IMG/VR virus record: IMGVR_UViG_3300007255_000001
Span: 1 to 64,000 of that record
Source of the DNA: a virus
Reading direction: 5' to 3' (one strand)
DNA length: 64,000 bases
Shown here: piece by piece, positions 1 to 64,000 of the stretch
Layout of the letters: the number at the start of each line of letters is the position of its first letter
How positions within the stretch are numbered: position 1 is the stretch's first letter
Notes under the pieces: model-generated
Told to the model about the DNA's origin: nothing
Seen by the model: the letters and a program-made list of their open reading frames with translations, nothing else
Databases searched by the model: none
Position numbers and translations under genes: made by a program

Positions 1-1
1 C

Positions 2-811
2 TTCAACCCACGGTACTACGAGGTCAACGTCACCGAGTTCCTCGAAGACCTCGAAGTCGAGATGGCCGGCCCGCGCGCCGCCTTCTCGGTGATCCGCACC
101 GACATGCAGCAGGCGGCGCTGACGATCTCGGCGATCCTGGAGATCGCGGCCTTCCGCCACGGGCAGGCGCTCGCGGGCGATGACCGCTCGGCCGAGATCA
201 ACGGCCTCGAAGAAGCGCTGAACGACGGATCGACCGCCTCCTGGGCGGGGAATGTCTTCCCCTCCTATGGCGGCCAGACTCGTGCCGATGTCACCCCAGC
301 CCTGACCCCGCCCGCTGGACTGGTCACCCCAGTGAACACCGTGATCAGCTATCGGGTGCTCCGGCACTCGTACTTCTCGGCGGTCATCGGGAACGAGGCG
401 CCCGGGGTCGGCATCACGACCAACCGGCTCATGGGCTTCATTTCCGAGAACTTCCTGCCGCATCAGGTCATCGACACGACCCAGCCGGAGATCAACTGGC
501 CGGGCCTGAAGTTCGACAAAGCGACGATCATGATGTCGCAGTACGCCCCCGGGCAGGACGGCACCAACGACGCCGACCTGGGGAACTACAACGCCACCGG
601 CGAGACCTTCGCGTGGCTGAACTTCGGCCCGCAGGGGGATGACGCCTACATCCGGCTCTACATCGCGCAGTCCAGCAAGTTCGCCTTCGGGTTCACCGGC
701 TTCAAGGGCGCGCGCGAAGACAACCAAGTCGCCGGGCAGGTGCTCTTCGGAGGCAACCTGACCTTCAAGGCGCTCAGGCTCTCTCGGATCCTGCACGGCT
801 TCACCGCTTAG
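2..811 (+). CDS. Putative major capsid protein, C-terminal part (gene starts before the window)
   Basis: The frame is open from base 2 and continues the 62..811 ORF. It is the first gene of the late block, immediately upstream of small head/connector-like genes. The capsid identity comes from position only. Confidence 0.45.
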   Translation, partial: FNPRYYEVNVTEFLEDLEVEMAGPRAAFSVIRTDMQQAALTISAILEIAAFRHGQALAGDDRSAEINGLEEALNDGSTASWAGNVFPSYGGQTRADVTPALTPPAGLVTPVNTVISYRVLRHSYFSAVIGNEAPGVGITTNRLMGFISENFLPHQVIDTTQPEINWPGLKFDKATIMMSQYAPGQDGTNDADLGNYNATGETFAWLNFGPQGDDAYIRLYIAQSSKFAFGFTGFKGAREDNQVAGQVLFGGNLTFKALRLSRILHGFTA

Positions 812-821
812 GAGGACGATC

Positions 822-1376
822 ATGCCGAACCGCTTTGAACAGCCGGCGATCTACCTCCAGAGTGGGGATCCCGAAGCTGAGAACGTCGCGACGCTCGCGT
901 ATCCGGGCACTCTCGGCGCGCGCTTCACCGTCATCCAACCGAGCCGGGTCGCCCCCGGGGCGGAAGCGGGGCGGTCAAAACGCTACCAACTGATCAAGAC
1001 CGACTCCACGATGACGGTGGCCCCGTACCCGGCGGCAACCGCGTGGTGGTCGGACAAGTCGGCGTATCTGGTCACGACCAACGCGACCAATCGCAACCGC
1101 GTCGCGGGGGTCTTCCAGAACGCGATCACGCCTGGGAACTACGGCTGCGTCCAGATCGGGGGGCCGGCGAGCGTCAAGCTCCTCGACGCCGACATGGCCG
1201 CGGTGGCGATCGGGGAGGCGATCATTCCGTCATCGACCAACGCGAAGGCGACCCGCGTCGCGGTCGGCACCGCCCCGACGCATACGCCGCTCGGCTGGGT
1301 CGCCGGACCGCCGCTCACGGTCGACGCGGCGAACGCGACGGCGGTCGTGGATCTGAACGTGCCGGAGACGACGTAG
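822..1376 (+). CDS. Hypothetical virion protein (possible head decoration/accessory protein)
   Basis: 184-aa ORF 10 nt after the previous stop, on the same strand as the late block, with G/C-rich third codon positions. Confidence 0.6.
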   Translation: MPNRFEQPAIYLQSGDPEAENVATLAYPGTLGARFTVIQPSRVAPGAEAGRSKRYQLIKTDSTMTVAPYPAATAWWSDKSAYLVTTNATNRNRVAGVFQNAITPGNYGCVQIGGPASVKLLDADMAAVAIGEAIIPSSTNAKATRVAVGTAPTHTPLGWVAGPPLTVDAANATAVVDLNVPETT

Positions 1377-1386
1377 GGAGGGACCG

Positions 1387-1695
1387 ATGCCGACCATCGA
1401 TCGCACCATCGGGGCCTACCACGATGCGTCGAATGCGCGCATCCGGAAGATCGGCAACTACACCGGCCCCGCGTCCTACGCGACCGGCGGCGACAGCTTC
1501 ACCGCCGGGGACGTCGGGATGGGGCGGATCGAGATGCTGAACTTCGAGGTCGCGACCAACGGGACGATCATTCAGATCCCGCGCTACGACTACGCGAACA
1601 GCAAGGTCAAGTGGTTCGATCTCGCGGGGAACGAGATCGCCAATGCGACCGTGTTGTCGGCGTACTCGGCACGGTTCGAGGCCATCGGGAAGTAG
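1387..1695 (+). CDS. Hypothetical small virion protein
   Basis: 102-aa ORF, tightly spaced in the late operon, with GGAGGGA upstream of the ATG. Confidence 0.6.
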   Translation: MPTIDRTIGAYHDASNARIRKIGNYTGPASYATGGDSFTAGDVGMGRIEMLNFEVATNGTIIQIPRYDYANSKVKWFDLAGNEIANATVLSAYSARFEAIGK

Positions 1696-1783
1696 GCGAG
1701 CCGGGGTGGGGCCTCGGCGGCTGGGAACCGCGGCGGCCCCTGCCGCGTGTAGCCTCCCTGCCCCCTCGCCTGCGTGAGTCCAT

Positions 1784-2731
1784 ATGGCGCAAGACTTCGG
1801 GTACTGCTGGCGCACGGTCCGGCTGTACGTCCCGCTGGCGCCGTCGTTCCTCGTGCGCGAGTGGGTGAATGGCGCCTGGAAGAAGCTGGCGAAGATGCGA
1901 CACTGGAGTTTCCTGCGGGGGGAGCTGACCTTGCAGATCGCCGCCGAGCGTGCGCCGCTCACTGTCACGGTGACGAAGAATTCAGCGACCGTCACCTCGG
2001 CGGGCCTCTTCCTCGCGGCCGACGCCGGCCGGCAGTTCCGGGTCGGGACCTTCCCGACCTACACGGTGCAGACGTTCACCGACGCCAACACGATCGTGCT
2101 CGACACCGTCTACACTGGGGTGTCCAGCGCGGCCGCCGCCGCGGCGATCTTCGACGGCTTCGCGACGCTCCCGGCCGACTTCGAGTCCTTCCGCCTGATC
2201 GCCGACCCCTACAATCAACGCCGGCTCGCCTACTGGATCTCCGAGGATCAACTGAACCTCCTCGATCCGACCCGCCAAGCCGGCGACAGCGGCCCGCGGA
2301 TCCTGGTCCCGCGCGCGCCCTCGACCTACACGCCGACGCTCGGCCGGGTCCAGTACGAGTACTGGCCGCGCCCCACGGCCGCCCGGGCCTATCCGGCCCG
2401 CTACAACAAACAAGCGGCGCGGATCGATGACACGACCCTCTTCTCGGGTGTCCTCGCCGACGGGGCGGAGGTGCTCGTCGACGGGGCACTCGCAGAGGCG
2501 GCGCTCTGGCCGGGGACCCCCGACCAGAAGAACCCCTACTTCAACACGGATGTCGCGCGCGCGAAGTCCGCCGCCTTCCTCGACGGCATTCAGCGTCTGA
2601 GCCTGCGCGACGACGACCAAGCGCCCGACGATCTGGCGACGGTCCACTGGGAGCGCTGGCCCCTGGCCGATCTCGCCTACAATGACCAATCCCTGCGCGC
2701 GACCGATGCGACGGTCGCCGATCTCTACTGA
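1784..2731 (+). CDS. Head-tail adaptor-like protein (paralogue family 1 of 3)
   Basis: 315 aa. It shares the motif order LPAD-hydrophobic ... W ... WP-x-P ... C-terminal helical region with the ORFs at 10971..11717 and 11714..12343. Confidence 0.55.
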   Translation: MAQDFGYCWRTVRLYVPLAPSFLVREWVNGAWKKLAKMRHWSFLRGELTLQIAAERAPLTVTVTKNSATVTSAGLFLAADAGRQFRVGTFPTYTVQTFTDANTIVLDTVYTGVSSAAAAAAIFDGFATLPADFESFRLIADPYNQRRLAYWISEDQLNLLDPTRQAGDSGPRILVPRAPSTYTPTLGRVQYEYWPRPTAARAYPARYNKQAARIDDTTLFSGVLADGAEVLVDGALAEAALWPGTPDQKNPYFNTDVARAKSAAFLDGIQRLSLRDDDQAPDDLATVHWERWPLADLAYNDQSLRATDATVADLY

Positions 2732-2742
2732 AGGAGTCTCCG

Positions 2743-3039
2743 ATGGCTGATCTCAAATCCCCCTGGGCCAACCCGCCCGCGCCGAATCCCGGGCTTTCCG
2801 GCGACGGCGTGACCAGTAGTGGCAGCGATCCCAATGCTGAAGGCAATCCTGGCCCCGCGGGGCTGCAGAGCCTCTGGCCCACGGAGAAGCAAATCACCAC
2901 GAAGACCGAGATCGCCGAATCCGCCAACTCGGTGAGTGGCCTGCCGTCGCTGCCGAACCGGTTCGAACCGGGGGTCCCCTCCACCATCGAACCCCCGAAC
3001 CTGCAGGATCGGAGCCCGGCGAACGTCGATAAGGCCTGA
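2743..3039 (+). CDS. Hypothetical Pro/Gly/Ser-rich small protein
   Basis: 98-aa ORF with GGAG upstream. It is low complexity (PNPGLSGDGVTSSGSDPNAEGNPGPAG). Confidence 0.5.
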   Translation: MADLKSPWANPPAPNPGLSGDGVTSSGSDPNAEGNPGPAGLQSLWPTEKQITTKTEIAESANSVSGLPSLPNRFEPGVPSTIEPPNLQDRSPANVDKA

Positions 3040-3041
3040 CC

Positions 3042-3347
3042 GTGGCGCTCCGGTCCTACAACCTCTCGCTGGCCGGCGTCGCGAAGCGCCTCTCCGACGT
3101 CTACGGCGACGGAGTGGGCGTGATCAATGCCGCCAATGACATCCCGTACCGGATGCTCCTCCTCCAGGCGGAGACCGGCGCGATCCAGATCGGGTCGGCG
3201 TCGACTGTCTCCGCCACCGTCTACGGGGTCTCGATTGCCGTCGGTGCGATCGTCCCCCTCGGCCCGTTCGAGGCCGGCCCGATCAAGCTCTCCGACTACT
3301 ACGCGTTCGGGACGGGGACGCTGCACATCCTGGCGATCCCGTACTGA
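3042..3347 (+). CDS. Hypothetical virion protein
   Basis: 101-aa ORF with a GTG start 2 nt after the previous stop. Confidence 0.55.
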   Translation: MALRSYNLSLAGVAKRLSDVYGDGVGVINAANDIPYRMLLLQAETGAIQIGSASTVSATVYGVSIAVGAIVPLGPFEAGPIKLSDYYAFGTGTLHILAIPY

Positions 3348-3358
3348 CAGGAGTCTCC

Positions 3359-3808
3359 ATGGCGAATTACGCAGTCCGACTCCGCCGTACCGCCTCCGCG
3401 TCTGCCTCCCTCGGCGTCGTCGTCGCCGACGCGACCCGGCCCCGCCGTGGGGAGGTGTACGAGTGGATCCTCGGATCGGAGGCGGCGCCGGCCGATAACG
3501 TCTTTCTCTACATCCTGCAGCGCATCACCACCGCGGGAACCTCCACGGTCGTCACCCCGCAGCCGATCGATCCGGCAGACGCCGCCACCGAGTTCGACGC
3601 GGGCGAGAACGTCACCGTCGAGCCGACCTACACCGCCAACGCCTTCATGCTCGATATCCCGCTCAATCAAAGGGCCACCTTCCGGTGGATCGCCAACGAC
3701 ACCTCGCGGCTGGTCTGGCCGGCGACCGCGTCGAACGGGTTCGGGATCTCGACCCCGACGATGACCGCGGTGGCGATTACCTCGCAGCTCTTGGTGAACG
3801 AGCGCTGA
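3359..3808 (+). CDS. Hypothetical virion protein
   Basis: 149-aa ORF with GGAG upstream, in the late operon. Confidence 0.6.
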   Translation: MANYAVRLRRTASASASLGVVVADATRPRRGEVYEWILGSEAAPADNVFLYILQRITTAGTSTVVTPQPIDPADAATEFDAGENVTVEPTYTANAFMLDIPLNQRATFRWIANDTSRLVWPATASNGFGISTPTMTAVAITSQLLVNER

Positions 3809-4059
3809 TGCGGTGGCGGGTGGTGTTCGATCGGCCCGTGTGGACGCAGCCCGATCACCCGAGCGCGCGGCGGCTGGTGTCCGAGCTGCGGATCCATGCG
3901 CCGGACGCGGCGAGCGCCGAGCGGCATGCGGTCCGGGTCACGGTGGGCGAGGTCGTCATCCTCGCGACGGCGGAGGCGCCGCCGCCGGACCCGCTGCCGC
4001 CCGAGACGCCCGAGCCCGACCCGCCACCGCTCCACATCGATCCGGGGTCCTATGCGTAA
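3808..4059 (+). CDS. Hypothetical protein with Pro-rich C-terminus
   Basis: The ATG at 3808 overlaps the preceding TGA (TGATG). This is the in-frame internal start of the 3685..4059 ORF. Confidence 0.5.
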   Translation: MRWRVVFDRPVWTQPDHPSARRLVSELRIHAPDAASAERHAVRVTVGEVVILATAEAPPPDPLPPETPEPDPPPLHIDPGSYA

Positions 4060-4384
4060 GCCGGGCGGCTACGTCACCATCGTCGACCCCGACGCCCCGC
4101 TCGCCGAGTACGACACGGCGAGCTGTGGGCACTGCCAGCGGATTCTCCTGACGAAGCCCGGCTCCGCCGCGACGACCTATCTCCTCCCGGTCTACCCGGT
4201 CACGCGCGAGACCGTCGGCCACTACCACGAGGTACCCGGCGCCTTCTGCCGGATCTGCATGCGGCCGATCTGCCTGCCCTGTTACGATCGATCCCTCACC
4301 GCCTCCATCCCGTGTGTGGTGTGGGAACGGCGGCTCGAAGCGAGTGAACGGCGTGCACGGTTGCGCCAAGTCGCTAGTGAGTAA
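4052..4384 (+). CDS. Cys-rich (zinc-finger-like) small protein
   Basis: Internal ATG of the 3896..4384 ORF. Motifs CGHC ... CRIC ... CLPC ... C. Confidence 0.5.
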   Translation: MRKPGGYVTIVDPDAPLAEYDTASCGHCQRILLTKPGSAATTYLLPVYPVTRETVGHYHEVPGAFCRICMRPICLPCYDRSLTASIPCVVWERRLEASERRARLRQVASE

Positions 4385-4390
4385 TCGTCG

Positions 4391-6994
4391 ATGGCCGTCT
4401 TAGTCAGTGGTGCGAATGGCAATCTCACCGCGGCTGGGACGTGGCAGCAGGCGGATGCGGGGGGCGCGGGGGACAACCAGATCACGCTCATCTCGACGTC
4501 GACGGCCTCGACGAGCCTCACGACCGGGAATCTCGATTCGGCGACGTTTGTCGCGGGCGCGGTCACGGTCGACGGCGTCGCGCTCAAGCTTGCCACGCGC
4601 GCCGCCGGATCGCCGACCAACACGCTCACGGTCATCCTGCGGAATTCCACCGGCGCGATCGACGTCGCGACCGTCGTCGTCAATGTCAGCGATCTCGATT
4701 CGTGCGACACCACCCAACTGCAGGGCGGCTGGTACTTCTTCAGGTTCTCCGCGCCGGTGCTGCTCCTCGCCGCGACGAACTATGTGATCCGTCTGACGCT
4801 CTCGGCGACGTCCACCGCCGTCGCCTTCCATACCAACGGCACCGCGAACAACTGGCAACGGATCCTCCGTACGACGACGACCGCCGCGCCGGCGGTCGGC
4901 GATGATCTCCACCTGGTCGGGGAGTTCGACGGCGCGGCCTCGCCGGCGACGACCGTCTCCCGCAGCGTTACGATGAACGAAACCGCCGCGACCGATTATG
5001 GGGCGGCCTCGACGAGCGTCGTCACGCCGTCCCTCTCGGTCAACAAGCGGGCGACCCTCGTCTGGGGCACCGCGGCGGCGACGAACTACCGCCTCCGCCA
5101 ATCCGGGAACCTCGTCGTCTTCAGCGGCGGGACGCTCACCATGGGCTCCTCGGGCACGCCCTGCCCCCGTGACAGCAGCTACCTCCTGGAGTTCGACTGC
5201 GCGGCGGACGGCGACTTCGGGATCACCGTGAAAGACGGCGGCACCTTCACCGCCTATGGGCAATCGCGCTCCGCCGGCAAGACGATCTGGAAGACGAAGC
5301 TCTCGGCCGATCACGCGGCGGCGGCGACGACGATCACCGTGCTCGATGACACCGGCTGGCTGAACGGCGACGACGTCGGGATCGCCCCGACCGCGCAGAC
5401 CTCCTCGCAGTTCGAGCGCCGGACGCTGAACGCGAATGCCGGCGCCTCATCCTTCACCGTCTCCTCGGGGCTGACCAACGCGCATCTCGGCTCGGGCGAT
5501 TACTTCGCCGAGATCCTCCTCCTCACCCGCAACGTCCGGATCGAAGCGGTCACGACGACCCTGACGTGGTACTTCGAGTGGCGCGCGGCCTCGATCGTCG
5601 CGTGTGAGTGGGTCTCGTTCCGCTATCTCTCCGGGGGTGCGCACGATGCGACGATCTACACCCAGACGACCGGCAGCCTCACCCACCGCTACTGCGTCTT
5701 CCAGGATCTCGACGGCCAGATCATCACCTCGGGCAACCATGGCGGCTGGACGATCGATCAGTCGGCCTTCTACAACATGCGGGTGAGCACGTACTTCCTC
5801 CATCTCACCTCGACGACGGCGACCTGGACGATCACCGATCTGAACTTCCTGGGCAACGCCGGCTCACTCGCGGCGATCCGGTTCGACGACTTCGGCGGGT
5901 CGATTGGCAGCCTCACGATTTCCGGGTGCTCCGGCTCGGTCGTCGGGGTGATCTCGATCAACGAATCGGTCGTCGAGAGCGCGAACGGGCCGACGCTCTC
6001 GGGCACCTGGGTCGCCCACTCCAACGCGGGCTGGCCGATCGATATCCTGGTCTCGCTCCGCGACGTGACCTTCCCGCGGACCGAGTTCTGGCGGCACCTG
6101 ACGCGGGGCGTGAACGTCGAGGTCGGCATCGGGCTCGACAACGTCGAGTTCAACGGCGGGTTCTGGCTGGCGAATGGCCCGTCCGGGGAGGAGCCCTGCG
6201 GGATCCGGTTCGCCCGTGGCAACCCCCTGAACGATGTGCGCTTCCGCGATCTCGATATCGCGAGCGACTCCAGCGTGACGATCCACTGGGGCTGCCTCTT
6301 CGACAAGAATCAGATCGTCGCGTCGAACCTGCAATGGATCAACTGCCGGTTCTCTCAGAACACCGGCACTCGCCGTCCGGTGACCGTGGCGGATATTGGC
6401 TTCGCGGCGGACGTCGCGCCGGGGACGATCTGCGCGACCGGGGTCGCCATCAACTGCAGCTTCGGCTCCTCCGGCACCCCGATCAGCTTCTACTACGCCT
6501 CCGGCCCGACCCCGTCCCGCTGCTCGAAGTACAGTGCGATCCGCTGCCCGATGTACGGCCAGTCCGCCACCGCGCACCGCACCTATACCCCGCGCGCGAC
6601 GCTCGCGATCGAGACGGGCACGGTCGATGTGACCCCCGGGCTGAAGATCTCCCCGCTCGAAGGGACGACGACGTCCTTCGACTCGAACTGTTATCAGCCC
6701 GGCTGGGGGTTCCTCGTCCCGGTCGTCTCGGGCGCCTCCGCCACGGTGAGTGTCAAGGTGCAGATTGACGCGAGCTACAACGGCGCGACGATGCCGCAGC
6801 TCGTGGTGCTCCGGAACGATCAGGTGGGGATCACCGCGGACACCGTCCTCGCGACGCATCCGGGCGGGTCCGGGACCTTCCAGACGCTCTCAGCGGCGAC
6901 GCCCGTGGCGACGGCTGATGGGGCCTTCGAGCTCGTCGTGCGGGTGTACGGCACCGCCGGGAACGTCTTCGTCGATACGTGGGCTGCAGTCTAG
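4391..6994 (+). CDS. Large tail fibre/tailspike-like protein with probable parallel beta-helix repeats
   Basis: 867 aa. Long runs of short repeats alternate hydrophobic residues with N/G/S/T turns (for example WTITDLNFLGNAGSLAAIRFDDFGGSIGSLTISGCSGSVVGVISINES). Located in the tail module. Confidence 0.6.
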   Translation: MAVLVSGANGNLTAAGTWQQADAGGAGDNQITLISTSTASTSLTTGNLDSATFVAGAVTVDGVALKLATRAAGSPTNTLTVILRNSTGAIDVATVVVNVSDLDSCDTTQLQGGWYFFRFSAPVLLLAATNYVIRLTLSATSTAVAFHTNGTANNWQRILRTTTTAAPAVGDDLHLVGEFDGAASPATTVSRSVTMNETAATDYGAASTSVVTPSLSVNKRATLVWGTAAATNYRLRQSGNLVVFSGGTLTMGSSGTPCPRDSSYLLEFDCAADGDFGITVKDGGTFTAYGQSRSAGKTIWKTKLSADHAAAATTITVLDDTGWLNGDDVGIAPTAQTSSQFERRTLNANAGASSFTVSSGLTNAHLGSGDYFAEILLLTRNVRIEAVTTTLTWYFEWRAASIVACEWVSFRYLSGGAHDATIYTQTTGSLTHRYCVFQDLDGQIITSGNHGGWTIDQSAFYNMRVSTYFLHLTSTTATWTITDLNFLGNAGSLAAIRFDDFGGSIGSLTISGCSGSVVGVISINESVVESANGPTLSGTWVAHSNAGWPIDILVSLRDVTFPRTEFWRHLTRGVNVEVGIGLDNVEFNGGFWLANGPSGEEPCGIRFARGNPLNDVRFRDLDIASDSSVTIHWGCLFDKNQIVASNLQWINCRFSQNTGTRRPVTVADIGFAADVAPGTICATGVAINCSFGSSGTPISFYYASGPTPSRCSKYSAIRCPMYGQSATAHRTYTPRATLAIETGTVDVTPGLKISPLEGTTTSFDSNCYQPGWGFLVPVVSGASATVSVKVQIDASYNGATMPQLVVLRNDQVGITADTVLATHPGGSGTFQTLSAATPVATADGAFELVVRVYGTAGNVFVDTWAAV

Positions 6995-7003
6995 GAGGGG
7001 GCA

Positions 7004-7492
7004 ATGGCGACGACCTACAAACCCGCGTACGGGACGAACAACCAAGCGATTACGATCACGATCGCCTCGCTCGCCGCCTCGGCGACGGTCGGTCGCGCCT
7101 CGACCGCCATCGACAACACGACTGCGCTCCTGCTCGACGCCTACGTGTTCGTGTTCGTGGAGACCGGCACGGTCAGCGGCAACAAGCAGGTCCTGCTCTA
7201 CGTCTACGGCACCGTGGACGGGGGCACGACCTACACCGAAGGGGTGAGCGGCACCGACGCCAGCTTCACGCGCGCTGACCCGTCGCTCCTCAAGCCGCTC
7301 GCGGTGATCCCGGTGCCGACCAATGCGACGGTGTATAAGGCCGGCCCCTTCTCCGTCGCCCAGGCCTTGGGCCTCCCGTTCCTCCCCGCCTTCTGGGGGA
7401 TCGCCCTCTTCAACGACTCGGGCGCCGCGCTCTCCGCGACCGCCGGCAACAACAAAGCCATCTACCAGGGCGTGCAGGGGCAGGGGGTCTAG
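7004..7492 (+). CDS. Hypothetical tail-associated protein
   Basis: 162-aa ORF with GGAGGGGG upstream, rich in beta-strand-type sequence. Confidence 0.6.
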   Translation: MATTYKPAYGTNNQAITITIASLAASATVGRASTAIDNTTALLLDAYVFVFVETGTVSGNKQVLLYVYGTVDGGTTYTEGVSGTDASFTRADPSLLKPLAVIPVPTNATVYKAGPFSVAQALGLPFLPAFWGIALFNDSGAALSATAGNNKAIYQGVQGQGV

Positions 7493-8515
7493 GTGATCAC
7501 GACCATCCTCTCCCCACGCGCAGGCGGGGCCAAACCCACAGGGGGCGCCCCGCTTGTCGCCCATTCCCCGCTGCGCCAAGGGCTCGCCTATGCGGCGCTC
7601 TTCCCGGAGATCGGCGGGGCCGCCTGCGCGAATGCGGTGGATCAGGTCCGGGGGACCTTCGGCGGATCGACCAAGCCCTCCTGGTCAGGGTCGTTCCTCT
7701 CCTTCCCCGGTGGCGCCAACACCGTCGCGTATCTCGACTACGGCACGGCGATGCCGCAGACCCAGGATCTCGCCCTCTCGGCCTTCAGTGTCGCCGGGCG
7801 GATCTACTACAAGGGCGGGGACGGTGGGATCTGTGAGCGCAACGACGGCAACACGGTCGACCAAGGCTGGGAAGTGAACATCAGCAGCGCGAACAACCGC
7901 TTCGGGATGGTCTACGTCCGCTCCTCGGTCGATCTCGTGCAGTATGTCGCCGCCCCGACGCAGAACAAGTGGGTGACCTTCGCGATCACGGTGCTGGCCG
8001 GCCCGGCGATCGGGGGCATCTATTTCGACGGGGTGAAGCAGACCTCGGTGGTGTCGCAGGCGGGGACCGGCACGCAGAGCAGCGACGCCTCGCGGACCTT
8101 CTACGTCGGCCGCTCGACCTTCACGAATCAGAGTGCGGGCAACGGGAGCTTCAACGGGCTGATCGATTGCCTCTACTGCTGGCGCCGGCTGCTCCGGCAC
8201 GAAGAGATCCTGCAGCTCCAGATCGATCCCTACGCGCCGTTCCGTCGGCGCGCCCCCGTCGGTGGAGGCGTCGTGACGGCGCTCGCGCCCTCGACCTACG
8301 CGGGGACGCTGGCCTACTGGCATCAGGGCCTGCCCTTCGACAGCCAAGGGACCGATCCGACCGCCCTCCGGTTCTGGCTTCAGGGCCTCCCGGTCGTCCG
8401 CCGCACGGTCGCGGGCGCCGCGTCCGGCCCCTCGGTCGACACGTTCGCAGCGATCCTGATGTCAACCGGCGCGATTGAGCGGACCCGGCCGGCCACGCGC
8501 GTGGTGAGCTACTGA
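7493..8515 (+). CDS. LamG/concanavalin-A-like lectin domain protein (candidate receptor-binding protein, copy A)
   Basis: Typical LamG-type motif order: NKWVTFAITV ... IYFDGV ... TFYVGR ... FNGLIDCLYCWRRLL. The C-terminus carries W-x-QGLP repeats. GTG start directly after the previous stop. Confidence 0.65.
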   Translation: MITTILSPRAGGAKPTGGAPLVAHSPLRQGLAYAALFPEIGGAACANAVDQVRGTFGGSTKPSWSGSFLSFPGGANTVAYLDYGTAMPQTQDLALSAFSVAGRIYYKGGDGGICERNDGNTVDQGWEVNISSANNRFGMVYVRSSVDLVQYVAAPTQNKWVTFAITVLAGPAIGGIYFDGVKQTSVVSQAGTGTQSSDASRTFYVGRSTFTNQSAGNGSFNGLIDCLYCWRRLLRHEEILQLQIDPYAPFRRRAPVGGGVVTALAPSTYAGTLAYWHQGLPFDSQGTDPTALRFWLQGLPVVRRTVAGAASGPSVDTFAAILMSTGAIERTRPATRVVSY

Positions 8516-8516
8516 C

Positions 8517-9107
8517 GTGACCCCGAATGACTGGCTGATCCCGGTCTTCCCCGATCGGCTGCCGCCGCGGCCGTCCCCGCGCGCGAGTTGGCCCTCGGTG
8601 TTCAGCGGGGTGCACAACCGGGCGATCTTCCCGGTGGCGGATGTGCTCGCCTCGGTCACCTTCTTTCCGGTGATGCCGGAGCGGCGGGCCATCAGCCGCC
8701 CAGTCGCCGAGCGGCTCGTCGTGACCTCGCCGGGGGTGTTGGCCCCGCCTGCGATTCCACCCCTCGCGCTCTGGCCCGAGCGGCCGGTCCGGGGGATCGC
8801 GGCGCGGGCGATGGCCCAGTGGGCCGCGGGCGCCGTCGCCCCACCCCTGGGGGAGCTGATCCTGATCGGGCAGTACCAGGCGTGGCGCCCGACCTATCCC
8901 GCCCGCGGCGTGCCCGCCGGGCGCTTCACCTCGGGGGAGGCGTTCATGGCGATTCTGCCGGCGGTCGCCGCCGCGGGGGTGAGCTGTGTGGAATGGGGGC
9001 CGGAGGCGCTGACCCGGACCGACCTCACGAGTGAGACCGTCGCCATACCGGATCTGAGTAGCGAGGTGCGCACCGCCCCGGATCTGCTGCGGGAGGAGGT
9101 CTGCTGA
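8517..9107 (+). CDS. Hypothetical protein, partner of the LamG protein (W-L-x-x-FPD N-terminal motif)
   Basis: 196-aa ORF starting 1 nt after the LamG gene. Its N-terminal DWLIPVFPDRLPPRP resembles SWLPHFPDTVQHRPP of 10524..10961. Confidence 0.5.
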   Translation: MTPNDWLIPVFPDRLPPRPSPRASWPSVFSGVHNRAIFPVADVLASVTFFPVMPERRAISRPVAERLVVTSPGVLAPPAIPPLALWPERPVRGIAARAMAQWAAGAVAPPLGELILIGQYQAWRPTYPARGVPAGRFTSGEAFMAILPAVAAAGVSCVEWGPEALTRTDLTSETVAIPDLSSEVRTAPDLLREEVC

Positions 9108-9484
9108 TGCCGGATCCCAAACCCTTCGACGTCCTCGAGAAGACCTCCGGCCAGTACACCGCCACGATTGTCGGGAATGACGGCGTGACAGCGCTCCCGG
9201 GCGCGACGCTCTCGACCCTGACGCTCACACTCTATGTGATCAAGGCCGATGGGACGACCGCCTATATCAACAGCCGCAACCACCAGAACGTGCTCAACAC
9301 CGCGAATGTGACGGTCTCGGCCGCCGGCCTCGTCACCTGGATCTACCAAGTCGCCGACACCACGCTGAACGACGCCACGCTTCTCTTCGAGCGCCATATC
9401 GCGCTCTTCGAGTGGACGTGGCCCGCGGGGGCGGGCAAGCATGAAGTCGTGCTGGTCGTCCGCAACTTGACCGAGGTGACCTGA
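9107..9484 (+). CDS. Hypothetical beta-sandwich-like tail protein
   Basis: 125-aa ORF. The ATG overlaps the previous TGA by 1 nt. Confidence 0.55.
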   Translation: MPDPKPFDVLEKTSGQYTATIVGNDGVTALPGATLSTLTLTLYVIKADGTTAYINSRNHQNVLNTANVTVSAAGLVTWIYQVADTTLNDATLLFERHIALFEWTWPAGAGKHEVVLVVRNLTEVT

Positions 9485-10521
9485 TGGCCCTGCGCTTTAT
9501 CGACAGCTTCGACCACTACACCACCACGCAGCTCTCCGCGAAGTGGACCGAGGTGAACTTCACCCCGACGATCGACGCCACCGCCGGTCGGTGTGGGACC
9601 GGCGCGCTCAAGATCGGCACGACGCCCCTCCAGTCGCTGATCAAGGGGATCCCCTTCGGCTCCACTACCGGGGTCATCGGCGCGGCCTTCAAGTTCACCG
9701 GGATCCTCGGCGGCGGGGCGTGGCTGTTCCTCTCCTTCGGGTATCTCAGCCAGCTCCATGTGAGCCTCGCGCGCAACGATGACGGCTCGCTCGCGGTTTA
9801 CCGCAACGGCGCCGGCACCACCCTCCTCGGGACCTCCGCCCCGGATCTCGTCCGCATGGGCGAGTGGTACTTCCTGGAGTTCAAGGCCACGATCGACGGG
9901 GCGGTGGGGACGGCGACGGTGCGGGTGAACGGGGTGCAGGTCCTGGCCCTGACCGGCCAGAATACCGTCGGGGGGCTGGCGGCCGGTGCCGCCTTGAGCT
10001 TCATTCAGCTCACCGGGGCGGCGAGCTCCGGCGCCTCAGTCGACGATCTCTACGTGCTCGATTCGACCGGCGGCACCAACGCCGACTTCCTCGGGGACGT
10101 CCGGATTGAATACCTCCATCCCGACGGCCCGGGCGCGACGCAAGCCTGGGACGTCGTCGGCGCCGCCACGCACTATCAAGCGGTCTGGGACACCGCCGGC
10201 CCGGACGACGACACGACCTATATTCACACGGCGACCGCCGGCCTCGTCGACACCGAAACCTTCAGCAACACGGGACTCCCCGCCGGATCGATCTACGGGC
10301 TGCAGATCGGCCTCTACGCGCGCAAGACCGACAGCGGCCTTCGCCAGATCGCGCCGGTCGTCCGGGCCGGCGGGACCGACTACGTGGGGACCAATAAGGA
10401 GCCGAGCTTCGCCAGCTACGCGTACCTGATCCAACTCTATGAAACCAACCCCGCGACCGCCGCCGCCTGGACGATCGCGGACGTCAACGCCGCCGAGTTC
10501 GGGATCAAGCTCACCACCTGA
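9484..10521 (+). CDS. Jelly-roll/LamG-like fibre protein (candidate receptor-binding protein, copy B)
   Basis: 345 aa, similar in size and position to 7493..8515. Beta-rich, with EWYFLEFKATIDGAVGTATVRVNGV reminiscent of lectin-fold cores. Confidence 0.5.
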   Translation: MALRFIDSFDHYTTTQLSAKWTEVNFTPTIDATAGRCGTGALKIGTTPLQSLIKGIPFGSTTGVIGAAFKFTGILGGGAWLFLSFGYLSQLHVSLARNDDGSLAVYRNGAGTTLLGTSAPDLVRMGEWYFLEFKATIDGAVGTATVRVNGVQVLALTGQNTVGGLAAGAALSFIQLTGAASSGASVDDLYVLDSTGGTNADFLGDVRIEYLHPDGPGATQAWDVVGAATHYQAVWDTAGPDDDTTYIHTATAGLVDTETFSNTGLPAGSIYGLQIGLYARKTDSGLRQIAPVVRAGGTDYVGTNKEPSFASYAYLIQLYETNPATAAAWTIADVNAAEFGIKLTT

Positions 10522-10523
10522 TC

Positions 10524-10961
10524 ATGGCGGGGCTCTTCCAGTACCAGCAGAAGGCCGAGCCGTTCGCGGCGACGATTCCGCCGCCGGCCCCGGAGCTCTC
10601 CTGGCTGCCCCACTTCCCCGACACCGTCCAGCATCGGCCGCCGCAAACGTCGCCGACGCTCTTCTTCCCGCAGGCCCTGATCTCGACGTCCCCGCTCCGC
10701 CTCAGTCAGCTTCCCGCCGAGACCGTCACCCAGTACGCCGCGGCGCTGGTCCGCACGAGCCAGATCCCGGTCGAGATCGTGACCCAGTACGCGCTCGACC
10801 GCCGCCAGACCTACTGCAGCCAGATCGCGGTCGAGATTGTCTACGCCTTCGGGTGCTACACCTATACGCCGTCGCCGACGCTCTCCGCCTGTGTGCTGAG
10901 CTGGCCGACCGACAGCGCGCCCGCCTCGCGTGACTGCCCGATCGATCTGCCGGTAAACTAG
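10524..10961 (+). CDS. Hypothetical protein, partner of the copy B fibre protein; internal SQ(L/I)P(A/V)E(T/I)VTQYA repeats
   Basis: 145 aa. It has an N-terminal W-L-P-x-FPD motif and three internal repeats (SQLPAETVTQYA, SQIPVEIVTQYA, SQIAVEIVYAF). Confidence 0.5.
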   Translation: MAGLFQYQQKAEPFAATIPPPAPELSWLPHFPDTVQHRPPQTSPTLFFPQALISTSPLRLSQLPAETVTQYAAALVRTSQIPVEIVTQYALDRRQTYCSQIAVEIVYAFGCYTYTPSPTLSACVLSWPTDSAPASRDCPIDLPVN

Positions 10962-10970
10962 AGCGCTGCG

Positions 10971-11717
10971 ATGGCCTACACCGCCACCTCGCTGACCGAC
11001 CTCCAAGCCTTCATGGCGACCCGGTGGGATGCGAGTGTCTTCTGGACGGCGGAGGAGGCGCGGCTCGCCCTGAACGAAGCGCTGCGCGACTGGAATCTCC
11101 TCACCGGACGGTGGCGGACCCGCGTGACGCTCTCCTCGCTCGCGGCGAATCCAGAGATTGCGCTGCCGGCGTCGCTCACCTTCGGGATGCGGGTGCGGGT
11201 CGGCACGGCCGCCGCGCTCGACCCCGCCTCCGTCGCGGACCTCGACCTCGGTCGCCCGTCCTGGCGGCGTGAAACCACCACCACCGGTGGAGACGTCCCC
11301 ACTCGCCCGATCATCTGGGCGCCGCAGTCGCTCACGCGGATTGTGATCTGGCCCGCGACGGTCGGGGCGGGGACGAATAATGTGCTGGTGGACGGGGTCG
11401 CTGCGACGCCCGTGCTGGTGCGTCCGGCGGATCTAGTGGATCTCGGCGACGAAGTCGTCGATGTGATCGCCGACTACGCGGTCCATATCGTCGCGTTCAA
11501 GGAAGGCGGCCCGCGCTGGAAGGCCACCCAGGGCTTCTTCACCGCCTTCCTGCAGGCGGCCGCGCTGGAGAACACGCTCCTCAAGCGGAAGCAGGCGTAC
11601 CGGCGGATCGCCGGGCTCGACCGCCGCCGCGATCTCCAGCCGACCAAGAGCGGCCAGACCCAACTCGATAGCGTGATCCAGAACCTGCCGAGTCTCTCAG
11701 GTGGAGGGGGCGGATGA
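10971..11717 (+). CDS. Head-tail adaptor-like protein (paralogue 2 of 3)
   Basis: 248 aa. It shares an N-terminal L-T-(D/E)-LQ ... LLT-x-R ... (I/V)ALPA motif order with the next gene. Confidence 0.55.
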   Translation: MAYTATSLTDLQAFMATRWDASVFWTAEEARLALNEALRDWNLLTGRWRTRVTLSSLAANPEIALPASLTFGMRVRVGTAAALDPASVADLDLGRPSWRRETTTTGGDVPTRPIIWAPQSLTRIVIWPATVGAGTNNVLVDGVAATPVLVRPADLVDLGDEVVDVIADYAVHIVAFKEGGPRWKATQGFFTAFLQAAALENTLLKRKQAYRRIAGLDRRRDLQPTKSGQTQLDSVIQNLPSLSGGGGG

Positions 11718-12343
11718 CCGATCAGCAGCTCCTCACCGAACTCCAGTACGCGCTCCTCGAACCGCCCGACGGCGGCGCCTCCTGGCCGTCGGAAGTCTGG
11801 ACCCGCGCCGAGGTTCTCGACGCCGTGAGTGCGGCGATCCGGGCGCTCCTGCGGGACACGCACCTGCTGACGCAGCGAACCGAGATCGCGGTGCTCGCCA
11901 ACGCGACGTCGGTGGCGCTCCCCGCCGACTGGCTTGCGACAGCGCTGGTGGTCTGGCGGACCGCGGCCAACGTGCGCGTCCCGCTCGGCCCGATCGACGA
12001 GACCGAAGCGGATTTGGGCCTCCCAGCGTGGGAGACGACCGTAGGACGGCCGATCGGCTTCGCCGACATGGACTCCTCCACCTTAACCTTCCGGCTCGTC
12101 CCGACGCCTGACGCCAACGGCACCGTCGAGCTGCTCTACATTCCCCGGCCGGCGGACATCACCGGCGCAGGAGGTACGCTCCCCGTCCCGGATGAGTTCG
12201 CCTCTGCTGAGAAGTACGGCGCCCTCTCGACCCTGCTGAGCAAGGTCGGCCGGCTCCAGGATCCCGACCGCGCGGCCTACTGTGATCAACGCGTGGCGGT
12301 CGCCGAGACGGCGGCTGAGATCCTCCTGAGCGGGTGGGCCTGA
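11714..12343 (+). CDS. Head-tail adaptor-like protein (paralogue 3 of 3)
   Basis: 209 aa with an ATGA overlap with the previous gene. Motifs VALPADW ... LVPTPD ... as in 1784..2731. Confidence 0.55.
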   Translation: MTDQQLLTELQYALLEPPDGGASWPSEVWTRAEVLDAVSAAIRALLRDTHLLTQRTEIAVLANATSVALPADWLATALVVWRTAANVRVPLGPIDETEADLGLPAWETTVGRPIGFADMDSSTLTFRLVPTPDANGTVELLYIPRPADITGAGGTLPVPDEFASAEKYGALSTLLSKVGRLQDPDRAAYCDQRVAVAETAAEILLSGWA

Positions 12344-15300
12344 TGCCCGAACAATCCACCAAACGGGGCGATCCGGTCACCAAAGCGGCCTTTGAAGGGG
12401 CCTTCGAGACCCAAATCGTGCGGCTGGGCTCCGCCGGGCTGAACCTCAAAGACGAGCTCGACGTCCTCCAGCCGGGGCAGTTCGCGCGCCTGACCAACGT
12501 GGATCAGGACCTCACCGGCGCCGCCACCGCGCGCCCCGGCCAGACCAGCTTCGCCACGGGGGGCACCCTCCATCACTCGATCCGGAAGTTTCGCCAGCCG
12601 CGCACCGGGGTCGACACGCGGGTGTGGGGCGTCGACTCGACCCTCGCGATCGGTGCGAGTGGCGCGGTGACCACCGTCGATACCGGCTACAGCGGCAGCC
12701 CCTTGGCGCTCGTCCCCCACCGCCCACCGCTCTCGGGCGACCCGTGGCTCTTTGTGGGCGATGCCAACAAGATGCGGAAGGTGCGGACCGACGGGCTCGT
12801 CCTGCCGATCGGGCTGCCGAAACCCTCGGCCGCGGCGACGGCGGCGCTCGGGCGCGAGTACCGCCGATCGATTGCCAACTTCGATACCTCCGACGCGACC
12901 GCTGCGGCGAACTGGGTGCCCACGAAAGGGATCGATGCACACAGTCATCCATCCGGTCTCCCCTCCGCCGTCGACGAAGCCTCGACCCCGGCCGGCGGCA
13001 ACGACGTCTACTTCACCTCCAACGACGGCTCGATCGACTCAACCTACGACTGCTGGCTCGGCTGCCCGATCAGCCGCGACCTAACGACGCTCTCGCCCAC
13101 CACCGGCGCCCCGGGCGACATCGCCGCCTCTGATGATGACGTGATCCATCTCTGGATGAAGACCTCGAACCCGGCGCTCGTGAAGGAGCTGCGGATCTAT
13201 CTCGTCGTGAATGCCGTCTTCGATCCGACGGGCCTCCCGGGCGTCCCGAAAGCGACCGGCGGGAACTCGGACGCCTACGTGAAGGGCTTCCGCCAGAACG
13301 ACTTCGTGCAGTTCATCCAGGCGACGCAGACCCAGATCGACGCGGCGGAGACCGCCCGGATCTTCGCGACACGCGATCAGGACCTGAAGGATCGCGCCAT
13401 CACGGACAAGCGCACCTCGTGGACGACCGTGCGCGCGATGGTCGATCCCTCGCGGGCGCGCTCGATTCAGATCGGGGCGGGCGGGCATCAATGGTTCGAG
13501 CTGGGGTCGATCGGCTTGTCCCTCCGGCGGCGCGACTTCCAGCGGATCGGCTCGACGTCCGGGCGCGACTGGTCGACGGTGACCGGGATCATCGTCTACA
13601 TGAAGATGGAGCCGACCGATCTCGATCGGATCGTCTCCTGGGCGCTCGACGATCTCTACCTGACCGGCGGCTATGGCCCTGACACGGTCGAGAGCGGCGC
13701 GCAGCCGTACGACTACCGCACCACCCACTATGATCCCCGCACGGGGGCGGAGTCGAATGGCTCGGACACGATGGCGACGACGGCCTACCTCGACTCACGT
13801 CGGCAGCAGATCGTCGTCACCCCGGCAGCCTACGGATCGAGCGCGATCCGGCAGCGCGTCTACCGGCGCGGCGGCTCCCTCATCACCAACTGGTTCTACC
13901 TCGGGGTGACGACGAGCGACGGCGGCGCCTTCACCGACACCTTCACCGACGACGCGATTGCCGCCGCCGGGACCCTCCCGATCGATCACTACCAGCCGGT
14001 GCCGACGGTGGACGCCAACGGCAATACCGTCCTGGCGCAGCCGCTCCCCGCCCTCTGGGGGCCGCTCGAAGGGATGCTGATGGGCTGTGGCGATCCGTAC
14101 CGCCCCGGGCATCTCTACTGGTCCCTGCCGGACTCTCCCGATCACTGGTCGTCGAGCTCGTACAAGGAGGTCTGTCCGCCCTCTGAGGAGCTGATGGCCG
14201 GCGGGGTGATGGGCCAGCAGGCGTTCGTCTTCAGTCGCCTCCGCCTGTACCTGCTCTATCCGAACTTCAGCAACGACGCGCGCATCGACTATGCGCCGTC
14301 GCTCTGCAAGCGGGGGATTCGCGGCCGGACCCACTTCTGCGTCGGCCCCGGCGGGATCTATTTCTACGCGGAAGGCGAGGGGATCTTCCTGACCACCGGC
14401 GGTCCGGAGGAGTGGATCTCGCGGGACATCGATCCGATCTTCCAAGGCGTGACGCGCTACGGGTACCTCCCGATCGACTCCGCCGCGCCCACCGCGATCC
14501 GGTTGACCTGCTGGGAGAATCAGCTCGTCTTCCTGTACCAGGATACGAGTGGCGCGCGGCAGGTGATGGTGTATTCGATCCTGCACAAGCATTGGCGGGC
14601 GTACAGCTTCGGGCGGGCGCTGGCGACGGTGCAGGGGGAAGAGGAGACCGACCTCCTCCTCGGGAGCCTGAACCTCGGGACCACCTATACGCACATCGGC
14701 ACGTCCGACGCGGGGCTCGCGATCGCGTGCACCGCCCGCACCGGCGCCTTTACCGGCGGCCGGCGCGAGGAGAAGCTCTTCGGCGATCAGATCCTCCGGG
14801 CCGACCGCGCCGGGGTGTCGCTGAGTGTCCAGAACTTCCTGAACGTCGAGGCGATCACCAACCCGGTGCAGACCTTGAACGAGGGGACCGGCCGGCAAGC
14901 CTACATCCTCGACGCCTTCGGCGAGTCACCACAGAAAGCGAACGCGATCTCGACGGAGATCTCGTGGTCGTCGGCCACCGCCCGCCCGATCCTCTACGAG
15001 CTCGGCTACGCGATCACGGTCCAACCCGAGATCACCAACAAGCGAGTGACCAACTGGGACGATCTCGGATCGCCCGACGAGTTCTGGCTCTCCGGCGTCA
15101 CCTTCGACGTCGACACCGGCAACGTCGCCCGCACGATCATCATTGAGCGCGACTTCAACGGCGTGCGGGACACCGTCGCCACGCTTACGGTCCTCGCCAA
15201 CAACCGGCACAAGCTGCAGTTCTCCTGGCCGGCGGTCTCCGCGCGGCAGGTGCGCGTCCGCCCGACCGACGACTGCAAGTTCTGGCTGCTCTACCGCGCC

Positions 15301-16317
15301 GACTGGATCGCGCAGGGTGAGCCGCCGCGCATCGCCAAGTGGGACATCCACTTCGAGAACAAGTGGGACCAGTACCACACCGGGCTCGATCTCTACTGCG
15401 ACACCGGGGGGCTGGAGAAGCGGATCGAGGTCTATGTCGATGAGGTGCGCCTGAGCGATCCGCAGACGGGGCTCGCCTACTGGGCGATCACGGCGAACGG
15501 GCGGCGGGTCGTCCACATCACCCTCCCTTGGGGGCGGGGGCACGTCTACCGCTTCCGCGCGATCGACGACAACCCGGGCCTGCTCTACAACCACCGCTGG
15601 CACCTCGACCCCGAGCCCTCTGAGCAGTGGAACTGGAACCAGAACTTCTCCATCTACGGCACGCGCGCCGACAAATGGCTGAAGGCGATCCTGTTCGAGT
15701 GCGACACCTTCGGGCAGAACAAGTCGGTGACGGTGGAGGCGGACGGGGTCGTGGTCGAGACGATCACGGTGAACGCCAGCGGCCGGAAGGTCGTGCAGAA
15801 GGCGATCCCGCAGCACCTGGGGCGGGTGTGGCGGATGTTCCCGGTGGACGGCAACCCCGGGCGGCTCTACACGGCGCAGCCCGTCTTCGACGAGGAGCCC
15901 TACCAGCTCGATCGCTGGGAGACGCAGGAGATCAATTACAGCCTGCCCGGGTGGTTCTACCCGACCTACGGACATCTGGTGCTGAAGTCGACCAAGCCGG
16001 TCACCCTCACGCTGGCGCGCCAGTACAACCAGCGCGGCGGCACCCGGACCGAGACCTACACGATCCCGGCGACCGGCGGGCAGAAGATCCGCTGGTACCA
16101 GACGTTCCAGGCGGGGCGGGACGTGTTCCACAAGTGGCTCGTGACGAGCGCGGAGCCCTTCTGGCTCTACCGGGATGAGACCATCGTGTGGATCCAGCCC
16201 TGGGGCGCCGATCAGCCGAAGGCCGTGCAGCCGTTCGGCAATGACGATATCGATCCGACCCGCACCATGACCAATGCGACCTTTGCCGCGCAAACCTCCG
16301 GGGGTGGGACGCAGTGA
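12343..16317 (+). CDS. Very large tail/nozzle-like structural protein
   Basis: 1325-aa ORF. The ATG at 12343 overlaps the previous TGA; an alternative GTG lies at 12334. It sits between the adaptor-like genes and the ejection-protein set. Function is inferred from position. Confidence 0.55.
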   Translation: MPEQSTKRGDPVTKAAFEGAFETQIVRLGSAGLNLKDELDVLQPGQFARLTNVDQDLTGAATARPGQTSFATGGTLHHSIRKFRQPRTGVDTRVWGVDSTLAIGASGAVTTVDTGYSGSPLALVPHRPPLSGDPWLFVGDANKMRKVRTDGLVLPIGLPKPSAAATAALGREYRRSIANFDTSDATAAANWVPTKGIDAHSHPSGLPSAVDEASTPAGGNDVYFTSNDGSIDSTYDCWLGCPISRDLTTLSPTTGAPGDIAASDDDVIHLWMKTSNPALVKELRIYLVVNAVFDPTGLPGVPKATGGNSDAYVKGFRQNDFVQFIQATQTQIDAAETARIFATRDQDLKDRAITDKRTSWTTVRAMVDPSRARSIQIGAGGHQWFELGSIGLSLRRRDFQRIGSTSGRDWSTVTGIIVYMKMEPTDLDRIVSWALDDLYLTGGYGPDTVESGAQPYDYRTTHYDPRTGAESNGSDTMATTAYLDSRRQQIVVTPAAYGSSAIRQRVYRRGGSLITNWFYLGVTTSDGGAFTDTFTDDAIAAAGTLPIDHYQPVPTVDANGNTVLAQPLPALWGPLEGMLMGCGDPYRPGHLYWSLPDSPDHWSSSSYKEVCPPSEELMAGGVMGQQAFVFSRLRLYLLYPNFSNDARIDYAPSLCKRGIRGRTHFCVGPGGIYFYAEGEGIFLTTGGPEEWISRDIDPIFQGVTRYGYLPIDSAAPTAIRLTCWENQLVFLYQDTSGARQVMVYSILHKHWRAYSFGRALATVQGEEETDLLLGSLNLGTTYTHIGTSDAGLAIACTARTGAFTGGRREEKLFGDQILRADRAGVSLSVQNFLNVEAITNPVQTLNEGTGRQAYILDAFGESPQKANAISTEISWSSATARPILYELGYAITVQPEITNKRVTNWDDLGSPDEFWLSGVTFDVDTGNVARTIIIERDFNGVRDTVATLTVLANNRHKLQFSWPAVSARQVRVRPTDDCKFWLLYRADWIAQGEPPRIAKWDIHFENKWDQYHTGLDLYCDTGGLEKRIEVYVDEVRLSDPQTGLAYWAITANGRRVVHITLPWGRGHVYRFRAIDDNPGLLYNHRWHLDPEPSEQWNWNQNFSIYGTRADKWLKAILFECDTFGQNKSVTVEADGVVVETITVNASGRKVVQKAIPQHLGRVWRMFPVDGNPGRLYTAQPVFDEEPYQLDRWETQEINYSLPGWFYPTYGHLVLKSTKPVTLTLARQYNQRGGTRTETYTIPATGGQKIRWYQTFQAGRDVFHKWLVTSAEPFWLYRDETIVWIQPWGADQPKAVQPFGNDDIDPTRTMTNATFAAQTSGGGTQ

Positions 16318-17012
16318 CGATCAAAGAGGACGCCGCGAAAGTCTTCACGAAGACCTACCCGCACGTGGGTGAGATTGCCGATCCCCCCACGCAGCAGACG
16401 ATCCGCCTCCTCTGGGACCGCATCCACGATCTCGAAGCCCGCCTCTCGACCTCGGAAGGCACCGTCACCAAGCTCGTCTCGGGGCACAACACGAACGAGG
16501 CGAGTATCACCAAGGCCTCGCAGATCGCGCGCTACGCGGTCGGGCTTTTCCAGAAGCCGGGGACCCCGCCGACCTCGGTGACGGCGGGGGGTGAGCCGCT
16601 CCCCGGGGGCGGGGACGGCGGCGCGGGGGAGATCGGGTGCGGGGGAGCGGGGCCGACCGGGCATGACACCGGCGGGCTCCTCAATGCGATCCGCGCCGGG
16701 CAGATCGTCTGTGGGACCGGCAACGAATTCCCCGCGCTCAAGAATCCCACCGCCACCGACGCGCAGCGCGAAGCGAACATGATCGAGCTGCTCCGCCGGA
16801 TGATCTGGCATCTGAAGCAGGCCGGGTTCACCGCCGGGCGGCAGAAGAATCCCTCCGGCCGGGTCAGCAGCGACAAACTCTGTGTCGAAGTCGAGGGTGT
16901 CGTGCGCGTGTACGATGTGTTCATCGGGGCGGCCGCCACCGATCCGCTCAAGACCCATATGGGGGAGACCGCGCCGGCCAACATGCAGGACGATGCCGGG
17001 ATCCCCGACTGA
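16314..17012 (+). CDS. Hypothetical virion protein with a Gly-rich linker
   Basis: 232-aa ORF with a GTGA overlap with the upstream gene. Confidence 0.55.
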   Translation: MTIKEDAAKVFTKTYPHVGEIADPPTQQTIRLLWDRIHDLEARLSTSEGTVTKLVSGHNTNEASITKASQIARYAVGLFQKPGTPPTSVTAGGEPLPGGGDGGAGEIGCGGAGPTGHDTGGLLNAIRAGQIVCGTGNEFPALKNPTATDAQREANMIELLRRMIWHLKQAGFTAGRQKNPSGRVSSDKLCVEVEGVVRVYDVFIGAAATDPLKTHMGETAPANMQDDAGIPD

Positions 17013-17021
17013 GGAGGATCG

Positions 17022-17417
17022 ATGCGTCACCGTGCGCTCCCGCCCGAGGACTGGGACAAGCTCGCCGGCTATGATCCGTTCTCCACGACTGGCTTGCCAA
17101 ATCCCGATCACTGGCGCATCATCGTCGCGGAAGACGACGCGGGCCAGATCCTCGGCTTCTGTGCGCTGTTCGACGCGGTGCACTGGGAGCCGTGGTACGT
17201 GACGCCCGAGGCGCGGCGCAACCCGGCGGTGATTCGCGGGCTGGTCCGAGAAGGCCTCGCGCTGCTCCGATCCCAGTCGGTGTCGGGGGCCTTCGCCGTC
17301 GTCGCCAACGATCAGCCCGAGCTGCACCGACTGATGGTCGAGCGATTCGGGTTCGTCCCCGCCCCGGGGACGCTCTTCGCGATTGACCTCGACGCCCTCG
17401 CCGAGAAGGAGTTCTGA
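17022..17417 (+). CDS. GNAT-family N-acetyltransferase-like protein
   Basis: 131 aa. GNAT-like core ILGFCALFDAVHWEPWYVTPEARRNPAVIRGLVREGL ... LMVERFGFVP (beta4-alpha3 acetyl-CoA loop type). Confidence 0.55.
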   Translation: MRHRALPPEDWDKLAGYDPFSTTGLPNPDHWRIIVAEDDAGQILGFCALFDAVHWEPWYVTPEARRNPAVIRGLVREGLALLRSQSVSGAFAVVANDQPELHRLMVERFGFVPAPGTLFAIDLDALAEKEF

Positions 17418-17419
17418 TC

Positions 17420-18151
17420 ATGGGCTTCATCGCGCCTGCCATCCCCTGGATTGCCAAGGGCGCCGCCCTGCTCGGCGGGCATCTCGCGGCGAAGAAGGCG
17501 CAGTCCTCCGCGATGAAACGGTCGCCCGAGGAGATGGCCGCGCTCACCGGCGCGCAGCAGGCCGGCGGGGAGCTCGCCCAGACCGGGACGGCGCTGACGC
17601 AGAGCGGGGTCGAGGCGACGACGCCTGCGCAGAATTACTACTCGACCCTCCTCCACGGGAACCGCGCGCTCCAGTCGCAAGCGACCTCCGCGGCGCGCGA
17701 AGGGATCACTGATACCTACACGGGGGCGGAGCGCGGCCTGGAGAAGAGTGGCGTACAGGGGGCGGCACGCGACGTCGCCACCGGTGAGCTGCAGCGGCAG
17801 AAGGCGGGCCAAATCGCGGGGCTGGTGACCGGCGTGCAGCCCGGGGCCGCCGGGGCGCTCGGCCAGATGGGCCTCCAGCAGACCGGGCAGGGGGCTCAGC
17901 GCACCTCCAGCGCCGGGAGCCTCTACGCGAACCTCCTCCCGCAAGGGATGCAGAACCGGATGTACGGCCGGCAGGAAGGCGAGAAAGCGGGGACCTCGAT
18001 CGGGGGGTTCCTCTTTGACATCCTCTCCGGGGGCATGGGGAAGCGGCGGGGTGGCGGCGGCGACGACGACGACGGAGACGGCGGCGGCGGGGGCTGGCTC
18101 CGCTCGCGGCAGACCACCCCGAACATGACGACGTGGATGCCAGGAGGCTAG
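17420..18151 (+). CDS. Internal virion/ejection protein candidate (gp14-like position)
   Basis: 243 aa with a hydrophobic N-terminus, a Gln/Ala/Gly-rich body and a GGGGDDDDGDGGGGG tract. It directly precedes two larger ejection-type proteins. Confidence 0.5.
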   Translation: MGFIAPAIPWIAKGAALLGGHLAAKKAQSSAMKRSPEEMAALTGAQQAGGELAQTGTALTQSGVEATTPAQNYYSTLLHGNRALQSQATSAAREGITDTYTGAERGLEKSGVQGAARDVATGELQRQKAGQIAGLVTGVQPGAAGALGQMGLQQTGQGAQRTSSAGSLYANLLPQGMQNRMYGRQEGEKAGTSIGGFLFDILSGGMGKRRGGGGDDDDGDGGGGGWLRSRQTTPNMTTWMPGG

Positions 18152-18154
18152 CGG

Positions 18155-19759
18155 ATGGGTGCGTTTGAGGGGCTGCTCTCCGGCTTCGCCGGACGCAAGG
18201 CGGAGGTCGAAGCCTACAACCTCGACGAAGCGCACCGCGCGCAGCAGCGCGAAGGGAAGATCCTCGACGCGCTGATCAATTCACCGGACCCCGAGATCAA
18301 GTCGATGGCCGTCGCGGGCCTGCTCCACTCCGCCCAGCCGCAGAAGCGGAAGGGCGGGCTGCGCGGCTGGATCGGGGAGATGCAGGAGAGCCCGTACCTG
18401 GAGCAGATCCGCGGGCTCGTGCAGACGCCGCGGACGGTGATGGAGCCGACCGCGACCGGAACGACGCTGCCTTCGGTGCAGACGAGCGGGTACTTGTCCA
18501 CGCCGCCGGGCCAGGAGTCGTCGATGGCGCAGCCCTCGACCTCACCAACCGAGGTGGGGGCGCCGCCGCCCAGCCCTGTGGAAACCCGGCTGCAGTCCAC
18601 ACCGTCGGCGGGGATCACTACCTACACGGATCGCCCGGTGCTCCGGCCCCGCGAGGTCTTCCGGACGCCCGAGGAACAGACGCGCCTGACCAAGACCGCC
18701 ACCGCGCAGGGCACCGTCGAGGGCGAGGTCGCCGGGCTCACCACGGCTCTGGGAGGGACCCCTGAAGCGGCGGCGCGTGCCCGAGACCTCATCGCGAAGA
18801 AGTACGAGCGGCTCCACGGGGGCGGAGCGGGGGGCGGTTATCAGTCCACCCCTGGAGAGATCACCGACCCCGAGACGGGCCAGCCCTCCCGAGTCTACGG
18901 AGCCTTCGACAAGACGCGGGGGCAGTACATCGGCACCGATCCCGACTCTCCGTATTATGGGATCCCGATCCCGGGGTTCATTCCGCGCACCACAGGGGCG
19001 GGCCTCACCCCGGAGCAGGCCGGCGCACGGGCGACGGCCGTCACGGTGGCGCGAGGCGCGGCGGCGGCGGGCGTGCCGCTCTCCACGAGTCAGCGCTTCG
19101 ACAAGACCGAGAAGCTCGCTGGGGACTGGCAGAAGATCCAGGCGCCCACCCGCGAGATGCAGCGGCAGTTCCAACTGATGCAGACCGGGCTGAAGCGCTT
19201 CAACGAGGGCGACAAGATCGGCGGGTCGCAGGCGGTCCTGGTGACCTTCCAGAAGATCCTCGACCCGAGCTCGGTGGTGCGGGAGAGTGAGTACGCGCGC
19301 TCAGGCGAAGGGCTCTCGCTCGCGAGCCGGCTTGAAGGCTACATTCAGCGCCTCAAGGAAGGCGGCGCCGGGGTGCCGCCCGCGGAGCTCGCGGCGATGG
19401 TCGAAACCGGCCGGCAGTTCCTCGCGGGGCTGCAGACCTGGAATGACGCCGAGCGGAAACGGATCGAAGGGACCGCACAAGGGTACGGGATCGATCCGGG
19501 GCAGATCTTCGCGGCGCCGAGCGGCGTCGGGACGGCGCCGCCTCCCCCTGGTGGGGCCACCGTGCCGGCACCTGGAGCGGCGCCGCCTCCTGCAACGGTA
19601 GCAGGCACCACGCCGCCCGGCCCGTTTCAGGCGGGGGCGATTCGCCCTGCGCCGTCGCACGGCGCGGCGCCTCCGGCCGGCGGCGGGATCAACGCGCCGA
19701 TCCCGGGCTGGCAGGTCGACCTCGATACCGGGAAACTGGTCGCCATGCCGGGGCGTTAG
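18155..19759 (+). CDS. Internal virion/ejection protein candidate (gp15-like position)
   Basis: 534-aa ORF 3 nt after the previous gene, with a Pro/Ala-rich C-terminus. Confidence 0.5.
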   Translation: MGAFEGLLSGFAGRKAEVEAYNLDEAHRAQQREGKILDALINSPDPEIKSMAVAGLLHSAQPQKRKGGLRGWIGEMQESPYLEQIRGLVQTPRTVMEPTATGTTLPSVQTSGYLSTPPGQESSMAQPSTSPTEVGAPPPSPVETRLQSTPSAGITTYTDRPVLRPREVFRTPEEQTRLTKTATAQGTVEGEVAGLTTALGGTPEAAARARDLIAKKYERLHGGGAGGGYQSTPGEITDPETGQPSRVYGAFDKTRGQYIGTDPDSPYYGIPIPGFIPRTTGAGLTPEQAGARATAVTVARGAAAAGVPLSTSQRFDKTEKLAGDWQKIQAPTREMQRQFQLMQTGLKRFNEGDKIGGSQAVLVTFQKILDPSSVVRESEYARSGEGLSLASRLEGYIQRLKEGGAGVPPAELAAMVETGRQFLAGLQTWNDAERKRIEGTAQGYGIDPGQIFAAPSGVGTAPPPPGGATVPAPGAAPPPATVAGTTPPGPFQAGAIRPAPSHGAAPPAGGGINAPIPGWQVDLDTGKLVAMPGR

Positions 19760-22516
19760 ATGCCCACCCGCCCAGCCACACTCTATGACGTGATCACCTC
19801 AGAGGCGCAAGCGGCGAAGGTGCCGCCCGAGCTCGCCCTCGCCGTCGCCCAGACCGAGTCGAACTTCGATCCCCGCAAGACGTCGCCGAAGGGCGCGCAG
19901 GGGATCTTCCAGCTCATGCCGGACACCGCGAAGGAGCAGGGCGTCGACCCGGCCGATCCCGTCCAGAACATCCGCGGCGGGGTGCGCTACCTCCGTAAGC
20001 AGCTCGAAGCCTCCGGCGGGAACGTCGAGCAAGCGCTCGCCCGCTACAACTTCGGCCCGGGGAACGTCGCCAAGGGGCGCCCGCTCCCGAAGGAAACGCA
20101 GGGCTACATCCAGAAGGTCCAGCAGGAGACCGACTTCCGGCAGTGGTACGGGCAGCACGCCACCCAGCGCCAGCTCGACCCGAACCCAGACGCCCCCGAG
20201 CACTTCTACGACTACCGCGCCGCCCATGCCGCCGGGGCGGAGCCGGATGAGACCGGGCACTGGCCGAGCCAGTTCAAGCGGGAGGGCCATCCGAACCTCG
20301 TCATCAATGGGATCGATACGCGGACGGGCCAGCCTGCCGCCGCGGCGGCCGCCCAGCCCGAGGAGGGACCCCCCGCCGTCGGGCAGCCACCGCCCGCGCC
20401 CGAGGAGAAGGGCTGGTTCCGCTCGATGCTGGAGAGCTTCGATCCACGCACACCGGAAGGTCGCCGCAACCTCGCCGGGGGCGCGGGGGCGGCCATCGGT
20501 GCGGGCCTTGCACCCGAAACCGGGGGGCTCAGCTTTCTCATCCCCGTGCTGGGGGCGGCACTCGGGGGATCCGTCGCGGAGACGGGTGAGCAGGTCGTGG
20601 GCACCCCACCCCCAGGCCAGACCGGACTCGATTACGGCAAGATCGCCGCAGCCGGCGGGGAGCAGGGCCTCTACGAAACCGGAGGGCAGGCGCTGATGTG
20701 GCCGCTGCGCGCGGTCGGCAAGCGCCTCGTCGCCGGGCGGGTGGGACGGGCGGCCGCGCAGCACCTCAGCCGAGCGAAGGAAGCGCTGTCCTCCCAGTTG
20801 CAGGCTGGGGTCGATGCTGCGTCACAACTCCTCCAGAAGACGCGCACCACCAGTCGCCAAGGCGTCGTCGCCGCCGGGGAGGCCGGACGGACCGGCGTGC
20901 AGGCCGCGGAAGCGCAAGCGGCCGCCGGGGCGACGCAGGCGGCGAAGCCCTACGAGGCCCTGGTTGGTGCGCCTCCTCCCACCGCCGAGGCGGGCCGCGC
21001 CGCGAACCGGGTCATCCAGGAAGGGGGCGCAGCCCGCGCGCGGGATCAGCTTGGGCAGGCGGTGACCAAGGCGGCCGAGTCGGGGCCGGACGTCGACATC
21101 ACCGCGCTCAAGGCCGAGGCGCGACGGATCCTCAGTGAAGAGATCACGCCCCCACAGACGGCCTTCCCGCGGAAGCCGGTCGCGGGGGCGGGCGAAGCGG
21201 CGGCCGCTGAAGCGGGAGTCAACCCGCAGACCTTGCAGATGCTCCAGCAGCGCGCGAACGCGGGGGATGCCCAGGCGACGACGAGCCTCGCGGACATTCA
21301 GGCGGCGATGGGCGCCGCGCAGGGTGCCGCACAGCAGGACGTCCTCAGACACCCGGCGATGGGGGTGCTGAACCGGATCCTCAACGCGGAGGACAAGGTC
21401 CCCTTCGCGGCCGCCCACGGCTTCAAGCGGGAGCTCGACGAGGCGGTCGGCTCCGCAGTGGACCGCACGGTACAGAAGCGCGTCACCAACATCACGAAGT
21501 CTCTCCGGGGACAGCTCCGCGAAGGGCTCGCCGTCCATGAGCCCTACAACGCCGCCACCGCCGCCTACGCCCAAGTCGCTCCGCTCTACACCAAAGGGAT
21601 GGCGCCACGGCTGCGGAAGCTCGCAGTCGAATCCCCCGAGGCGATCGTCCGGATGATCAGCCCGACCAAACCGACCCACCTGCGGATGCTCCAGGACCTC
21701 CTCCTGCATCAAGCGGCGGAGGGTGGCGACGCAGCCGGTGGACAGGCGGCGTGGGACGGGGTCCGCTCCGCCTGGACCCACGACAAGGTGGTGAGTGGGG
21801 GGATCGAGAAGCTGGGCGATCGCCTCCGCGCGCTCGAAGCGAAGCCGGAGTTCCACTCCGTGATGTACGGGGATCAGACCGGCACACAAGTCTGGGAGAA
21901 CCTCAAGACGGTCGATGCCGCCTACCGCAGTGCCGTCGAGCACGGGAACCTCAGGGTCGAGGCGGCGCAGACGGCCGGACGGCAGGGTCGGCAAGCGGCG
22001 CGGGAAGCCGGCGCAACGGCCGTGGAGGTGGCGAAAGAGGGTGTCGCGGGGGCGAAGCGGGCGCAGGTCGAAGGACTCCAGCCGATCGCGGCGGAGACGC
22101 AACGGCTCGCCGAGTCGTCGCTCGCGCCCTCGATGCAGAAGGGCGCCGCCGCCCGAGCGGGGATGGACGCCCTTCGACTCTATGCGCTCGGACCGGCGCG
22201 GCTCGGCGGCGGGATCTCCGGTGCCCGATTGCTCCGAGGGCCAACAGCCGATGATCTGATCACATGGGCCATCTACTCGCCGAAGGGCACTCGGCAACTG
22301 GTCAACGCCCTGACCTCGAAGCAGCCGGCGCTGGCGCTGGCGGATCTGGCGCGGACCTCCGGGATCCTCGGCCCCTCGACCCAGTATCTCCTCGGCCGAC
22401 CGCCGGGGCCGAAGCAGGGCACCGAGCCGGGGACGCCCCCACCGCAGCCGCTCCCCCCGGGCGAGATCTCCCTGACGATGCGGAGCCGGCCGTCAGTAGG
22501 CACGCCCCCGCCGTGA
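19760..22516 (+). CDS. Ejection/internal virion protein with an N-terminal lytic transglycosylase (SLT, GH23) domain
   Basis: SLT motifs AQTESNFDP ... AQGIFQLMPDTA ... YNFGPGN lie in the first ~110 aa. A ~800-aa Ala/Gln-rich helical region follows. This is the T7 gp16-like architecture. Confidence 0.8.
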   Translation: MPTRPATLYDVITSEAQAAKVPPELALAVAQTESNFDPRKTSPKGAQGIFQLMPDTAKEQGVDPADPVQNIRGGVRYLRKQLEASGGNVEQALARYNFGPGNVAKGRPLPKETQGYIQKVQQETDFRQWYGQHATQRQLDPNPDAPEHFYDYRAAHAAGAEPDETGHWPSQFKREGHPNLVINGIDTRTGQPAAAAAAQPEEGPPAVGQPPPAPEEKGWFRSMLESFDPRTPEGRRNLAGGAGAAIGAGLAPETGGLSFLIPVLGAALGGSVAETGEQVVGTPPPGQTGLDYGKIAAAGGEQGLYETGGQALMWPLRAVGKRLVAGRVGRAAAQHLSRAKEALSSQLQAGVDAASQLLQKTRTTSRQGVVAAGEAGRTGVQAAEAQAAAGATQAAKPYEALVGAPPPTAEAGRAANRVIQEGGAARARDQLGQAVTKAAESGPDVDITALKAEARRILSEEITPPQTAFPRKPVAGAGEAAAAEAGVNPQTLQMLQQRANAGDAQATTSLADIQAAMGAAQGAAQQDVLRHPAMGVLNRILNAEDKVPFAAAHGFKRELDEAVGSAVDRTVQKRVTNITKSLRGQLREGLAVHEPYNAATAAYAQVAPLYTKGMAPRLRKLAVESPEAIVRMISPTKPTHLRMLQDLLLHQAAEGGDAAGGQAAWDGVRSAWTHDKVVSGGIEKLGDRLRALEAKPEFHSVMYGDQTGTQVWENLKTVDAAYRSAVEHGNLRVEAAQTAGRQGRQAAREAGATAVEVAKEGVAGAKRAQVEGLQPIAAETQRLAESSLAPSMQKGAAARAGMDALRLYALGPARLGGGISGARLLRGPTADDLITWAIYSPKGTRQLVNALTSKQPALALADLARTSGILGPSTQYLLGRPPGPKQGTEPGTPPPQPLPPGEISLTMRSRPSVGTPPP

Positions 22517-22734
22517 GCGGCTGGACCGTCGCGTGGCTCCTCTGGCTCGCGATGTTCGGCTGTATCGAAGGGCCGGCGATCTTCAACAAGGTGCCGGGCG
22601 ACACCCTCAGCGAGCACGTCTGGCAGTGGTTCTCGATCCTCAACAAAGCCCCGCAGTGGCGGGTCCGGCGGTTCGCCCTACTCGCGTTCCTGGCGTGGCT
22701 CGTCGCCCACTTTCTCACCGGCGGGGAGTTTTAG
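22513..22734 (+). CDS. Small two-TM membrane protein
   Basis: The GTG at 22513 overlaps the upstream TGA (GTGA). The 73-aa product has hydrophobic segments WTVAWLLWLAMFG and FALLAFLAWLVAHFL and a GDTLSEHVW motif. Confidence 0.5.
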   Translation: MSGWTVAWLLWLAMFGCIEGPAIFNKVPGDTLSEHVWQWFSILNKAPQWRVRRFALLAFLAWLVAHFLTGGEF

Positions 22735-23043
22735 GCCGAGCTGACGGACCGCCTCGCGATCCGCCTGCAGCGCTTTGATCTCGTCTTCAAGGGTCCGGAT
22801 CCGCTTCGTCACCTGGACTTGATACTTCACCACCGCCTCTTCTGGCGTGAGGCCGAACCACCTCTCAATCTCCTTGGGCTTATACTTGGACCCCGAGGCC
22901 GCGGCCGCGGGGTCAGCGCGAGCAAGGGGCCGGACGTGGGACCGCGGCGACACGTCGTACGCGGCGACGGCGAAGCGGCTCGTCTGGAAGTTCTGAACGA
23001 CCCGGTACATCCGGGTCCAGGTCACGCCCCGGCGGCCCATCAT
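22678..23043 (-). CDS. Hypothetical protein (last gene of the leftward operon)
   Basis: 121-aa ORF with an ATGA overlap with 23040..23447. Its 3' end overlaps the convergent gene 22513..22734. Confidence 0.5.
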   Translation of the reverse strand: MMGRRGVTWTRMYRVVQNFQTSRFAVAAYDVSPRSHVRPLARADPAAAASGSKYKPKEIERWFGLTPEEAVVKYQVQVTKRIRTLEDEIKALQADREAVRQLGLKLPAGEKVGDEPRQERE

Positions 23044-23447
23044 TCCCCTGCCGCCTTCTTCTGGAAGGGGACGAACCCCTTCGCCTGCCGCGTCTTCGCC
23101 TGCGCCTTCGCGAGTCGCTTGCGCGCCTGGGACGTCAGGCTGTCTCGCTGCCGGGCGATGAGGTCGGCGACCTTCGGGGGTAGGACCAGCCGGACCGTCC
23201 CCTCGCGCCCGGTGACCTGGAGCGTCACGTAGAACTGCGGCTTCGACTTGGTCTCGTCGCGGGCGTCGGGGACGGCGGTGCGGAAGGACCGCACGATGTA
23301 GGTCTTGCTCCCACCGAGGCCGAACAAGGGGACCGCCTGGATGGGCGCCGGTCGGGTCGAGAGCGTGCCTCGCGCACGGGCGAGGTCGTCGAGCGTCTTG
23401 TCGTACTCGTCGGGGAGTAGGGTCGAGGGTTGGTCCTGATCAGGCAT
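23040..23447 (-). CDS. Hypothetical basic protein
   Basis: The ATG at 23447 is preceded by GGAGG and by a near-consensus promoter. 135 aa with a Lys/Arg-rich C-terminus. Confidence 0.6.
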   Translation of the reverse strand: MPDQDQPSTLLPDEYDKTLDDLARARGTLSTRPAPIQAVPLFGLGGSKTYIVRSFRTAVPDARDETKSKPQFYVTLQVTGREGTVRLVLPPKVADLIARQRDSLTSQARKRLAKAQAKTRQAKGFVPFQKKAAGE

Positions 23448-23465
23448 CGGGCACCTCCACCAGTG

Positions 23466-23494
23466 ATCATAGCACAACGGTGAGATGGTGTCAA
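23466..23494 (-). promoter_or_regulatory. Sigma70-type promoter (TTGACA-17 nt-TATGAT)
   Basis: Minus strand reads TTGACA CCATCTCACCGTTGTGC TATGAT, then an 18-nt leader with GGAGG before the ATG at 23447. GGTGCGACCGTG lies just upstream of the -35. Confidence 0.65.
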
Positions 23495-23513
23495 GTTGCA
23501 CACGGTCGCACCG

Positions 23514-26500
23514 TCAGACCGCCCGCTGCAGATCCGACCAGTCTTCCTCATCCTCCGCCTCCATCGGCGTGCTCACCCACTCCGCATCATAGCCCGGCAC
23601 CGGGATCGGCGTCATCGCCGCCCAGTCGTCCCCGGCCTTCGCTGAGATCCCGATCGTCAAGTAGCTCCCCAGGCCCCAGCTCTCCGGGATCGGCTGCTCC
23701 AGGATCGGCCGCTGCATCTCGTGGAACACGATCGGGCAGACCCGGTCCCACTGGGTGAGCGGGATCTCCAAGAGGAGGGAGTCGTGGATCGGCGCGCGCA
23801 AGGGCGTTCGCCCGAAGTAGCAATCGCCGATATAGCTCGGGCTCGCCGGGTCCCCCAGCAGACGCAGCCCCGCTTCCTTGAGGTTCCCCGCCCCGATACT
23901 CTGCGGCTTGAAGGCGAGGGCGCGGTTCGCGTCCGGCCCCGGCCCGACGCGGAACGCCTGATCATTGATATAGATCACCGGCGGCTTCGTCCCGGCGCGC
24001 TGGTGCTTCGCGATCAGGCGGAGTTCCTGACTCCGCGTGAGCCGCTTGTACACATAGACCGCCCAGAACCAGTGCCGGTACGTATAGGGGTGATCCCCCG
24101 CGCCGCCGAGGTAATGCTCCTTGCTGGCGCGCTCCTGGATGGCGTGCTGCCAGTCGTCAACCCGCGGGGCGAGCTGCCGGAAGAACCGGGTGTACTTCAC
24201 CGCGGTCGCTTCATCGGGGAAGAGATCCGGGTACTGGCGGACCATCCCGGGAATCGTGATCCCATACGCCTTCGCGTGGTTGTAATGCTTGCAGGAGTCG
24301 TACGGTTTGGCGAGCCGCTCGTCCTGCTTAAGCTCCTTGAGATACCCGATGATCTGCGCCTCGGGCCAGGAGGGATCGTAGGGGCGCCCCAGGACGTGAC
24401 TGAGGAGCGCCGCGTGCAGCCCCCGCTTCGCGTTCCGGATGAACTCAGGATCCTGCGCGCAGACCCCGACCTGGATGCTCTCGATCCCCGCGTAGTCGAC
24501 TTCCAGCAGCCGACACCCGGGGCTCGCCACAATGCACCGGCGGAACCCCGCGGCGAGCGTCGCGCGTCCGCCTGCGGCGACCCCCTTGTCCGCGACGACG
24601 TTGGTGATGTTCGGATCCACATAGCTCAACCGCATCATCGACGGGCGGAAGGTCGGGACCGGGTGGATGCGGTCCTCGCGATCGAGCCGGCGCTCGGTCC
24701 CTTCGGCGTAGGTCCCCTTGACCTTGTTCACAGCGCGGTAGTCGAGGGTGTGGGTGTAGAAGGGGTCACCGGCGGTCCGTTCGAGACGTTCGAGGGTCTC
24801 GCGGTCGGTGGACTCGATGGTTTTCGACTTCTTCGCGCGGCCGGGGCGGTGCCCTTTGGCTTTGAGGTAGGCGAGGATTTGCTTTGGGCTGTCCGGGTTG
24901 AACGGCTCTTGCCAGAACCAGCGGTGTACGCTCGCAACATCGAGTACGAGATCTGGAGCTTCGCGCGGACCCCCAGCAGGCTGAGTTCGATCTGCTGCGT
25001 CTCGGCAGCGATGCCGTCGAGCAACGTCCACAGCGCCGCAGCTTCGACAGACCAGGACCTCCTTGAGAATGACCCGGTCGACGACGTGCGCTTTGGCATA
25101 GAGCTCCTGTTTGACCTCCGCGACCGCTTTGCCGGCGCGGGGTGTCCCCTTCCGGGTGAACGCCGTGGCCTTGACGTGGAGGACGTCGGCGAGCGGGGGT
25201 TTGGTCAGCCCGCCCTTCGGGGTCAGCGGGCAGACGGTCTCCGGGACACAGAGCTGCAGCGCCTGGAGGCTCGCGCGGGCCTTGGTGACGAGGTCGGCCT
25301 TGAACACCTGCAGCCGCTGCCGATCCACTTTGACCCCGACGAGCTGGGCGGGGCGGAGGACCTTCACGTAATACTCGTGCGTATGGCGGAAGGCGTAGTG
25401 CATCTGTCCGGTCTGCTGGAGGTCATGGTAGAGCCCAAACCCAATCCGGTGCGTCTGCAGCCCATCGATCGCCCCGTAGCGCGGCGGGTCGATTGCCGCG
25501 AGGTGCTTCCAGGCGCCCCAGGTCGAGTAGAACGGCGCCCAGAACCCCAGGCCCATCGGGAGGTCGGACTGGAGCACCTTCGCGAGCCACATCAGGTCGA
25601 CGACCTTGCTCGAGTCCGCTTCGGTCAGGTAGCTGGCGCGCACCAGCCGGATGAAGTCGTAGGTCCGGTTCCACTGCCAGATCGCGCCAGGGGACGCGTA
25701 GAGCTCGCGGAGGAGGCTCCGGTAGGGCTCCTCGTCCGGCACGGTCACCCCCTCGTCGGGGTGACACGCGACGTTCTGGCGGAGGATCTGGAAGCTCTGG
25801 TCGTCGGCGGTGAGTTCGCCTTCGTCCCGCCCGCCCACCTTGTCGGGTGTCTCGACGTCGCTGCTGATCGGGTAGGCGGCGGGATCCTGCTGGCGGGCGG
25901 CGACGACGGTGGCGACCCAGGCGCGAAACCACTCGACCGGTGGATCAATAATCAGGGTCCCCGGGTCAGGGGGTTTCCCACGCGAGCGCGCCTCCTCGGC
26001 CCGTTGCAGATCCCAGAGGACGGTCCCGATCAGGTTGTGCGCGCCCCGCTGCAGGTGGGAGGGGTGGTAGGTCGGCACCACCCAGAAGCGATCGGTCGGG
26101 TCCCGATGGACCGTCCCGTGGAAGTTCTGGACCGTAACGCCCTTGGTGTGCTCCAGGCGGAGAACCCGCTTGATCGCGGTGGCGCCCATCGGGACCACCA
26201 CCGTATGGCCTTCGCTGAGGGTGTGCTCCAAGTAGGGACAGTACCCGATCGCTTCACGGTACCAGGGCGCGCGCTCGTCGAACCAGTCGTTCGGCGGCTG
26301 GCACGAGATCACGTTGTGGATCCGGATCGCGTCGCGGGTCCAGCCGAGGAGATTCAGGAGCCGGGTCAGCATCCCGCCGGCATCGCCCATGAACGGCCGG
26401 CCGGTCGCCGCTTCGACCGCGCCGAGCGCTTCGCCGACCAGAAGCAGCCACGCGGAGGTCGGGCCGTCGGCCGGCGCGAAGCCGTAGCCGCGCTGGAAGA

Positions 26501-26612
26501 GCGTGCATGGGCGGCACGCGTCAGGTTTCGCGAGGAGGGGCACCGGCGAGGGTCTCCGTCGCGATATGCTTCGACCAGCCGACATGGCCGCAGTCGAGAC
26601 AGCGGTACTCAA
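23514..26612 (-). CDS. Family A DNA polymerase with an N-terminal UDG-family-4-like domain and a 3'-5' exonuclease domain
   Basis: UDG-like motifs GEALG ... GRPFMGDAGGML ... HPSHL. Exo I motif SSDVET. Pol motif A LEVDYAGIESIQVG, motif B KHYNHAKAYG and motif C PIHDSLLLE. The start is uncertain (26612 or ATG 26585). Confidence 0.9.
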   Translation of the reverse strand: MSTAVSTAAMSAGRSISRRRPSPVPLLAKPDACRPCTLFQRGYGFAPADGPTSAWLLLVGEALGAVEAATGRPFMGDAGGMLTRLLNLLGWTRDAIRIHNVISCQPPNDWFDERAPWYREAIGYCPYLEHTLSEGHTVVVPMGATAIKRVLRLEHTKGVTVQNFHGTVHRDPTDRFWVVPTYHPSHLQRGAHNLIGTVLWDLQRAEEARSRGKPPDPGTLIIDPPVEWFRAWVATVVAARQQDPAAYPISSDVETPDKVGGRDEGELTADDQSFQILRQNVACHPDEGVTVPDEEPYRSLLRELYASPGAIWQWNRTYDFIRLVRASYLTEADSSKVVDLMWLAKVLQSDLPMGLGFWAPFYSTWGAWKHLAAIDPPRYGAIDGLQTHRIGFGLYHDLQQTGQMHYAFRHTHEYYVKVLRPAQLVGVKVDRQRLQVFKADLVTKARASLQALQLCVPETVCPLTPKGGLTKPPLADVLHVKATAFTRKGTPRAGKAVAEVKQELYAKAHVVDRVILKEVLVCRSCGAVDVARRHRCRDAADRTQPAGGPREAPDLVLDVASVHRWFWQEPFNPDSPKQILAYLKAKGHRPGRAKKSKTIESTDRETLERLERTAGDPFYTHTLDYRAVNKVKGTYAEGTERRLDREDRIHPVPTFRPSMMRLSYVDPNITNVVADKGVAAGGRATLAAGFRRCIVASPGCRLLEVDYAGIESIQVGVCAQDPEFIRNAKRGLHAALLSHVLGRPYDPSWPEAQIIGYLKELKQDERLAKPYDSCKHYNHAKAYGITIPGMVRQYPDLFPDEATAVKYTRFFRQLAPRVDDWQHAIQERASKEHYLGGAGDHPYTYRHWFWAVYVYKRLTRSQELRLIAKHQRAGTKPPVIYINDQAFRVGPGPDANRALAFKPQSIGAGNLKEAGLRLLGDPASPSYIGDCYFGRTPLRAPIHDSLLLEIPLTQWDRVCPIVFHEMQRPILEQPIPESWGLGSYLTIGISAKAGDDWAAMTPIPVPGYDAEWVSTPMEAEDEEDWSDLQRAV

Positions 26613-26796
26613 TCCGGCGGTCGGTGCAGCGGATGCCGCGGTGAGCGGTCTTCAGGGGTTTGGTCCGCCCGGTCGCGACGAGCCGGTAGCCGCGGCGGAA
26701 GTGCACCGCGTCGTGGAAGACGGAGTGGAGGCTCCGCTTGCAGCGGCCGCACTGGAGGTGGTACGGGTAGCCGGTGCCGCCGTTGGTCCCAGGCAT
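26521..26796 (-). CDS. Zinc-ribbon protein
   Basis: 91 aa with CGRC ... H ... and CLDCGH Cys pairs. Its 3' end overlaps the polymerase 5' end. Confidence 0.5.
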   Translation of the reverse strand: MPGTNGGTGYPYHLQCGRCKRSLHSVFHDAVHFRRGYRLVATGRTKPLKTAHRGIRCTDRRIEYRCLDCGHVGWSKHIATETLAGAPPRET

Positions 26797-27176
26797 CAGC
26801 GCTCAGCGAGCGACTGCCCGGTGTTCGGCACCATCTGGACACAGTGGTCGTCCCACAACTCGATCATCTGGAAATCCTTCGTCGCCGTGACTGGGAGGAC
26901 CGCTCCGAGGTGCTCTTGACACCACGCGACGATCAGCTCCCGCTGGTGAGCGGCGAACGCCTCATCGTCGACCGCGATCGTCGACGTCTGCCCACAGCAG
27001 CCGACTCGCGCGGTGAAGATCCGGACGTCCCGCCCGTCAGCAAGCCACGCCTTGACGCGCTCGATCATCCGCGGGATCGGGGCACCGACACGCCAGACGT
27101 CTTCCGGGATCCCTGACCATTCCGCCAGGACGCCGTCTAAGTCGACGCCAATCCACCCGTCCGGCCAGCCGCTCAC
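26796..27176 (-). CDS. HAD-superfamily phosphatase (5'(3')-deoxyribonucleotidase-like)
   Basis: The GTG at 27176 overlaps the upstream TGA (GTGA). HAD motif I is IGVDLDGVLAEW, with a later VRIFTAR motif. The longer track ORF start at 27383 was rejected. Confidence 0.55.
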   Translation of the reverse strand: MSGWPDGWIGVDLDGVLAEWSGIPEDVWRVGAPIPRMIERVKAWLADGRDVRIFTARVGCCGQTSTIAVDDEAFAAHQRELIVAWCQEHLGAVLPVTATKDFQMIELWDDHCVQMVPNTGQSLAER

Positions 27177-27463
27177 CAGTACCTCCGTCGGAAACTCCGA
27201 CTCCGCCGCCCCCCGGTCTTGGTCCCCGCCTCCTGGATGTTCGCCACCGCGCGGCGTTGCCCGGCCGTCACCGTCTGGTACTGCTCGACCGACTCCCGGA
27301 TGCCCATGAGCGTGTCGGCCGCCCACTCGAAGGCCGTGGTCGTCTCCAGCATCTCGTCGTTCTCGCGCGCGAAGGTGTACCACTCCGTCTCCCGAGGGTC
27401 CACCGGCTTCACCGGGCGGATCGGCTCGTCAGAGAGGTTCAGGTCTTCGAGGCGTTTGCCCAT
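27173..27463 (-). CDS. Hypothetical protein with N-terminal MGKRLEDLNLSDEP motif
   Basis: Internal ATG with GAGAGGAAG upstream, 96 aa. The N-terminal peptide resembles that of 39451..40113. Confidence 0.5.
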   Translation of the reverse strand: MGKRLEDLNLSDEPIRPVKPVDPRETEWYTFARENDEMLETTTAFEWAADTLMGIRESVEQYQTVTAGQRRAVANIQEAGTKTGGRRSRSFRRRYW

Positions 27464-28352
27464 TGGCGATCTTCCTCTCGTGGTTAAAGAGTGCAGGCGT
27501 CGTAGGCCCCTCTGGGCAGTGCTGTGCGAACAGGAGTCGAGGAGCGGTAGCGGCCTCGGCCGTGCCTGTGGTGTCAAAGGGCGCCCAGTACGTCTCGGCG
27601 TTCACCGCCCCGCCCCACTTCATCGCGTAGTAGGCGCGGCTCTGTAGCTCGATCTGCCGCCGGATCACCGCCGCCTCCGCCGCCGGCAGCGTCTTCAGCG
27701 TGTTCGAGGCGTAGTGCAGGTACGGCACGTTCACCGAGAAGATCCGCGCGCCCTCCCCCGCGAGGAGGAGCCGGCGGTGGTAGTCGAGATCCTCACAGAA
27801 GGCGGGGATGAAGCGCTCGTCGAAGGCGAAGCGCTCGTGACACGCGCGGCTGATCAGGAAGCAGGAGAAGTCGGGGCCGCCGAGGTGCATGGGGCGGCCG
27901 AGCCCGCGCTCGTCCGGCGCGGTGAGGAGGACGTCGGGGGTCGGGTGGTACGCAAAGTCCGCCTCGGTCACGCCGACCGCGGAGACGAAGAGCGCGTCGC
28001 TGTGCCCCATCACGCTACTGAGCTGGTAGACAGTGTCGGGGCGGAGTCGGACATCGTTGTTCACCACCAGCGCCTCACTCCCGCCCGCCTCCCAGACGAA
28101 CCGGAGTGCGCGGTTCCACGTCGCGGCGAGACTCGGGAGCGGGGGCTGATGTGACCAGATGAGGATCCGGTCGGGATACTCCTCGGCGAGCCGCTCCAGG
28201 TGCGCGCGGAAGGGATCGTCGACGCCTTGGTTGATCACGAGGAGGCGCGTCGGGATCGACTGCGCGAGGCAGTCGGCGATCGCGGCGGTGGTCTTCTCCT
28301 GATCGGCGAGGACGGGCATCACGATCCAGACGAGCTGCTCACTCTCACTCAT
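27429..28352 (-). CDS. Glycosyltransferase family 2 (GT-A fold)
   Basis: N-terminal VWIVMPVLADQEKTTAAIADCL ... LLVINQG ... ATWNRAL ... VVNNDV is the typical GT2 layout. Confidence 0.75.
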   Translation of the reverse strand: MSESEQLVWIVMPVLADQEKTTAAIADCLAQSIPTRLLVINQGVDDPFRAHLERLAEEYPDRILIWSHQPPLPSLAATWNRALRFVWEAGGSEALVVNNDVRLRPDTVYQLSSVMGHSDALFVSAVGVTEADFAYHPTPDVLLTAPDERGLGRPMHLGGPDFSCFLISRACHERFAFDERFIPAFCEDLDYHRRLLLAGEGARIFSVNVPYLHYASNTLKTLPAAEAAVIRRQIELQSRAYYAMKWGGAVNAETYWAPFDTTGTAEAATAPRLLFAQHCPEGPTTPALFNHERKIANGQTPRRPEPL

Positions 28353-28789
28353 AAGGCCACCACCGTAAACCGATCATCGAGTACCGGCTGCAGGATCGGG
28401 CGGACCTCGCGCGCCCAGTCCCGCCGGCCGTTATTGCACCCTGGCCGGGACAGCACCACCGCCGTCCAGCCCTCCACCTCGGTCAGCGCGGCCAATTCCC
28501 TCGCCGACTGCGCGATCAACTCCAGATCGGCGCGCTCGTTGTAGACATGCTTCACCGGGAAGCTCACCAACGGGACCCCGTCGCAGTTCCGATCGATGAT
28601 GCCGACGTGGTTGCCCTGCCGCTTCAGGAGCGCCCCGAGCGCGAGCCTCATCCCGAAGTAGCGTTGCGTCGCTTGCAGCGCGACCCCTCGCCCCATCACC
28701 GCCCGGCCATTCGCCTTGACCGTGCCGTTCGTGGTGATGCAGCGGGCATCGGCGGGGTAGGTCCAGAGATCGGCTAACTCTTCCCGCAT
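28349..28789 (-). CDS. Macro-domain-like protein (Macro_2-type, ADP-ribose binding/processing candidate)
   Basis: The ATG at 28789 has an ATGA overlap. Motif order ITTNGTVKANGRAVMGRGVALQ ... FPVKHVY ... ADLELIAQSAREL ... SRPGCNNG. Confidence 0.5.
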   Translation of the reverse strand: MREELADLWTYPADARCITTNGTVKANGRAVMGRGVALQATQRYFGMRLALGALLKRQGNHVGIIDRNCDGVPLVSFPVKHVYNERADLELIAQSARELAALTEVEGWTAVVLSRPGCNNGRRDWAREVRPILQPVLDDRFTVVAL

Positions 28790-29031
28790 CACCACTCCGG
28801 CGGCGCCGTCAGCCGCAGCTCCCACCTCGGGACCGTCCACCCGTGCGCCTTCGCCTGTGCCTTCCGCTCCGCCTGCGTATACCCGGCGGCATCGTAGTGC
28901 CCGCGCGCCACATCGAGCAGGAAGGTCCAACAGCCGACCCACACGCTTACGCAGCACCGGTGACAATGATGCGGCCCGGGCCAGCCGATCCCAGTCTCAC
29001 CGCAGCTCCCCGGCACCCTCCAGCCCTTCAC
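28789..29031 (-). CDS. Small Cys/His-rich protein
   Basis: The GTG at 29031 has a GTGA overlap with the upstream stop. 80 aa with SCGETG ... HHCHRCC. Confidence 0.4.
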   Translation of the reverse strand: MKGWRVPGSCGETGIGWPGPHHCHRCCVSVWVGCWTFLLDVARGHYDAAGYTQAERKAQAKAHGWTVPRWELRLTAPPEW

Positions 29032-29198
29032 AAGCGCGGTGGACGTCGGGTCACCTGCGCGTACACCGCGGCCAGGATCCCCACCGCGAGCGCCCCCGCC
29101 AGCCATCCGCCCCCCTCAACCGCCTGGGCGGCGCCGATCACCAGCAGGCCCCCGGCGATCAGCGTCAGCGTGAGGATCACGCCGGTCCGCAAGACCAT
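29028..29198 (-). CDS. Small two-TM membrane protein
   Basis: ATG at 29198 (alternative GTG at 29210). Hydrophobic segments VILTLTLIAGGLLVIGAA and WLAGALAVGILAAVYA. The stop is coupled by GTGA to the next gene. It overlaps 29116..29307 out of frame. Confidence 0.35.
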   Translation of the reverse strand: MVLRTGVILTLTLIAGGLLVIGAAQAVEGGGWLAGALAVGILAAVYAQVTRRPPRL

Positions 29199-29307
29199 GC
29201 ATCCTCCCACAGACCACGCAGTAGACCGAGCCGTCCGGCTTCGCCTCCAATAAGGTCAGGTCCTCGTTCCCGCAGTGTGGGCAGATCGGGACGAGCACCT
29301 CGGTCAC
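29116..29307 (-). CDS. Zinc-ribbon mini-protein
   Basis: The GTG at 29307 has a GTGA overlap with the methyltransferase stop. Motif CPHCG ... CVVCG. The true 3' end is uncertain because of the overlap with 29028..29198. Confidence 0.4.
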   Translation of the reverse strand: MTEVLVPICPHCGNEDLTLLEAKPDGSVYCVVCGRMHGLADRRDPHADADRRGPAGDRRRPGG

Positions 29308-30581
29308 GGGACGACCGGCATCGGCGCCGCCTCCAGCCCACGTGATCCCTGGGTCACCACCGTCACGCGCGGGAGCGGCAGCAGCAGGGATCCGCCCGCC
29401 GCCAGGTACGCCGCCTCCCGTTTCGCGAACGCGTCGGCGAACTGCCACGCGCCGACCAGCAGGGTGTGCGGGGGGTCGGCCCGCCCGGTCCCCTCACTCA
29501 CAATCGGGATCCCGGTCGCCGTCGTCCGCCCAACCTTCTCGGGGCTGCGCTCCCACGCCTGTCGGACGAGCGCGCCGTCGATGCCGCAGTACTGGAGGAG
29601 GGTATTCGCCTTGGTCGATGCGGCGTAGAGATCCACCGTGACGCCTGTGTCGTGGAGCGCATCGAGCGCGGCGCGGATCTGCCGACGCGTCTCGCCGACC
29701 TGCCAGGCGAAGCGCTCCAGGGTCGACCAGTGATCGCAGCCGGCTTCGAGATCGAGCTGCCGACGGACGCGCGCGCCCTCGCGGTGGTGCCCGTGCTGCA
29801 CGTAGCAGCGGAGGCTCCCGCCGTTGATGTCGCGGATCTCACAGTCGATCACCTTCAGGTTGTGCGGGCGGAGGAGCTCGCTGAAGCTCCGGAGCGAGTA
29901 GTAGACCAGGTGCTCGTGACAGAGGTTGTCGAAGGCGGTCTGGCGCACCATCGACCAGAGATCCTGGAACTGGACGACCCAGACGCCGTCGGGGTGGAGG
30001 AGGCTGTTCACGGCCGAGACGAACACATGCGGATCATCTGAGCCGTAGACCATCGCGATCGTGGTGATCACCTTCGCACGGCCGGCCAGATCGAGGCGCG
30101 GCGCCCGCAGGGTCGTCCATCCGAAGTAGTCGGGGATCAGCCATTCGCAGTGCGCGGCCAGCGCCGGCTGGAGGTTGTCCGCCGGCTCGAACGCCACCCG
30201 CGGGATCGTCCGCGTCGTCGCGTGATCGCGATAGCACGCCAGCAAGGTCCCGTCGTTCGCGCCCACATCGATCACCACATCCCGCGCCGGGTTGATCGTC
30301 ACCTGCTGCAGCGCCTGGGTCACCACGTCGGCGAGCTCCGCCTGCATGACCTCGTTCACGCCCGAGCGGTACCAGTACTGCCGGCGGTAGAGGACGTCGG
30401 GCTCGACCGTGTGCCGGAGCTGCACCAGTCCGCAGAGGCGGCACAGGGCGAAGTCGATCGGGACCGCGTCGGTCGGCGGATCCCCCGGGGCGGGGAAGGT
30501 CGAGAGCGCGAGCCGGCCGAGCGCGAGCAGCGTGTCGAGCGGGCCGCCGCAGGCGCGGCAGTCGCGCGGTTGATAGATCAT
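29304..30581 (-). CDS. NDP-hexose C-methyltransferase-like enzyme (TylCIII/Methyltransf_13+14 type)
   Basis: The ATG at 30581 has an ATGA overlap. N-terminal zinc motif CRACGG ... CRLCGLVQL, then YWYRSGVN, SAM motif VIDVGANDG and a C-terminal C-methyltransferase-type domain. Confidence 0.65.
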   Translation of the reverse strand: MIYQPRDCRACGGPLDTLLALGRLALSTFPAPGDPPTDAVPIDFALCRLCGLVQLRHTVEPDVLYRRQYWYRSGVNEVMQAELADVVTQALQQVTINPARDVVIDVGANDGTLLACYRDHATTRTIPRVAFEPADNLQPALAAHCEWLIPDYFGWTTLRAPRLDLAGRAKVITTIAMVYGSDDPHVFVSAVNSLLHPDGVWVVQFQDLWSMVRQTAFDNLCHEHLVYYSLRSFSELLRPHNLKVIDCEIRDINGGSLRCYVQHGHHREGARVRRQLDLEAGCDHWSTLERFAWQVGETRRQIRAALDALHDTGVTVDLYAASTKANTLLQYCGIDGALVRQAWERSPEKVGRTTATGIPIVSEGTGRADPPHTLLVGAWQFADAFAKREAAYLAAGGSLLLPLPRVTVVTQGSRGLEAAPMPVVP

Positions 30582-31249
30582 GGGCGCTTCACCAAGCAGA
30601 GCGACGCGAATGAATAATCGTAGACGTGGGCGCCGTGGTAGTCCCAGTCGCACTCCCCGAGCGACTGGAACTGCTGGCGATTGAGCGTTGCACGGGTGTA
30701 TTGCCACCAGAGCCGGTTGAAGATCCGCTTCCGCATCCAGTGGAAGTGATACGTGTCGGTCGGCCAGTCGCCAGGGGCGGGACCATCGCCGTCGCAGCAG
30801 TCCATCGTGAGGAAGAGCAGCCCGCGCGGTGCGACTAGACAGCTCAGGTGGTAAAGGAACCGATCGAGATCGCTGACGTGCTCCAGGACCGAGAGACAGA
30901 AGACACAGTGCGCCAGCTCCGTCCCCGCGGTGACGAAGCGCTCCAGCGTGTACGGGAGGTGGTGCGGCCCCTCCGCCTCGGTGACGGTCGGATCAACGAT
31001 CCGCGCGTTGACCAGCAGGTGAAACGGGCTGCCGGCGCCCCCCACATCGTAGACGAGGGCGCCGTAGAGGCCGACCTCGGTCTGCCAGCGGTAGTAGGCA
31101 TCGAGCGCGAGGGCGTACTCCCAGCGCCGCAGCGGGTGCTGCTCCCGCGCGCCAGGAGCACCGGTGAAGTACTCGTCGACCTGTGCCAGCTCCTTCGGGA
31201 GGTGCGCGAAGTCGGTGTCGGCGAGCGTCTTGGTGAGGGGGAGCGTCAC
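30578..31249 (-). CDS. Class I SAM-dependent methyltransferase
   Basis: The GTG at 31249 has a GTGA overlap. Motif I is VYDVGGAGSPF, with a later CLSVLEHV motif typical of Methyltransf_11/23-like enzymes. Confidence 0.65.
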   Translation of the reverse strand: MTLPLTKTLADTDFAHLPKELAQVDEYFTGAPGAREQHPLRRWEYALALDAYYRWQTEVGLYGALVYDVGGAGSPFHLLVNARIVDPTVTEAEGPHHLPYTLERFVTAGTELAHCVFCLSVLEHVSDLDRFLYHLSCLVAPRGLLFLTMDCCDGDGPAPGDWPTDTYHFHWMRKRIFNRLWWQYTRATLNRQQFQSLGECDWDYHGAHVYDYSFASLCLVKRP

Positions 31250-32247
31250 GCGAGGAGCCTTCGGTATAACTGCGCGTAGTTCGCGCCTAGCTTCGTCCAG
31301 GAGTCCTGCTGCGCGAGCGCCACCATCCCGGCATCGACCCGCCCGAGGATCGTGTTCGAGAGCCGCTGCTGGAACTCCTCGAAGGTCCGGCACCACCGCA
31401 CGTACTTGTTGGCGATCGGGTCCGCAAAGAGCGCCCGGAACTGCCGGCAGGTCTCGAACGCGAAGACCGGTTTGCGCGCTGCAATCCCCTGGAGCACCGC
31501 GCCGCTCTGTCCCGAGTTCGCGCAGGTATAGCAGAAGGCGGTCGCGTCACAGCCGGCGAGCAGCTCAACGACCTGATCACGCGGCGTGAACTCCGGGATC
31601 ACCCAGAGATCAGGGTGGCGACTCTGCCAGTCGACCACTTGTTCGGTCGTCGCGCCGGGGGCGATCAGCAGGAGTGCCCAGCCGACCTCGCGCGTGAGAT
31701 CGCAGAGCCGCTCGTAGTTCTTCCACGGGAAGGCGAAGCCGACCGTCCCGAGCACGGGCTGCGCGTCCCACCCCTTGAAGCACCACCGTAGCGTTCGCCA
31801 GTACGGATCCGGCGGGTGGCTCCCGTGGAAGGTAAACTGCATCGGCGATCGCGGCGGCGGGACGCCCATCCGCCAGTAGATCGCGTTCGGCAGGCCCTCG
31901 CAGGGCTCATGCACGATGAAGGCGTCGGCGGCGTCGCACAACTCACGTGAGAGATCGTCGGGCGGGTGCTCCCCGAAGGTGTCGTGGAAGGTGATGACCA
32001 CCTTGCGGTGCTTCGCCACCTGCCGGACCTTCTCCGGCGTCCAGCGCGAGTGGAGCGCGCGGTGATAGTTCAGGTGCAGGAGATCCCAGCCGTGCCGGTA
32101 GGGATCAGCGGCGGCGGGATCGAGCGCCTCCGGCGTCGGGTGGATCGCAATCCCATGATCCGCCGCCTCCACCGCCGCCTTCAAATAGGCGGAGTGCTCC
32201 GCGATCCCGCACGCGGTGTCCCACGTCGTCGCGAGCAGGACGTTCAC
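31246..32247 (-). CDS. GT-B fold glycosyltransferase (group 1/GT4-like)
   Basis: 333 aa with a GTGA overlap at the start. N-terminal MNVLLATTWDTACGIAEHS and a C-terminal acceptor/donor half with SGQSGAVLQGIAARKPV. Confidence 0.6.
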   Translation of the reverse strand: MNVLLATTWDTACGIAEHSAYLKAAVEAADHGIAIHPTPEALDPAAADPYRHGWDLLHLNYHRALHSRWTPEKVRQVAKHRKVVITFHDTFGEHPPDDLSRELCDAADAFIVHEPCEGLPNAIYWRMGVPPPRSPMQFTFHGSHPPDPYWRTLRWCFKGWDAQPVLGTVGFAFPWKNYERLCDLTREVGWALLLIAPGATTEQVVDWQSRHPDLWVIPEFTPRDQVVELLAGCDATAFCYTCANSGQSGAVLQGIAARKPVFAFETCRQFRALFADPIANKYVRWCRTFEEFQQRLSNTILGRVDAGMVALAQQDSWTKLGANYAQLYRRLLA

Positions 32248-32633
32248 ACCTTCTCCTTCGCGTCGCTGTCACCGGCATCCTTGTTGATCGTCTGAATCAG
32301 CTCCGCCCGCCGATCGTTCATCGCCTGCAAGTGGAAGGCGAGATCCATGATCGTCACGAGGTCCTCGGGGCTGTACCCGGTCGGCCGCGGCACGCGCCAC
32401 GCCCGCAACTCGTCCTCCCCATGCCAGATCGCCGCGTTCACCGCCGCCAGCTCCAGCACCCCATCGAACCACTTCCCGTTCAAGGTCCTTGAGCGGATCT
32501 GCGCCCGGAGCGAGGCCTGCTCGGATTCGAAGTGCGCGGTGTCTTTCCCACTCTCACGCGCGTAGAGGATCTTCAGCGCCAAGATCGACAGGCGGTCGGA
32601 GATCTCGCCGGCGCCGACGTTGAGGAGTTTCAT
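32244..32633 (-). CDS. Small helical protein resembling the DUF6165 family that accompanies sugar-modifying genes
   Basis: 129 aa with N-terminal GAGEISDRLSILALKILYA followed by a helical body. The family assignment is from memory of the consensus and is not verified. Confidence 0.4.
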   Translation of the reverse strand: MKLLNVGAGEISDRLSILALKILYARESGKDTAHFESEQASLRAQIRSRTLNGKWFDGVLELAAVNAAIWHGEDELRAWRVPRPTGYSPEDLVTIMDLAFHLQAMNDRRAELIQTINKDAGDSDAKEKV

Positions 32634-33484
32634 GCGATCGCCTTCGCCGGCCGCCGCGCTAGGGCCGCCTCGATCGCGTCCCCGAGGTGCCGCGCGTCAA
32701 AGGTCGGTAGACCATCCCCGCCCCGGACCAGCGTCACCCGCGGCCCATCCTGTCCATACGGCCAGAAGATCGGATGATGGCGCGCCGCCGCCGGCTCGAC
32801 GATCACGGCGGGCGTCCCCATCGCACACGCCAGGACGTGCAGCGCGGAGCAGCACCCCACGAACACGTGCGCCTCGGCGAGCCACGCCGCGGCGGCGATC
32901 CAGGTCACGATCACGGGCGAGGCCGTCTCCGCTGAGGACCACCGGGGCGACGTGCTCAGATTCACGATCGCGCGCGAGGGGGCGAACCGCACCCAGAGCA
33001 ACTGGTACAGCCCGTACTTCAACTCGAACCACTCGTCGGTGAACCCGACCACGATTTCGGCCGGGTAGATCCGATAGGGGGCGCGAATCCACGGGCGATC
33101 CAGCCCGAGGTCGAGCGGGAGCGCCTCGTGCAGCACGCGGTACTCCGTGATCGCCGTCTGCCAGACTTCGATCGGCAGGGAGGGCGCCATCGGCCACTGG
33201 CGGTACCCGAGGTGGAAGACCTGATCGTAGTCGGCGCCGTCTACCACACTCGGCGGCTGCCACGGGGTGATCGGGGCGGTCTGCTGGACCTCCCAGCTCA
33301 GGAGCCGGATGACCCGCCCGAGGTAGGGCTGATGCCGGAGGAGCGCCCTGAAGCCGTCGGGGCCGTAGCGCTCGGAGAGGGCCAGATCCACCGGCTGATC
33401 GAACGCCTCGGCGATCAGCCGCACCGTCGGGAGCGCCCAGAGCGTATCGCCGAACTTCCCGGGGAAGGTTACTAGAATACGCAC
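32630..33484 (-). CDS. Glycosyltransferase family 9 (heptosyltransferase-like)
   Basis: N-terminal MRILVTFPGKFGDTLWALPTVRLI and C-terminal GCCSALHVLACAMGTPAVIV match the GT9 layout. ATGA overlap at the start. Confidence 0.65.
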   Translation of the reverse strand: MRILVTFPGKFGDTLWALPTVRLIAEAFDQPVDLALSERYGPDGFRALLRHQPYLGRVIRLLSWEVQQTAPITPWQPPSVVDGADYDQVFHLGYRQWPMAPSLPIEVWQTAITEYRVLHEALPLDLGLDRPWIRAPYRIYPAEIVVGFTDEWFELKYGLYQLLWVRFAPSRAIVNLSTSPRWSSAETASPVIVTWIAAAAWLAEAHVFVGCCSALHVLACAMGTPAVIVEPAAARHHPIFWPYGQDGPRVTLVRGGDGLPTFDARHLGDAIEAALARRPAKAIA

Positions 33485-33951
33485 GCGATTGGCCTCATCG
33501 TGAATGGGCGAGGAACTGCTCCCGCGGCACGTTTACGCAACAGAGTACGGATCCGACCGCAGGCCCGACATTGACGCTGCCTTCCTGATCGCGTTGTCGA
33601 CCAGAGCGTGTTCGCGTCGTCGAACGGATGACCGGATGGACAGTGTGTTTTCCGAGCATTGATCGCTGCAGGAGCGATCGGGCTTCGGAGGGTATTCACA
33701 CGTTGTGTTGCAGGGTCACAGTGTTGTTCGTCTGGACGGATACAGTGTCGTACGCGGCAGACGTGATCGAGGGTGAACCCCTCCGGGATTGGCCCTTTTA
33801 CGATCTCGTACGCGACGCGGTGAGCGAGCATCGTCTCCCCCTCCAACCAGAATTTCCCGTAGCCGGCTGGTGTCAATCCTGCAACCCAGAGCCAGCAACT
33901 AGGGGTAATCCGTACCTTCGACCAGAAGCGATCGGTGCAGAGGATCCTCAT
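33472..33951 (-). CDS. HNH endonuclease
   Basis: The ATG at 33951 has an ATGA overlap. Motifs AHRVAYEIVKGPIPEGFTLDHVCRVRHC and later Cys pairs CPSGH ... CRAC. The locus is locally AT-richer than its neighbours. Confidence 0.75.
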   Translation of the reverse strand: MRILCTDRFWSKVRITPSCWLWVAGLTPAGYGKFWLEGETMLAHRVAYEIVKGPIPEGFTLDHVCRVRHCIRPDEQHCDPATQRVNTLRSPIAPAAINARKTHCPSGHPFDDANTLWSTTRSGRQRQCRACGRIRTLLRKRAAGAVPRPFTMRPIACVF

Positions 33952-34469
33952 GGCTGATAGCTCCACGGCAGCAGCGCCGCCGAGCCTTCGATGACACACC
34001 GACGGGCGGCCTCGTCGGTGAGCAGATGCGCGGAGAAGGGGAGGCCGTCCTGGAGCGCCCGCGCGAGCCGATGGTTCCCGTCAATCAGGACGTAGTGGAT
34101 GGCCCCGTCCCAGACCAGCGGGGCGGCGATCCCCGGGAGGCTCGGGTCAACAAAGGGGAGTTTCGCCGGCTCCCAGCTATTGCGCTGCGCAATGTTCTGC
34201 ATCTCGGCTGGCTCGATCGGGACCGTGGTGCGGATCTGCCCCGCGGCGACACACTCCTGCGCGAGGGTGACGTCCCACCGGACGAAGCCGACATTCGGGA
34301 CGTCGTACCGGAAGGCCTCATGCTTGACGTGGGTGATCTGCAGCGTCCAGTCGACGTCATCGAGGAAGCGATGGCAGGCCCCGCAGTAGCGTTGTGTCAC
34401 ATCGTTCCGGTTGTAGCTGACCCGCCCACAGAAGGGACACGTCAGCGAGGGGAGGATCTCGGGGCTCAT
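33948..34469 (-). CDS. Zinc-ribbon + ParB/Srx-like domain protein
   Basis: N-terminal CPFCG ... CGAC. C-terminal YVLIDGNHRLARAL is a ParB N-terminal-domain-type DGxHR motif. Confidence 0.5.
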   Translation of the reverse strand: MSPEILPSLTCPFCGRVSYNRNDVTQRYCGACHRFLDDVDWTLQITHVKHEAFRYDVPNVGFVRWDVTLAQECVAAGQIRTTVPIEPAEMQNIAQRNSWEPAKLPFVDPSLPGIAAPLVWDGAIHYVLIDGNHRLARALQDGLPFSAHLLTDEAARRCVIEGSAALLPWSYQP

Positions 34470-34482
34470 CGGTCACTCCAAT

Positions 34483-35970
34483 TCACAACCACGGCCTCAG
34501 TCTCGGGTCCGCCACACACCGCTCGATCAGCGCCGCCTCACTCCCCACCACCCGCAGCCCCGCCCCGGTGCGGGCGCGGGAGAGCGCCACATACAACATC
34601 CCAGGCGTCTTGAAGAAGGCATCACGGATGTTCACCTGCACCCGATCGAGACTCAGCCCCTGCGACTTGTGGACCGTCGACGCATACGCCACTCGGAGGG
34701 GCATATAGGCGATCCACCCGACGATCTCGAACTTCCCGTTTTCGGTGATGAGTTCGGTCTTCCCCTGGTCGCGCAGCTCGCGGCGCCGGGCGGCGTCACA
34801 CGGGATGAGCACCTCCCGCCGGACATAATGTACCTCGACCTCCGCCCCGGTGCGCTGCAACTTCACGATCGCGGTCTGCTCATCCCCGTCCACCACCTCC
34901 CCGAGATCCCCGTTCACATACACAAACGGTTGCGGCGGCGGTCCTTCTCGCCGGAGGTTCGCGAGGATCATCACGAGCGCCCCGACCTTCAGGTGCAGGC
35001 GCAGCGGAATCCCCCAGGTCTGCGGCGGCTTGTCGGGGTTGCCCCACTCCGCCCGCTGCTTCCCCTCCCGGTGCGATTCGTAATAGAGGTCGGTCCCCTG
35101 CACCCGCGTGAGCCGGATCCAGTTATACCGATCGACCGTCGCGTTCTTCGCCATGAGCGTCGGGCCTTCGAAGGCGTCATCGGTGTCGGCGTGGATCCCG
35201 CCGTTCGCCCGGAGATACGTCAGCACCGCCGCGCCGTTCCCGAGGCGCGCCTGCCGGAGCGCCTCGATGAAGGCGGGGTCGGCCTGCCGTCGGATCTCGC
35301 TCAGGGTGATCGTCTGCTCCGCGAACCGGCCCCACTCCGGACTCTCCCACGCAAAGGCCCCGTTCACCGGCGGGAGCTGCGCGAAGTCCCCCACGAGCGT
35401 CAGGCCCATCGCCGGTGGCGCGGCCTCGTCTTCCTCGGTCCACGTCCCCAGGACATACCCGCGGCCGTTGACCTCCTCGATCCCCTTGACCAAATAGGTC
35501 AACTGGTCCCCGTCCAGCATGCTCACCTCATCGAGCACCAGCCGTTTTACTCCCGCCCGCCACAGCCGGCCCAGGCGCGCCGTCAGAAACCCGTTCGTAT
35601 AGCTCTCCTGGAGACTCTTCGTATCGAAGTAGCCGAGGAGCGCATTGATCGTGGTGCCCCCGCAGTTGATCGCGGCGATCCCAGTCGTGGCGCAGAGCTC
35701 TAGTCCTCCTCGTCCCCCGTCTCGGGCCGCCCACTCCTTGACGGCGAAGGTCTTCCCCGATCCCGCGGCGCCGCAGAGGAAGCAGAAGTCGGGGACCGGA
35801 TCGGGCCAGAGGCGGACGGGGTCGGCGACCCGCTCAGCGTCCGCGCCGCCTGCACGCCCTCCGTGAACGCCCGGAGCGCCGGGGAGGGCGGTGTCGAGGT
35901 CGGCGCCGTTGGGTCTCCCGTCCGCCGCAGCAGCCGGCGCCGGATGACCCGCCCCTGATACGCCCGCCAC
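34483..35970 (-). CDS. Pif1/RecD-family SF1 helicase (5' end unresolved)
   Basis: Walker A CGAAGSGKTF, Walker B LVLDEVSMLD, and the C-terminal STVHKSQGLSLDRV ... LYVALSRAR signature. No ATG/GTG/TTG lies just upstream of Walker A. The track ORF runs to 36132, but the codon bias there favours another frame. Confidence 0.8.
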   Translation of the reverse strand: MAGVSGAGHPAPAAAADGRPNGADLDTALPGAPGVHGGRAGGADAERVADPVRLWPDPVPDFCFLCGAAGSGKTFAVKEWAARDGGRGGLELCATTGIAAINCGGTTINALLGYFDTKSLQESYTNGFLTARLGRLWRAGVKRLVLDEVSMLDGDQLTYLVKGIEEVNGRGYVLGTWTEEDEAAPPAMGLTLVGDFAQLPPVNGAFAWESPEWGRFAEQTITLSEIRRQADPAFIEALRQARLGNGAAVLTYLRANGGIHADTDDAFEGPTLMAKNATVDRYNWIRLTRVQGTDLYYESHREGKQRAEWGNPDKPPQTWGIPLRLHLKVGALVMILANLRREGPPPQPFVYVNGDLGEVVDGDEQTAIVKLQRTGAEVEVHYVRREVLIPCDAARRRELRDQGKTELITENGKFEIVGWIAYMPLRVAYASTVHKSQGLSLDRVQVNIRDAFFKTPGMLYVALSRARTGAGLRVVGSEAALIERCVADPRLRPWL

Positions 35971-36047
35971 GCGAGCCGCATCACCGCCAGCGTGATCAGG
36001 GCCGCCAGAATCGCCAGCAGGAGTGCCACGCGTTCGTCTGTCAGCAT
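35700..36047 (-). CDS. ORF with an N-terminal TM helix overlapping the helicase 5' region (possible frameshift partner)
   Basis: The ATG at 36047 gives MLTDERVALLLAILAALITLAVMRLAW. Third-position G/C bias supports this frame down to about 35830, after which the helicase frame takes over. Confidence 0.35.
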   Translation of the reverse strand: MLTDERVALLLAILAALITLAVMRLAWRAYQGRVIRRRLLRRTGDPTAPTSTPPSPALRAFTEGVQAARTLSGSPTPSASGPIRSPTSASSAAPRDRGRPSPSRSGRPETGDEED

Positions 36048-36147
36048 GTCCGCCTCCTCCGTCTACTCCGTCCTGAATAGTACGTACGGGCTCGTGTGTG
36101 AGTCTGAGATCGGACGCGACCGGGAGCGGCACCTGTGGGATCAGGAC

Positions 36148-37014
36148 TCACACCCGCAGCGGGAGCACGTCCCGGAACGCCTCATAGCCGATCTGGTGCG
36201 CCTGCTCCCAGAACCCGAAATCGCCGCCGGGGGTCTGCGCCTTGGCCCACGCCTGATAGCCCGGATCGCCGACCGCCGTCTGCCCGCCGTAGTGCCGGCA
36301 CCGGACTGGGAGATACCACGCCTCCCAGCCGGCCCGCGCGACGAGACAGCCGAGCGCGCCGTCGTAGAAGTGGTGCACGAAGCCGAGATTCTGTAGGGCG
36401 CTCCAGGGCCGTAGGGTGTCAGACGCCACCTGCCGAATCGTGTTGAACGGTGAGCCGTACGCGTGCCCCAGCCAGAACTCACGCCGCCCGATCTGGCTGA
36501 ACCCATCCAGACACACCACCCGCTCCGCCAGCAGGCTCCGCAGCCCATGCGTCTCGGCGTCGACGAGGTTGCTCCGGAAGCCCACCCGGGCGAGCTGCAT
36601 GGGGGTATACGGCGTGACATACAGATCCACGGCGCCCAGGCCGATCGCCCCGCCAAAGCCCGCCAGGCCCATCTGCGGCACCCGCTGGAAATAGGTCTGA
36701 ACTTTCTCGTCCCACCCGTGCTCCTGGATCTCCAGGTCGTCGTGGAAGCAGGCGATTACGTCGTAGGGCTCGGGCTCGCGGGCGCTGGCCGCCAGCGCAG
36801 CGTCGACGCCTTTGCGGAACGCCGGCACCGATCCCTGGTAATCCTCGGCGTAGAGCCAGAGAGTCGGCTGCGTGCCGATCTCGACGCGCTCGGGCCGGGT
36901 ACAGCCGTTCACGACGATGAACAGCCGGAGCGGCTGGCTGGCGCGCTCGACCCAACTCGTGAGGCAGCGGCGCGCCCGCTCCACATTGGTCGTTGCCGTG
37001 ACGATTGCGAGCAT
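36148..37014 (-). CDS. GT-A-like glycosyltransferase candidate
   Basis: 288 aa with N-terminal MLAIVTATTNVERARRCLTSW ... LFIVVNG ... CFHDDLEI (DxD-like). Confidence 0.45.
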   Translation of the reverse strand: MLAIVTATTNVERARRCLTSWVERASQPLRLFIVVNGCTRPERVEIGTQPTLWLYAEDYQGSVPAFRKGVDAALAASAREPEPYDVIACFHDDLEIQEHGWDEKVQTYFQRVPQMGLAGFGGAIGLGAVDLYVTPYTPMQLARVGFRSNLVDAETHGLRSLLAERVVCLDGFSQIGRREFWLGHAYGSPFNTIRQVASDTLRPWSALQNLGFVHHFYDGALGCLVARAGWEAWYLPVRCRHYGGQTAVGDPGYQAWAKAQTPGGDFGFWEQAHQIGYEAFRDVLPLRV

Positions 37015-37358
37015 TAGCGCTCCTGATCTCGGCTGGGCACCGGCACCGCCTCCAGCATCTTCACGGGGCTCGGCCCGGCTTCCTCCGCGGTCCGGACCCG
37101 GATGAACTCCGCATTCGGCTGCCCGCGGGTCGCCAGAAAGCTCGCGAACGCGCCGACGTGCACGAAGAGCTGATTCGCCGGCAGGTTCGGGTCGAGCGCC
37201 GCCTGAATCTTCTGTACGCGGAAGTAAATCGGCCCCCGCACATTCAGGATGATCTCGTCGCCTTCCTGCAGTGGCCGGCCGCGGGCGTCGAGGGTGGTCT
37301 GGTCCAACTCCATCGGAAACTCCTGACTCGCCGGATTCAATCGGGCGGCGCGGCCCAT
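37014..37358 (-). CDS. Hypothetical protein
   Basis: 114-aa ORF. Both ends overlap neighbouring genes by 1 nt (TGATG at the 5' end, TAATG at the 3' end). Confidence 0.5.
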   Translation of the reverse strand: MGRAARLNPASQEFPMELDQTTLDARGRPLQEGDEIILNVRGPIYFRVQKIQAALDPNLPANQLFVHVGAFASFLATRGQPNAEFIRVRTAEEAGPSPVKMLEAVPVPSRDQER

Positions 37359-37633
37359 CAGCTTCGACTCGGGTTGTTTCCCGGCCCCGTCACGCTCACG
37401 TGATCGACGAGCTGGTACTCACTGCGGGTCAACTCCGGGTACTGGTCAATCGTCGCGATCAGGAAATCCCGGATCGTGCGGAGGTGGTGTCCGTGGAAAT
37501 GGACGACGTACTGGCCGCACACGGGGCAATCGATCGCAATGTCGACGACGACGAGGCGACCGCCCGCCCCGGGATACTCGATCATCACCGAGCGGCAATC
37601 CACGCGCGCTTGGTGCTTCTCAGGTTCGCTCAT
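37358..37633 (-). CDS. Small Cys/His protein
   Basis: The ATG at 37633 has an ATGA overlap with the GT4 stop. 91 aa with CPVCGQYVVHFHGHH. The 525-aa track ORF upstream of this ATG was rejected. Confidence 0.5.
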   Translation of the reverse strand: MSEPEKHQARVDCRSVMIEYPGAGGRLVVVDIAIDCPVCGQYVVHFHGHHLRTIRDFLIATIDQYPELTRSEYQLVDHVSVTGPGNNPSRS

Positions 37634-38790
37634 AACCCCGCCTGAATCCAGCTCCGCCACCGCGGCCAGAGCGCGTCCCAACTCAGATGCGCCACCGCGC
37701 CACGGCAATAGGCCGCCGCAGTCGCCGCCCCCACCTGCTGCACCCACTGCAGCACCCGCTCGATCGCATTCGCGACGTCCTCGGGCCGGAACACCGGCCG
37801 CTGCAGCGCGTAGATTCCCTCCAGTCGCACCTCGCGCACGGGAAAGCGCCACTCGATCTTCGGGACGAGTTCCTGGCCGCCCCCGAACTCTCCATGGACG
37901 ACTGGGGTGCCACTCGCCAGACTCTCGACGATCGGGTAGCCGAACCCTTCGCCGAGCCCAGGGGCGACCGTCACGGCGCAGCGCTGATAGAGGAGTGCGA
38001 GCTCGCGATCCGTATACGTCTTCGTACTCACCGTCACCCGCCGCCCCAGCCCGCAATCCTCGACGAGCTGCACGATGCTCCAAGCCTTCACCAGGACGTC
38101 GGTGTGCAGCCAGCCGTAGACCGGATAGCCCCGAGCCTTCAACTCCGCGAGCGCCCCGAAGAACAGACTCAGATCCTTCCGCGGCTGGTTCGTGGCGACG
38201 CAGCCGATCACCAGATCGCCCTGCTTCACCTGCGGGCCGAGCTGCGCGGTGACCCACGCCTCTTCCTCGCCGCCGGCGATTGGGCGGTAGCTCTCCAGGT
38301 CGAGCCCGTGCGGGAGATAGCTCACCGCGTCGTCCCGCCGGGTCTTTACAATCGTGCTGGCCCACCGCCCGTACGCTACGACGCGATCCACTATCGCAAT
38401 CGCCTCCCCGGCCGGCCCGCCGATCGACCCGACCCGGTTGGGCGCATCGATCGCCGGGTAGCTCCAGATCCGCACCGGGAGCGTCGTCCGCTGGTACGCC
38501 GCGAGCCGCGCCGGATCCCAGATCAGCCAGAGCACTCCAGGCTGCCGCTGGAACGTGTCCGTCCAGCACGCCTCCACGTACGCCGCTCCCCAATCGTCGT
38601 TCCGCTCCATCTCGCCCATCGGGAGGTGTGGCCATGCTCGCCACCCGGGGAGGGGTGGCCCGCCGACCGACGCGAGCTCGATGGGCAGATCGCTCTCGTG
38701 CATCCGCTGCCCGAGATCCCGGAGGATCCGCCCGAGTCCGGTCGCTTCCTGCGGGCCATCGCCGACGAGGAGGAGCGGGGTCCGGATCAC
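37630..38790 (-). CDS. Glycosyltransferase family 4 (GT-B, retaining type)
   Basis: 386 aa with the C-terminal signature GLGEGFGYPIVESLASGTPVV (E-x7-E). GTGA overlap at the start. Confidence 0.75.
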   Translation of the reverse strand: MIRTPLLLVGDGPQEATGLGRILRDLGQRMHESDLPIELASVGGPPLPGWRAWPHLPMGEMERNDDWGAAYVEACWTDTFQRQPGVLWLIWDPARLAAYQRTTLPVRIWSYPAIDAPNRVGSIGGPAGEAIAIVDRVVAYGRWASTIVKTRRDDAVSYLPHGLDLESYRPIAGGEEEAWVTAQLGPQVKQGDLVIGCVATNQPRKDLSLFFGALAELKARGYPVYGWLHTDVLVKAWSIVQLVEDCGLGRRVTVSTKTYTDRELALLYQRCAVTVAPGLGEGFGYPIVESLASGTPVVHGEFGGGQELVPKIEWRFPVREVRLEGIYALQRPVFRPEDVANAIERVLQWVQQVGAATAAAYCRGAVAHLSWDALWPRWRSWIQAGL

Positions 38791-39131
38791 GGCTGTCCGA
38801 GGGGCAGCACGGGCTGATCCGCGCCCTCAGCGGCCCGCTGCGCGTCGTACTCCTCCGGCGGCGGCCCTTCGACCGGGGCCGTATCGACCACCGCCTCCAA
38901 CCGATCGAGCCGATCGCGCAGCGCGCGGAGATCACCCGCGATCCCCTGCAGCTCTTCGCGCGTCGCGGTCCGGAGCGTCCGCACCGCTTCGCGCGTCTCG
39001 CGGAGACTCCGCATCACCGTCTCCGCTTTCGGGCCGCCGGCCGACGGCGGGGTCGGGGTGACGACCCGGCGCGCCTTCTTCACGGCTTTTCGCCGGGGTG
39101 TCCAACGACTCACCGCTTTCCGTGTCGTCAT
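38787..39131 (-). CDS. Hypothetical coiled-coil protein
   Basis: 114-aa ORF with an ATGA overlap at the start, a basic N-terminus and a heptad-like region LRALRDRLDRLEAVV. Confidence 0.5.
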   Translation of the reverse strand: MTTRKAVSRWTPRRKAVKKARRVVTPTPPSAGGPKAETVMRSLRETREAVRTLRTATREELQGIAGDLRALRDRLDRLEAVVDTAPVEGPPPEEYDAQRAAEGADQPVLPLGQP

Positions 39132-39412
39132 GAGGGTTGTGGTGCCTCCTCGCCGCTGAGCGGCGCTAATGCCGGCTGGACCCCCGCCGGCCGGGCCTGC
39201 TGCACCGAGGGTGACGCCTTCTTCCCCGCCGCTGCGGCGAGAGGCGGCTGCGGCTTCTTCCCCGCCCCACTCGCGACCGGCTTGGTCGCGGGGGGCTGCC
39301 GCTTGCGCACCAGCGCCGTCGCAATGTCGAGCACCACGTTGGCGCCTTCAAGGGGTGCGGTTTCAAAGTACCGTAGGACGGCGGCGGCTCCGAGATCCCG
39401 TTTCCGAGGCAT
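39128..39412 (-). CDS. Hypothetical protein with Pro/Ala/Lys-rich C-terminus
   Basis: 94-aa ORF, first gene after a 38-nt gap. Confidence 0.45.
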   Translation of the reverse strand: MPRKRDLGAAAVLRYFETAPLEGANVVLDIATALVRKRQPPATKPVASGAGKKPQPPLAAAAGKKASPSVQQARPAGVQPALAPLSGEEAPQPS

Positions 39413-39450
39413 GACTGACGACTCACTTTCTGATCAGGCGTGGGGTGTAG

Positions 39451-40113
39451 TTACGGTCTGATGTTGTCGAGATTCGCGAAGCACCGCAGGAGCGCGCCGC
39501 ACTGGCAGGTAATCTGGGTCGTCACGTTCCCGCTCGCATCCTTCCCGCCGTTGGGGACGTCTTCCTGATAGTACGCGTTGTCGCAGCCCTTCCGTCCTTC
39601 GACCTCGCGGACCTGCCCGGCGGGGTCGAGCACGCGGATGTTGCGATCCTTGCTGCATTTCCAGGAGTAGCGGATGTCGGCGCCAAACTCCTTGCCGGCC
39701 TGCTGCTTCATCAGCTCGATGTAGGCTTTGTTGCTCGGGGGCTTCTGTTTGAACCCGAGGGCGCGGAGGATGTAGTCCATGTCGCTGGCGATGACGCCGC
39801 CCTTCCCCCGGTTGCGCTCCTCGTTGGAGACGCGGGTTTCGAAGGGCTCATTGTTGTAGCGTCCGCCCACCGACTGCACGATCTGCAGCGGGTGGTCGCG
39901 ATCGAAGATGGCCCGCACGCGCTGGGGTGGCACCTTGCTCGGGGTGTCATAGACGTCCCAGATCGTGTTCAGGTCCGTCGGTAGCTTGAACCGGAAGGGT
40001 CCGGGCTGCGGCGGTTCGCGGAAGGTCCCGAATTCCGGCAGGTCGGAGAGGTCCTGCCCGGCGGTGGGCAATGGTTCATCCTTGAGTCCGAGCTCTTGTA
40101 AACTTTTTCCCAT
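39451..40113 (-). CDS. Hypothetical protein with N-terminal MGKSLQELGLKDEP motif
   Basis: 220 aa with AAGGAG 8 nt upstream of the ATG and a C-terminal Cys cluster (C ... CQC ... C). Confidence 0.6.
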   Translation of the reverse strand: MGKSLQELGLKDEPLPTAGQDLSDLPEFGTFREPPQPGPFRFKLPTDLNTIWDVYDTPSKVPPQRVRAIFDRDHPLQIVQSVGGRYNNEPFETRVSNEERNRGKGGVIASDMDYILRALGFKQKPPSNKAYIELMKQQAGKEFGADIRYSWKCSKDRNIRVLDPAGQVREVEGRKGCDNAYYQEDVPNGGKDASGNVTTQITCQCGALLRCFANLDNIRP

Positions 40114-40158
40114 ACAACGACTCCTTCTAAAACGACTTTACGAACTGGACGACTACGT

Positions 40159-41784
40159 TTAAGTCCCAGGCAGCCGCGCCGGAGGTCGCATCCCCGGCGG
40201 CGGGGGCGCGGTGGTCCCGCGGGGTGCGCCCATCACCGGCGGGCCAGCCGTTGGCGCAGGGCCGGCGGTCTGCAGCGACGGTGGCGACGGCGCTACGGTC
40301 TGTACCGGAGGCGTCGGTGCCGCAGGTGGGGTCGGGGGCGGAGTCGCGACGGTCGTCACGGGCACCCCTGCGCCTCCATTGGCCCGCCGTCGCGGACGCG
40401 GGGTGGGGGCGACCGGCGGAGCCGCCGCGGCCGGGGCCGACGCGGGCGGTGCCGGAGCCGTCGGTGCCGGGGTAGGGATCGTCGACTCCGCCGGAGTCTG
40501 AGGCGGCGCCGGGATCGGCGCAGGCGCGGTCTGGACCGCCGGCAGCGCCGCCAGTGGTCGCGGCCCCATCACCGGAATCCCCGCCCCGGCCGCCGCCATC
40601 GGCACCGCGGCCGGCTGCTGAATCGTGAAGGTCTCGCCGTACTCCATGTACTCACTCGGGATCCCGGGGGCGTTCGGGAGCTCCTCGCGAAGCTTGCGTC
40701 GCAGATCTTCATCGAGCTGCTTGAACACGTACCCGAGATTGACCTGGGTGAAGGGTTGATGGGTCTCGATCGGCGGATCGAGCAGCTTGTCGGGCAGGCC
40801 CATCGAGGACGCCGACGTCTTCAACAGATGTCGGCGGTTCTGCGCATCGGTGAACGGCCGCAAGTAGATCGCGAAGTGCTTCCGGTTGGTGTCGTCGGTC
40901 TCCTGCCCCGTCTCGAACACATTGCCGAACCATGCGCTCGCCTCATCGGTCGCCGCCCGTCCCGGCAGCTTGGCGCCGACGATCGCGAGGCCGCCTTCAT
41001 CGGAGGCCTCCATGGTCAGCGCGGTGAAGACGGGGCCTTCCACCAAGTAGGGGATCGACAGCGAATTCATCACGAAGCGCTGCGCGCGGGTCTGACTGAA
41101 GCCCACGTCGGCCCGATTGTTCCCGCCGAACTTCAGGCCGCCGCTCGACACCACCCCGCCAAAGGCTGCCTTCTCCCCGCCGATCTGTCCGGCACCGCGC
41201 TGCAGGTCCATGTGATCCATGACGCTATCGGCCATGCTGGTCAGGCCGTCGAAGCCGACCCCGCCCACCATCTCGAAGCCGTTCGTGCGCGTGGCGATCT
41301 CCAGCACCTGGAGATCCGGCTGTCCGACGAATTGGTTACACGGCGGACAGAACATCGGCACGACCAGACTCCGGCTCGGGACGGTCGCGAGCAGGTGCTG
41401 CTGCGGACAGCGCACCTCGTACTTCGTCGTCACCGGCGGCACGAGCTCCACCGCCGGAGACGTCTCCCCGGTCTCAGCGTTGATCCGCCGGGGCCAATGC
41501 CCACGGCTCGCGAGGTACAGCGTTTCCAGCGCGAGCCCCTCCCCGCTGCGCGTGCGCGCCCGCCAGAAGCGAATCAGCCCCTGCCGCATCCGCTGCTGCA
41601 CGTCGGTCGGGATCGCCCCGCCGTCCCAGGAGTAGAGCAGCAGGATCTTCCCGAAGGTCTCCCAGAGGTACTCCGCAAAGGTTTTGAACAGCGAGGTCTT
41701 GCCGCTGCCCGGGATCCCCATGACGAGCGTCGCGGTGAAGAGGCGGCGCACCGGGGCGGGCGTCGCGGCGGTCGGGTCAGTCAT
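40159..41784 (-). CDS. P-loop ATPase (AAA_24/Sak4-like recombination ATPase candidate) with a long Pro/Ala-rich tail
   Basis: The ATG at 41784 has an ATGA overlap. Walker A is MGIPGSGKTS, with an inserted CPQQH ... CPPC ribbon. The C-terminal ~150 aa are almost only P/A/T/V. The track start at 42084 was rejected. Confidence 0.55.
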   Translation of the reverse strand: MTDPTAATPAPVRRLFTATLVMGIPGSGKTSLFKTFAEYLWETFGKILLLYSWDGGAIPTDVQQRMRQGLIRFWRARTRSGEGLALETLYLASRGHWPRRINAETGETSPAVELVPPVTTKYEVRCPQQHLLATVPSRSLVVPMFCPPCNQFVGQPDLQVLEIATRTNGFEMVGGVGFDGLTSMADSVMDHMDLQRGAGQIGGEKAAFGGVVSSGGLKFGGNNRADVGFSQTRAQRFVMNSLSIPYLVEGPVFTALTMEASDEGGLAIVGAKLPGRAATDEASAWFGNVFETGQETDDTNRKHFAIYLRPFTDAQNRRHLLKTSASSMGLPDKLLDPPIETHQPFTQVNLGYVFKQLDEDLRRKLREELPNAPGIPSEYMEYGETFTIQQPAAVPMAAAGAGIPVMGPRPLAALPAVQTAPAPIPAPPQTPAESTIPTPAPTAPAPPASAPAAAAPPVAPTPRPRRRANGGAGVPVTTVATPPPTPPAAPTPPVQTVAPSPPSLQTAGPAPTAGPPVMGAPRGTTAPPPPGMRPPARLPGT

Positions 41785-42413
41785 AACGTCTCCTGCAATT
41801 GTCGGATGAGGGCAGTCACTTCGTCGGGGGAACACCATTCGCCGAGGCCGATCTCCTCCGGATCCTGCGCCAGCACCTGATCGCGAAAGAGCTCCAACGC
41901 GGCGATGATCGTGCGCGTCGGCTTCCCTTCTGGCGGCAGATCGCCGACGGCGCTCGGCAGTGGCGCTGGACTCGTCGCCCGCCGCTGCTGGCGCTGCGCC
42001 CCGGCGATCCAGCCCGCGAGGTACGCCTCGTAGAGAAGGGGACTCAGCTTGCGGATCCCCGCGGGATTGAGATCCTCGGCACACCGTGCGCTGAGCCAGA
42101 CCTCGAATGGGACTCGTGTCATGTGGACAGGCACGGGCTCCACGTCAGGCTCCGCCATCCGCTGAGCCGGCGGCGCGACACCGACGTGATAGCCCGGCTT
42201 CCCACTCCCGCAGTGCACGCAGCCGTCTTCGAGCCGGCCGACATTCTCGACGCGGCACGCCGGGCACTTCCACGGCGGCTGGGCCTGCGCCTCCGGCCCG
42301 GTGTAATGGCCGGCGGTGCTCAGATCAATCGTCCCCTGCGCCGTGTCCCAAGTCTCGGAACCCTCGGCGGTCTCGCGGACGAGGGGCGGAGGCGTGAAGC
42401 GATCCGGCATCAC
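41781..42413 (-). CDS. Zinc-ribbon protein
   Basis: 210 aa with CPACR ... CVHCG. Start coupled to the upstream stop. Confidence 0.5.
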   Translation of the reverse strand: MMPDRFTPPPLVRETAEGSETWDTAQGTIDLSTAGHYTGPEAQAQPPWKCPACRVENVGRLEDGCVHCGSGKPGYHVGVAPPAQRMAEPDVEPVPVHMTRVPFEVWLSARCAEDLNPAGIRKLSPLLYEAYLAGWIAGAQRQQRRATSPAPLPSAVGDLPPEGKPTRTIIAALELFRDQVLAQDPEEIGLGEWCSPDEVTALIRQLQETL

Positions 42414-43813
42414 TCCTCCTCCACTAGCTCCGCCTCACTCGGGAGCAGCCCGCGCCCGATGGCCTGCTGTCCCTCCGGCGCGTGGTGCGGCAGCCGCGGG
42501 ACGTAGTGGCCGCTGCCGATCGGATCCTGCCAGCCTTCGTGCCGGTGACAGATCCCGTAGAACTCGCACTGCGCCTCTTTGCCAAACGGCCGGCAGTTCC
42601 AACTCCGGGGCACGAGCTGATCGAGCGTCGCCTGAAATTCCGCAGTCGCCCACGGGGTTGACTGCTGGAGCTCGTACAGATCCCAGAGCGTCCGCTGCCA
42701 CGCCTGCTCCTCTCCGATGATCGAATTGCGGAGGCTCTGGATCTGCACATCCTGCCGATCCATCGGGCCGAGCATGAAGCAGACCTTGTCCAGCACGCTC
42801 GCCGGCAGGAGGCGGACCCAGAGTTCCTCGGGGGTGAGCTGCGGATCCTGCGACGCGTAGGCCCGCCACGACGGCCAGTCACTCGTCGCGAGCTCCCACA
42901 CGCCGGTGCGCCGATGCGTGCGAGGCGCGCGCCTCACTTCGCCCTGGTCGTCGATCCATTCATACGCGGGCAACCAGTCGTCCGCCGCGAGGGGCGGATT
43001 GCCGGGACGACGATAGCCGTAGCAGAGGCTCGTCGTCTGCTTGCGCCGCCCGTCCGGCTCAGTCTTGTCCCGCCGCCGTGCGCCTTTGTTCAGTCCGAGG
43101 ATGTAGAGCTCGGTGACCTCCGCGCCGAGATCGAGCGGCACATCGATCGTGCCGAGCCCGAGCTGCGGATCGCCTTCCCACTGCTCCGCCCAGGCGTCAC
43201 TGTCCCAGCCGGTCGTCTTCGCTTCGAGGTACGCGCAGGTGGTCCCGCCGCGGCGCATCCCGAGGAGATCGTTCTTCAGCATGAGCCCGATGCCCGCGCA
43301 GCCTCGCGCCTCGTGCGCCGCGTGATCGAGCGGGCCGGCGCCGCAGGTGCAGGCGAGCATCGAGACCCGTTCCTGCTCCACGAGGAGCAGCCGGAAGTGC
43401 TCGTGCAGCCAGGGAATGAGCTTCAGGCGAGTCGCCCAGAGCAGCCCCGAGATCAGCACCGACTGCTCGGTGATGGTCTCATCGGTGTGCGGACCGCCGA
43501 GGATCCCGCGAAACCCGCGCGCCTCGACGCGGGCAAGATATTGCCCGCGCACGTCCGCAATGATCGCGCGGGTCTCCTCCAAGGTGGGCTGGCGATCGGC
43601 GAGCTGCAGGATCCTGCAGAGCGCTTCGAGTCCGCGGTGGTAGTAGATCCCGGTGGCAAGCGGGAGACTGTCACTCCGGTGGGTGATCCCATACCCGGTC
43701 GGCCCCCAGTGGTACCCGAGATAGCGGGCCATCTTGCAGCGGCCCGTGCCGAGCCGGTACCGGGAGCGATCCGTGTACCACATCAGACTCGCGCTGGCGT
43801 CGGGGGCCGCCAT
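42410..43813 (-). CDS. PD-(D/E)XK nuclease of the Cas4/RecB type with a probable Fe-S Cys cluster
   Basis: 467 aa. It has an N-terminal Cys (GRCKMARYL), LVEQE and YLEAKT (D/E-x-K-like) motifs, and a C-terminal C-x9-C-x5-C (NCRPFGKEAQCEFYGIC). Confidence 0.6.
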   Translation of the reverse strand: MAAPDASASLMWYTDRSRYRLGTGRCKMARYLGYHWGPTGYGITHRSDSLPLATGIYYHRGLEALCRILQLADRQPTLEETRAIIADVRGQYLARVEARGFRGILGGPHTDETITEQSVLISGLLWATRLKLIPWLHEHFRLLLVEQERVSMLACTCGAGPLDHAAHEARGCAGIGLMLKNDLLGMRRGGTTCAYLEAKTTGWDSDAWAEQWEGDPQLGLGTIDVPLDLGAEVTELYILGLNKGARRRDKTEPDGRRKQTTSLCYGYRRPGNPPLAADDWLPAYEWIDDQGEVRRAPRTHRRTGVWELATSDWPSWRAYASQDPQLTPEELWVRLLPASVLDKVCFMLGPMDRQDVQIQSLRNSIIGEEQAWQRTLWDLYELQQSTPWATAEFQATLDQLVPRSWNCRPFGKEAQCEFYGICHRHEGWQDPIGSGHYVPRLPHHAPEGQQAIGRGLLPSEAELVEEE

Positions 43814-43825
43814 TCGGATCCCTCC

Positions 43826-44077
43826 TCACCGGCGTGCCGTCGTGAAATAGCGACGGGCCGCCGGGTCCTGCTGCCGATTCTCCAGCCATGCTTTCGCGGC
43901 CCGCCCGCAGAATCGCGGGTGGCCGGGCGCGTCCAGTTGCACGATCCCGGGGTGGCTGTGCGCGCGCCGATACTGGTCAATCTGCCAGCGGCTATAGCCG
44001 GTCAGCGCCATCAGATCGTGCAACGTCAGCACGTACGGGATCGGATCTCCGACGTGGTAGCGCTGGTCGTCCGTCAT
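43826..44077 (-). CDS. Excisionase/AlpA-like HTH protein candidate
   Basis: The ATG at 44077 has an ATGA overlap. 83 aa with an HTH-like LTLHDLMALTGYSRWQIDQY. Confidence 0.45.
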   Translation of the reverse strand: MTDDQRYHVGDPIPYVLTLHDLMALTGYSRWQIDQYRRAHSHPGIVQLDAPGHPRFCGRAAKAWLENRQQDPAARRYFTTARR

Positions 44078-44289
44078 GCGGTCACCTTGCGCCGCCGCGG
44101 GCGTTTCGGGGTCCGGTTCTCCAGGTAGCGGCGAATTTTGTGCAGGGTACGGTCCCACGTCTGGCGCTGAGGCTTGTTGATGACGCGGTAGAGCACGCTC
44201 GCGCCAATGCCGATCTGCCCCGCGAGTTCGCTGTAGGACAGATCCTCGTCGAGCCGGATCCGGTTCAGCTCCGTCAGCAGTTCATTCAT
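44074..44289 (-). CDS. Cro-like HTH regulator
   Basis: ATG at 44289, 71 aa with the HTH LSYSELAGQIGIGASVLYRVI. It is the first gene of the leftward operon and is divergent from a cI-like gene. Confidence 0.6.
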   Translation of the reverse strand: MNELLTELNRIRLDEDLSYSELAGQIGIGASVLYRVINKPQRQTWDRTLHKIRRYLENRTPKRPRRRKVTA

Positions 44290-44390
44290 ACATGGTGCTG
44301 CTGCTCTTGCTACCAAGGACAATGTAGTCACTAGTTGACTTGTTGTCAAGTCCATGTGTTACACTACTTGCACTAGCGGCAATAACAGGT
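44290..44390. promoter_or_regulatory. Divergent cro/cI genetic switch region with overlapping operator palindromes
   Basis: Palindromes AGTCA-N5-TGACT (44326-44340) and TTGAC-N5-GTCAA (44335-44349). The leftward promoter is TTGACA(44349-44344)-17 nt-TACATT(44326-44321). The candidate rightward promoter is TTGACT(44335-44340)-19 nt-TACACT(44360-44365). Confidence 0.6.
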
Positions 44391-44813
44391 ATGCGCATAT
44401 CCTCTGTGGTCGTGGGGCAATTTCGTGAACTACTCGAAAAGGCCGAGCAGCTCTTTCCCAACAAACAGAGCTTTGCGGCGGCGATCGGGATCACCCCGTC
44501 CCGCTACAGCCACATCCGGAAAGGCCACTATTCCCTCAACATCATCAACTGCCTGCGGCTTGCCAAAGCGGCAAGTCTGTCGCCGTCACTGGTCCTGCGT
44601 CAAGCGGGCAAAGGGGAACTCGCCGCCTTGATCGAACAGTTGTACGGCGAGGGTGTGAAGCCCGTCGCCGCGGCCCCCCTGTCAGTGGAAGACCAGCACC
44701 TTCTTGAGGGGTGGAACGACCTCACGCCCGTCCATCGTGAAGCCGTGTTGGTAGTGATCGATCTGCTGAGGAGAGATCAAGATGCGCGCAAACGGCCACG
44801 CCGCGCGTCGTAA
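44391..44813 (+). CDS. XRE/cI-like HTH repressor candidate
   Basis: ATG at 44391, 140 aa with the HTH SFAAAIGITPSRYSHIRKG. Confidence 0.6.
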   Translation: MRISSVVVGQFRELLEKAEQLFPNKQSFAAAIGITPSRYSHIRKGHYSLNIINCLRLAKAASLSPSLVLRQAGKGELAALIEQLYGEGVKPVAAAPLSVEDQHLLEGWNDLTPVHREAVLVVIDLLRRDQDARKRPRRAS

Positions 44814-45093
44814 GGGCAGCACCCTCTACGCGCTCAGCCCCTCCCTGCCGGCGAAGTCGGACCGGGTCGTGCTCCGACAAGACGCGACGTGGTGGCGAGT
44901 CCGACAGGACCAGCGGCGTCGTTCACCGGACGCCCTGCCCGCCTTGCCGGGATCCCTCGGCACCACCCTCGCGCGCCTCCAAGCGGCGGCCGCCGCTTAT
45001 CCGCCCGGCCATCCGACGCGTCGGCGACTGCTCGACACCATCTACACCTTGCGCCGCGCCGCTGAGACCACCCACGCCAAAGGAGAGTCCCGT

Positions 45094-45789
45094 ATGACGA
45101 ACGCCACCACGAATCGCCGAGCGTTTCTGAAAGGCAGTCTCCTCATGCCGGCGGCGATGCTGCTGCAACCGCCGCATCCGCCGGGACACCAGAAAGATGA
45201 AGTGCTCGATGAAGTGGCCCGTGAAATCGGGCGAACATTTACGGCGATCCGCCGAGGGGTCAATCCCCGTGACCCGGAGCACCTGCGACACCTCGCCGGG
45301 CAACTCCGCATTGCGGCCGCGGGTGTAGCGAAGTACGATGCGGCGGCCAAAACAACCATGCGGCGAGCCGCGCCGACGGCAGACTTTGATCTCTCGACGA
45401 TGAAAGACCACCTGTCGGAGTACATCGACGCAGCGGATCTCGCCGGCCTGGAGTTCCCGGTGGTGTCGGCGGCGCAGATCACCGCGATGCAGAATCGCAT
45501 TCGGGTCCAGGGTCTTAGCCCAGTATTTCGTGAAGGGGCGAGGATGCTGGATATCGTCGCGGCCCGAACGGCGACGGTGAACAACCCACAACCACAGCTC
45601 GTGTCTCGGGTGCGGCCCATTCAACTGGGTGACTGTCAAATGCTGAAAGACATGGTGGTCTGGTACGACATCATGGCGGCGTCGATCTGTGCTGCCAGCA
45701 TATTTGCGCCATGGCTTGCTGAAGCCTGTGCCGTGGCGACCGCCGCGTGGGCGGGGACTTACGCCTACTTTTGGTGGAAAGGCTGCTGA
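45094..45789 (+). CDS. Tat-signal-like secreted/membrane-anchored protein (lysogeny-module accessory gene)
   Basis: The ATG at 45094 has AAAGGAGAG upstream. The N-terminal NRRAFLKGSLLMPAAMLL is a twin-arginine motif, and the C-terminus has a hydrophobic segment. An in-frame upstream start at 44782 cannot be excluded. Confidence 0.5.
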   Translation: MTNATTNRRAFLKGSLLMPAAMLLQPPHPPGHQKDEVLDEVAREIGRTFTAIRRGVNPRDPEHLRHLAGQLRIAAAGVAKYDAAAKTTMRRAAPTADFDLSTMKDHLSEYIDAADLAGLEFPVVSAAQITAMQNRIRVQGLSPVFREGARMLDIVAARTATVNNPQPQLVSRVRPIQLGDCQMLKDMVVWYDIMAASICAASIFAPWLAEACAVATAAWAGTYAYFWWKGC

Positions 45790-45793
45790 GGCT

Positions 45794-46105
45794 ATGAAAC
45801 TCGTGGCGATCTTGCTGATTCTTGGCAATGTGGTGCTGGGGATGCTCGCACCTGTTCCGTTGTGGATGAAAGCAGGACTGGTGGTGATTTCCCTAGCAGC
45901 CATTGTCTCTGTGTGGAAGGAGATGAATCTCGCGCAGCGAGCCCCGTGGCTGCTGTGGGTCGTCGTTGTTGTTCAAGTCTATGCCGCCACGTGGACGGCG
46001 GGACAAGACTTCGCGGTGTGGAAGAAGGTATGGGTCGTCGTGGCGACCACGGTGTTCGCGCTGGCGATGATTCTGAGAGAGGTGAAAAGGCAGCGGCAAC
46101 CATGA
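45794..46105 (+). CDS. Small multi-pass membrane protein (possible superinfection-exclusion/immunity function)
   Basis: 103 aa with three to four hydrophobic helices (LVAILLILGNVVLGML, LVVISLAAIVSVW, WLLWVVVVVQVYA, VWVVVATTVFALAMIL). The locus is AT-richer. Confidence 0.55.
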   Translation: MKLVAILLILGNVVLGMLAPVPLWMKAGLVVISLAAIVSVWKEMNLAQRAPWLLWVVVVVQVYAATWTAGQDFAVWKKVWVVVATTVFALAMILREVKRQRQP

Positions 46106-47325
46106 GACGGCGCGGGGGCTGGCGTCGGCGCGGGGGGATCCTCGAAGCCTACGTGCGGCTCTATCGCGGACCCGGCGGGCTGCGGACGAAGCACTTTGCG
46201 CTGACGACGCCGCCCGCCGAGATTCAGCACTGGATTGGCGACACGGATCTCGCTTATAGCCGCCAGCATCCCACGTGCACGCCGGGCGCGCTCTCCGCGG
46301 ACGCGGACACGTACGTGAAGCTCCTGGTCAATCGACCAGCCCTCCAGCGCGAACGCGCCCGGCAGCTCGCGTGGTGGTGCGAACACTTCGGGACCCGGTC
46401 GCGCCCGTCGCTTGAGGCGGTGGAACTGGAAACGGCGCTGAACGAATTGATCGCGGCGGGCGCCGCTCCCTCCACCGTGAAGAAGTACCGGACGGCGCTC
46501 TATCACCTGTTCACGAAGTTGGACGGGAAGAACGCGCCGAATCCGCTGCGCGACGTGGCCCCACCGAAAGAGCCGGACCCTGAGCCGCGCTGGATCCCGT
46601 ATCCGATCATCGACGCGATTCTGGAGGCGATGCCCGATCGTGGGCAGGGCCTGCGGCATCAGCCCCGGCCCACAGTCTCCAAGACGAAGGCGCGGCTGCG
46701 GGTGATCGCCTATACCGGCATCCCGCATGCGCAAGTGATGCAGATCCGCGAGGGTGATCTGAATTGGGCGGAGCCGAGTGTCCTGGTGCGGGCGCGCAAG
46801 AAGGGCGGCGGGACGCGCGCTCGCCGCTTGCCGCTCACGCCGGACGGGGTCGCCGCTTTTCAGGCGTTCGCGGCGGCCGACGCGTGGGGCGCCTTCTCCC
46901 CGTCGAGTGCGCGACAGTCCTGGATCCGCGGCATCGATCGGCTGTGTACCGGATTGGAAACGCGCGACGAGACACGCGAGTTGGGCACCCAGCTCCGCGA
47001 ACAGCTCCGAGGCGTGCGTCCCTACGATCTGCGCCATAGCTATCTTACGGAAGCGCAACTCGCGAGCGGGAACATTCATGCGACCCAAGGGCTGGCGATG
47101 CATGCCGATGCCCGCATGACGCACCGGTACACGCTGGCCGCGGTCGCGCCCGAACTGAAGGCGGCCGCAGAGCTGTTGGCGGCCCGCTTCGCGACCACGA
47201 TCCTTCAGCCAACCAATCAGCCAACCAACCGCCTCGAAGGATCTGCGAAAACCCTCAGAAACCTAGGAAATCGAAAAGTGCTCCGGATGCCCGACTTGCG
47301 GCGAAGACAAGAGCAAAAGGTGTGA
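46102..47325 (+). CDS. int: Tyrosine recombinase/integrase
   Basis: The ATG at 46102 has an ATGA overlap. The C-terminal catalytic region is RPYDLRHSYLT ... GLAMHADARMTHRYT (R, HxxR, H, Y). Confidence 0.85.
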   Translation: MRRRGGWRRRGGILEAYVRLYRGPGGLRTKHFALTTPPAEIQHWIGDTDLAYSRQHPTCTPGALSADADTYVKLLVNRPALQRERARQLAWWCEHFGTRSRPSLEAVELETALNELIAAGAAPSTVKKYRTALYHLFTKLDGKNAPNPLRDVAPPKEPDPEPRWIPYPIIDAILEAMPDRGQGLRHQPRPTVSKTKARLRVIAYTGIPHAQVMQIREGDLNWAEPSVLVRARKKGGGTRARRLPLTPDGVAAFQAFAAADAWGAFSPSSARQSWIRGIDRLCTGLETRDETRELGTQLREQLRGVRPYDLRHSYLTEAQLASGNIHATQGLAMHADARMTHRYTLAAVAPELKAAAELLAARFATTILQPTNQPTNRLEGSAKTLRNLGNRKVLRMPDLRRRQEQKV

Positions 47326-47345
47326 ATTCCACGAAGAAAACGGGG

Positions 47346-47419
47346 CGCGCCCGACAGGATTCGAACCTGTGGCCTTCGGCTCCGGAGGGCGGGGGCTCGA
47401 TCGCTAAGCCACACATTCC
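47346..47419 (-). tRNA. tRNA-Arg(CCG)-derived 3' fragment, not a complete tRNA; probable attP core
   Basis: The minus strand carries the anticodon loop CTCCGGA (anticodon at 47385-47383), variable AGGCC, T arm ACAGG-TTCGAAT-CCTGT, acceptor 3' strand CGGGCGC and discriminator G. The 5' acceptor strand does not pair and only 3 of 5 anticodon-stem pairs form. It lies 20 nt from the int stop. Confidence 0.6.
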
Positions 47420-47435
47420 AGGAGAGTTGGCCCAT

Positions 47436-47951
47436 TCAGCCAACGCGCGCAGCCAACCAAACTGCGGCGAGTTGATCAGCGAGGCGTTCGGTTTCGGCGC
47501 GCACGTACGCGAGATCGCGATACACCTCGACCAGCCAATCATTCGCTGCGAGGGCTGTCGCGTGGTCGTAGCGCTCGTCTTGAGACCGTGATCTGATAGA
47601 CCGCAACAGCGCGTCCATGCCGGGCGAAAAGTCGCGGTAGTGTCCGCAGTCAAACCCGAACCACCAGACGTTGTCGGGCTCACCCGGTTTTGGGACGTGG
47701 CAGATACGGTCGCGACACGCGCTCGCGTAGGTCAGCCCGCCGTGCACGTTGAGGTCTAGGTCGTCATATCCCTTGCCGTGCAGGGGATGCTGGGGCGGCA
47801 CGGCCGCATAGCCGCACCAAGTGCCGGTAGCATTCCGCAGCAATAGACACGGCAGGCCGGCGTGCTCGAAGTCCACACGATCCGGTTCGGTCTGCCACGG
47901 CCCTTCGCCCCACGTCGATTTGTCGATCACGTAGGATGTTGGTTCAGCCAT
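47436..47951 (-). CDS. Hypothetical protein
   Basis: 171-aa ORF (WCGYAAVPPQHPLHG ... VHGGLTYA). It overlaps the upstream gene by 8 nt. Confidence 0.6.
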   Translation of the reverse strand: MAEPTSYVIDKSTWGEGPWQTEPDRVDFEHAGLPCLLLRNATGTWCGYAAVPPQHPLHGKGYDDLDLNVHGGLTYASACRDRICHVPKPGEPDNVWWFGFDCGHYRDFSPGMDALLRSIRSRSQDERYDHATALAANDWLVEVYRDLAYVRAETERLADQLAAVWLAARVG

Positions 47952-48261
47952 TAGCCTTCGTTTCCTTTTCAGCCACGAGGATCCGCTCCGCGATCGTCGA
48001 CGGCCCTTCCTGTCCGACGGCCTCGAAGAAGATCTGCATCGCCTGGCGCAGCGCCAGCGCCTCGGCGACGTCGCTGCATTCGAGGACCCAGCTCACATTC
48101 ACCCAGGATCGGTGCTGCCCGCTGGTGGTGCCATCGGCCGGGCGGCGAAAGATACTCGGCTGCAACCGGATGCGGATCGGCAGGCCGGGACGCTCGGCGG
48201 CTGCCTCGTAGATCGGTTCGTCCAGGTGGTCCACGTCGGCGCTATACGTGACATTCATCAT
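47944..48261 (-). CDS. Hypothetical protein, apparently leaderless
   Basis: 105-aa ORF. Its ATG lies 6 nt downstream of a -10 element. Confidence 0.55.
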   Translation of the reverse strand: MMNVTYSADVDHLDEPIYEAAAERPGLPIRIRLQPSIFRRPADGTTSGQHRSWVNVSWVLECSDVAEALALRQAMQIFFEAVGQEGPSTIAERILVAEKETKANG

Positions 48262-48267
48262 GCACTT

Positions 48268-48296
48268 ACATTACCGCACGCGCTAGGGGTTGTCAA
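48268..48296 (-). promoter_or_regulatory. Sigma70-type promoter driving a leaderless transcript
   Basis: Minus strand reads TTGACA(48296-48291)-17 nt-TAATGT(48273-48268), then AAGTGC and the ATG at 48261. Confidence 0.55.
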
Positions 48297-48546
48297 TATT
48301 GTCAGCATCGCACGATGGAATGGTGTGGGACGTCCAGGTGGGGAAAGCGGCTTGACTGAAGCGTAGCAGGGGGAGTAAAACGAGACCGGCAATCCGGGCG
48401 GGTTTCGGCTGGCCTGATCTCCAGTCGTCCCGCCCGGACCGTTTCGACGATGAACGCGGGGAACTCGCTGGTGGCCCTAGAAAGTCAGCCAGTGAGCCCC
48501 ATCACCCCCCGACACGACAGAAGGAGGGGTCACATGGAGGTGCGAC

Positions 48547-49497
48547 GTGATTGACAGTGCCACAACCGTTCGGAGCTGTCAAGCCCCCTTCGCGGACCCG
48601 CTGCCAAATATTCTGCCCCATGGGGGGATCAGTCTCCTCGCCGGTGCCCCGAGTGTGGGGAAAACAGCCCTGGTCGCCGGCTTCCTGCGCGACTTCCGCG
48701 ATCAGCGCCCCATCTTCGGGCACCAGCCGAGCCCGGTCGCCGCGATCGGGTATGTCGGGACGGACCGGGGGTGGGATAAAGGCGCCGGCATCTGGTTCGA
48801 GCGGGTCGGGTACGACGACGTCCCCCGCTACTCGATGGCGGATGACGTGAGCTTCAACCCGAAGCGCCTCCGGAAACGCTTCGAGCGGACTGACATCCTC
48901 GCCAGCTTCATCGACAGCCTCCAACTCCCGCCGCACAGCTTGATTGTCGTCGATCCGATTGCCCTCTTCCTCGGCGGGAACCTCCTCGACTACGATAGTT
49001 GCGCGGTCGCCTGTCACGAAATCCGCGCCTACCTCCGCGAACGCAAGTACACGATGTTCGCCACCGCACACTCCAGCAAGATCAAAGGGGACAAGCGGGA
49101 GCGCTACATGCGCATGCAGGACCAGATCCTCGGCTCGACCGCCATCTTCGGGTTCACTGACACCCAGATGTACCTCGCCAGTCCCCAGGAGACCGGGAAA
49201 CCGTACTACGTGTTCCTCTGGCACCCCCATACCGCCAAGCCGGAGACCTTCTGCCTCGAACAAGACGAAGTCGGCCTCTTCCAGCTCTATTCCGGCGCGA
49301 ACACCGCGAACCAGAATCGGGTCTATGCCCTCCTCCCTGAAAATGGGGACGTCCGCGAGTTCGGCGAGATCGTCGAGCTCGCCCAACAGTACCCCCTCTC
49401 ACGCCGGACCGTGAAGAATGTGCTCGATCAGCTCTGCGATATAGGGCGGGTCGAACGTGCTGGGCATGGCTTGTACCGTCGGGTGACGCTGAACTGA
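48547..49497 (+). CDS. RecA-fold ATPase of the RepA/AAA_25 type (replication initiator/helicase-loader candidate) with a C-terminal winged-helix-like region
   Basis: GTG start with GGAGG 7 nt upstream. Walker A LLAGAPSVGKTA, Walker B LIVVDP, and a C-terminal RRTVKNVLDQLCDIGRVER. Confidence 0.6.
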   Translation: MIDSATTVRSCQAPFADPLPNILPHGGISLLAGAPSVGKTALVAGFLRDFRDQRPIFGHQPSPVAAIGYVGTDRGWDKGAGIWFERVGYDDVPRYSMADDVSFNPKRLRKRFERTDILASFIDSLQLPPHSLIVVDPIALFLGGNLLDYDSCAVACHEIRAYLRERKYTMFATAHSSKIKGDKRERYMRMQDQILGSTAIFGFTDTQMYLASPQETGKPYYVFLWHPHTAKPETFCLEQDEVGLFQLYSGANTANQNRVYALLPENGDVREFGEIVELAQQYPLSRRTVKNVLDQLCDIGRVERAGHGLYRRVTLN

Positions 49498-49755
49498 TCG
49501 GAGCCCCCCTCTATGGCGCACATGTTTCCGTGCACTCTGGTATGTATGTACTAAGAGTACAAAGAGTTATGAAGTGCACGTGCTCTGTTTGCGCTTTACA
49601 CTCTGCACTTTGAAAGTGCAGAGTGTAGACTCTGATCTGGAGAGTGCAGACCGAGTTCTCTGAGTAGAATCAGAGAGTTACCATAGAAAGTGCACGCATA
49701 CGCGCGCGCGAGCAGGTGGGGGGAGAGGATCTCTTCCTATATAGATTTTCGCTTT
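49498..49755. repeat. AT-rich intergenic region with iteron-like AAGTGCA(C/G) repeats and palindromes (candidate replication origin and/or bidirectional terminator)
   Basis: Six copies of (A)AGTGCA(C/G) in both orientations (about 49530, 49572, 49599, 49613, 49639, 49687). A 31-bp palindrome lies at 49597-49627, with further palindromes GTACT-AAG-AGTAC (49548-49560) and CTCTGA-N6-TCAGAG (49657-49674). There is a (CG)5 run and an A/T tract at 49738-49763. Confidence 0.55.
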
Positions 49756-50277
49756 TTATTCGGATGAGTCGGTAGATGGTGGAGGCTCGCCCTGGTGTGC
49801 CGCCTGCCACGCCTTCGTGCGCTCCCAGCCATGAATCGGGCAGGCCGGCGCCCAGGCGCCATAGCTGTCGGGGCAGGTGCAGTCCGCGCAGATCGCGACG
49901 TTGACCGCGTCGTCGCCCTGCCGCACCTGCTCGGCGAGGATCCCCCCGGCGTACTGGCGGAGCGCCAGGAGCTGGCGGTAGGTCGGCTTCTGGTCGGTGG
50001 GCTGCTTACTGGGGGCGCGCCGGGCGACCGGGTAGAGGATCAGCCCGACCGCCCAGATCCGCCGGCATAACGGGCAGCACACCCGACTGGTGAGCGGATT
50101 GTAGACGTGGCGGCGCGGGGCGCTCGGGCGCTTGCGCTGCGCCTCCTGCCGGCGCACCTTGGCCGGATGATCGAAGTAGGCGTGGATCAGGTGCCCGCAG
50201 GCCGGGCACTCACAGACGAACCGATCGACCCGCGCGAAGAACCGGACGCCGTCGGGGGCGTGATCCGGACGGGGCAT
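49756..50277 (-). CDS. Cys-rich zinc-binding protein
   Basis: 173 aa with CECPACGH, CCPLC and CADCTCP ... CPIH motifs. Confidence 0.55.
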   Translation of the reverse strand: MPRPDHAPDGVRFFARVDRFVCECPACGHLIHAYFDHPAKVRRQEAQRKRPSAPRRHVYNPLTSRVCCPLCRRIWAVGLILYPVARRAPSKQPTDQKPTYRQLLALRQYAGGILAEQVRQGDDAVNVAICADCTCPDSYGAWAPACPIHGWERTKAWQAAHQGEPPPSTDSSE

Positions 50278-50304
50278 GGGCGACCTCCAGGAGTACGGAG
50301 TTGT

Positions 50305-51813
50305 TTAGCGCCGGCCGCGAATGAGGTACGCCGCCGCGCCGTTGCGCTCCGGCCCATCGAGCAGCACCCGCCCGCCGGCCGGCATCCCGTGATGCTGATG
50401 CACGATCGCGCCCGTGAGCGGGTGGAGCACGTCCAGGTCGCAGGCGTCCGGGGTCGTCAGCACCACGAACTGGCGCACCCCGAGCAGCAGGCTCAGAAAG
50501 GCATTGCCGCGGCAGACGCCGTAACAGCGCGTGACGCCGTGGTCGGCGCCGTCCGGCCAGATCGCATCGGCGACCACCGGCTGCCGACCGACCGGTGTCG
50601 CGCCGTGCTGGGTGGTGTGCTCCGGCCAGTTGGGCAGATCCGGCGGCAGGATCGCATCGAGCCCGCGCAGCACGTCCATGACGCGCTGGATCCCGGGGAC
50701 CTCCCAGAGATTCGCCGGGCGATCGTGGTTCGGGTCGACCTGCCCCGCCACGCCCGCGCCGTTGTGCAGGACGAAGGCGCCCAGCCCACACCCGATCCCG
50801 ACCGCGCGCAGCATGGTCAGAATCCAGGGATCGGTCGTTTCGGCAACCGAGCTCCGCGGCCCGATCGGCTCGTTGTGGCTGATCGGGTACGGCACGTCCC
50901 GCCAGTCCCAGGGCTGCCGCACCGCCCGCCAGCCGCCATCGCCCGGCGCGCGGTCGAGATGCACGGTCAGCAGGTTCGCGCCGCCCAGCGCCGCGCACCG
51001 CTTCGCCTCGTCGGCGCCGCCGCTGGGTGACGTGCAGGCGATGAGGCTCGCGGGCAGAGCCATGCGGAGCGCCTTGACGACACTGATCACGGTCGGCTCG
51101 GCGATCTGATTGCGCACCGCCTCGTTCGCCGCTTCCAGGTCGAGGACCTTCTCGGGCCGGCGACGCACGACGCTGGCGATCTTCGTCGCGACGTCGACCG
51201 CCGGGACCGAGGTCCCGCTGCCCAGGCAGGTGATCTCCACCCGCAGGCCGTACTCATCGTACGCGCAGTCGATCAGCTCGCCGAGGAGAGTCTCGTAGTC
51301 CGACCAGCGCGGATCGATCTCGTTGCCGCGCCAGCCGACTTCGCCGAGGATCCGGATGTAGTCCCAAGTATGCGCCTGCAGAAACGCGAGGTTGGCGCGC
51401 AGGCGGTCGCGCTCAACCTTCCAGCCGCGGAGTGCCCAGAAGAGCGTCGCGCCCAGCGGATAGAAGGATCCGTGGTCGTCGACCCAGCTCCGCCCCTCGG
51501 CGTGGACGACGCCGGCTCGTGCGCCGTCCCGATGCGAGGGCCGCGGGACCTCTGGACCGCTCGGGCTTGGGCCGCTACCGTGTTTTTGCCGCCATTCGTC
51601 CGACGCGCGGATACTCGCCAGGATCGTCGCCTTCGCCTGATCCGGAGATCGCCCCGAGTCGCGCAGCCCCTGGTAGGCATCGAGCAGCCACGCCGCGATC
51701 CCTTCCCAGTCCGGCCCGCCGTCGATCCAGAGTCCCTCGGGCCGGAGCAGCTCCTCCTGATAGACGCGCTGCAGCCAATCGCCCGCGTCGCGCCATTCGC
51801 CCCGGTTAAGCAC
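50305..51813 (-). CDS. Glycoside hydrolase, GH5-like (beta/alpha)8-barrel candidate
   Basis: A central barrel-type region carries the HNEP acid/base-type motif (PISHNEPIG). The GTG at 51813 overlaps the upstream gene's 3' end by 8 nt; the track start is 51870. Confidence 0.45.
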   Translation of the reverse strand: MLNRGEWRDAGDWLQRVYQEELLRPEGLWIDGGPDWEGIAAWLLDAYQGLRDSGRSPDQAKATILASIRASDEWRQKHGSGPSPSGPEVPRPSHRDGARAGVVHAEGRSWVDDHGSFYPLGATLFWALRGWKVERDRLRANLAFLQAHTWDYIRILGEVGWRGNEIDPRWSDYETLLGELIDCAYDEYGLRVEITCLGSGTSVPAVDVATKIASVVRRRPEKVLDLEAANEAVRNQIAEPTVISVVKALRMALPASLIACTSPSGGADEAKRCAALGGANLLTVHLDRAPGDGGWRAVRQPWDWRDVPYPISHNEPIGPRSSVAETTDPWILTMLRAVGIGCGLGAFVLHNGAGVAGQVDPNHDRPANLWEVPGIQRVMDVLRGLDAILPPDLPNWPEHTTQHGATPVGRQPVVADAIWPDGADHGVTRCYGVCRGNAFLSLLLGVRQFVVLTTPDACDLDVLHPLTGAIVHQHHGMPAGGRVLLDGPERNGAAAYLIRGRR

Positions 51814-52069
51814 CGGACGGCCCCTTCCGGCCGGCTGGTGGGCTGGCCCGACGGCGATCGGCGCGCGCATCGAGGTACTGGTGCCCCGCCGTCGCGAGCG
51901 CCGCTAAGCCCGCCTTATCGCGGAACCCGCCGCGGGCGTCGGCAGTCTGCGTCATGACGGACACGAGGAAATCGAAGGCTTCGTCGTCGAGCTGGCTGAA
52001 GCACTGTAGGACCGGCTGGCGGGCGGCTGACCGAGCCGCCTGTGCGGCGGCCCGGGCATCTTCAGACAT
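51806..52069 (-). CDS. Hypothetical small protein
   Basis: 87-aa ORF with an ATG start, in the leftward early operon. Confidence 0.45.
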   Translation of the reverse strand: MSEDARAAAQAARSAARQPVLQCFSQLDDEAFDFLVSVMTQTADARGGFRDKAGLAALATAGHQYLDARADRRRASPPAGRKGPSGA

Positions 52070-52108
52070 GCCGGCAGAATAGCATGGCTGAGCCGACAGA
52101 GGCAGACT

Positions 52109-52210
52109 TTAGGGTAAGGCGCCTTCGAGGATGAGCTGAATCAGCAACACCCCCAGCGCGAGGGTCACATACACGAACACCGCGAAGGCCGCATCCTCTA
52201 GGCGCTTCAT
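52109..52210 (-). CDS. 33-aa single-TM micro-protein
   Basis: Product MKRLEDAAFAVFVYVTLALGVLLIQLILEGALP. The ATG overlaps the upstream TGA (ATGA). It is below the ORF-track size cutoff. Confidence 0.35.
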   Translation of the reverse strand: MKRLEDAAFAVFVYVTLALGVLLIQLILEGALP

Positions 52211-52371
52211 AGCCGTTTGTAGTCCGGGCGCCCGCCCTTCCGCTCGCGCCGCCGGCCGCGCGGTTTGCGGCACCGCGGGCAGAGATGCGGCTCGCAGCGG
52301 GGGCAGCTCGCGACGCCGCAGGAACAGTAGACCGGTGTCGTGGCGCAGCGGGGGCAGATCTCGGGCCTCAT
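52207..52371 (-). CDS. 54-aa Cys-rich mini-protein (three CPRC motifs)
   Basis: Product MRPEICPRCATTPVYCSCGVASCPRCEPHLCPRCRKPRG... with ATGA overlaps at both ends. Confidence 0.4.
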   Translation of the reverse strand: MRPEICPRCATTPVYCSCGVASCPRCEPHLCPRCRKPRGRRRERKGGRPDYKRL

Positions 52372-52721
52372 CGCGTCCGTGCCTTCCGCGCCGCCTGAAT
52401 CTCCGCGTTCGCGACCGTGAGCGCTTCAGCCCGTACCTTCTGCTCCTGAATCTTCATGTTTGCCGTCTTGAGTGCCTCGCTCCGTACCTTCTGCTCCGCC
52501 TCCCACTCCGCCGCGGTCCACATCGCCCCTTCCGACCGCGCGAACGCCGCCGCTGCGGCCTCGACCGTGGACCAGTCCGCCGGGCCGGCGATGATGTCCG
52601 CGAACCCATAGACGTAGCCCGCGTCGCGCGGGGTCGCCGCCGTTCCCCGCCAGCCGGACGGCACCGTCGGACAGTCCAGCGCGAAGTACCGCCGCGCGCT
52701 CACCTTCACAAAGACAATCAT
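52368..52721 (-). CDS. Hypothetical protein
   Basis: 117-aa ORF with an ATGA overlap at the start. Confidence 0.55.
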   Translation of the reverse strand: MIVFVKVSARRYFALDCPTVPSGWRGTAATPRDAGYVYGFADIIAGPADWSTVEAAAAAFARSEGAMWTAAEWEAEQKVRSEALKTANMKIQEQKVRAEALTVANAEIQAARKARTR

Positions 52722-53239
52722 TCCGCCTCCTCCGCTTTCTCCTTCTTCGCCAGCCAGCCCTTAACGTCGAACGACACCCCCTTCAACCACTCCGCATACG
52801 CCGCCTCCGCCGCCGCGATCGCCACCTTCAGCCGCTGGAATTCCGCGACCTCCGCATCTGAGAGCCGGCGCGTGATCTGATCGTCGAGCGAGTACTCCGC
52901 ACTTTTCTTCCCATCGATCGTCAGCAGGAGTTCGCGTGTCCGGGGGTTCTGCCCACGGAGCGTCGCGTGCGTGTGCCGGCCCTCTTCCGTCTCCTCGCGC
53001 GTCCGGTTGTACCGCGGCCGATCCCTGATCGCCGGATCGAAGTCCAGGATCGTGATCTCCACCGGCGTCATCCGCGCTTGCCGACGGACCGCCTTCTTCA
53101 GCTTCTCGATCAGCTCGTCCTTCGTCTTGCCCGTGTACTCCACCTCATCGACCTCCGCGGAGAACACCCCCAGGGCGTCGACCTCGATCTCGATGCGCGG
53201 CCCGTCGCGCCCCCCGATCCTCTCCGTTCCGAGCTTCAT
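52718..53239 (-). CDS. Hypothetical protein
   Basis: Internal ATG (MKLGTERIGG...) that makes an ATGA overlap with the 53236 stop. 173 aa. The upstream Gly/Ala-rich extension to 53476 was rejected. Confidence 0.5.
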   Translation of the reverse strand: MKLGTERIGGRDGPRIEIEVDALGVFSAEVDEVEYTGKTKDELIEKLKKAVRRQARMTPVEITILDFDPAIRDRPRYNRTREETEEGRHTHATLRGQNPRTRELLLTIDGKKSAEYSLDDQITRRLSDAEVAEFQRLKVAIAAAEAAYAEWLKGVSFDVKGWLAKKEKAEEAE

Positions 53240-53622
53240 GCTGCCTCCTGTAGCGGGACGGCCACCCGCCCCGCCCGTGTCGCCGCCCGCTGTCGCCGCC
53301 GCTCCGTCCGCGCCGTCGGCAGAGCCACCCGCCGCCAATGATCCTCCCGCCGCCACCGATCCTGCAGCGCCGTCAACCGCCGGTAGTGCTCCACCCGCGG
53401 CAGCTTGGCGACGAGCAGCGCCTCGAAGTCCAGCCGCAACGCCGGCGAGAGCTTCGCGTGCTTCAACCAAAACCACACGTCACCCTCCGGCGCCGTCGCC
53501 TTGTAGTGCGCGTACAGTTCGGTCTTGGTCATCGTCGACGTGTCGACCGGCGCCGCCGCCTCAGGCGCCGCCTTCCGCTTGCTCGCATTCCAGGTATGCC
53601 CACACTGGGGACAGCACGCCAT
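53236..53622 (-). CDS. Hypothetical protein with N-terminal CCPQCGH zinc motif
   Basis: The ATG at 53622 has AGGAGG about 9 nt upstream. 128 aa. Confidence 0.5.
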   Translation of the reverse strand: MACCPQCGHTWNASKRKAAPEAAAPVDTSTMTKTELYAHYKATAPEGDVWFWLKHAKLSPALRLDFEALLVAKLPRVEHYRRLTALQDRWRREDHWRRVALPTARTERRRQRAATRAGRVAVPLQEAA

Positions 53623-53660
53623 GACCCGCACCCTCCTGATCTCTCCGTTAACCCCGCCCC

Positions 53661-53810
53661 TTACCGAGAGTTCTCGATCGCCTGCAAGACGTACAGACCT
53701 TGCTGCATCAGCGCCAGGAACGCCGGTTCCGTCACGGTGTGCTCGACCGAGTTAATGCAGATGATCACTTTCGCGTGGGGCGCCCGCCTGATCCAATCAC
53801 GTCGCGGCAT
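53661..53810 (-). CDS. 49-aa hypothetical micro-protein
   Basis: Product MPRRDWIRRAPHAKVIICINSVEHTVTEPAFLALMQQGLYVLQAIENSR. It fills an otherwise empty gap in the operon. Confidence 0.3.
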   Translation of the reverse strand: MPRRDWIRRAPHAKVIICINSVEHTVTEPAFLALMQQGLYVLQAIENSR

Positions 53811-54021
53811 CGCTTCTCCTTACCGTCACCAGCTCCAATGGCGTCGCCTCGCAGATCCCCGCATCGCACACGAACCCCCGCCCCGCCGGCATCCAGAAGT
53901 AATCGCCCCGATGCGCGCTCCAGCGTTCCCCGCACGTCGGACACCGCAGCTCGGGCCGCGGCCACGGGGCGCCGATCAGATCCGGCAGATCCTCGACCGT
54001 CAGCAAGCGCGGCATCTTCAT
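53797..54021 (-). CDS. Zinc-ribbon mini-protein
   Basis: 74 aa with CPTCG ... C ... C. ATGA overlap at the start. Confidence 0.5.
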   Translation of the reverse strand: MKMPRLLTVEDLPDLIGAPWPRPELRCPTCGERWSAHRGDYFWMPAGRGFVCDAGICEATPLELVTVRRSDAAT

Positions 54022-54278
54022 GACACTCCTTTCGTGAGCGGGACGTCAGTCACGCCGATCCCGTAGAAGTCCTGCGTTTCAATCGCTCGTACGCACACGG
54101 CGAGGTCGTGATCGTCCTCGTCCTGCACCTGCGTGGCGACGTGCTCGGCCAGCTCCTCGATCGGCGGGGGCTCATCGCCTTCGATGCGAATCTCGACGTA
54201 GAACCGATAGACGCGCGTGAGGCGCGCGTTCATGTAGGCGGCGCTCTCGTCGTGCCCGAAGTCGACGCGCGTCCTCAT
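54018..54278 (-). CDS. Hypothetical acidic protein
   Basis: 86-aa ORF with an ATGA overlap at the start. Confidence 0.5.
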   Translation of the reverse strand: MRTRVDFGHDESAAYMNARLTRVYRFYVEIRIEGDEPPPIEELAEHVATQVQDEDDHDLAVCVRAIETQDFYGIGVTDVPLTKGVS

Positions 54279-54502
54279 GCCGCCTCCGTCAGCCGCGCGA
54301 CCGCCTCGGCGATCGCCGCCTCCAAGTCCCGCCCGTCCGCCTTCGCCGCGTGTCCCGCCGCGAACACCTCCCCGATCTTCATCACGTCGATCCGCCGGCC
54401 TTGCGCCAGCCGGCAGTAGATCCGTTCGATCTCGCGGTCGAGCGCCGCCAGCGTGCGCCGGCTCGCTTTCGGTGCAATGCGTCGTGTGTCCTGAAACATC
54501 AC
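54275..54502 (-). CDS. Hypothetical protein
   Basis: 75-aa ORF in the early operon. Confidence 0.5.
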   Translation of the reverse strand: MMFQDTRRIAPKASRRTLAALDREIERIYCRLAQGRRIDVMKIGEVFAAGHAAKADGRDLEAAIAEAVARLTEAA

Positions 54503-54541
54503 CTTTCTCCTCTCAGTTCCGCCGACTCTCTGCCTGTGCCC

Positions 54542-54877
54542 CTACGTCGCGAGATACACCGGCTCCGCGTACCGCGGCCGGGCCATGAGCCGCTGACCGT
54601 CCTTCGTGAAGTGGAAGGCGTGCGTGGCTAACCACTTCGCATCCGTCGTATGGACCGAGCCGTGTGTCGTGTGGTAGTGGTGCCATTCGGCCCGTGTGTA
54701 GACCGTCGGGCCGCCGGGTAACGCCTGCCCAGCGACGTAGGGCCATCGGCCGATATCCGCGCAGTTGACACAATCCACACCGCGCGCCTTCGCGTTTTCG
54801 ATCGTGTGGCGATGCACGAAGGCTGCGAGCACAAGCTGACGCTGAGCGGCGGTTAGGTCGGATCCTTTGATTAGCAT
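54542..54877 (-). CDS. Hypothetical His-rich protein
   Basis: 111-aa ORF that directly abuts the upstream gene. Confidence 0.55.
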   Translation of the reverse strand: MLIKGSDLTAAQRQLVLAAFVHRHTIENAKARGVDCVNCADIGRWPYVAGQALPGGPTVYTRAEWHHYHTTHGSVHTTDAKWLATHAFHFTKDGQRLMARPRYAEPVYLAT

Positions 54878-55237
54878 TTAGCCTTCCTCTTCCTTTCGCG
54901 GATGCAGGAGTCGAAACTGTGTGGCCCTCAGCACTTCAATCGCCCGCGCGTATCCCGTTCCTCGGCTGAATGCGTCCGCCTTCCACACGTCGAAGTACCC
55001 CGCGTCGAAGCTATCCGCCTGCCCCGTCCGCCGGCAGACGAACCGTTGCACGACGATCCCGCCGTCCGCCCGTGTCGCCCCAAACAGACTGAGGGTGTAG
55101 CTGCAGCCGTCGCCTTCGCTCCAGCGCGCGACCGCATCGGGCGACTCGCGGAGCGCGAGATTCAGCGCCGTCATGTAGAGGTCGCCGCGGGCCTTCTCCC
55201 GATCGCGCTCCGCTTTCACTTCGGCTAGACGTGTCAT
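54878..55237 (-). CDS. Hypothetical protein
   Basis: The ATG at 55237 overlaps the upstream TAA by 1 nt. 119 aa. Confidence 0.55.
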   Translation of the reverse strand: MTRLAEVKAERDREKARGDLYMTALNLALRESPDAVARWSEGDGCSYTLSLFGATRADGGIVVQRFVCRRTGQADSFDAGYFDVWKADAFSRGTGYARAIEVLRATQFRLLHPRKEEEG

Positions 55238-55455
55238 TAGCGGCACTCCTCGCAGTACGTCACCCGCGCCGGCACGATCGCGTCGCAGCCGCGACATTCG
55301 TGTACGGCGTGGGGACACCCGCTCTCGTGTGTCGGTACCCCATTGATTACGAGTGCCTCGCATGCGGAGCACCGCACGATGAACCGATTAAATCCGTCGT
55401 TCCGACTCCGATCGAACCCACGCGCTTGTAGGGTCTGTAAGGTGTGCTGGCTCAT
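55237..55455 (-). CDS. Cys-rich zinc-finger mini-protein, apparently leaderless first gene of an early operon
   Basis: The ATG at 55455 lies 7 nt after a -10 element. 72 aa with CSAC ... C ... CRGC ... CEEC. Confidence 0.55.
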   Translation of the reverse strand: MSQHTLQTLQARGFDRSRNDGFNRFIVRCSACEALVINGVPTHESGCPHAVHECRGCDAIVPARVTYCEECR

Positions 55456-55462
55456 GCAAACG

Positions 55463-55491
55463 ACTCTAGCCGAACCGCTCGCACGTGTCAA
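55463..55491 (-). promoter_or_regulatory. Sigma70-type promoter driving a leaderless transcript
   Basis: Minus strand reads TTGACA(55491-55486) CGTGCGAGCGGTTCGGC TAGAGT(55468-55463), then CGTTTGC and the ATG. Confidence 0.6.
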
Positions 55492-55540
55492 CCTGAAACG
55501 ATGATACCAGCTCAGATTGTGTGCCGAACCACGCCGCCGC

Positions 55541-55603
55541 GTGCCGCGGCAGGCAGTCGCAGTGCCGCGGTAGGCAGTCGCAGTGCCGCGGTAGGCAGTC
55601 CTA
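55541..55603. repeat. Three tandem 21-bp direct repeats (GTGCCGCGG(C/T)AGGCAGTCGCA) in a divergent promoter region
   Basis: Copies at 55541-55561, 55562-55582 and 55583-55603 (the last diverges at its 3' end), with a degenerate copy just upstream. They lie between the promoters at 55463-55491 and 55674-55702. Confidence 0.7.
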
Positions 55604-55673
55604 GGCAGACATACGCAGCGACGTGCACCCGCATGCAGACAGTTTCACCGTTGCACAGTATGACCGTGCGAAC

Positions 55674-55702
55674 TTGACACCGTGCGACCGTTCTGCTAGA
55701 GT
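55674..55702 (+). promoter_or_regulatory. Sigma70-type promoter (TTGACA-17 nt-TAGAGT) for the DUF932 gene
   Basis: Plus strand reads TTGACA CCGTGCGACCGTTCTGC TAGAGT. The spacer and the sequence upstream of the -35 resemble other promoters in the window. Confidence 0.6.
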
Positions 55703-55774
55703 GGATCTGTTCGCGGACGTCCCTTGCACCTGATCACGGGTGAGACGCTTGGCGGACACAAAGGCAGGCACCCC

Positions 55775-56881
55775 ATGAAAACCGGACGTTCACTGCAGGA
55801 CATCGCGGCAGAACTCGAGCGGCAAACCGCCAGTCGCAAGGACTACATCGCGCCACAAGGCGCCATCCACGCCGAAGTGGTCAACAACGAAGTGAAGCTA
55901 GACGGCCTGAACGGCGATCCCATCGGGATCACGCCGCATGCGCACGGTCAGCTTTCGGATCATCTGGGGATCCCAAAGAAGTACTACGACCGCATGCTCG
56001 CCGAACAGCCGGCGTTGCTGGCTCAGAACGTCAATACGTGGTTCCGGACCGCGGCCGCCGAGAAGCGGATGGTACGCACGCTCGACGGTCGCGCGCGCGG
56101 GTTCCTCTCGCCGAAGTTTCGACCGCTCGACAACTACGACCTTGCGACCGCGGTCCTTCCGATGCTCATGGAGAAAGGCGCGCACATCGCCTCAGCCGAG
56201 CTCACCGAAACGCGCCTCTACATCAAGGCGATTTTCCCGGATCTCTCAGATGAACTACCGGCCGGCCTGACGTGGGGCAATGGGCACGCGCGCGTTGCGG
56301 CGTACGCGGGGAATCAGGCGGGGCGCGTGGTCGCGGCGATTGTGATCTCCAACTCGGATGTTGGCGCCGGCGCGCTCCGGATCGAACCGTCGGTCTTTAC
56401 CACCTGGTGCACGAACCTCGCGATCATGGCGGAAGCCGCGATGAAGAAGTACCACGTCGGCAAGGCGTTCACGGCGGATGAAGACATGACCGTCTTTCGC
56501 GATGTCACGCGCCAGGCCGACGATCGCGCGTTGTGGATGAAAGTGCAGGACATCACGCGCGCAGCGTTCTCGGCCGAGGCGTTCCGCGCGGCGATTGCGC
56601 AAATCCGCGACGCGGGCGCCGCGCCGCTCGTCTCGCAGGATCTGCCGAAAGTGGTTGAGATGACCGTCAAGCGTCTCGCACTGCCCGAATCAACGCAGTC
56701 GAGCATCTTGACGCATCTGGCGCGTGGGGGCGATCTGACCCGCTGGGGACTGTCGTCAGCCATCACGGCTACCGCGAATGACTTTGCGGAATACGAAGGC
56801 GCAACCGAACTCGAACGCGCTGGCGGTAAGGTGCTCGCACTCACGGGGCACGATTGGAACGCGATCGCGACCGCGGCGTAA
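55775..56881 (+). CDS. DUF932-family protein (phage/plasmid-like protein family)
   Basis: ATG at 55775, 368 aa. Characteristic motif order SLQDIAAELERQ ... HLGIPKKYYDRMLAEQPALLAQNVNTWF ... FLSPKFRPLDN. Confidence 0.7.
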   Translation: MKTGRSLQDIAAELERQTASRKDYIAPQGAIHAEVVNNEVKLDGLNGDPIGITPHAHGQLSDHLGIPKKYYDRMLAEQPALLAQNVNTWFRTAAAEKRMVRTLDGRARGFLSPKFRPLDNYDLATAVLPMLMEKGAHIASAELTETRLYIKAIFPDLSDELPAGLTWGNGHARVAAYAGNQAGRVVAAIVISNSDVGAGALRIEPSVFTTWCTNLAIMAEAAMKKYHVGKAFTADEDMTVFRDVTRQADDRALWMKVQDITRAAFSAEAFRAAIAQIRDAGAAPLVSQDLPKVVEMTVKRLALPESTQSSILTHLARGGDLTRWGLSSAITATANDFAEYEGATELERAGGKVLALTGHDWNAIATAA

Positions 56882-56904
56882 CCCTCTCCCAGCGTGCACG
56901 GCCG

Positions 56905-56949
56905 CCGGCCGAATGGTTGCCCTCCTCAGCCATTCGGCCGGTTGTGTGT
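56905..56949 (+). terminator. Rho-independent terminator after the DUF932 gene
   Basis: A 12-bp perfect stem CCGGCCGAATGG/CCATTCGGCCGG (56905-56916 and 56930-56941) is followed by TTGTGTGT. Confidence 0.6.
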
Positions 56950-56977
56950 ACGCACGTGTGCTGACGTGTGCGTACAG

Positions 56978-57012
56978 CAAAACGCCCGGCTAAGTCTAGG
57001 CTCAGCCGGGCG
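56978..57012 (-). terminator. Rho-independent terminator for the leftward genes at 57131-57528
   Basis: A 9-bp stem CGCCCGGCT/AGCCGGGCG (56983-56991 and 57004-57012) is followed on the minus strand by TTTTG. Confidence 0.5.
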
Positions 57013-57130
57013 GGGGCAGACCGATCGGTGTAGGTCGGTCTCTTACTCGGTCTAAGCGGGCGCGGCCGCGCCACGGCCGCCAAGCTTCGCGAGTAACTCG
57101 ACGTAGCGCCGATCGGTGAGGGTCTCGGCG

Positions 57131-57391
57131 CTAGTCACGCGGATCGGTCTCACACGGTCCGAGCAAGTCAACCGCTTCGGCCTGCTGACGGATGCGTTCG
57201 CAGTCCGCGCGGTCGTAGAGATTCGGCCAGCCCTGTCCGCTCCAGTACTCCGGATCGTCCGCCGCGAGGGTCAGCATGCGCGCGCGAACGGCCGCGCGGA
57301 CCGTCTCGCCGTGCACGTGGTCATACAGCCAGGCGTCTAAGTGTCGGAGGGTCCACGCATCGAAGTAGCGATCCATCGCGGTGTCGGTCAT
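57131..57391 (-). CDS. Hypothetical protein
   Basis: The internal ATG at 57391 has an ATGA overlap with the upstream stop. 86 aa (MTDTAMDRYFDAW...). Confidence 0.5.
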   Translation of the reverse strand: MTDTAMDRYFDAWTLRHLDAWLYDHVHGETVRAAVRARMLTLAADDPEYWSGQGWPNLYDRADCERIRQQAEAVDLLGPCETDPRD

Positions 57392-57528
57392 GACAGCCGC
57401 TCCCATCGCGCCCGCGGCGCCTTCCGAATTCGCACGTGGGTCACGTAGGTCGAGCCATCGGCCGGCCGGGTGACGCGGAGTCGGGCGATTCCCGCCGGGC
57501 GCCGGGGCTGAGTTACCGAATGAGTCAT
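57388..57528 (-). CDS. 46-aa basic mini-protein
   Basis: The ATG at 57528 has AGGAGGG 6-7 nt upstream. Confidence 0.4.
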   Translation of the reverse strand: MTHSVTQPRRPAGIARLRVTRPADGSTYVTHVRIRKAPRARWERLS

Positions 57529-57997
57529 CGCGCTTACCCTCCTGTAAGGCGCCGTGTCTGCCGATTCCGTCCGATGCACTCGGTTGCGAATGGTAGCACG
57601 GTCGCACCATGAAACGTTGCAGACCGTGTGCCGCTCTAGCTCAGTTAGTGCGCCTTTCGCCGTGTCCGTTCGTGAGCAGAGCGTAAGTGCCGCGGAATGC
57701 TAGCCTTTTGCCCTGAGTCTGATAAACGGCGATTATGTTAACTGCCGAGGTGTGCACCGCTGTGCTGGATCGCGCCTTGCTGTGCAGCCACGCGCCTCGA
57801 TGAGCGAGGGGTGTGCCGACCCGAGCAGTCCCGCGCTAAAGAGTGCAGAACCGCGCACCCGCGGGCATTGTCCGCGAGGGTGGGCCGGGGGGAGCGGCCC
57901 CGCTCACGCTCGGACTCACCGATCTTTTTTCACCGATCTTTTTGCGGAAAATTTTCGGGCGCTCGACAAAACCCGCACCCCGGCGGTAGGCTCAGCC

Positions 57998-58195
57998 ATG
58001 CCTGCGAACCTGATCCGCCAGACCCGCGCGCACCACTCCGAGACGGTCGAGATCCGCTGGACCCTCCAGGGCGGCGCGACCTACTACCAGCGGGTACGGG
58101 TACCGCCCCGCACGGTGCGCGAGGCCCATCCGGAAAATTTTCGGGCCGAGGGGGAGGCGCTCCCCACGCGAGTGGTAGGATCGCGGGGAGGCTGA
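57998..58195 (+). CDS. 65-aa hypothetical protein
   Basis: Internal ATG of the 57752..58195 ORF. Third codon positions are strongly G/C-rich from this ATG onward but not upstream of it. Confidence 0.4.
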   Translation: MPANLIRQTRAHHSETVEIRWTLQGGATYYQRVRVPPRTVREAHPENFRAEGEALPTRVVGSRGG

Positions 58196-58210
58196 TCCTA
58201 GGAGGCGTGC

Positions 58211-58603
58211 ATGGCGACGCTGCCCAAACCGGCCGATCCGCTCCAGAGTCCGACGACGTCGACGCAATCGACAGACGGACGCACGCAGCAGGCGCATGTG
58301 ACCAATACCATTCGCGGCCTGCTCCGTCGGCACGGCGTGTGGCCCGAGAAGGTCGACGTCCTGGCCGCCGAGATCGAGACGGTCATCTGGGGGAATGTCC
58401 TCGTGGCGCCGCCACCGGAGGCGCCGGCCGTCGTGAGTGCGCCGGCGCCTGCGCCCGCAGAACCGATCAGGCCCCCGCCGCCGCCCCCGCCCCCGCCGCC
58501 ACCCCTGACGCTCCCCGGGGTCGACGACGAGGCGGGCGAACCCGACGAGGACGAGCCCGTTCCACCGCCGACCCGGCGCCGCATGCGCAAGCGGAGCTCC
58601 TAG
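58211..58603 (+). CDS. Hypothetical protein with a poly-proline tract
   Basis: 130 aa with AGGAGG upstream and a run of 11 consecutive Pro. Confidence 0.55.
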   Translation: MATLPKPADPLQSPTTSTQSTDGRTQQAHVTNTIRGLLRRHGVWPEKVDVLAAEIETVIWGNVLVAPPPEAPAVVSAPAPAPAEPIRPPPPPPPPPPPLTLPGVDDEAGEPDEDEPVPPPTRRRMRKRSS

Positions 58604-58945
58604 GTGGGAGTCTGGCTGCTCGCGGCGGTCGTCTATCATGTGGTCGCGATTGCCGACTTCCCGACCGACCCCGGACACACCCACGTCGAGACGACCGGGC
58701 GCGTCACCCTCCTCAAGAAAGAGGCGGATGGCGACTGGCACCTGCGGCTCGATGACGGCGCCGGCCACTTCGTCGTCGCGGAGATCGTCCCGAACTTCCC
58801 CGTGCGGCGCCCGCGGGTCGGCCAGTGCGTGACGGTCCGGGGGCTGCGCCGCTTCGATGACGAGTCCCCCGGCCATCACTGGTGGGAAGTGCATCCGGTC
58901 TGGCAGTTGACGGTCGTCCCGTGTGGCCGTAAGCTGCCGCCATGA
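58604..58945 (+). CDS. Hypothetical protein with N-terminal signal/TM segment
   Basis: 113 aa with a GTG start adjacent to the previous stop. N-terminus GVWLLAAVVYHVVAIA. Confidence 0.5.
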   Translation: MGVWLLAAVVYHVVAIADFPTDPGHTHVETTGRVTLLKKEADGDWHLRLDDGAGHFVVAEIVPNFPVRRPRVGQCVTVRGLRRFDDESPGHHWWEVHPVWQLTVVPCGRKLPP

Positions 58946-59301
58946 AATTCCGCTCGCTCCTGCGCGGGGGCCTGCTCCTGCGGACCATCGCACGCGAGCT
59001 CGCCGGCCTGCGTCGTGAGCTCCACGCGCAGAACGCGCTCCTCGCCCGGCTCGCCGACGCGGTCGCGCCCGCGGCCCCCGCCTCGCTCAGCCCCGAGGAT
59101 CTCCGCCGCGAGACCTCGGTGACCCATCTCGACCCCGACGAGTTGGAGCTGGCGATGGCGTATGTCGAGAAGGTGGAGCGGGAGCAGAGCTACACCCCGA
59201 CCGAGGAGGAAGTCCTCATCTACCTCGCTGACGAAAAAACCGTGGAACTGCACGCGCGGCTGCGCGCGCGGGCGCAGGAATTCCACGAGCGCCACCGATG
59301 A
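58942..59301 (+). CDS. Hypothetical helical protein
   Basis: 119 aa with an ATGA overlap at the start. Confidence 0.5.
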   Translation: MKFRSLLRGGLLLRTIARELAGLRRELHAQNALLARLADAVAPAAPASLSPEDLRRETSVTHLDPDELELAMAYVEKVEREQSYTPTEEEVLIYLADEKTVELHARLRARAQEFHERHR

Positions 59302-60047
59302 CTCGCTGGCCCGTCTCCGCGGCCACCGACGCCCCGCAGACCGCCCAGGGCGATGCGCTGACCCCCGCCGAGAGCGACCTCTCCAGCCACGCGATCGATA
59401 CGTTTGTGAAAGTCGTGGGCGGCCGCGCCAAGCTGACCGAGATCCTCACGATCGCGGGGGAGTCCGCCGAGGTCGATCAGGTCGTCACCCTCCTCCTCGA
59501 CCCGCGCTACGACGCCCTGCCCCTGCGGCGGATCTGTGCCCTCGCCAACCTCACCATCGTCGATCTCTTCGCCGCGTACAAGAAAGCGCTCCTGGTCGAG
59601 GCGCACCTCCGAGCCTACAAGGAAGTCACCGATCGGCTGGTCCCGGTGGTGATTGACGTCATGACCCGCGCGGCGCCCTATCATCTGCCCTGCGACGCCT
59701 GTGGCGGACGCGGTGCCCTCCCGGACCCGGACGACCCGACCGCCCCGCACCAGATCTGTGCGATCTGTCAGGGGCACCGGGTGCTCCTCCATTACCCCGA
59801 TCTCGATCGCCAGAAGCTCGCGCTCGACCTCGCGCAACTCGTCCAGAAGGCCGGCGGCTCGGCGACCAATATCATTCAGGCGAACCTGACGACTCCCCCA
59901 TCGGCGACCCCCGCCTCCCGGGGCGCCCTCGAAGCGCTCCAGCAAGCCGTCGGGGATCTGCTCGCGGCCCGGCCCCTGACGATCGATGTGACGCCCGAGC
60001 CCGCCGAGCCGCCGCCCGCCGATCCGGCTGAGCCGCCCACCGCCTGA
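59298..60047 (+). CDS. Hypothetical protein with DnaJ-type CxxCxGxG zinc motifs (possible small terminase/packaging accessory by position)
   Basis: 249 aa with an ATGA overlap at the start. Motifs CDACGGRG and CAICQGHR. It lies upstream of the lysis cassette and terL. The function is speculative. Confidence 0.5.
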   Translation: MTRWPVSAATDAPQTAQGDALTPAESDLSSHAIDTFVKVVGGRAKLTEILTIAGESAEVDQVVTLLLDPRYDALPLRRICALANLTIVDLFAAYKKALLVEAHLRAYKEVTDRLVPVVIDVMTRAAPYHLPCDACGGRGALPDPDDPTAPHQICAICQGHRVLLHYPDLDRQKLALDLAQLVQKAGGSATNIIQANLTTPPSATPASRGALEALQQAVGDLLAARPLTIDVTPEPAEPPPADPAEPPTA

Positions 60048-60068
60048 GCCTATGCTAGACTCCCCGGC

Positions 60069-60413
60069 GTGGATTCGGTCGCCCTCACGCAGTGGATCAC
60101 CACGCTTGGCGTGGGCGGCGTCCTCGCCTGGATGATGTTCCAGGTCTACCGGAAGGATGTCCGCGCCAACTCCGACCTCTGGCGGGGCCAGTCCGAGGCC
60201 CTGATGCGGGTGGTGCAGGAGAACATCCGGGCGATCACCGCCCTGGCGGTCCTGGTCGAAGCCTTCCGGTCGGAGCTGATTGACGCCCAGGCGCGGCGCG
60301 GGGCGGTTGATCGCCGAGCGAGTCCGCGGCTCCCGATGACCCACGCCGCCGATGCGCTCCCGACACCCCAAGGGACGATTGTGGACCGGGTGCTGCGCCC
60401 GCCCGAAAAATAG
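60069..60413 (+). CDS. Membrane protein with one N-terminal TM helix (holin/lysis-regulator candidate)
   Basis: 114 aa with a GTG start. TM segment WITTLGVGGVLAWMMF. It lies immediately upstream of the lysis genes. Confidence 0.45.
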   Translation: MDSVALTQWITTLGVGGVLAWMMFQVYRKDVRANSDLWRGQSEALMRVVQENIRAITALAVLVEAFRSELIDAQARRGAVDRRASPRLPMTHAADALPTPQGTIVDRVLRPPEK

Positions 60414-60441
60414 CCGCGACCGGCTGGAGGAGGGCTCCGCG

Positions 60442-60624
60442 ATGGATCTGATTTCCGCGCTCGTCGTCCTCGTCATCCTCGGGGTCGTCCTCTATCTCGT
60501 CGAGACCTACATCCCGATGTCCCCGCCAATCAAGACCGTGATCCGGATCGTGGTGGTCTTGGTCATCTGCCTGTGGCTCCTGCGCGCAGCGGGGATCTGG
60601 TCGGGCGGGCCGGTCTTCCGCTGA
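60442..60624 (+). CDS. 60-aa two-TM membrane protein (holin candidate)
   Basis: The ATG at 60442 has GGAGGAGGG upstream. Product MDLISALVVLVILGVVLYLVETYIPMSPPIKTVIRIVVVLVICLWLL. The stop overlaps the endolysin ATG. Confidence 0.55.
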   Translation: MDLISALVVLVILGVVLYLVETYIPMSPPIKTVIRIVVVLVICLWLLRAAGIWSGGPVFR

Positions 60625-61121
60625 TGCCGGACGCGGTCGATCCGGTCCGCGCGCGTCTCGCGACGCTCGCGCCCCTCATCCGGGACACGGCGACGGCCTA
60701 CGCGCTGCCACTCGATCTCCTTCGGGGCCAGATCGTCGCCGAGAGCAATGCGGACCGCCGCGCCTATCGGTACGAGCCCGCCTACTTCGATCGCTATGTG
60801 CGCAACAATCCCAAGGCGAAGGGCTATGCGTACGGGCCGATGGCCGCCTGCTCGATGGGCCTCCTGCAGATCTTGCTGGAAACCGCGCTGGAGATCGGGT
60901 TCGACGGGCTGCCGTGGGATCTCTTCGACTCAGCGACCAACCTCCACTGGGGGGGTCTCTACCTCCGCCAGCTCTGGGACCAGGTGGGCGGGGACCTCGC
61001 TGACTATCCGAAGGTCCTCGCGATGTACAACGGCGGCCCCGGGGCGGCGAAGACTCGACCGTTCCGCAACCAAGCCTACGTGGATCGGGTCCTCCGCCTC
61101 GCGACGCGCTATACTGCCTGA
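60624..61121 (+). CDS. Endolysin, lytic transglycosylase (SLT/GH23 domain)
   Basis: The ATG at 60624 overlaps the previous TGA. Motifs IVAESNADRRAYRYE ... CSMGLLQIL ... YNGG. Confidence 0.7.
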   Translation: MPDAVDPVRARLATLAPLIRDTATAYALPLDLLRGQIVAESNADRRAYRYEPAYFDRYVRNNPKAKGYAYGPMAACSMGLLQILLETALEIGFDGLPWDLFDSATNLHWGGLYLRQLWDQVGGDLADYPKVLAMYNGGPGAAKTRPFRNQAYVDRVLRLATRYTA

Positions 61122-61156
61122 ACCCTCGGTCGTCCCCCCTACAGAGGAGGATCCGT

Positions 61157-61657
61157 ATGCCCGCAGATCCCACCGCGGTCGCCGGTCAGCGGCGATCGCT
61201 CCCTCGCACCCTCGCGCCGGCGATCGTCGCCCTCTTCGTGCTCGGCTGGGTCGTCAGCCTCCAGGCGAGTTGCGCGGCGCGCGGCGCCCGAAACAAGGCG
61301 CAGGTCGGCGCCCTCGCGATCGGCGAGGCCGTCCTCGGACTCGACCAAGTCGAGCACACCCTCTACCGCGCCGACCCGCCGCCCTACGACAAAGTCGCCC
61401 ACGATAAGCTCGGCGACGCGATCCTCAAAGCCCTCCACGCCAGCCGCGCCTATGAGCGCGCGGTCGTCGAGTGGCCCACCGGCGCGACCAAACCCCAGAT
61501 CGTCGACGCGGCCGAGAAGGGGCTGACCGCCGCGCTCGCTGATGTGGAAGCGGCGATTCCGCAGGCGGCCGCGGCGCGTGAGCCGCTCCTGCGCGCCCTC
61601 GCGGCGGCCCGCGCGGCCTTCGCCGCCCAAACCGTCCCCACCGGAGGTGACGCATGA
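61157..61657 (+). CDS. Spanin-like (Rz-type) protein candidate
   Basis: 166 aa with GAGGAGG upstream. It has an N-terminal TM segment IVALFVLGWVVSL followed by an Ala-rich helical region. It lies directly after the endolysin. Confidence 0.4.
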   Translation: MPADPTAVAGQRRSLPRTLAPAIVALFVLGWVVSLQASCAARGARNKAQVGALAIGEAVLGLDQVEHTLYRADPPPYDKVAHDKLGDAILKALHASRAYERAVVEWPTGATKPQIVDAAEKGLTAALADVEAAIPQAAAAREPLLRALAAARAAFAAQTVPTGGDA

Positions 61658-61875
61658 ACGGCTCCAGCGGCACCCAACTCGTGCAGATTCTCGCGATCGC
61701 GCAGATCCTCGGGCAACTCGTGCTGACCGGGAAGACGACGATCCAGGCGATTGCCGGGTTCCTCAAGCAGCAGGGGGCGACGCCCGACCAGCTCGCCGCG
61801 ATCGATGTCCGCCTCACCGGGGCGATCGACGTCCGCGAAGCTGAGAAAGCCGCGCGGACCCCGCCGACTGAGTAG
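61654..61875 (+). CDS. Hypothetical small protein
   Basis: 73 aa with an ATGA overlap at the start. It ends 3 nt before terL. Confidence 0.5.
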   Translation: MNGSSGTQLVQILAIAQILGQLVLTGKTTIQAIAGFLKQQGATPDQLAAIDVRLTGAIDVREAEKAARTPPTE

Positions 61876-61878
61876 CCC

Positions 61879-64000
61879 ATGTACCATCCGGCCGTCGTCG
61901 CCGCGCGTGAGGCCCAACTCCTCGCCGCCCCGGCGCTCGGCCGGCTCTATCCGCACGGCCTGCCGATCTACTCGGTCGACGACTCCGCCGTCCTCACCGC
62001 GCAGCTCCGCGGGATCCACACCGAGAAGGGGGGCCTGTCGCGGAACCTGACTCCGGAGGAAGACGCCTTCATCGCGGCGACGCGCCTCCGGATCATCCTC
62101 GACTTCGAGTACTTCGCCGCCCGGTTCGTCCGGATCGATCAGGAAGGGCATGGCCTCCGCCCGCTCTACCCGCTCTGGGAATCCCAGCGCTTCGTGCTTG
62201 AGGTCCTCGGCCGGCTCGAACGCGAGCGCCTCGCCGCCGGCCATCCCGACGGCCTCCTCCTGAACATCCTGAAGGCGCGGCAGCTCGGCGAGTCCACGCT
62301 CGCCGAAACGCTCGCCGCCCACCGCCTCCTCACCCGCCCGCATACCCGTGCGCTCGCGGGGGCGGACGTCGAGGAACAAGCCGGGTATCTCTTCCGCATG
62401 ATCGCGCGGATCTACGACCATCTCCCGTGGTTCCTGCAGCCCCAGCGCCTGACCTATGTGAAGAATCGCGAGCTCAGCTTCGCCAACGGCAGCTTCGTGA
62501 AGACCGCCTGGGGCAAATCGACCCGCGGAGCGCTCATCGCGACCTCCGGACAGGAGGGCTCCAAGGGCGCGATCGGGCGCGGCCAGACCTACGCGGTCGT
62601 CCACATCTCGGAACTCGCCACCTGGGAGAATCCCGAACAGCTCGACGCGGCGCTCTTCCCCACGATCCCGGTGCATCCCGAGACCTTGGTAATCCTGGAG
62701 TCCACCGCGGAATTTGCCGGCGACTGGTGGCATCAGCACTGGCAGGTGTCCGGCACGGGTCTGGGCCGCTTCACCAACGTCTTCATCCCGTGGGGGGTCG
62801 AGCCCTCGAAGTACGCCCTCCCCGCCCCACCGACGTGGAGCCCCTCGTCCGCGACCCGGGAGGTCGCCGCCAAAGCGGAGCGCGAACTTCAACGCTGGCT
62901 CGGACGCACCGCCCTCCTGACGCGTGATCAACTCTACTGGTACGAGCAGACCCGCGCCTTCTACCAGAAGAAGGGCGATCTCGGCACCTTCCTCAAGGAG
63001 TATCCCTCCGATGACCAGGAGTGCTTCCAGTACGCGGGCAAGGCGATCTTCACCATCGAGCAGCTCGACGCGATCGATGCGGCGGGATCCAAACGGAAGC
63101 TCCTCGACGTCTGGACCGTCGAACCCGCGCGCGACATCGCGGAACTCCGTCGGCTCGGTGACGATGACCGTGTGGAGCGGGACCTACGGCCCGATCGTCG
63201 TCCGCCGGCCCCCTTGGCTCCACGTCTTGGTCCCGTCGCCGCCCTCACCGCCCATACCGCCTATCCGGTCCCGCCCGGCTACGGCTTCCGCCGCCTCACG
63301 CCGTCAGAGCTGAAGGCGCTCCCCTCGCTCCGGCAGAGCGTCCTGGCGATCTGGGAGTATCCCCGCCCGCGCGGCAGGCGCCGTTACGTGATGAGTGCGG
63401 ACGTCTCCGACGGCCTCGGCCTCGACTACTCGGTGATCGATATCATCCGGCTCCCCACGATCGAGGAGCCCGCCGAACAGGTGGCGCAGTACGTCTCGAA
63501 CACGATCGATACCAAGCAGCTCGCCTTTGTGTGCGACGCGATCGGTCGGCTCTACCCCGACGAGGACGGGATCGAGGCGCTCGCCGCCATCGAGACCAAC
63601 TCCCACGGCTTGGCGACGCAAGACACGCTGCAGCTCCACCTCGGGTACTCCGCCTTCTACATCTGGGAGTACGCCGACTCCGCCTCCCCGGACCGCCGCT
63701 ACTCGACCAAGATTGGCTGGTACACCTCCCCACGCTCCCGGCCGATTCTGCTGACCTCGTTTCGCGACGCGCTGATCACGATCGATCCGTTGACCGGGCA
63801 GCCCGACTTCATCCTCAACAGCCCGATCACCCGTGCGGAGCTGCGCCACTTCATCACCCCGGGGGCGCTCGCCGATGCCGCCGCGGCGCGGGGTCAGACC
63901 GATGACGCCGTCATGGCCGGGGCGATCGGGTATTATGTCGCGTGGCGGCTGGCCGGCGGCGAGACCGAGCCGATTGCCGAGAAGCGTCGGCGCCGCGCCG
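61879..64000 (+). CDS. terL: Terminase large subunit (3' end beyond the window)
   Basis: Own translation from the ATG at 61879, open to the window end. Walker A-like ILKARQLGESTLAE, Walker B VVHISELATWE and coupling motif LESTA. Nuclease-domain acidic motifs YVMSADVSDGLGLDYSVIDI and AIETNSHG. Confidence 0.85.
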   Translation, partial: MYHPAVVAAREAQLLAAPALGRLYPHGLPIYSVDDSAVLTAQLRGIHTEKGGLSRNLTPEEDAFIAATRLRIILDFEYFAARFVRIDQEGHGLRPLYPLWESQRFVLEVLGRLERERLAAGHPDGLLLNILKARQLGESTLAETLAAHRLLTRPHTRALAGADVEEQAGYLFRMIARIYDHLPWFLQPQRLTYVKNRELSFANGSFVKTAWGKSTRGALIATSGQEGSKGAIGRGQTYAVVHISELATWENPEQLDAALFPTIPVHPETLVILESTAEFAGDWWHQHWQVSGTGLGRFTNVFIPWGVEPSKYALPAPPTWSPSSATREVAAKAERELQRWLGRTALLTRDQLYWYEQTRAFYQKKGDLGTFLKEYPSDDQECFQYAGKAIFTIEQLDAIDAAGSKRKLLDVWTVEPARDIAELRRLGDDDRVERDLRPDRRPPAPLAPRLGPVAALTAHTAYPVPPGYGFRRLTPSELKALPSLRQSVLAIWEYPRPRGRRRYVMSADVSDGLGLDYSVIDIIRLPTIEEPAEQVAQYVSNTIDTKQLAFVCDAIGRLYPDEDGIEALAAIETNSHGLATQDTLQLHLGYSAFYIWEYADSASPDRRYSTKIGWYTSPRSRPILLTSFRDALITIDPLTGQPDFILNSPITRAELRHFITPGALADAAAARGQTDDAVMAGAIGYYVAWRLAGGETEPIAEKRRRRA

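Follow-up and report, generated by a model that had tools for sequence, protein, structure and literature searches.

Virion glycosylation has been described in mycobacteriophages (PMC12363180, PMC12619734), and the sugar toolkits of giant viruses are clade-specific (PMC10117803). Glycosyltransferases of the LPS and teichoic-acid types with GT-A and GT-B folds also occur in phage DNA-glycosylation clusters, near helicases and polymerases (bioRxiv 10.1101/2023.12.21.572611). The locus analysed here lies in a 64,000-nt window (positions 1 to 64,000 of IMG/VR record IMGVR_UViG_3300007255_000001) and belongs to a lineage of widespread uncultured ~70-kb soil and groundwater phages. At the level of family or fold, its enzyme set comprises a TylC3-type 3-C-methyltransferase, a SAM methyltransferase and five soluble Leloir-type glycosyltransferases, and we consider it very probable that the sugar genes form one coherent glycosylation pathway.

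The sugar-gene region is enclosed by a single operon of 28 consecutive minus-strand ORFs (43813 to 22678). Gaps at its junctions do not exceed 45 nt; neighbouring ORFs share a 4-nt ATGA/GTGA overlap at thirteen junctions and overlap by 1 nt at four others. The hairpin that closes the operon is the sole GC-rich, convincing minus-strand terminator in the interval 22.5–42.4 kb. This is the middle (DNA-metabolism) operon. A sequence-only reading of the window had described the sugar genes as interleaved with, and translationally coupled to, the replication genes, which is well supported; its further claim of stoichiometric co-expression with replication over-reads these start/stop overlaps. The ten enzyme ORFs it named are all intact, with a coding-type GC3 of 0.83–0.91, and three spans that it took for single small genes contain stop codons and each resolve into two or three ORFs. 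The cassette consists of two glyco blocks, A and B, on either side of the helicase gene:

37630..38790, minus strand: GT4-family (GT-B fold) glycosyltransferase, opens block A
37358..37633, minus strand: small ORF, 91 aa
37014..37358, minus strand: small conserved protein, 114 aa, between the GT4 and GT-A-like genes
36148..37014, minus strand: GT-A-fold glycosyltransferase (PF13712-like), closes block A
34483..36132, minus strand: SF1 Pif1/RecD-like helicase, backbone replication gene between the glyco blocks
32630..33484, minus strand: GT9-like (heptosyltransferase-like) GT-B glycosyltransferase, opens block B
32244..32633, minus strand: small helper protein, DUF4254-like (sub-threshold)
31246..32247, minus strand: divergent GT-B (GT4-like) glycosyltransferase
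30578..31249, minus strand: class-I SAM methyltransferase (MT2)
29304..30581, minus strand: NDP-hexose 3-C-methyltransferase (CMT; TylC3/TcaB9/KijD1 family)
28789..29106 and 29116..29307, minus strand: two small intact ORFs, previously read as one span (28789..29307) that contains an internal stop
27429..28352, minus strand: GT2-like (GT-A fold) glycosyltransferase, closes block B
27173..27463, minus strand: small backbone protein of 96 aa, directly upstream of HAD/PolA
23514..26612, minus strand: UDG-domain-fused family A DNA polymerase (PolA), downstream end of the coupled block
22650..22663, minus strand: terminator-like hairpin after the last gene of the operon

The core order GT4-GT-A-[helicase]-GT9-GT-B-CMT-GT2-PolA is shared by more than 30 related contigs of ~70 kb, and the full order, GT4-(x)-GT-A-[helicase]-GT9-(DUF4254)-GT-B-(MT2)-CMT-GT2-PolA, was found across L001 and 24 metagenomic loci. 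Gene order is kept down to ~43% PolA identity. This conserved arrangement lends good support to the earlier proposal of a multi-step pathway yielding a probably methylated oligosaccharide, and it answers the question, raised at the same time, of whether the gene set co-occurs with PolA in relatives: it does so in the same order in more than 30 genomes, and some relatives lack the cassette.

All five glycosyltransferases predicted from the sequence are borne out, whether by Pfam, by AlphaFold/Foldseek or by Pfam matches of homologs combined with weak direct matches. The GT4 protein matches Pfam Glycos_transf_1 (1.6e-10) and Glyco_trans_1_4 (2.1e-10) and PHROG 2170 glycosyltransferase (2e-24), with MshA as top NCBIfam match (1.7e-9); homologs occur in 18 of the 24 further loci at a mean identity of 55%, and L021, a relative of the alternative-sugar type, has one as well. 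For the GT-A-like protein, the AF2 model (pLDDT 83.5) adopts a GT-A fold with Foldseek matches to majastridin (2qgi, 1.7e-8), SpsA, a Leptospira glycosyltransferase, ppGalNAc-T2/T3 and POMGnT1; of the 532 homologs of this protein, about 15% have a PF13712 match, and an HDD (DXD-type) motif at residues 91–93 is invariant. Sequence-level searches of Pfam and PDB gave no match for the GT9-like protein. Its AF2 model (pLDDT 94) matches WaaC (2gt1, 5.9e-7, TM 0.61), Veillonella GT9 (3tov), WaaF (1psw) and TibC (4rap) in the PDB and, in BFVD, viral proteins annotated as GT9, RfaF and Aah/TibC; G12 and D13 are invariant among more than 400 homologs. The divergent GT-B protein has as its own Pfam match only Glyco_trans_1_4 at E 0.025, and some of its 544 homologs (present in 23 of the 24 further loci) carry PF13692/PF13579 and the JGI name 'glycosyltransferase involved in cell wall biosynthesis'. 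Finally, the GT2-like protein matches PHROG 29879 galactosyltransferase (1.3e-11), Pfam Glycos_transf_2 (0.022, whole profile covered) and, by profile against PDB, the GT2 structures 3bcv (3e-3) and GalT1 (5hea); homologs occur in 19 of the 24 further loci, and the one in L023 has PF00535.

The C-methyltransferase-like enzyme of the sequence-only reading proved to be a full-length match to the TylC3/TcaB9-type 3-C-methyltransferases (TylC3 4rv9 at 1.9e-41, 5t64 and 3ndi, with KijD1 and TcaB9 among the matches), carrying Pfam Methyltransf_13, _23 and _14 (7e-31) and a CxxC...CxxC zinc motif at residues 8–11 and 47–50. The second SAM methyltransferase likewise stands, by weak matches to Methyltransf_23 (1.5e-4) and NCBIfam UbiG (4e-4) and by a SAM-binding motif, DVGGAGSPF, that is kept in island-bearing relatives and deleted from relic copies in island-less ones; MT2 is a probable sugar O-methyltransferase. 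The window encodes neither the dehydratase nor the ketoreductase that a C-methyltransferase pathway requires, so that these steps would fall to the host, which counts against the proposal. In L023 and L072 the GT9-like gene has an SDR epimerase/dehydratase as its neighbour, and in other viral lineages CMT adjoins 4,6-dehydratase, SDR and DegT genes (unrelated lineage L005). In the proposed pathway, a host-made NDP-4-keto-6-deoxyhexose would be C-methylated to a branched-chain sugar nucleotide; from this and host donors, possibly including ADP-heptose, the five transferases, acting in the cytoplasm in the course of lytic growth, would assemble a short, methylated hetero-oligosaccharide.

The small protein once labelled DUF6165-like matches at best DUF4254, below cut-off (4e-5); it usually lies just after the GT9-like gene, is present in 18 of 24 loci and has a homolog in L023 with the same faint match. 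The 114-aa protein gave no match in family searches and has homologs at the same position in L001, L072, L075, L076, L079, L086 and L118. The 91-aa ORF is intact, with ATGA and 1-nt overlaps with its neighbours, and the JGI annotation of L024 likewise has its counterpart as a gene; ORF 29116–29307 has a homolog in L012. Homologs of the 96-aa protein occur in island-bearing and island-less relatives alike, so it is not island-specific; it shares an N-terminal MGKxLxxLxLxDEP motif with the protein at 39451–40113. The helicase (Pfam AAA_30 5.9e-14, PIF1, UvrD_C_2) lies between the GT-A and GT9 genes in ~17 of 24 loci and is present in island-less relatives too, and PolA (Pfam UDG 1.1e-18, DNA_pol_A 9.2e-23) is 45–69% identical in 17 IMG/VR relatives.

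Four further genes are probably sporadic passengers of this hot spot, outside the sugar pathway:

33948..34469, minus strand: zinc-ribbon protein with a C-terminal 'DGNHR' motif, sporadic accessory
33472..33999, minus strand: HNH endonuclease, likely true start 33951
28349..28789, minus strand: DarG-like macro domain, sporadic accessory gene
26796..27176, minus strand: small HAD-superfamily-like phosphatase, sporadic accessory

Two of these had been assigned to the pathway. The macro domain matches PHROG 335 (1.6e-14), NCBIfam DarG (4.6e-7) and the PDB DarG macrodomains 5m3i (4e-3) and 5m31 (0.09); its DarG-like character makes counter-defence likelier than sugar chemistry, with a probable role as a DNA de-ADP-ribosylase, and homologs are limited to L001, L008, L016, L076 and L086. 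The HAD label is weak, with PHROG 1238 (8.7e-6) and PHROG 415 (9e-5) matching over a DLDGV (DxDG) motif and no support from Pfam, NCBIfam or PDB; pathway membership is not upheld, the gene being found in ~9 relatives at varying positions. The ParB-like label is not supported: just an N-terminal zinc ribbon was detected in Pfam and PDB, with no PHROG match, and a homolog exists solely in L001 and in none of the 24 further loci. The HNH gene (Pfam HNH_3 3e-9), which had gone unmentioned, has a GC3 of 0.61 against 0.83–0.91 in its neighbours and homologs at differing positions in L018, L021, L080, L081, L086, L090 and L118; it is probably a mobile homing element.

The glycan-assembly cassette itself is long resident in the phage genome, as indicated by its GC content (0.676, against 0.677 elsewhere in the window), a similar codon usage (r = 0.955) and the purging of avoided restriction sites (1 observed versus 18 expected inside the island, P = 3e-7). 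Mean identities of 42–55% for the glyco genes and 53–54% for the helicase and PolA show the two sets to be about equally conserved.

Our best guess for the acceptor, held tentatively, is a virion protein. Modification of the host envelope, including the seroconversion of lysogens once considered, is quite unlikely: membrane segments are absent from all island proteins, the sugar genes belong to a lytic replication operon, and no prophage copy was found, the homologs (over 1,400 clusters, and 80 loci from metagenomes) all lying on contigs of at most 74.3 kb. Together these favour a virion protein or other cytoplasmic macromolecule. Phage DNA is an unlikely acceptor, and a weaker candidate than in the sequence-only reading. 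Counter-defence genes directed at DNA share the hot spot (a DarG-like macro domain in this phage, Dam methyltransferases in relatives), and known DNA-glycosylation clusters use similar transferases beside helicases or polymerases (bioRxiv 10.1101/2023.12.21.572611). Against this, no hydroxymethylase, thymidylate-synthase-like (ThyS), TET or C5-methyltransferase starter was found, the first two in agreement with the sequence-only reading, either in a Pfam/PHROG screen of all sizeable non-structural ORFs or in a six-frame phmmer search that used T4 gp42 and the M6 ThyS homolog as queries, and the genome, island included, is purged of specific 6-bp palindromes. This strong palindrome-specific restriction-site avoidance resembles T7 and not T4 and, with the missing starter, makes T4-style complete DNA glycosylation unlikely; such sites are avoided just as much in M6, a phage with hypermodified thymidine, so that the test rules out T4-like complete modification only, and partial modification may occur.

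A virion protein is favoured over DNA by the missing starter, by the T7-like site avoidance and by structural neighbours, which include many protein O-glycosyltransferases for the GT-A-like model and the protein heptosyltransferase TibC for the GT9-like model. The over-representation of GalNAc-transferases in the PDB makes this likeness non-specific. Mycobacteriophages have glycosylated Ser/Thr-rich C-terminal tails, whereas no such tails were found in the candidate virion proteins here, and no structural gene or domain co-varied with the island in a low-power comparison of four island-bearing, three island-less and one alternative-sugar genome. The cassette is co-transcribed with replication genes and not with the late structural operon, which speaks against a virion protein. 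As the least certain step of the pathway, a newly made capsid, tail or fibre protein would receive the glycan, giving a glycan coat comparable to those of mycobacteriophages and giant viruses.

The cassette has been lost in some relatives, and aminosugar genes stand at the same site in others (DegT, hexapeptide acyltransferase and GT4 genes occupy it in L021 and L022). Some relatives add an SDR, or FkbM O-methyltransferases (present in 13 loci), and in others aminosugar and acetyltransferase genes take the place of block B. The FkbM additions and the replacement of block B point to selection for glycan diversity in this phage lineage.

The window is phage DNA with a GC content of 68%, laid out as follows:

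58-64 kb and 0-22.5 kb, plus strand: structural and lysis module
running off the window end, plus strand: large terminase, part of the structural and lysis module
19760-22516, plus strand: SLT-domain virion protein of the structural module
60340-61657, plus strand: lysis cassette with a 2-TM holin-like ORF, an SLT-type endolysin (60573-61121) and a 166-aa protein
43.8 to 22.7 kb, minus strand: replication genes and glycosylation island, in one block
44074-49497: lower-GC stretch (62-65%) with an HTH protein, an integrase-like ORF, a MazG-like ORF and an AAA_25 ATPase
47436-47951: MazG-like pyrophosphatase, the only pool-control enzyme seen, far from the island

The contigs in JGI and ENA that encode proteins identical to those of the window reach 70.5-70.7 kb, which puts the genome at ~70 kb. 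Because the ~6.5 kb beyond the window follow the large-terminase gene that runs off its end, they probably hold the rest of the terminase and the portal/head region. The window contains no tRNA genes, and GenBank phages include no close relative by DNA and only remote protein matches. The integrase-like ORF in the lower-GC stretch (487 aa) gave a weak Pfam match (2e-3, below the cut-off). The host is probably not an actinobacterium; the lysis cassette, whose 166-aa protein has a signal- or lipobox-like N-terminus (LQASC), hints at compatibility with a Gram-negative host.

The tightly coupled leftward operon proposed from the sequence alone was recovered as 28 successive minus-strand ORFs running from 43813 to 22678 with gaps of at most 45 nt, its junctions including thirteen overlaps of the 4-nt ATGA/GTGA kind and four of 1 nt. 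Shuffled sequence has promoter-like sites at least as often, and the one good minus-strand terminator (22663-22650) lies after the last gene. The ten enzyme ORFs named in the sequence-only reading are intact, with GC3 values of 0.83-0.91; three of the spans that it had treated as single small unknown genes contain stop codons and resolve into two or three ORFs each.

Three features of the operon backbone deserve mention in their own right. The family A DNA polymerase (PolA; 23514-26612, minus strand) carries a fused N-terminal uracil-DNA-glycosylase-superfamily domain (Pfam UDG 1e-18), and this fusion is clade-wide. Two unrelated backbone proteins, encoded at 27173-27463 and 39451-40113 (both minus strand), have near-identical N-terminal peptides, MGKRLEDLNLSDEP and MGKSLQELGLKDEP; the motif, also kept in the homologs of L001 and L012 (L-numbers denote the metagenomic and IMG/VR loci compared), may be a docking or recognition motif. 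Finally, the last ~150 residues of the ATPase ORF at 40159-42084 (minus strand; Sak4-like P-loop, weak match; start uncertain, the JGI call being 541 aa) are extremely rich in Pro, Thr and Ala and are unconserved in relatives; this tail could be a mucin-like linker or merely high-GC low-complexity sequence.

Pfam gave direct support to only two enzymes of the island, the GT4 glycosyltransferase (Glycos_transf_1, 1.6e-10) and the C-methyltransferase (CMT). The latter has the three-domain architecture of an N-terminal zinc domain, a SAM methyltransferase and a C-terminal domain (Methyltransf_13 at residues 8-65, Methyltransf_23 at 79-245 and Methyltransf_14 at 252-404), with both zinc cysteine pairs, C8/C11 and C47/C50, intact. 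It matches PDB structures of NDP-hexose 3-C-methyltransferases over its full length (TylC3 4rv9, 1.9e-41, query residues 7-413; also 5t64 and 3ndi), with E values of 1e-36 to 2e-41 against the actinomycete-antibiotic enzymes TylC3, TcaB9 and KijD1. It differs from these in being phage-encoded and in its surroundings: the 4,6-dehydratase and ketoreductase partners are absent from the window, which must therefore use host enzymes for the 4-keto sugar, although partner enzymes are present in the relatives L023, L072 and L005. The second methyltransferase (MT2) gave a weak profile match and has a conserved DVGGAGS SAM motif. The helper called DUF6165-like in the sequence-only reading could not be sustained under that name, its best Pfam match being a sub-threshold one to DUF4254.

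The four other transferases are too divergent for profile libraries, and each is supported by structure or by homologs. For the GT2-like enzyme, a PHROG galactosyltransferase match (1e-11), GT2 structures matched as a profile and PF00535 in the L023 homolog agree. The divergent GT-B has 544 homologs, a few of which have Glyco_trans_1_4 or Glyco_trans_4_4 matches and JGI glycosyltransferase names, and its own Glyco_trans_1_4 match has an E value of 0.025. Sequence searches of the PDB with the GT9-like protein and the GT-B, singly and as profiles, returned nothing, nor did a profile of the GT-A-like family, and hhalign found no match between the GT-B and GT9-like families. As these sequence-level searches came up empty, we turned to structure prediction. 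The AF2 model of the GT9-like protein (pLDDT 94) adopts a GT-B fold whose top Foldseek matches in the PDB are WaaC, WaaF, a Veillonella GT9 and the protein heptosyltransferase TibC (TM ~0.6, probability 1.0), and its neighbours among viral models are annotated as GT9, RfaF or Aah/TibC. Its more than 400 homologs are all without annotation; Pfam Glyco_transf_9 gave no match even at E<=10, and a 56-sequence profile searched against the PDB likewise gave none. The original GT9 assignment thus stands as to fold, GT9 members being the closest structures, and fails as to membership of the Pfam GT9 profile, for which reason we call the protein GT9-like rather than a GT9 member. Its residues G12 and D13 are invariant, the latter at a position that we take to be that of the catalytic Asp13 of WaaC. 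The GT-A-like protein (532 homologs, ~15% with PF13712) was modelled with a GT-A fold (pLDDT 83.5), closest to majastridin, SpsA and many protein O-glycosyltransferases, so that the structural check proposed along with the two assignments came out in favour of both folds. No island protein has a membrane segment, the two hydrophobic stretches of the GT9-like protein being Rossmann-core elements in the AF2 model.

Relatives were collected with the UDG-PolA protein (17 from IMG/VR) and with the GT9-like family (80 metagenomic loci), and gene order was compared in L001 and 24 loci of at least 11 kb. The shared order, with variable members in brackets, is ATPase, 220-aa unknown, GT4, (114-aa ORF), GT-A, helicase, and then GT9-like, (DUF4254-like), GT-B, (MT2), CMT, GT2-like, (96-aa ORF), PolA; it is kept down to ~43% PolA identity, with the helicase at its place between GT-A and GT9-like in ~17 of the 24 loci. 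The proposed check on whether the gene set co-occurs with PolA came out positive, cassette and polymerase being found in the same order in L001 and the 24 loci. Compared with the window, amino-acid identity averages 42-55% for the glycosylation genes and 53-54% for helicase and PolA, and the two groups are therefore equally constrained. Six core genes (GT4, GT-A, GT9-like, GT-B, CMT and GT2-like) are co-inherited in unchanged order in essentially every island-bearing genome of sufficient coverage.

The cassette is nonetheless dispensable. L007, L011 and L014 lack all six core genes and have an integrase at the locus. A relic of MT2 (~190 aa, 30% identity) persists in the same three relatives (L007:6370-6942, L011:6232-6816 and L014:6243-6809) with the DVGGAGSPF SAM motif deleted, which points to secondary loss of the cassette. 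Sugar chemistry also varies between lineages. FkbM methyltransferases occur in 13 island-bearing loci and SDR epimerase/dehydratases in four, the L023 copy lying directly upstream of the GT9-like gene. In the more distant relatives L021 (3826-5998) and L022 (2637-4561), other sugar genes stand in for the C-methyl cassette at the helicase-PolA locus, namely those for a DegT/EryC1 aminotransferase (5e-71) and a hexapeptide acyltransferase, accompanied by a cpYpsA SLOG protein and, upstream, a GT4. Taken with the conserved order, this distribution of CMT, SDR, FkbM and DegT genes establishes a pathway of nucleotide-sugar tailoring followed by multi-step glycosyl transfer, with the sugars diversified between lineages. 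A larger deoxysugar island is found in an unrelated viral lineage (L005:2831-14893, IMGVR_UViG_3300017971_000280, 38% GC), where an SDR epimerase, a GDP-mannose-type 4,6-dehydratase (6e-139), a DegT protein and a CMT of the same type accompany GT2- and GT4-like genes; judged from this locus, virus-encoded branched-sugar pathways appear to recur across lineages.

The constancy of the six core genes bears on the possibility that there is no single pathway at all and that the locus is a hot spot for unrelated accessory genes, in which independent glycosyltransferases with different targets have gathered alongside counter-defence genes and mobile elements. The helicase does split the cassette into two blocks, and sporadic passengers (HNH, integrases in L009 and L060, Dam, DarG-like macro, HAD-like, cpYpsA and zinc-ribbon genes) differ between relatives. 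We nevertheless regard this explanation as very improbable, given that the core genes are inherited together in constant order and were lost jointly in L007, L011 and L014, with only the MT2 relic remaining. The variable presence of the ParB-like, macro, HAD, HNH, Dam, cpYpsA and integrase genes instead marks these as passengers of the hot spot rather than members of the pathway.

Several of these passengers had been read differently from the sequence alone. The protein described as ParB-like (33948-34469) has no ParB profile match; Pfam, PHROG and PDB searches give a zinc ribbon only, and its 'DGNHR' motif does no more than recall ParB. Evidence for the HAD identity is weak, and we could not confirm it. 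The macro-like domain at 28349-28789 (minus strand) shows some resemblance to the DarG macrodomain (best NCBIfam match DarG, 4.6e-7, only 29 bits against a cut-off of 250), its only PDB macro-domain matches being the DarG macrodomains 5m3i (4e-3) and 5m31 (0.09), with no match to Pfam Macro. Since DarG removes ADP-ribose from DNA, counter-defence is a more likely role for it than the sugar chemistry first suggested; by this resemblance the protein, present in few relatives (L001, L008, L016, L076 and L086), may defend the phage against DarT-type DNA ADP-ribosylation. The HNH endonuclease gene at 33472-33999 (minus strand; likely true start 33951) lies inside the island, is atypical in GC3 (0.61) and begins within the end of the gene before it; since its homologs sit at varying positions in relatives, it has the look of a mobile homing element. 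Dam-family DNA N6-adenine methyltransferases lie inside the islands of some relatives (L001:15680-16378, L016:6365-6997, also L018 and L095), between CMT and the GT2-like or macro genes. Relatives also have well-scoring tyrosine integrases, located between helicase and PolA; those of L009 and L060 lie within the glycosylation island itself.

What, then, is glycosylated? One candidate is the host envelope: the enzymes might remodel an envelope glycolipid during infection (LPS core, lipo-oligosaccharide or another lipid-linked glycan) through the host flippase or export machinery, thereby blocking superinfection or keeping progeny from adsorbing to debris. A set of soluble GT9, GT4, GT2 and GT-A enzymes with neither flippase nor polymerase resembles bacterial waa-type LPS-core and lipo-oligosaccharide loci, and in structure the GT9-like protein comes closest to WaaC and WaaF, two LPS heptosyltransferases. 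The matching PHROG families are classed as 'moron, auxiliary metabolic gene and host takeover', the SLT-type endolysin, 2-TM holin-like ORF and signal/lipobox-like protein fit a Gram-negative host, and relatives carry tyrosine integrases, so that the clade may be temperate. Unlike waa loci, however, the island is phage-borne and placed in a lytic replication operon, its TylC3-type C-methyltransferase is not a waa component, and all its members have diverged beyond the reach of the Pfam GT9 model and of the curated LPS models in NCBIfam. Overlapping stops and starts tie its genes to those of lytic replication, and with no promoter or terminator of its own the island should be silent in a lysogen. 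Membrane proteins and components of the Gtr, Wzx and Wzy types are lacking; the 185,579 GTDB species genomes, queried with the GT4 and then the GT-A alignment, yielded no prophage copy; and no homolog was found on a metagenomic contig of more than 74.3 kb. In addition, the cassette is conserved as an essential replication gene is and not as a moron, and replacing existing surface LPS within one lytic cycle would be slow and of small benefit. Together, these points make an envelope acceptor quite unlikely. The same evidence speaks against ordinary seroconversion, the more modest outcome allowed for in the sequence-only reading: a module altering the O-antigen of lysogens does not fit the lack of GtrA/B/C, an acyltransferase, Wzx, Wzy and any TM segment, nor does a seroconverting prophage fit the lack of internal promoters or terminators above chance and of prophage copies in the GTDB species genomes.

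The phage genome itself is a second candidate acceptor. Here an oligosaccharide would be built up by the transferases on some of the bases, shielding the DNA from nucleases in part or at particular motifs, with the attachment point supplied by an overlooked phage enzyme, by a host enzyme or by direct transfer to a canonical base or the backbone. Within the replication operon the cassette lies between helicase and PolA and is coupled to both, DNA-directed counter-defence genes occupy the same hot spot (the DarG-like macro gene; Dam in L001, L016, L018 and L095), and a MazG-like pyrophosphatase is encoded at 47436-47951. Phage-encoded transferases of GT-A and GT-B fold, similar to MshA/BshA and to LPS enzymes, have been shown to decorate DNA with mono- to trisaccharides of hexose, HexNAc and heptose, and their clusters adjoin polymerases and helicases as well as epimerases and secondary glycosyltransferases (Pyle et al., bioRxiv 10.1101/2023.12.21.572611); both the transferase types and the polymerase/helicase neighbours of the island are as in those clusters. 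More broadly, DNA sugar-hypermodification clusters (the T-even alpha/beta-GT; those of Pyle et al.; RB69/DLP3, with arabinosyl-5-hydroxycytosine DNA modification, bioRxiv 10.1101/2025.06.16.659550) share with the island several GT-A/GT-B enzymes, a relationship of these transferases to LPS, teichoic-acid and MshA-type enzymes and, in some cases, accessory sugar-nucleotide enzymes.

The known clusters need either a thymidylate-synthase homolog or the combination of a C5-methyltransferase with a TET-like oxygenase (bioRxiv 10.1101/2023.12.21.572611, 10.1101/2025.06.16.659550), and Pyle et al. (bioRxiv 10.1101/2023.12.21.572611) consider action on DNA less probable for glycosyltransferase contigs with no base-modifying enzyme nearby. 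This counts against DNA here. Pfam and PHROG searches of the non-structural ORFs of at least ~110 aa in the 64-kb window found no thymidylate-synthase homolog, 5mYOX/TET, C5-methyltransferase, dNMP kinase or deaminase; six-frame phmmer searches of the window gave no match at E<=10 with T4 gp42 and the M6 ThyS homolog and nothing with gp56 and the T4 alpha/beta-GT. The earlier statement that the window holds no recognisable hydroxymethylase or thymidylate-synthase-like starter is thereby borne out, and the island-bearing relatives offer no additional conserved gene as a starter candidate. In contrast to the DNA-hypermodification clusters, pool control is limited to the distant MazG-like ORF, and five transferases with a C-methyltransferase exceed any reconstituted DNA pathway (mono- to trisaccharides). 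TarP, the PDB match reported for a DNA-acting GT-A, is absent from the top 50 structural matches of the GT-A-like model.

Restriction-site usage adds a further constraint. The window avoids four 6-bp palindromes: CAGCTG (0 observed, 20.6 expected), GGGCCC (0 of 24.3), CTCGAG (3 of 40.7, at 9134, 25609 and 55814) and TGGCCA (1 of 11.1, at 38629). Combined, these sites, which contain C and/or T, number 4 against ~97 expected. A depletion of at least 85% was found for 4 of 37 testable palindromic hexamers in the window and for 0 of 2,152 non-palindromic ones; the same computation gave 0/27 for T4, 7/23 for T7 and 16/30 for hypermodified M6. The pattern is thus T7-like and, unlike that of T4, one of strong avoidance, which argues only against complete, T4-like glycosylation of C or T. 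We initially took avoidance as strong evidence against any DNA modification and dropped this argument, since M6 combines avoidance with base hypermodification, a control that favours a DNA acceptor to that extent and leaves only complete T4-like modification excluded; the thymidine hypermodification of M6 is only partial. Avoidance of CTCGAG is equal in island-less relatives, and other island-bearing relatives avoid partly different palindromes (GAGCTC, TGCGCA and CCGCGG). Such palindrome-specific, lineage-varying avoidance suggests that these genomes are shaped by host type II restriction systems particular to each lineage. The purging extends to the island, with 1 avoided site observed against 18 expected (P = 3e-7); island GC (0.676 versus 0.677 for the rest of the window) and codon usage (r = 0.955 with the backbone) are likewise those of the genome, and recent horizontal import of the island was ruled out on these three grounds.

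DNA as the acceptor has thus lost ground, and we now consider it unlikely. A related scheme, which strikes us as very doubtful, is that nucleic acid or a replisome/DNA-bound component is glycosylated on a fraction of sites with neither a thymidylate-synthase- nor a TET-type starter. A sugar might be transferred directly to the backbone, to a DNA end or to a canonical base, or the DUF4254-like protein, the 114-aa ORF or MT2 might provide the attachment point; the first sugar would then be extended to a methylated, branched oligosaccharide. Fractional glycosylation of this kind would explain both the clade-wide wiring into the replication operon and the persistence of restriction-site avoidance.

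With the envelope and DNA weakened, a virion protein appears to be the most plausible acceptor remaining. That the acceptor is a virion or other phage protein we propose tentatively, at somewhat short of an even chance; the weight not taken by protein, DNA or envelope falls to other acceptors or to several at once. As would be expected for virion glycosylation, the transferases are soluble (no TM segment) and encoded in a lytic operon. The published summaries of Freeman et al. 2023 (via PMC12363180, PMC12619734) describe virion glycosylation in mycobacteriophages Che8, Corndog and Myrna, a system that resembles the island in its phage-encoded soluble glycosyltransferases, which act in the cytoplasm on newly made virion proteins, and in being dispensable and confined to some relatives. 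The island differs in its position in the replication operon, in its larger enzyme set with a branched-sugar C-methyltransferase, and in a host that is probably not an actinobacterium. It also differs in its potential acceptors, as Ser/Thr-rich C-terminal tails were seen on none of the 22 plus-strand structural-module proteins, a set within which the capsid and tail-tube genes were not pinned down confidently. No structural gene or domain tracked the island across eight genomes of known status and the window, a comparison of low power because the tail-fibre region is hypervariable.

Giant viruses offer a further parallel (chlorovirus A064R/A111-114R/A075L; Megavirinae, PMC10117803, PMC9614988), in that tailoring enzymes, methyltransferases and multiple transferases are likewise found together. 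Their rare-sugar toolkits are clade-specific (PMC10117803), just as the toolkit is clade-dependent here, C-methyl and FkbM genes in some relatives being set against DegT and an acetyltransferase in others. Those viruses, however, have eukaryotic hosts, genomes of more than 300 kb and experimentally determined glycans, whereas the present case is a 70-kb tailed phage.

Phage glycosyltransferase islands as such are already known, and ~65% of viral contigs bearing glycosyltransferases have no base-modifying partner (Pyle et al., bioRxiv 10.1101/2023.12.21.572611). What is new in this one is the size and coherence of the set, with five transferases and a branched-sugar C-methyltransferase, together with its two-block insertion around the helicase, its PolA-level conservation over an abundant uncultured clade of soil and groundwater, the clade-specific swaps of sugar chemistry and the extreme divergence of three of the transferases.

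To our knowledge, phage-encoded virion glycosylation has so far been demonstrated only in a few mycobacteriophage clusters. If the acceptor is a virion protein, the phenomenon would extend past actinophages to an abundant uncultured soil and groundwater clade with much richer chemistry, involving five transferases as well as O-methylation and a branched C-methyl sugar. One would then have to ask what a phage gains from a glycan coat outside an animal host, for instance protection from proteases or desiccation, adhesion, or escape from bacterial surface traps. With DNA as the acceptor, the island would instead represent a starter-less DNA glycosylation chemistry, which would be new. Either way, these phages hold a compact set of six core genes, conserved over deep divergence and amenable to heterologous reconstitution, and they supply GT9-like, GT-B and GT-A enzymes so divergent that current profile libraries miss them.
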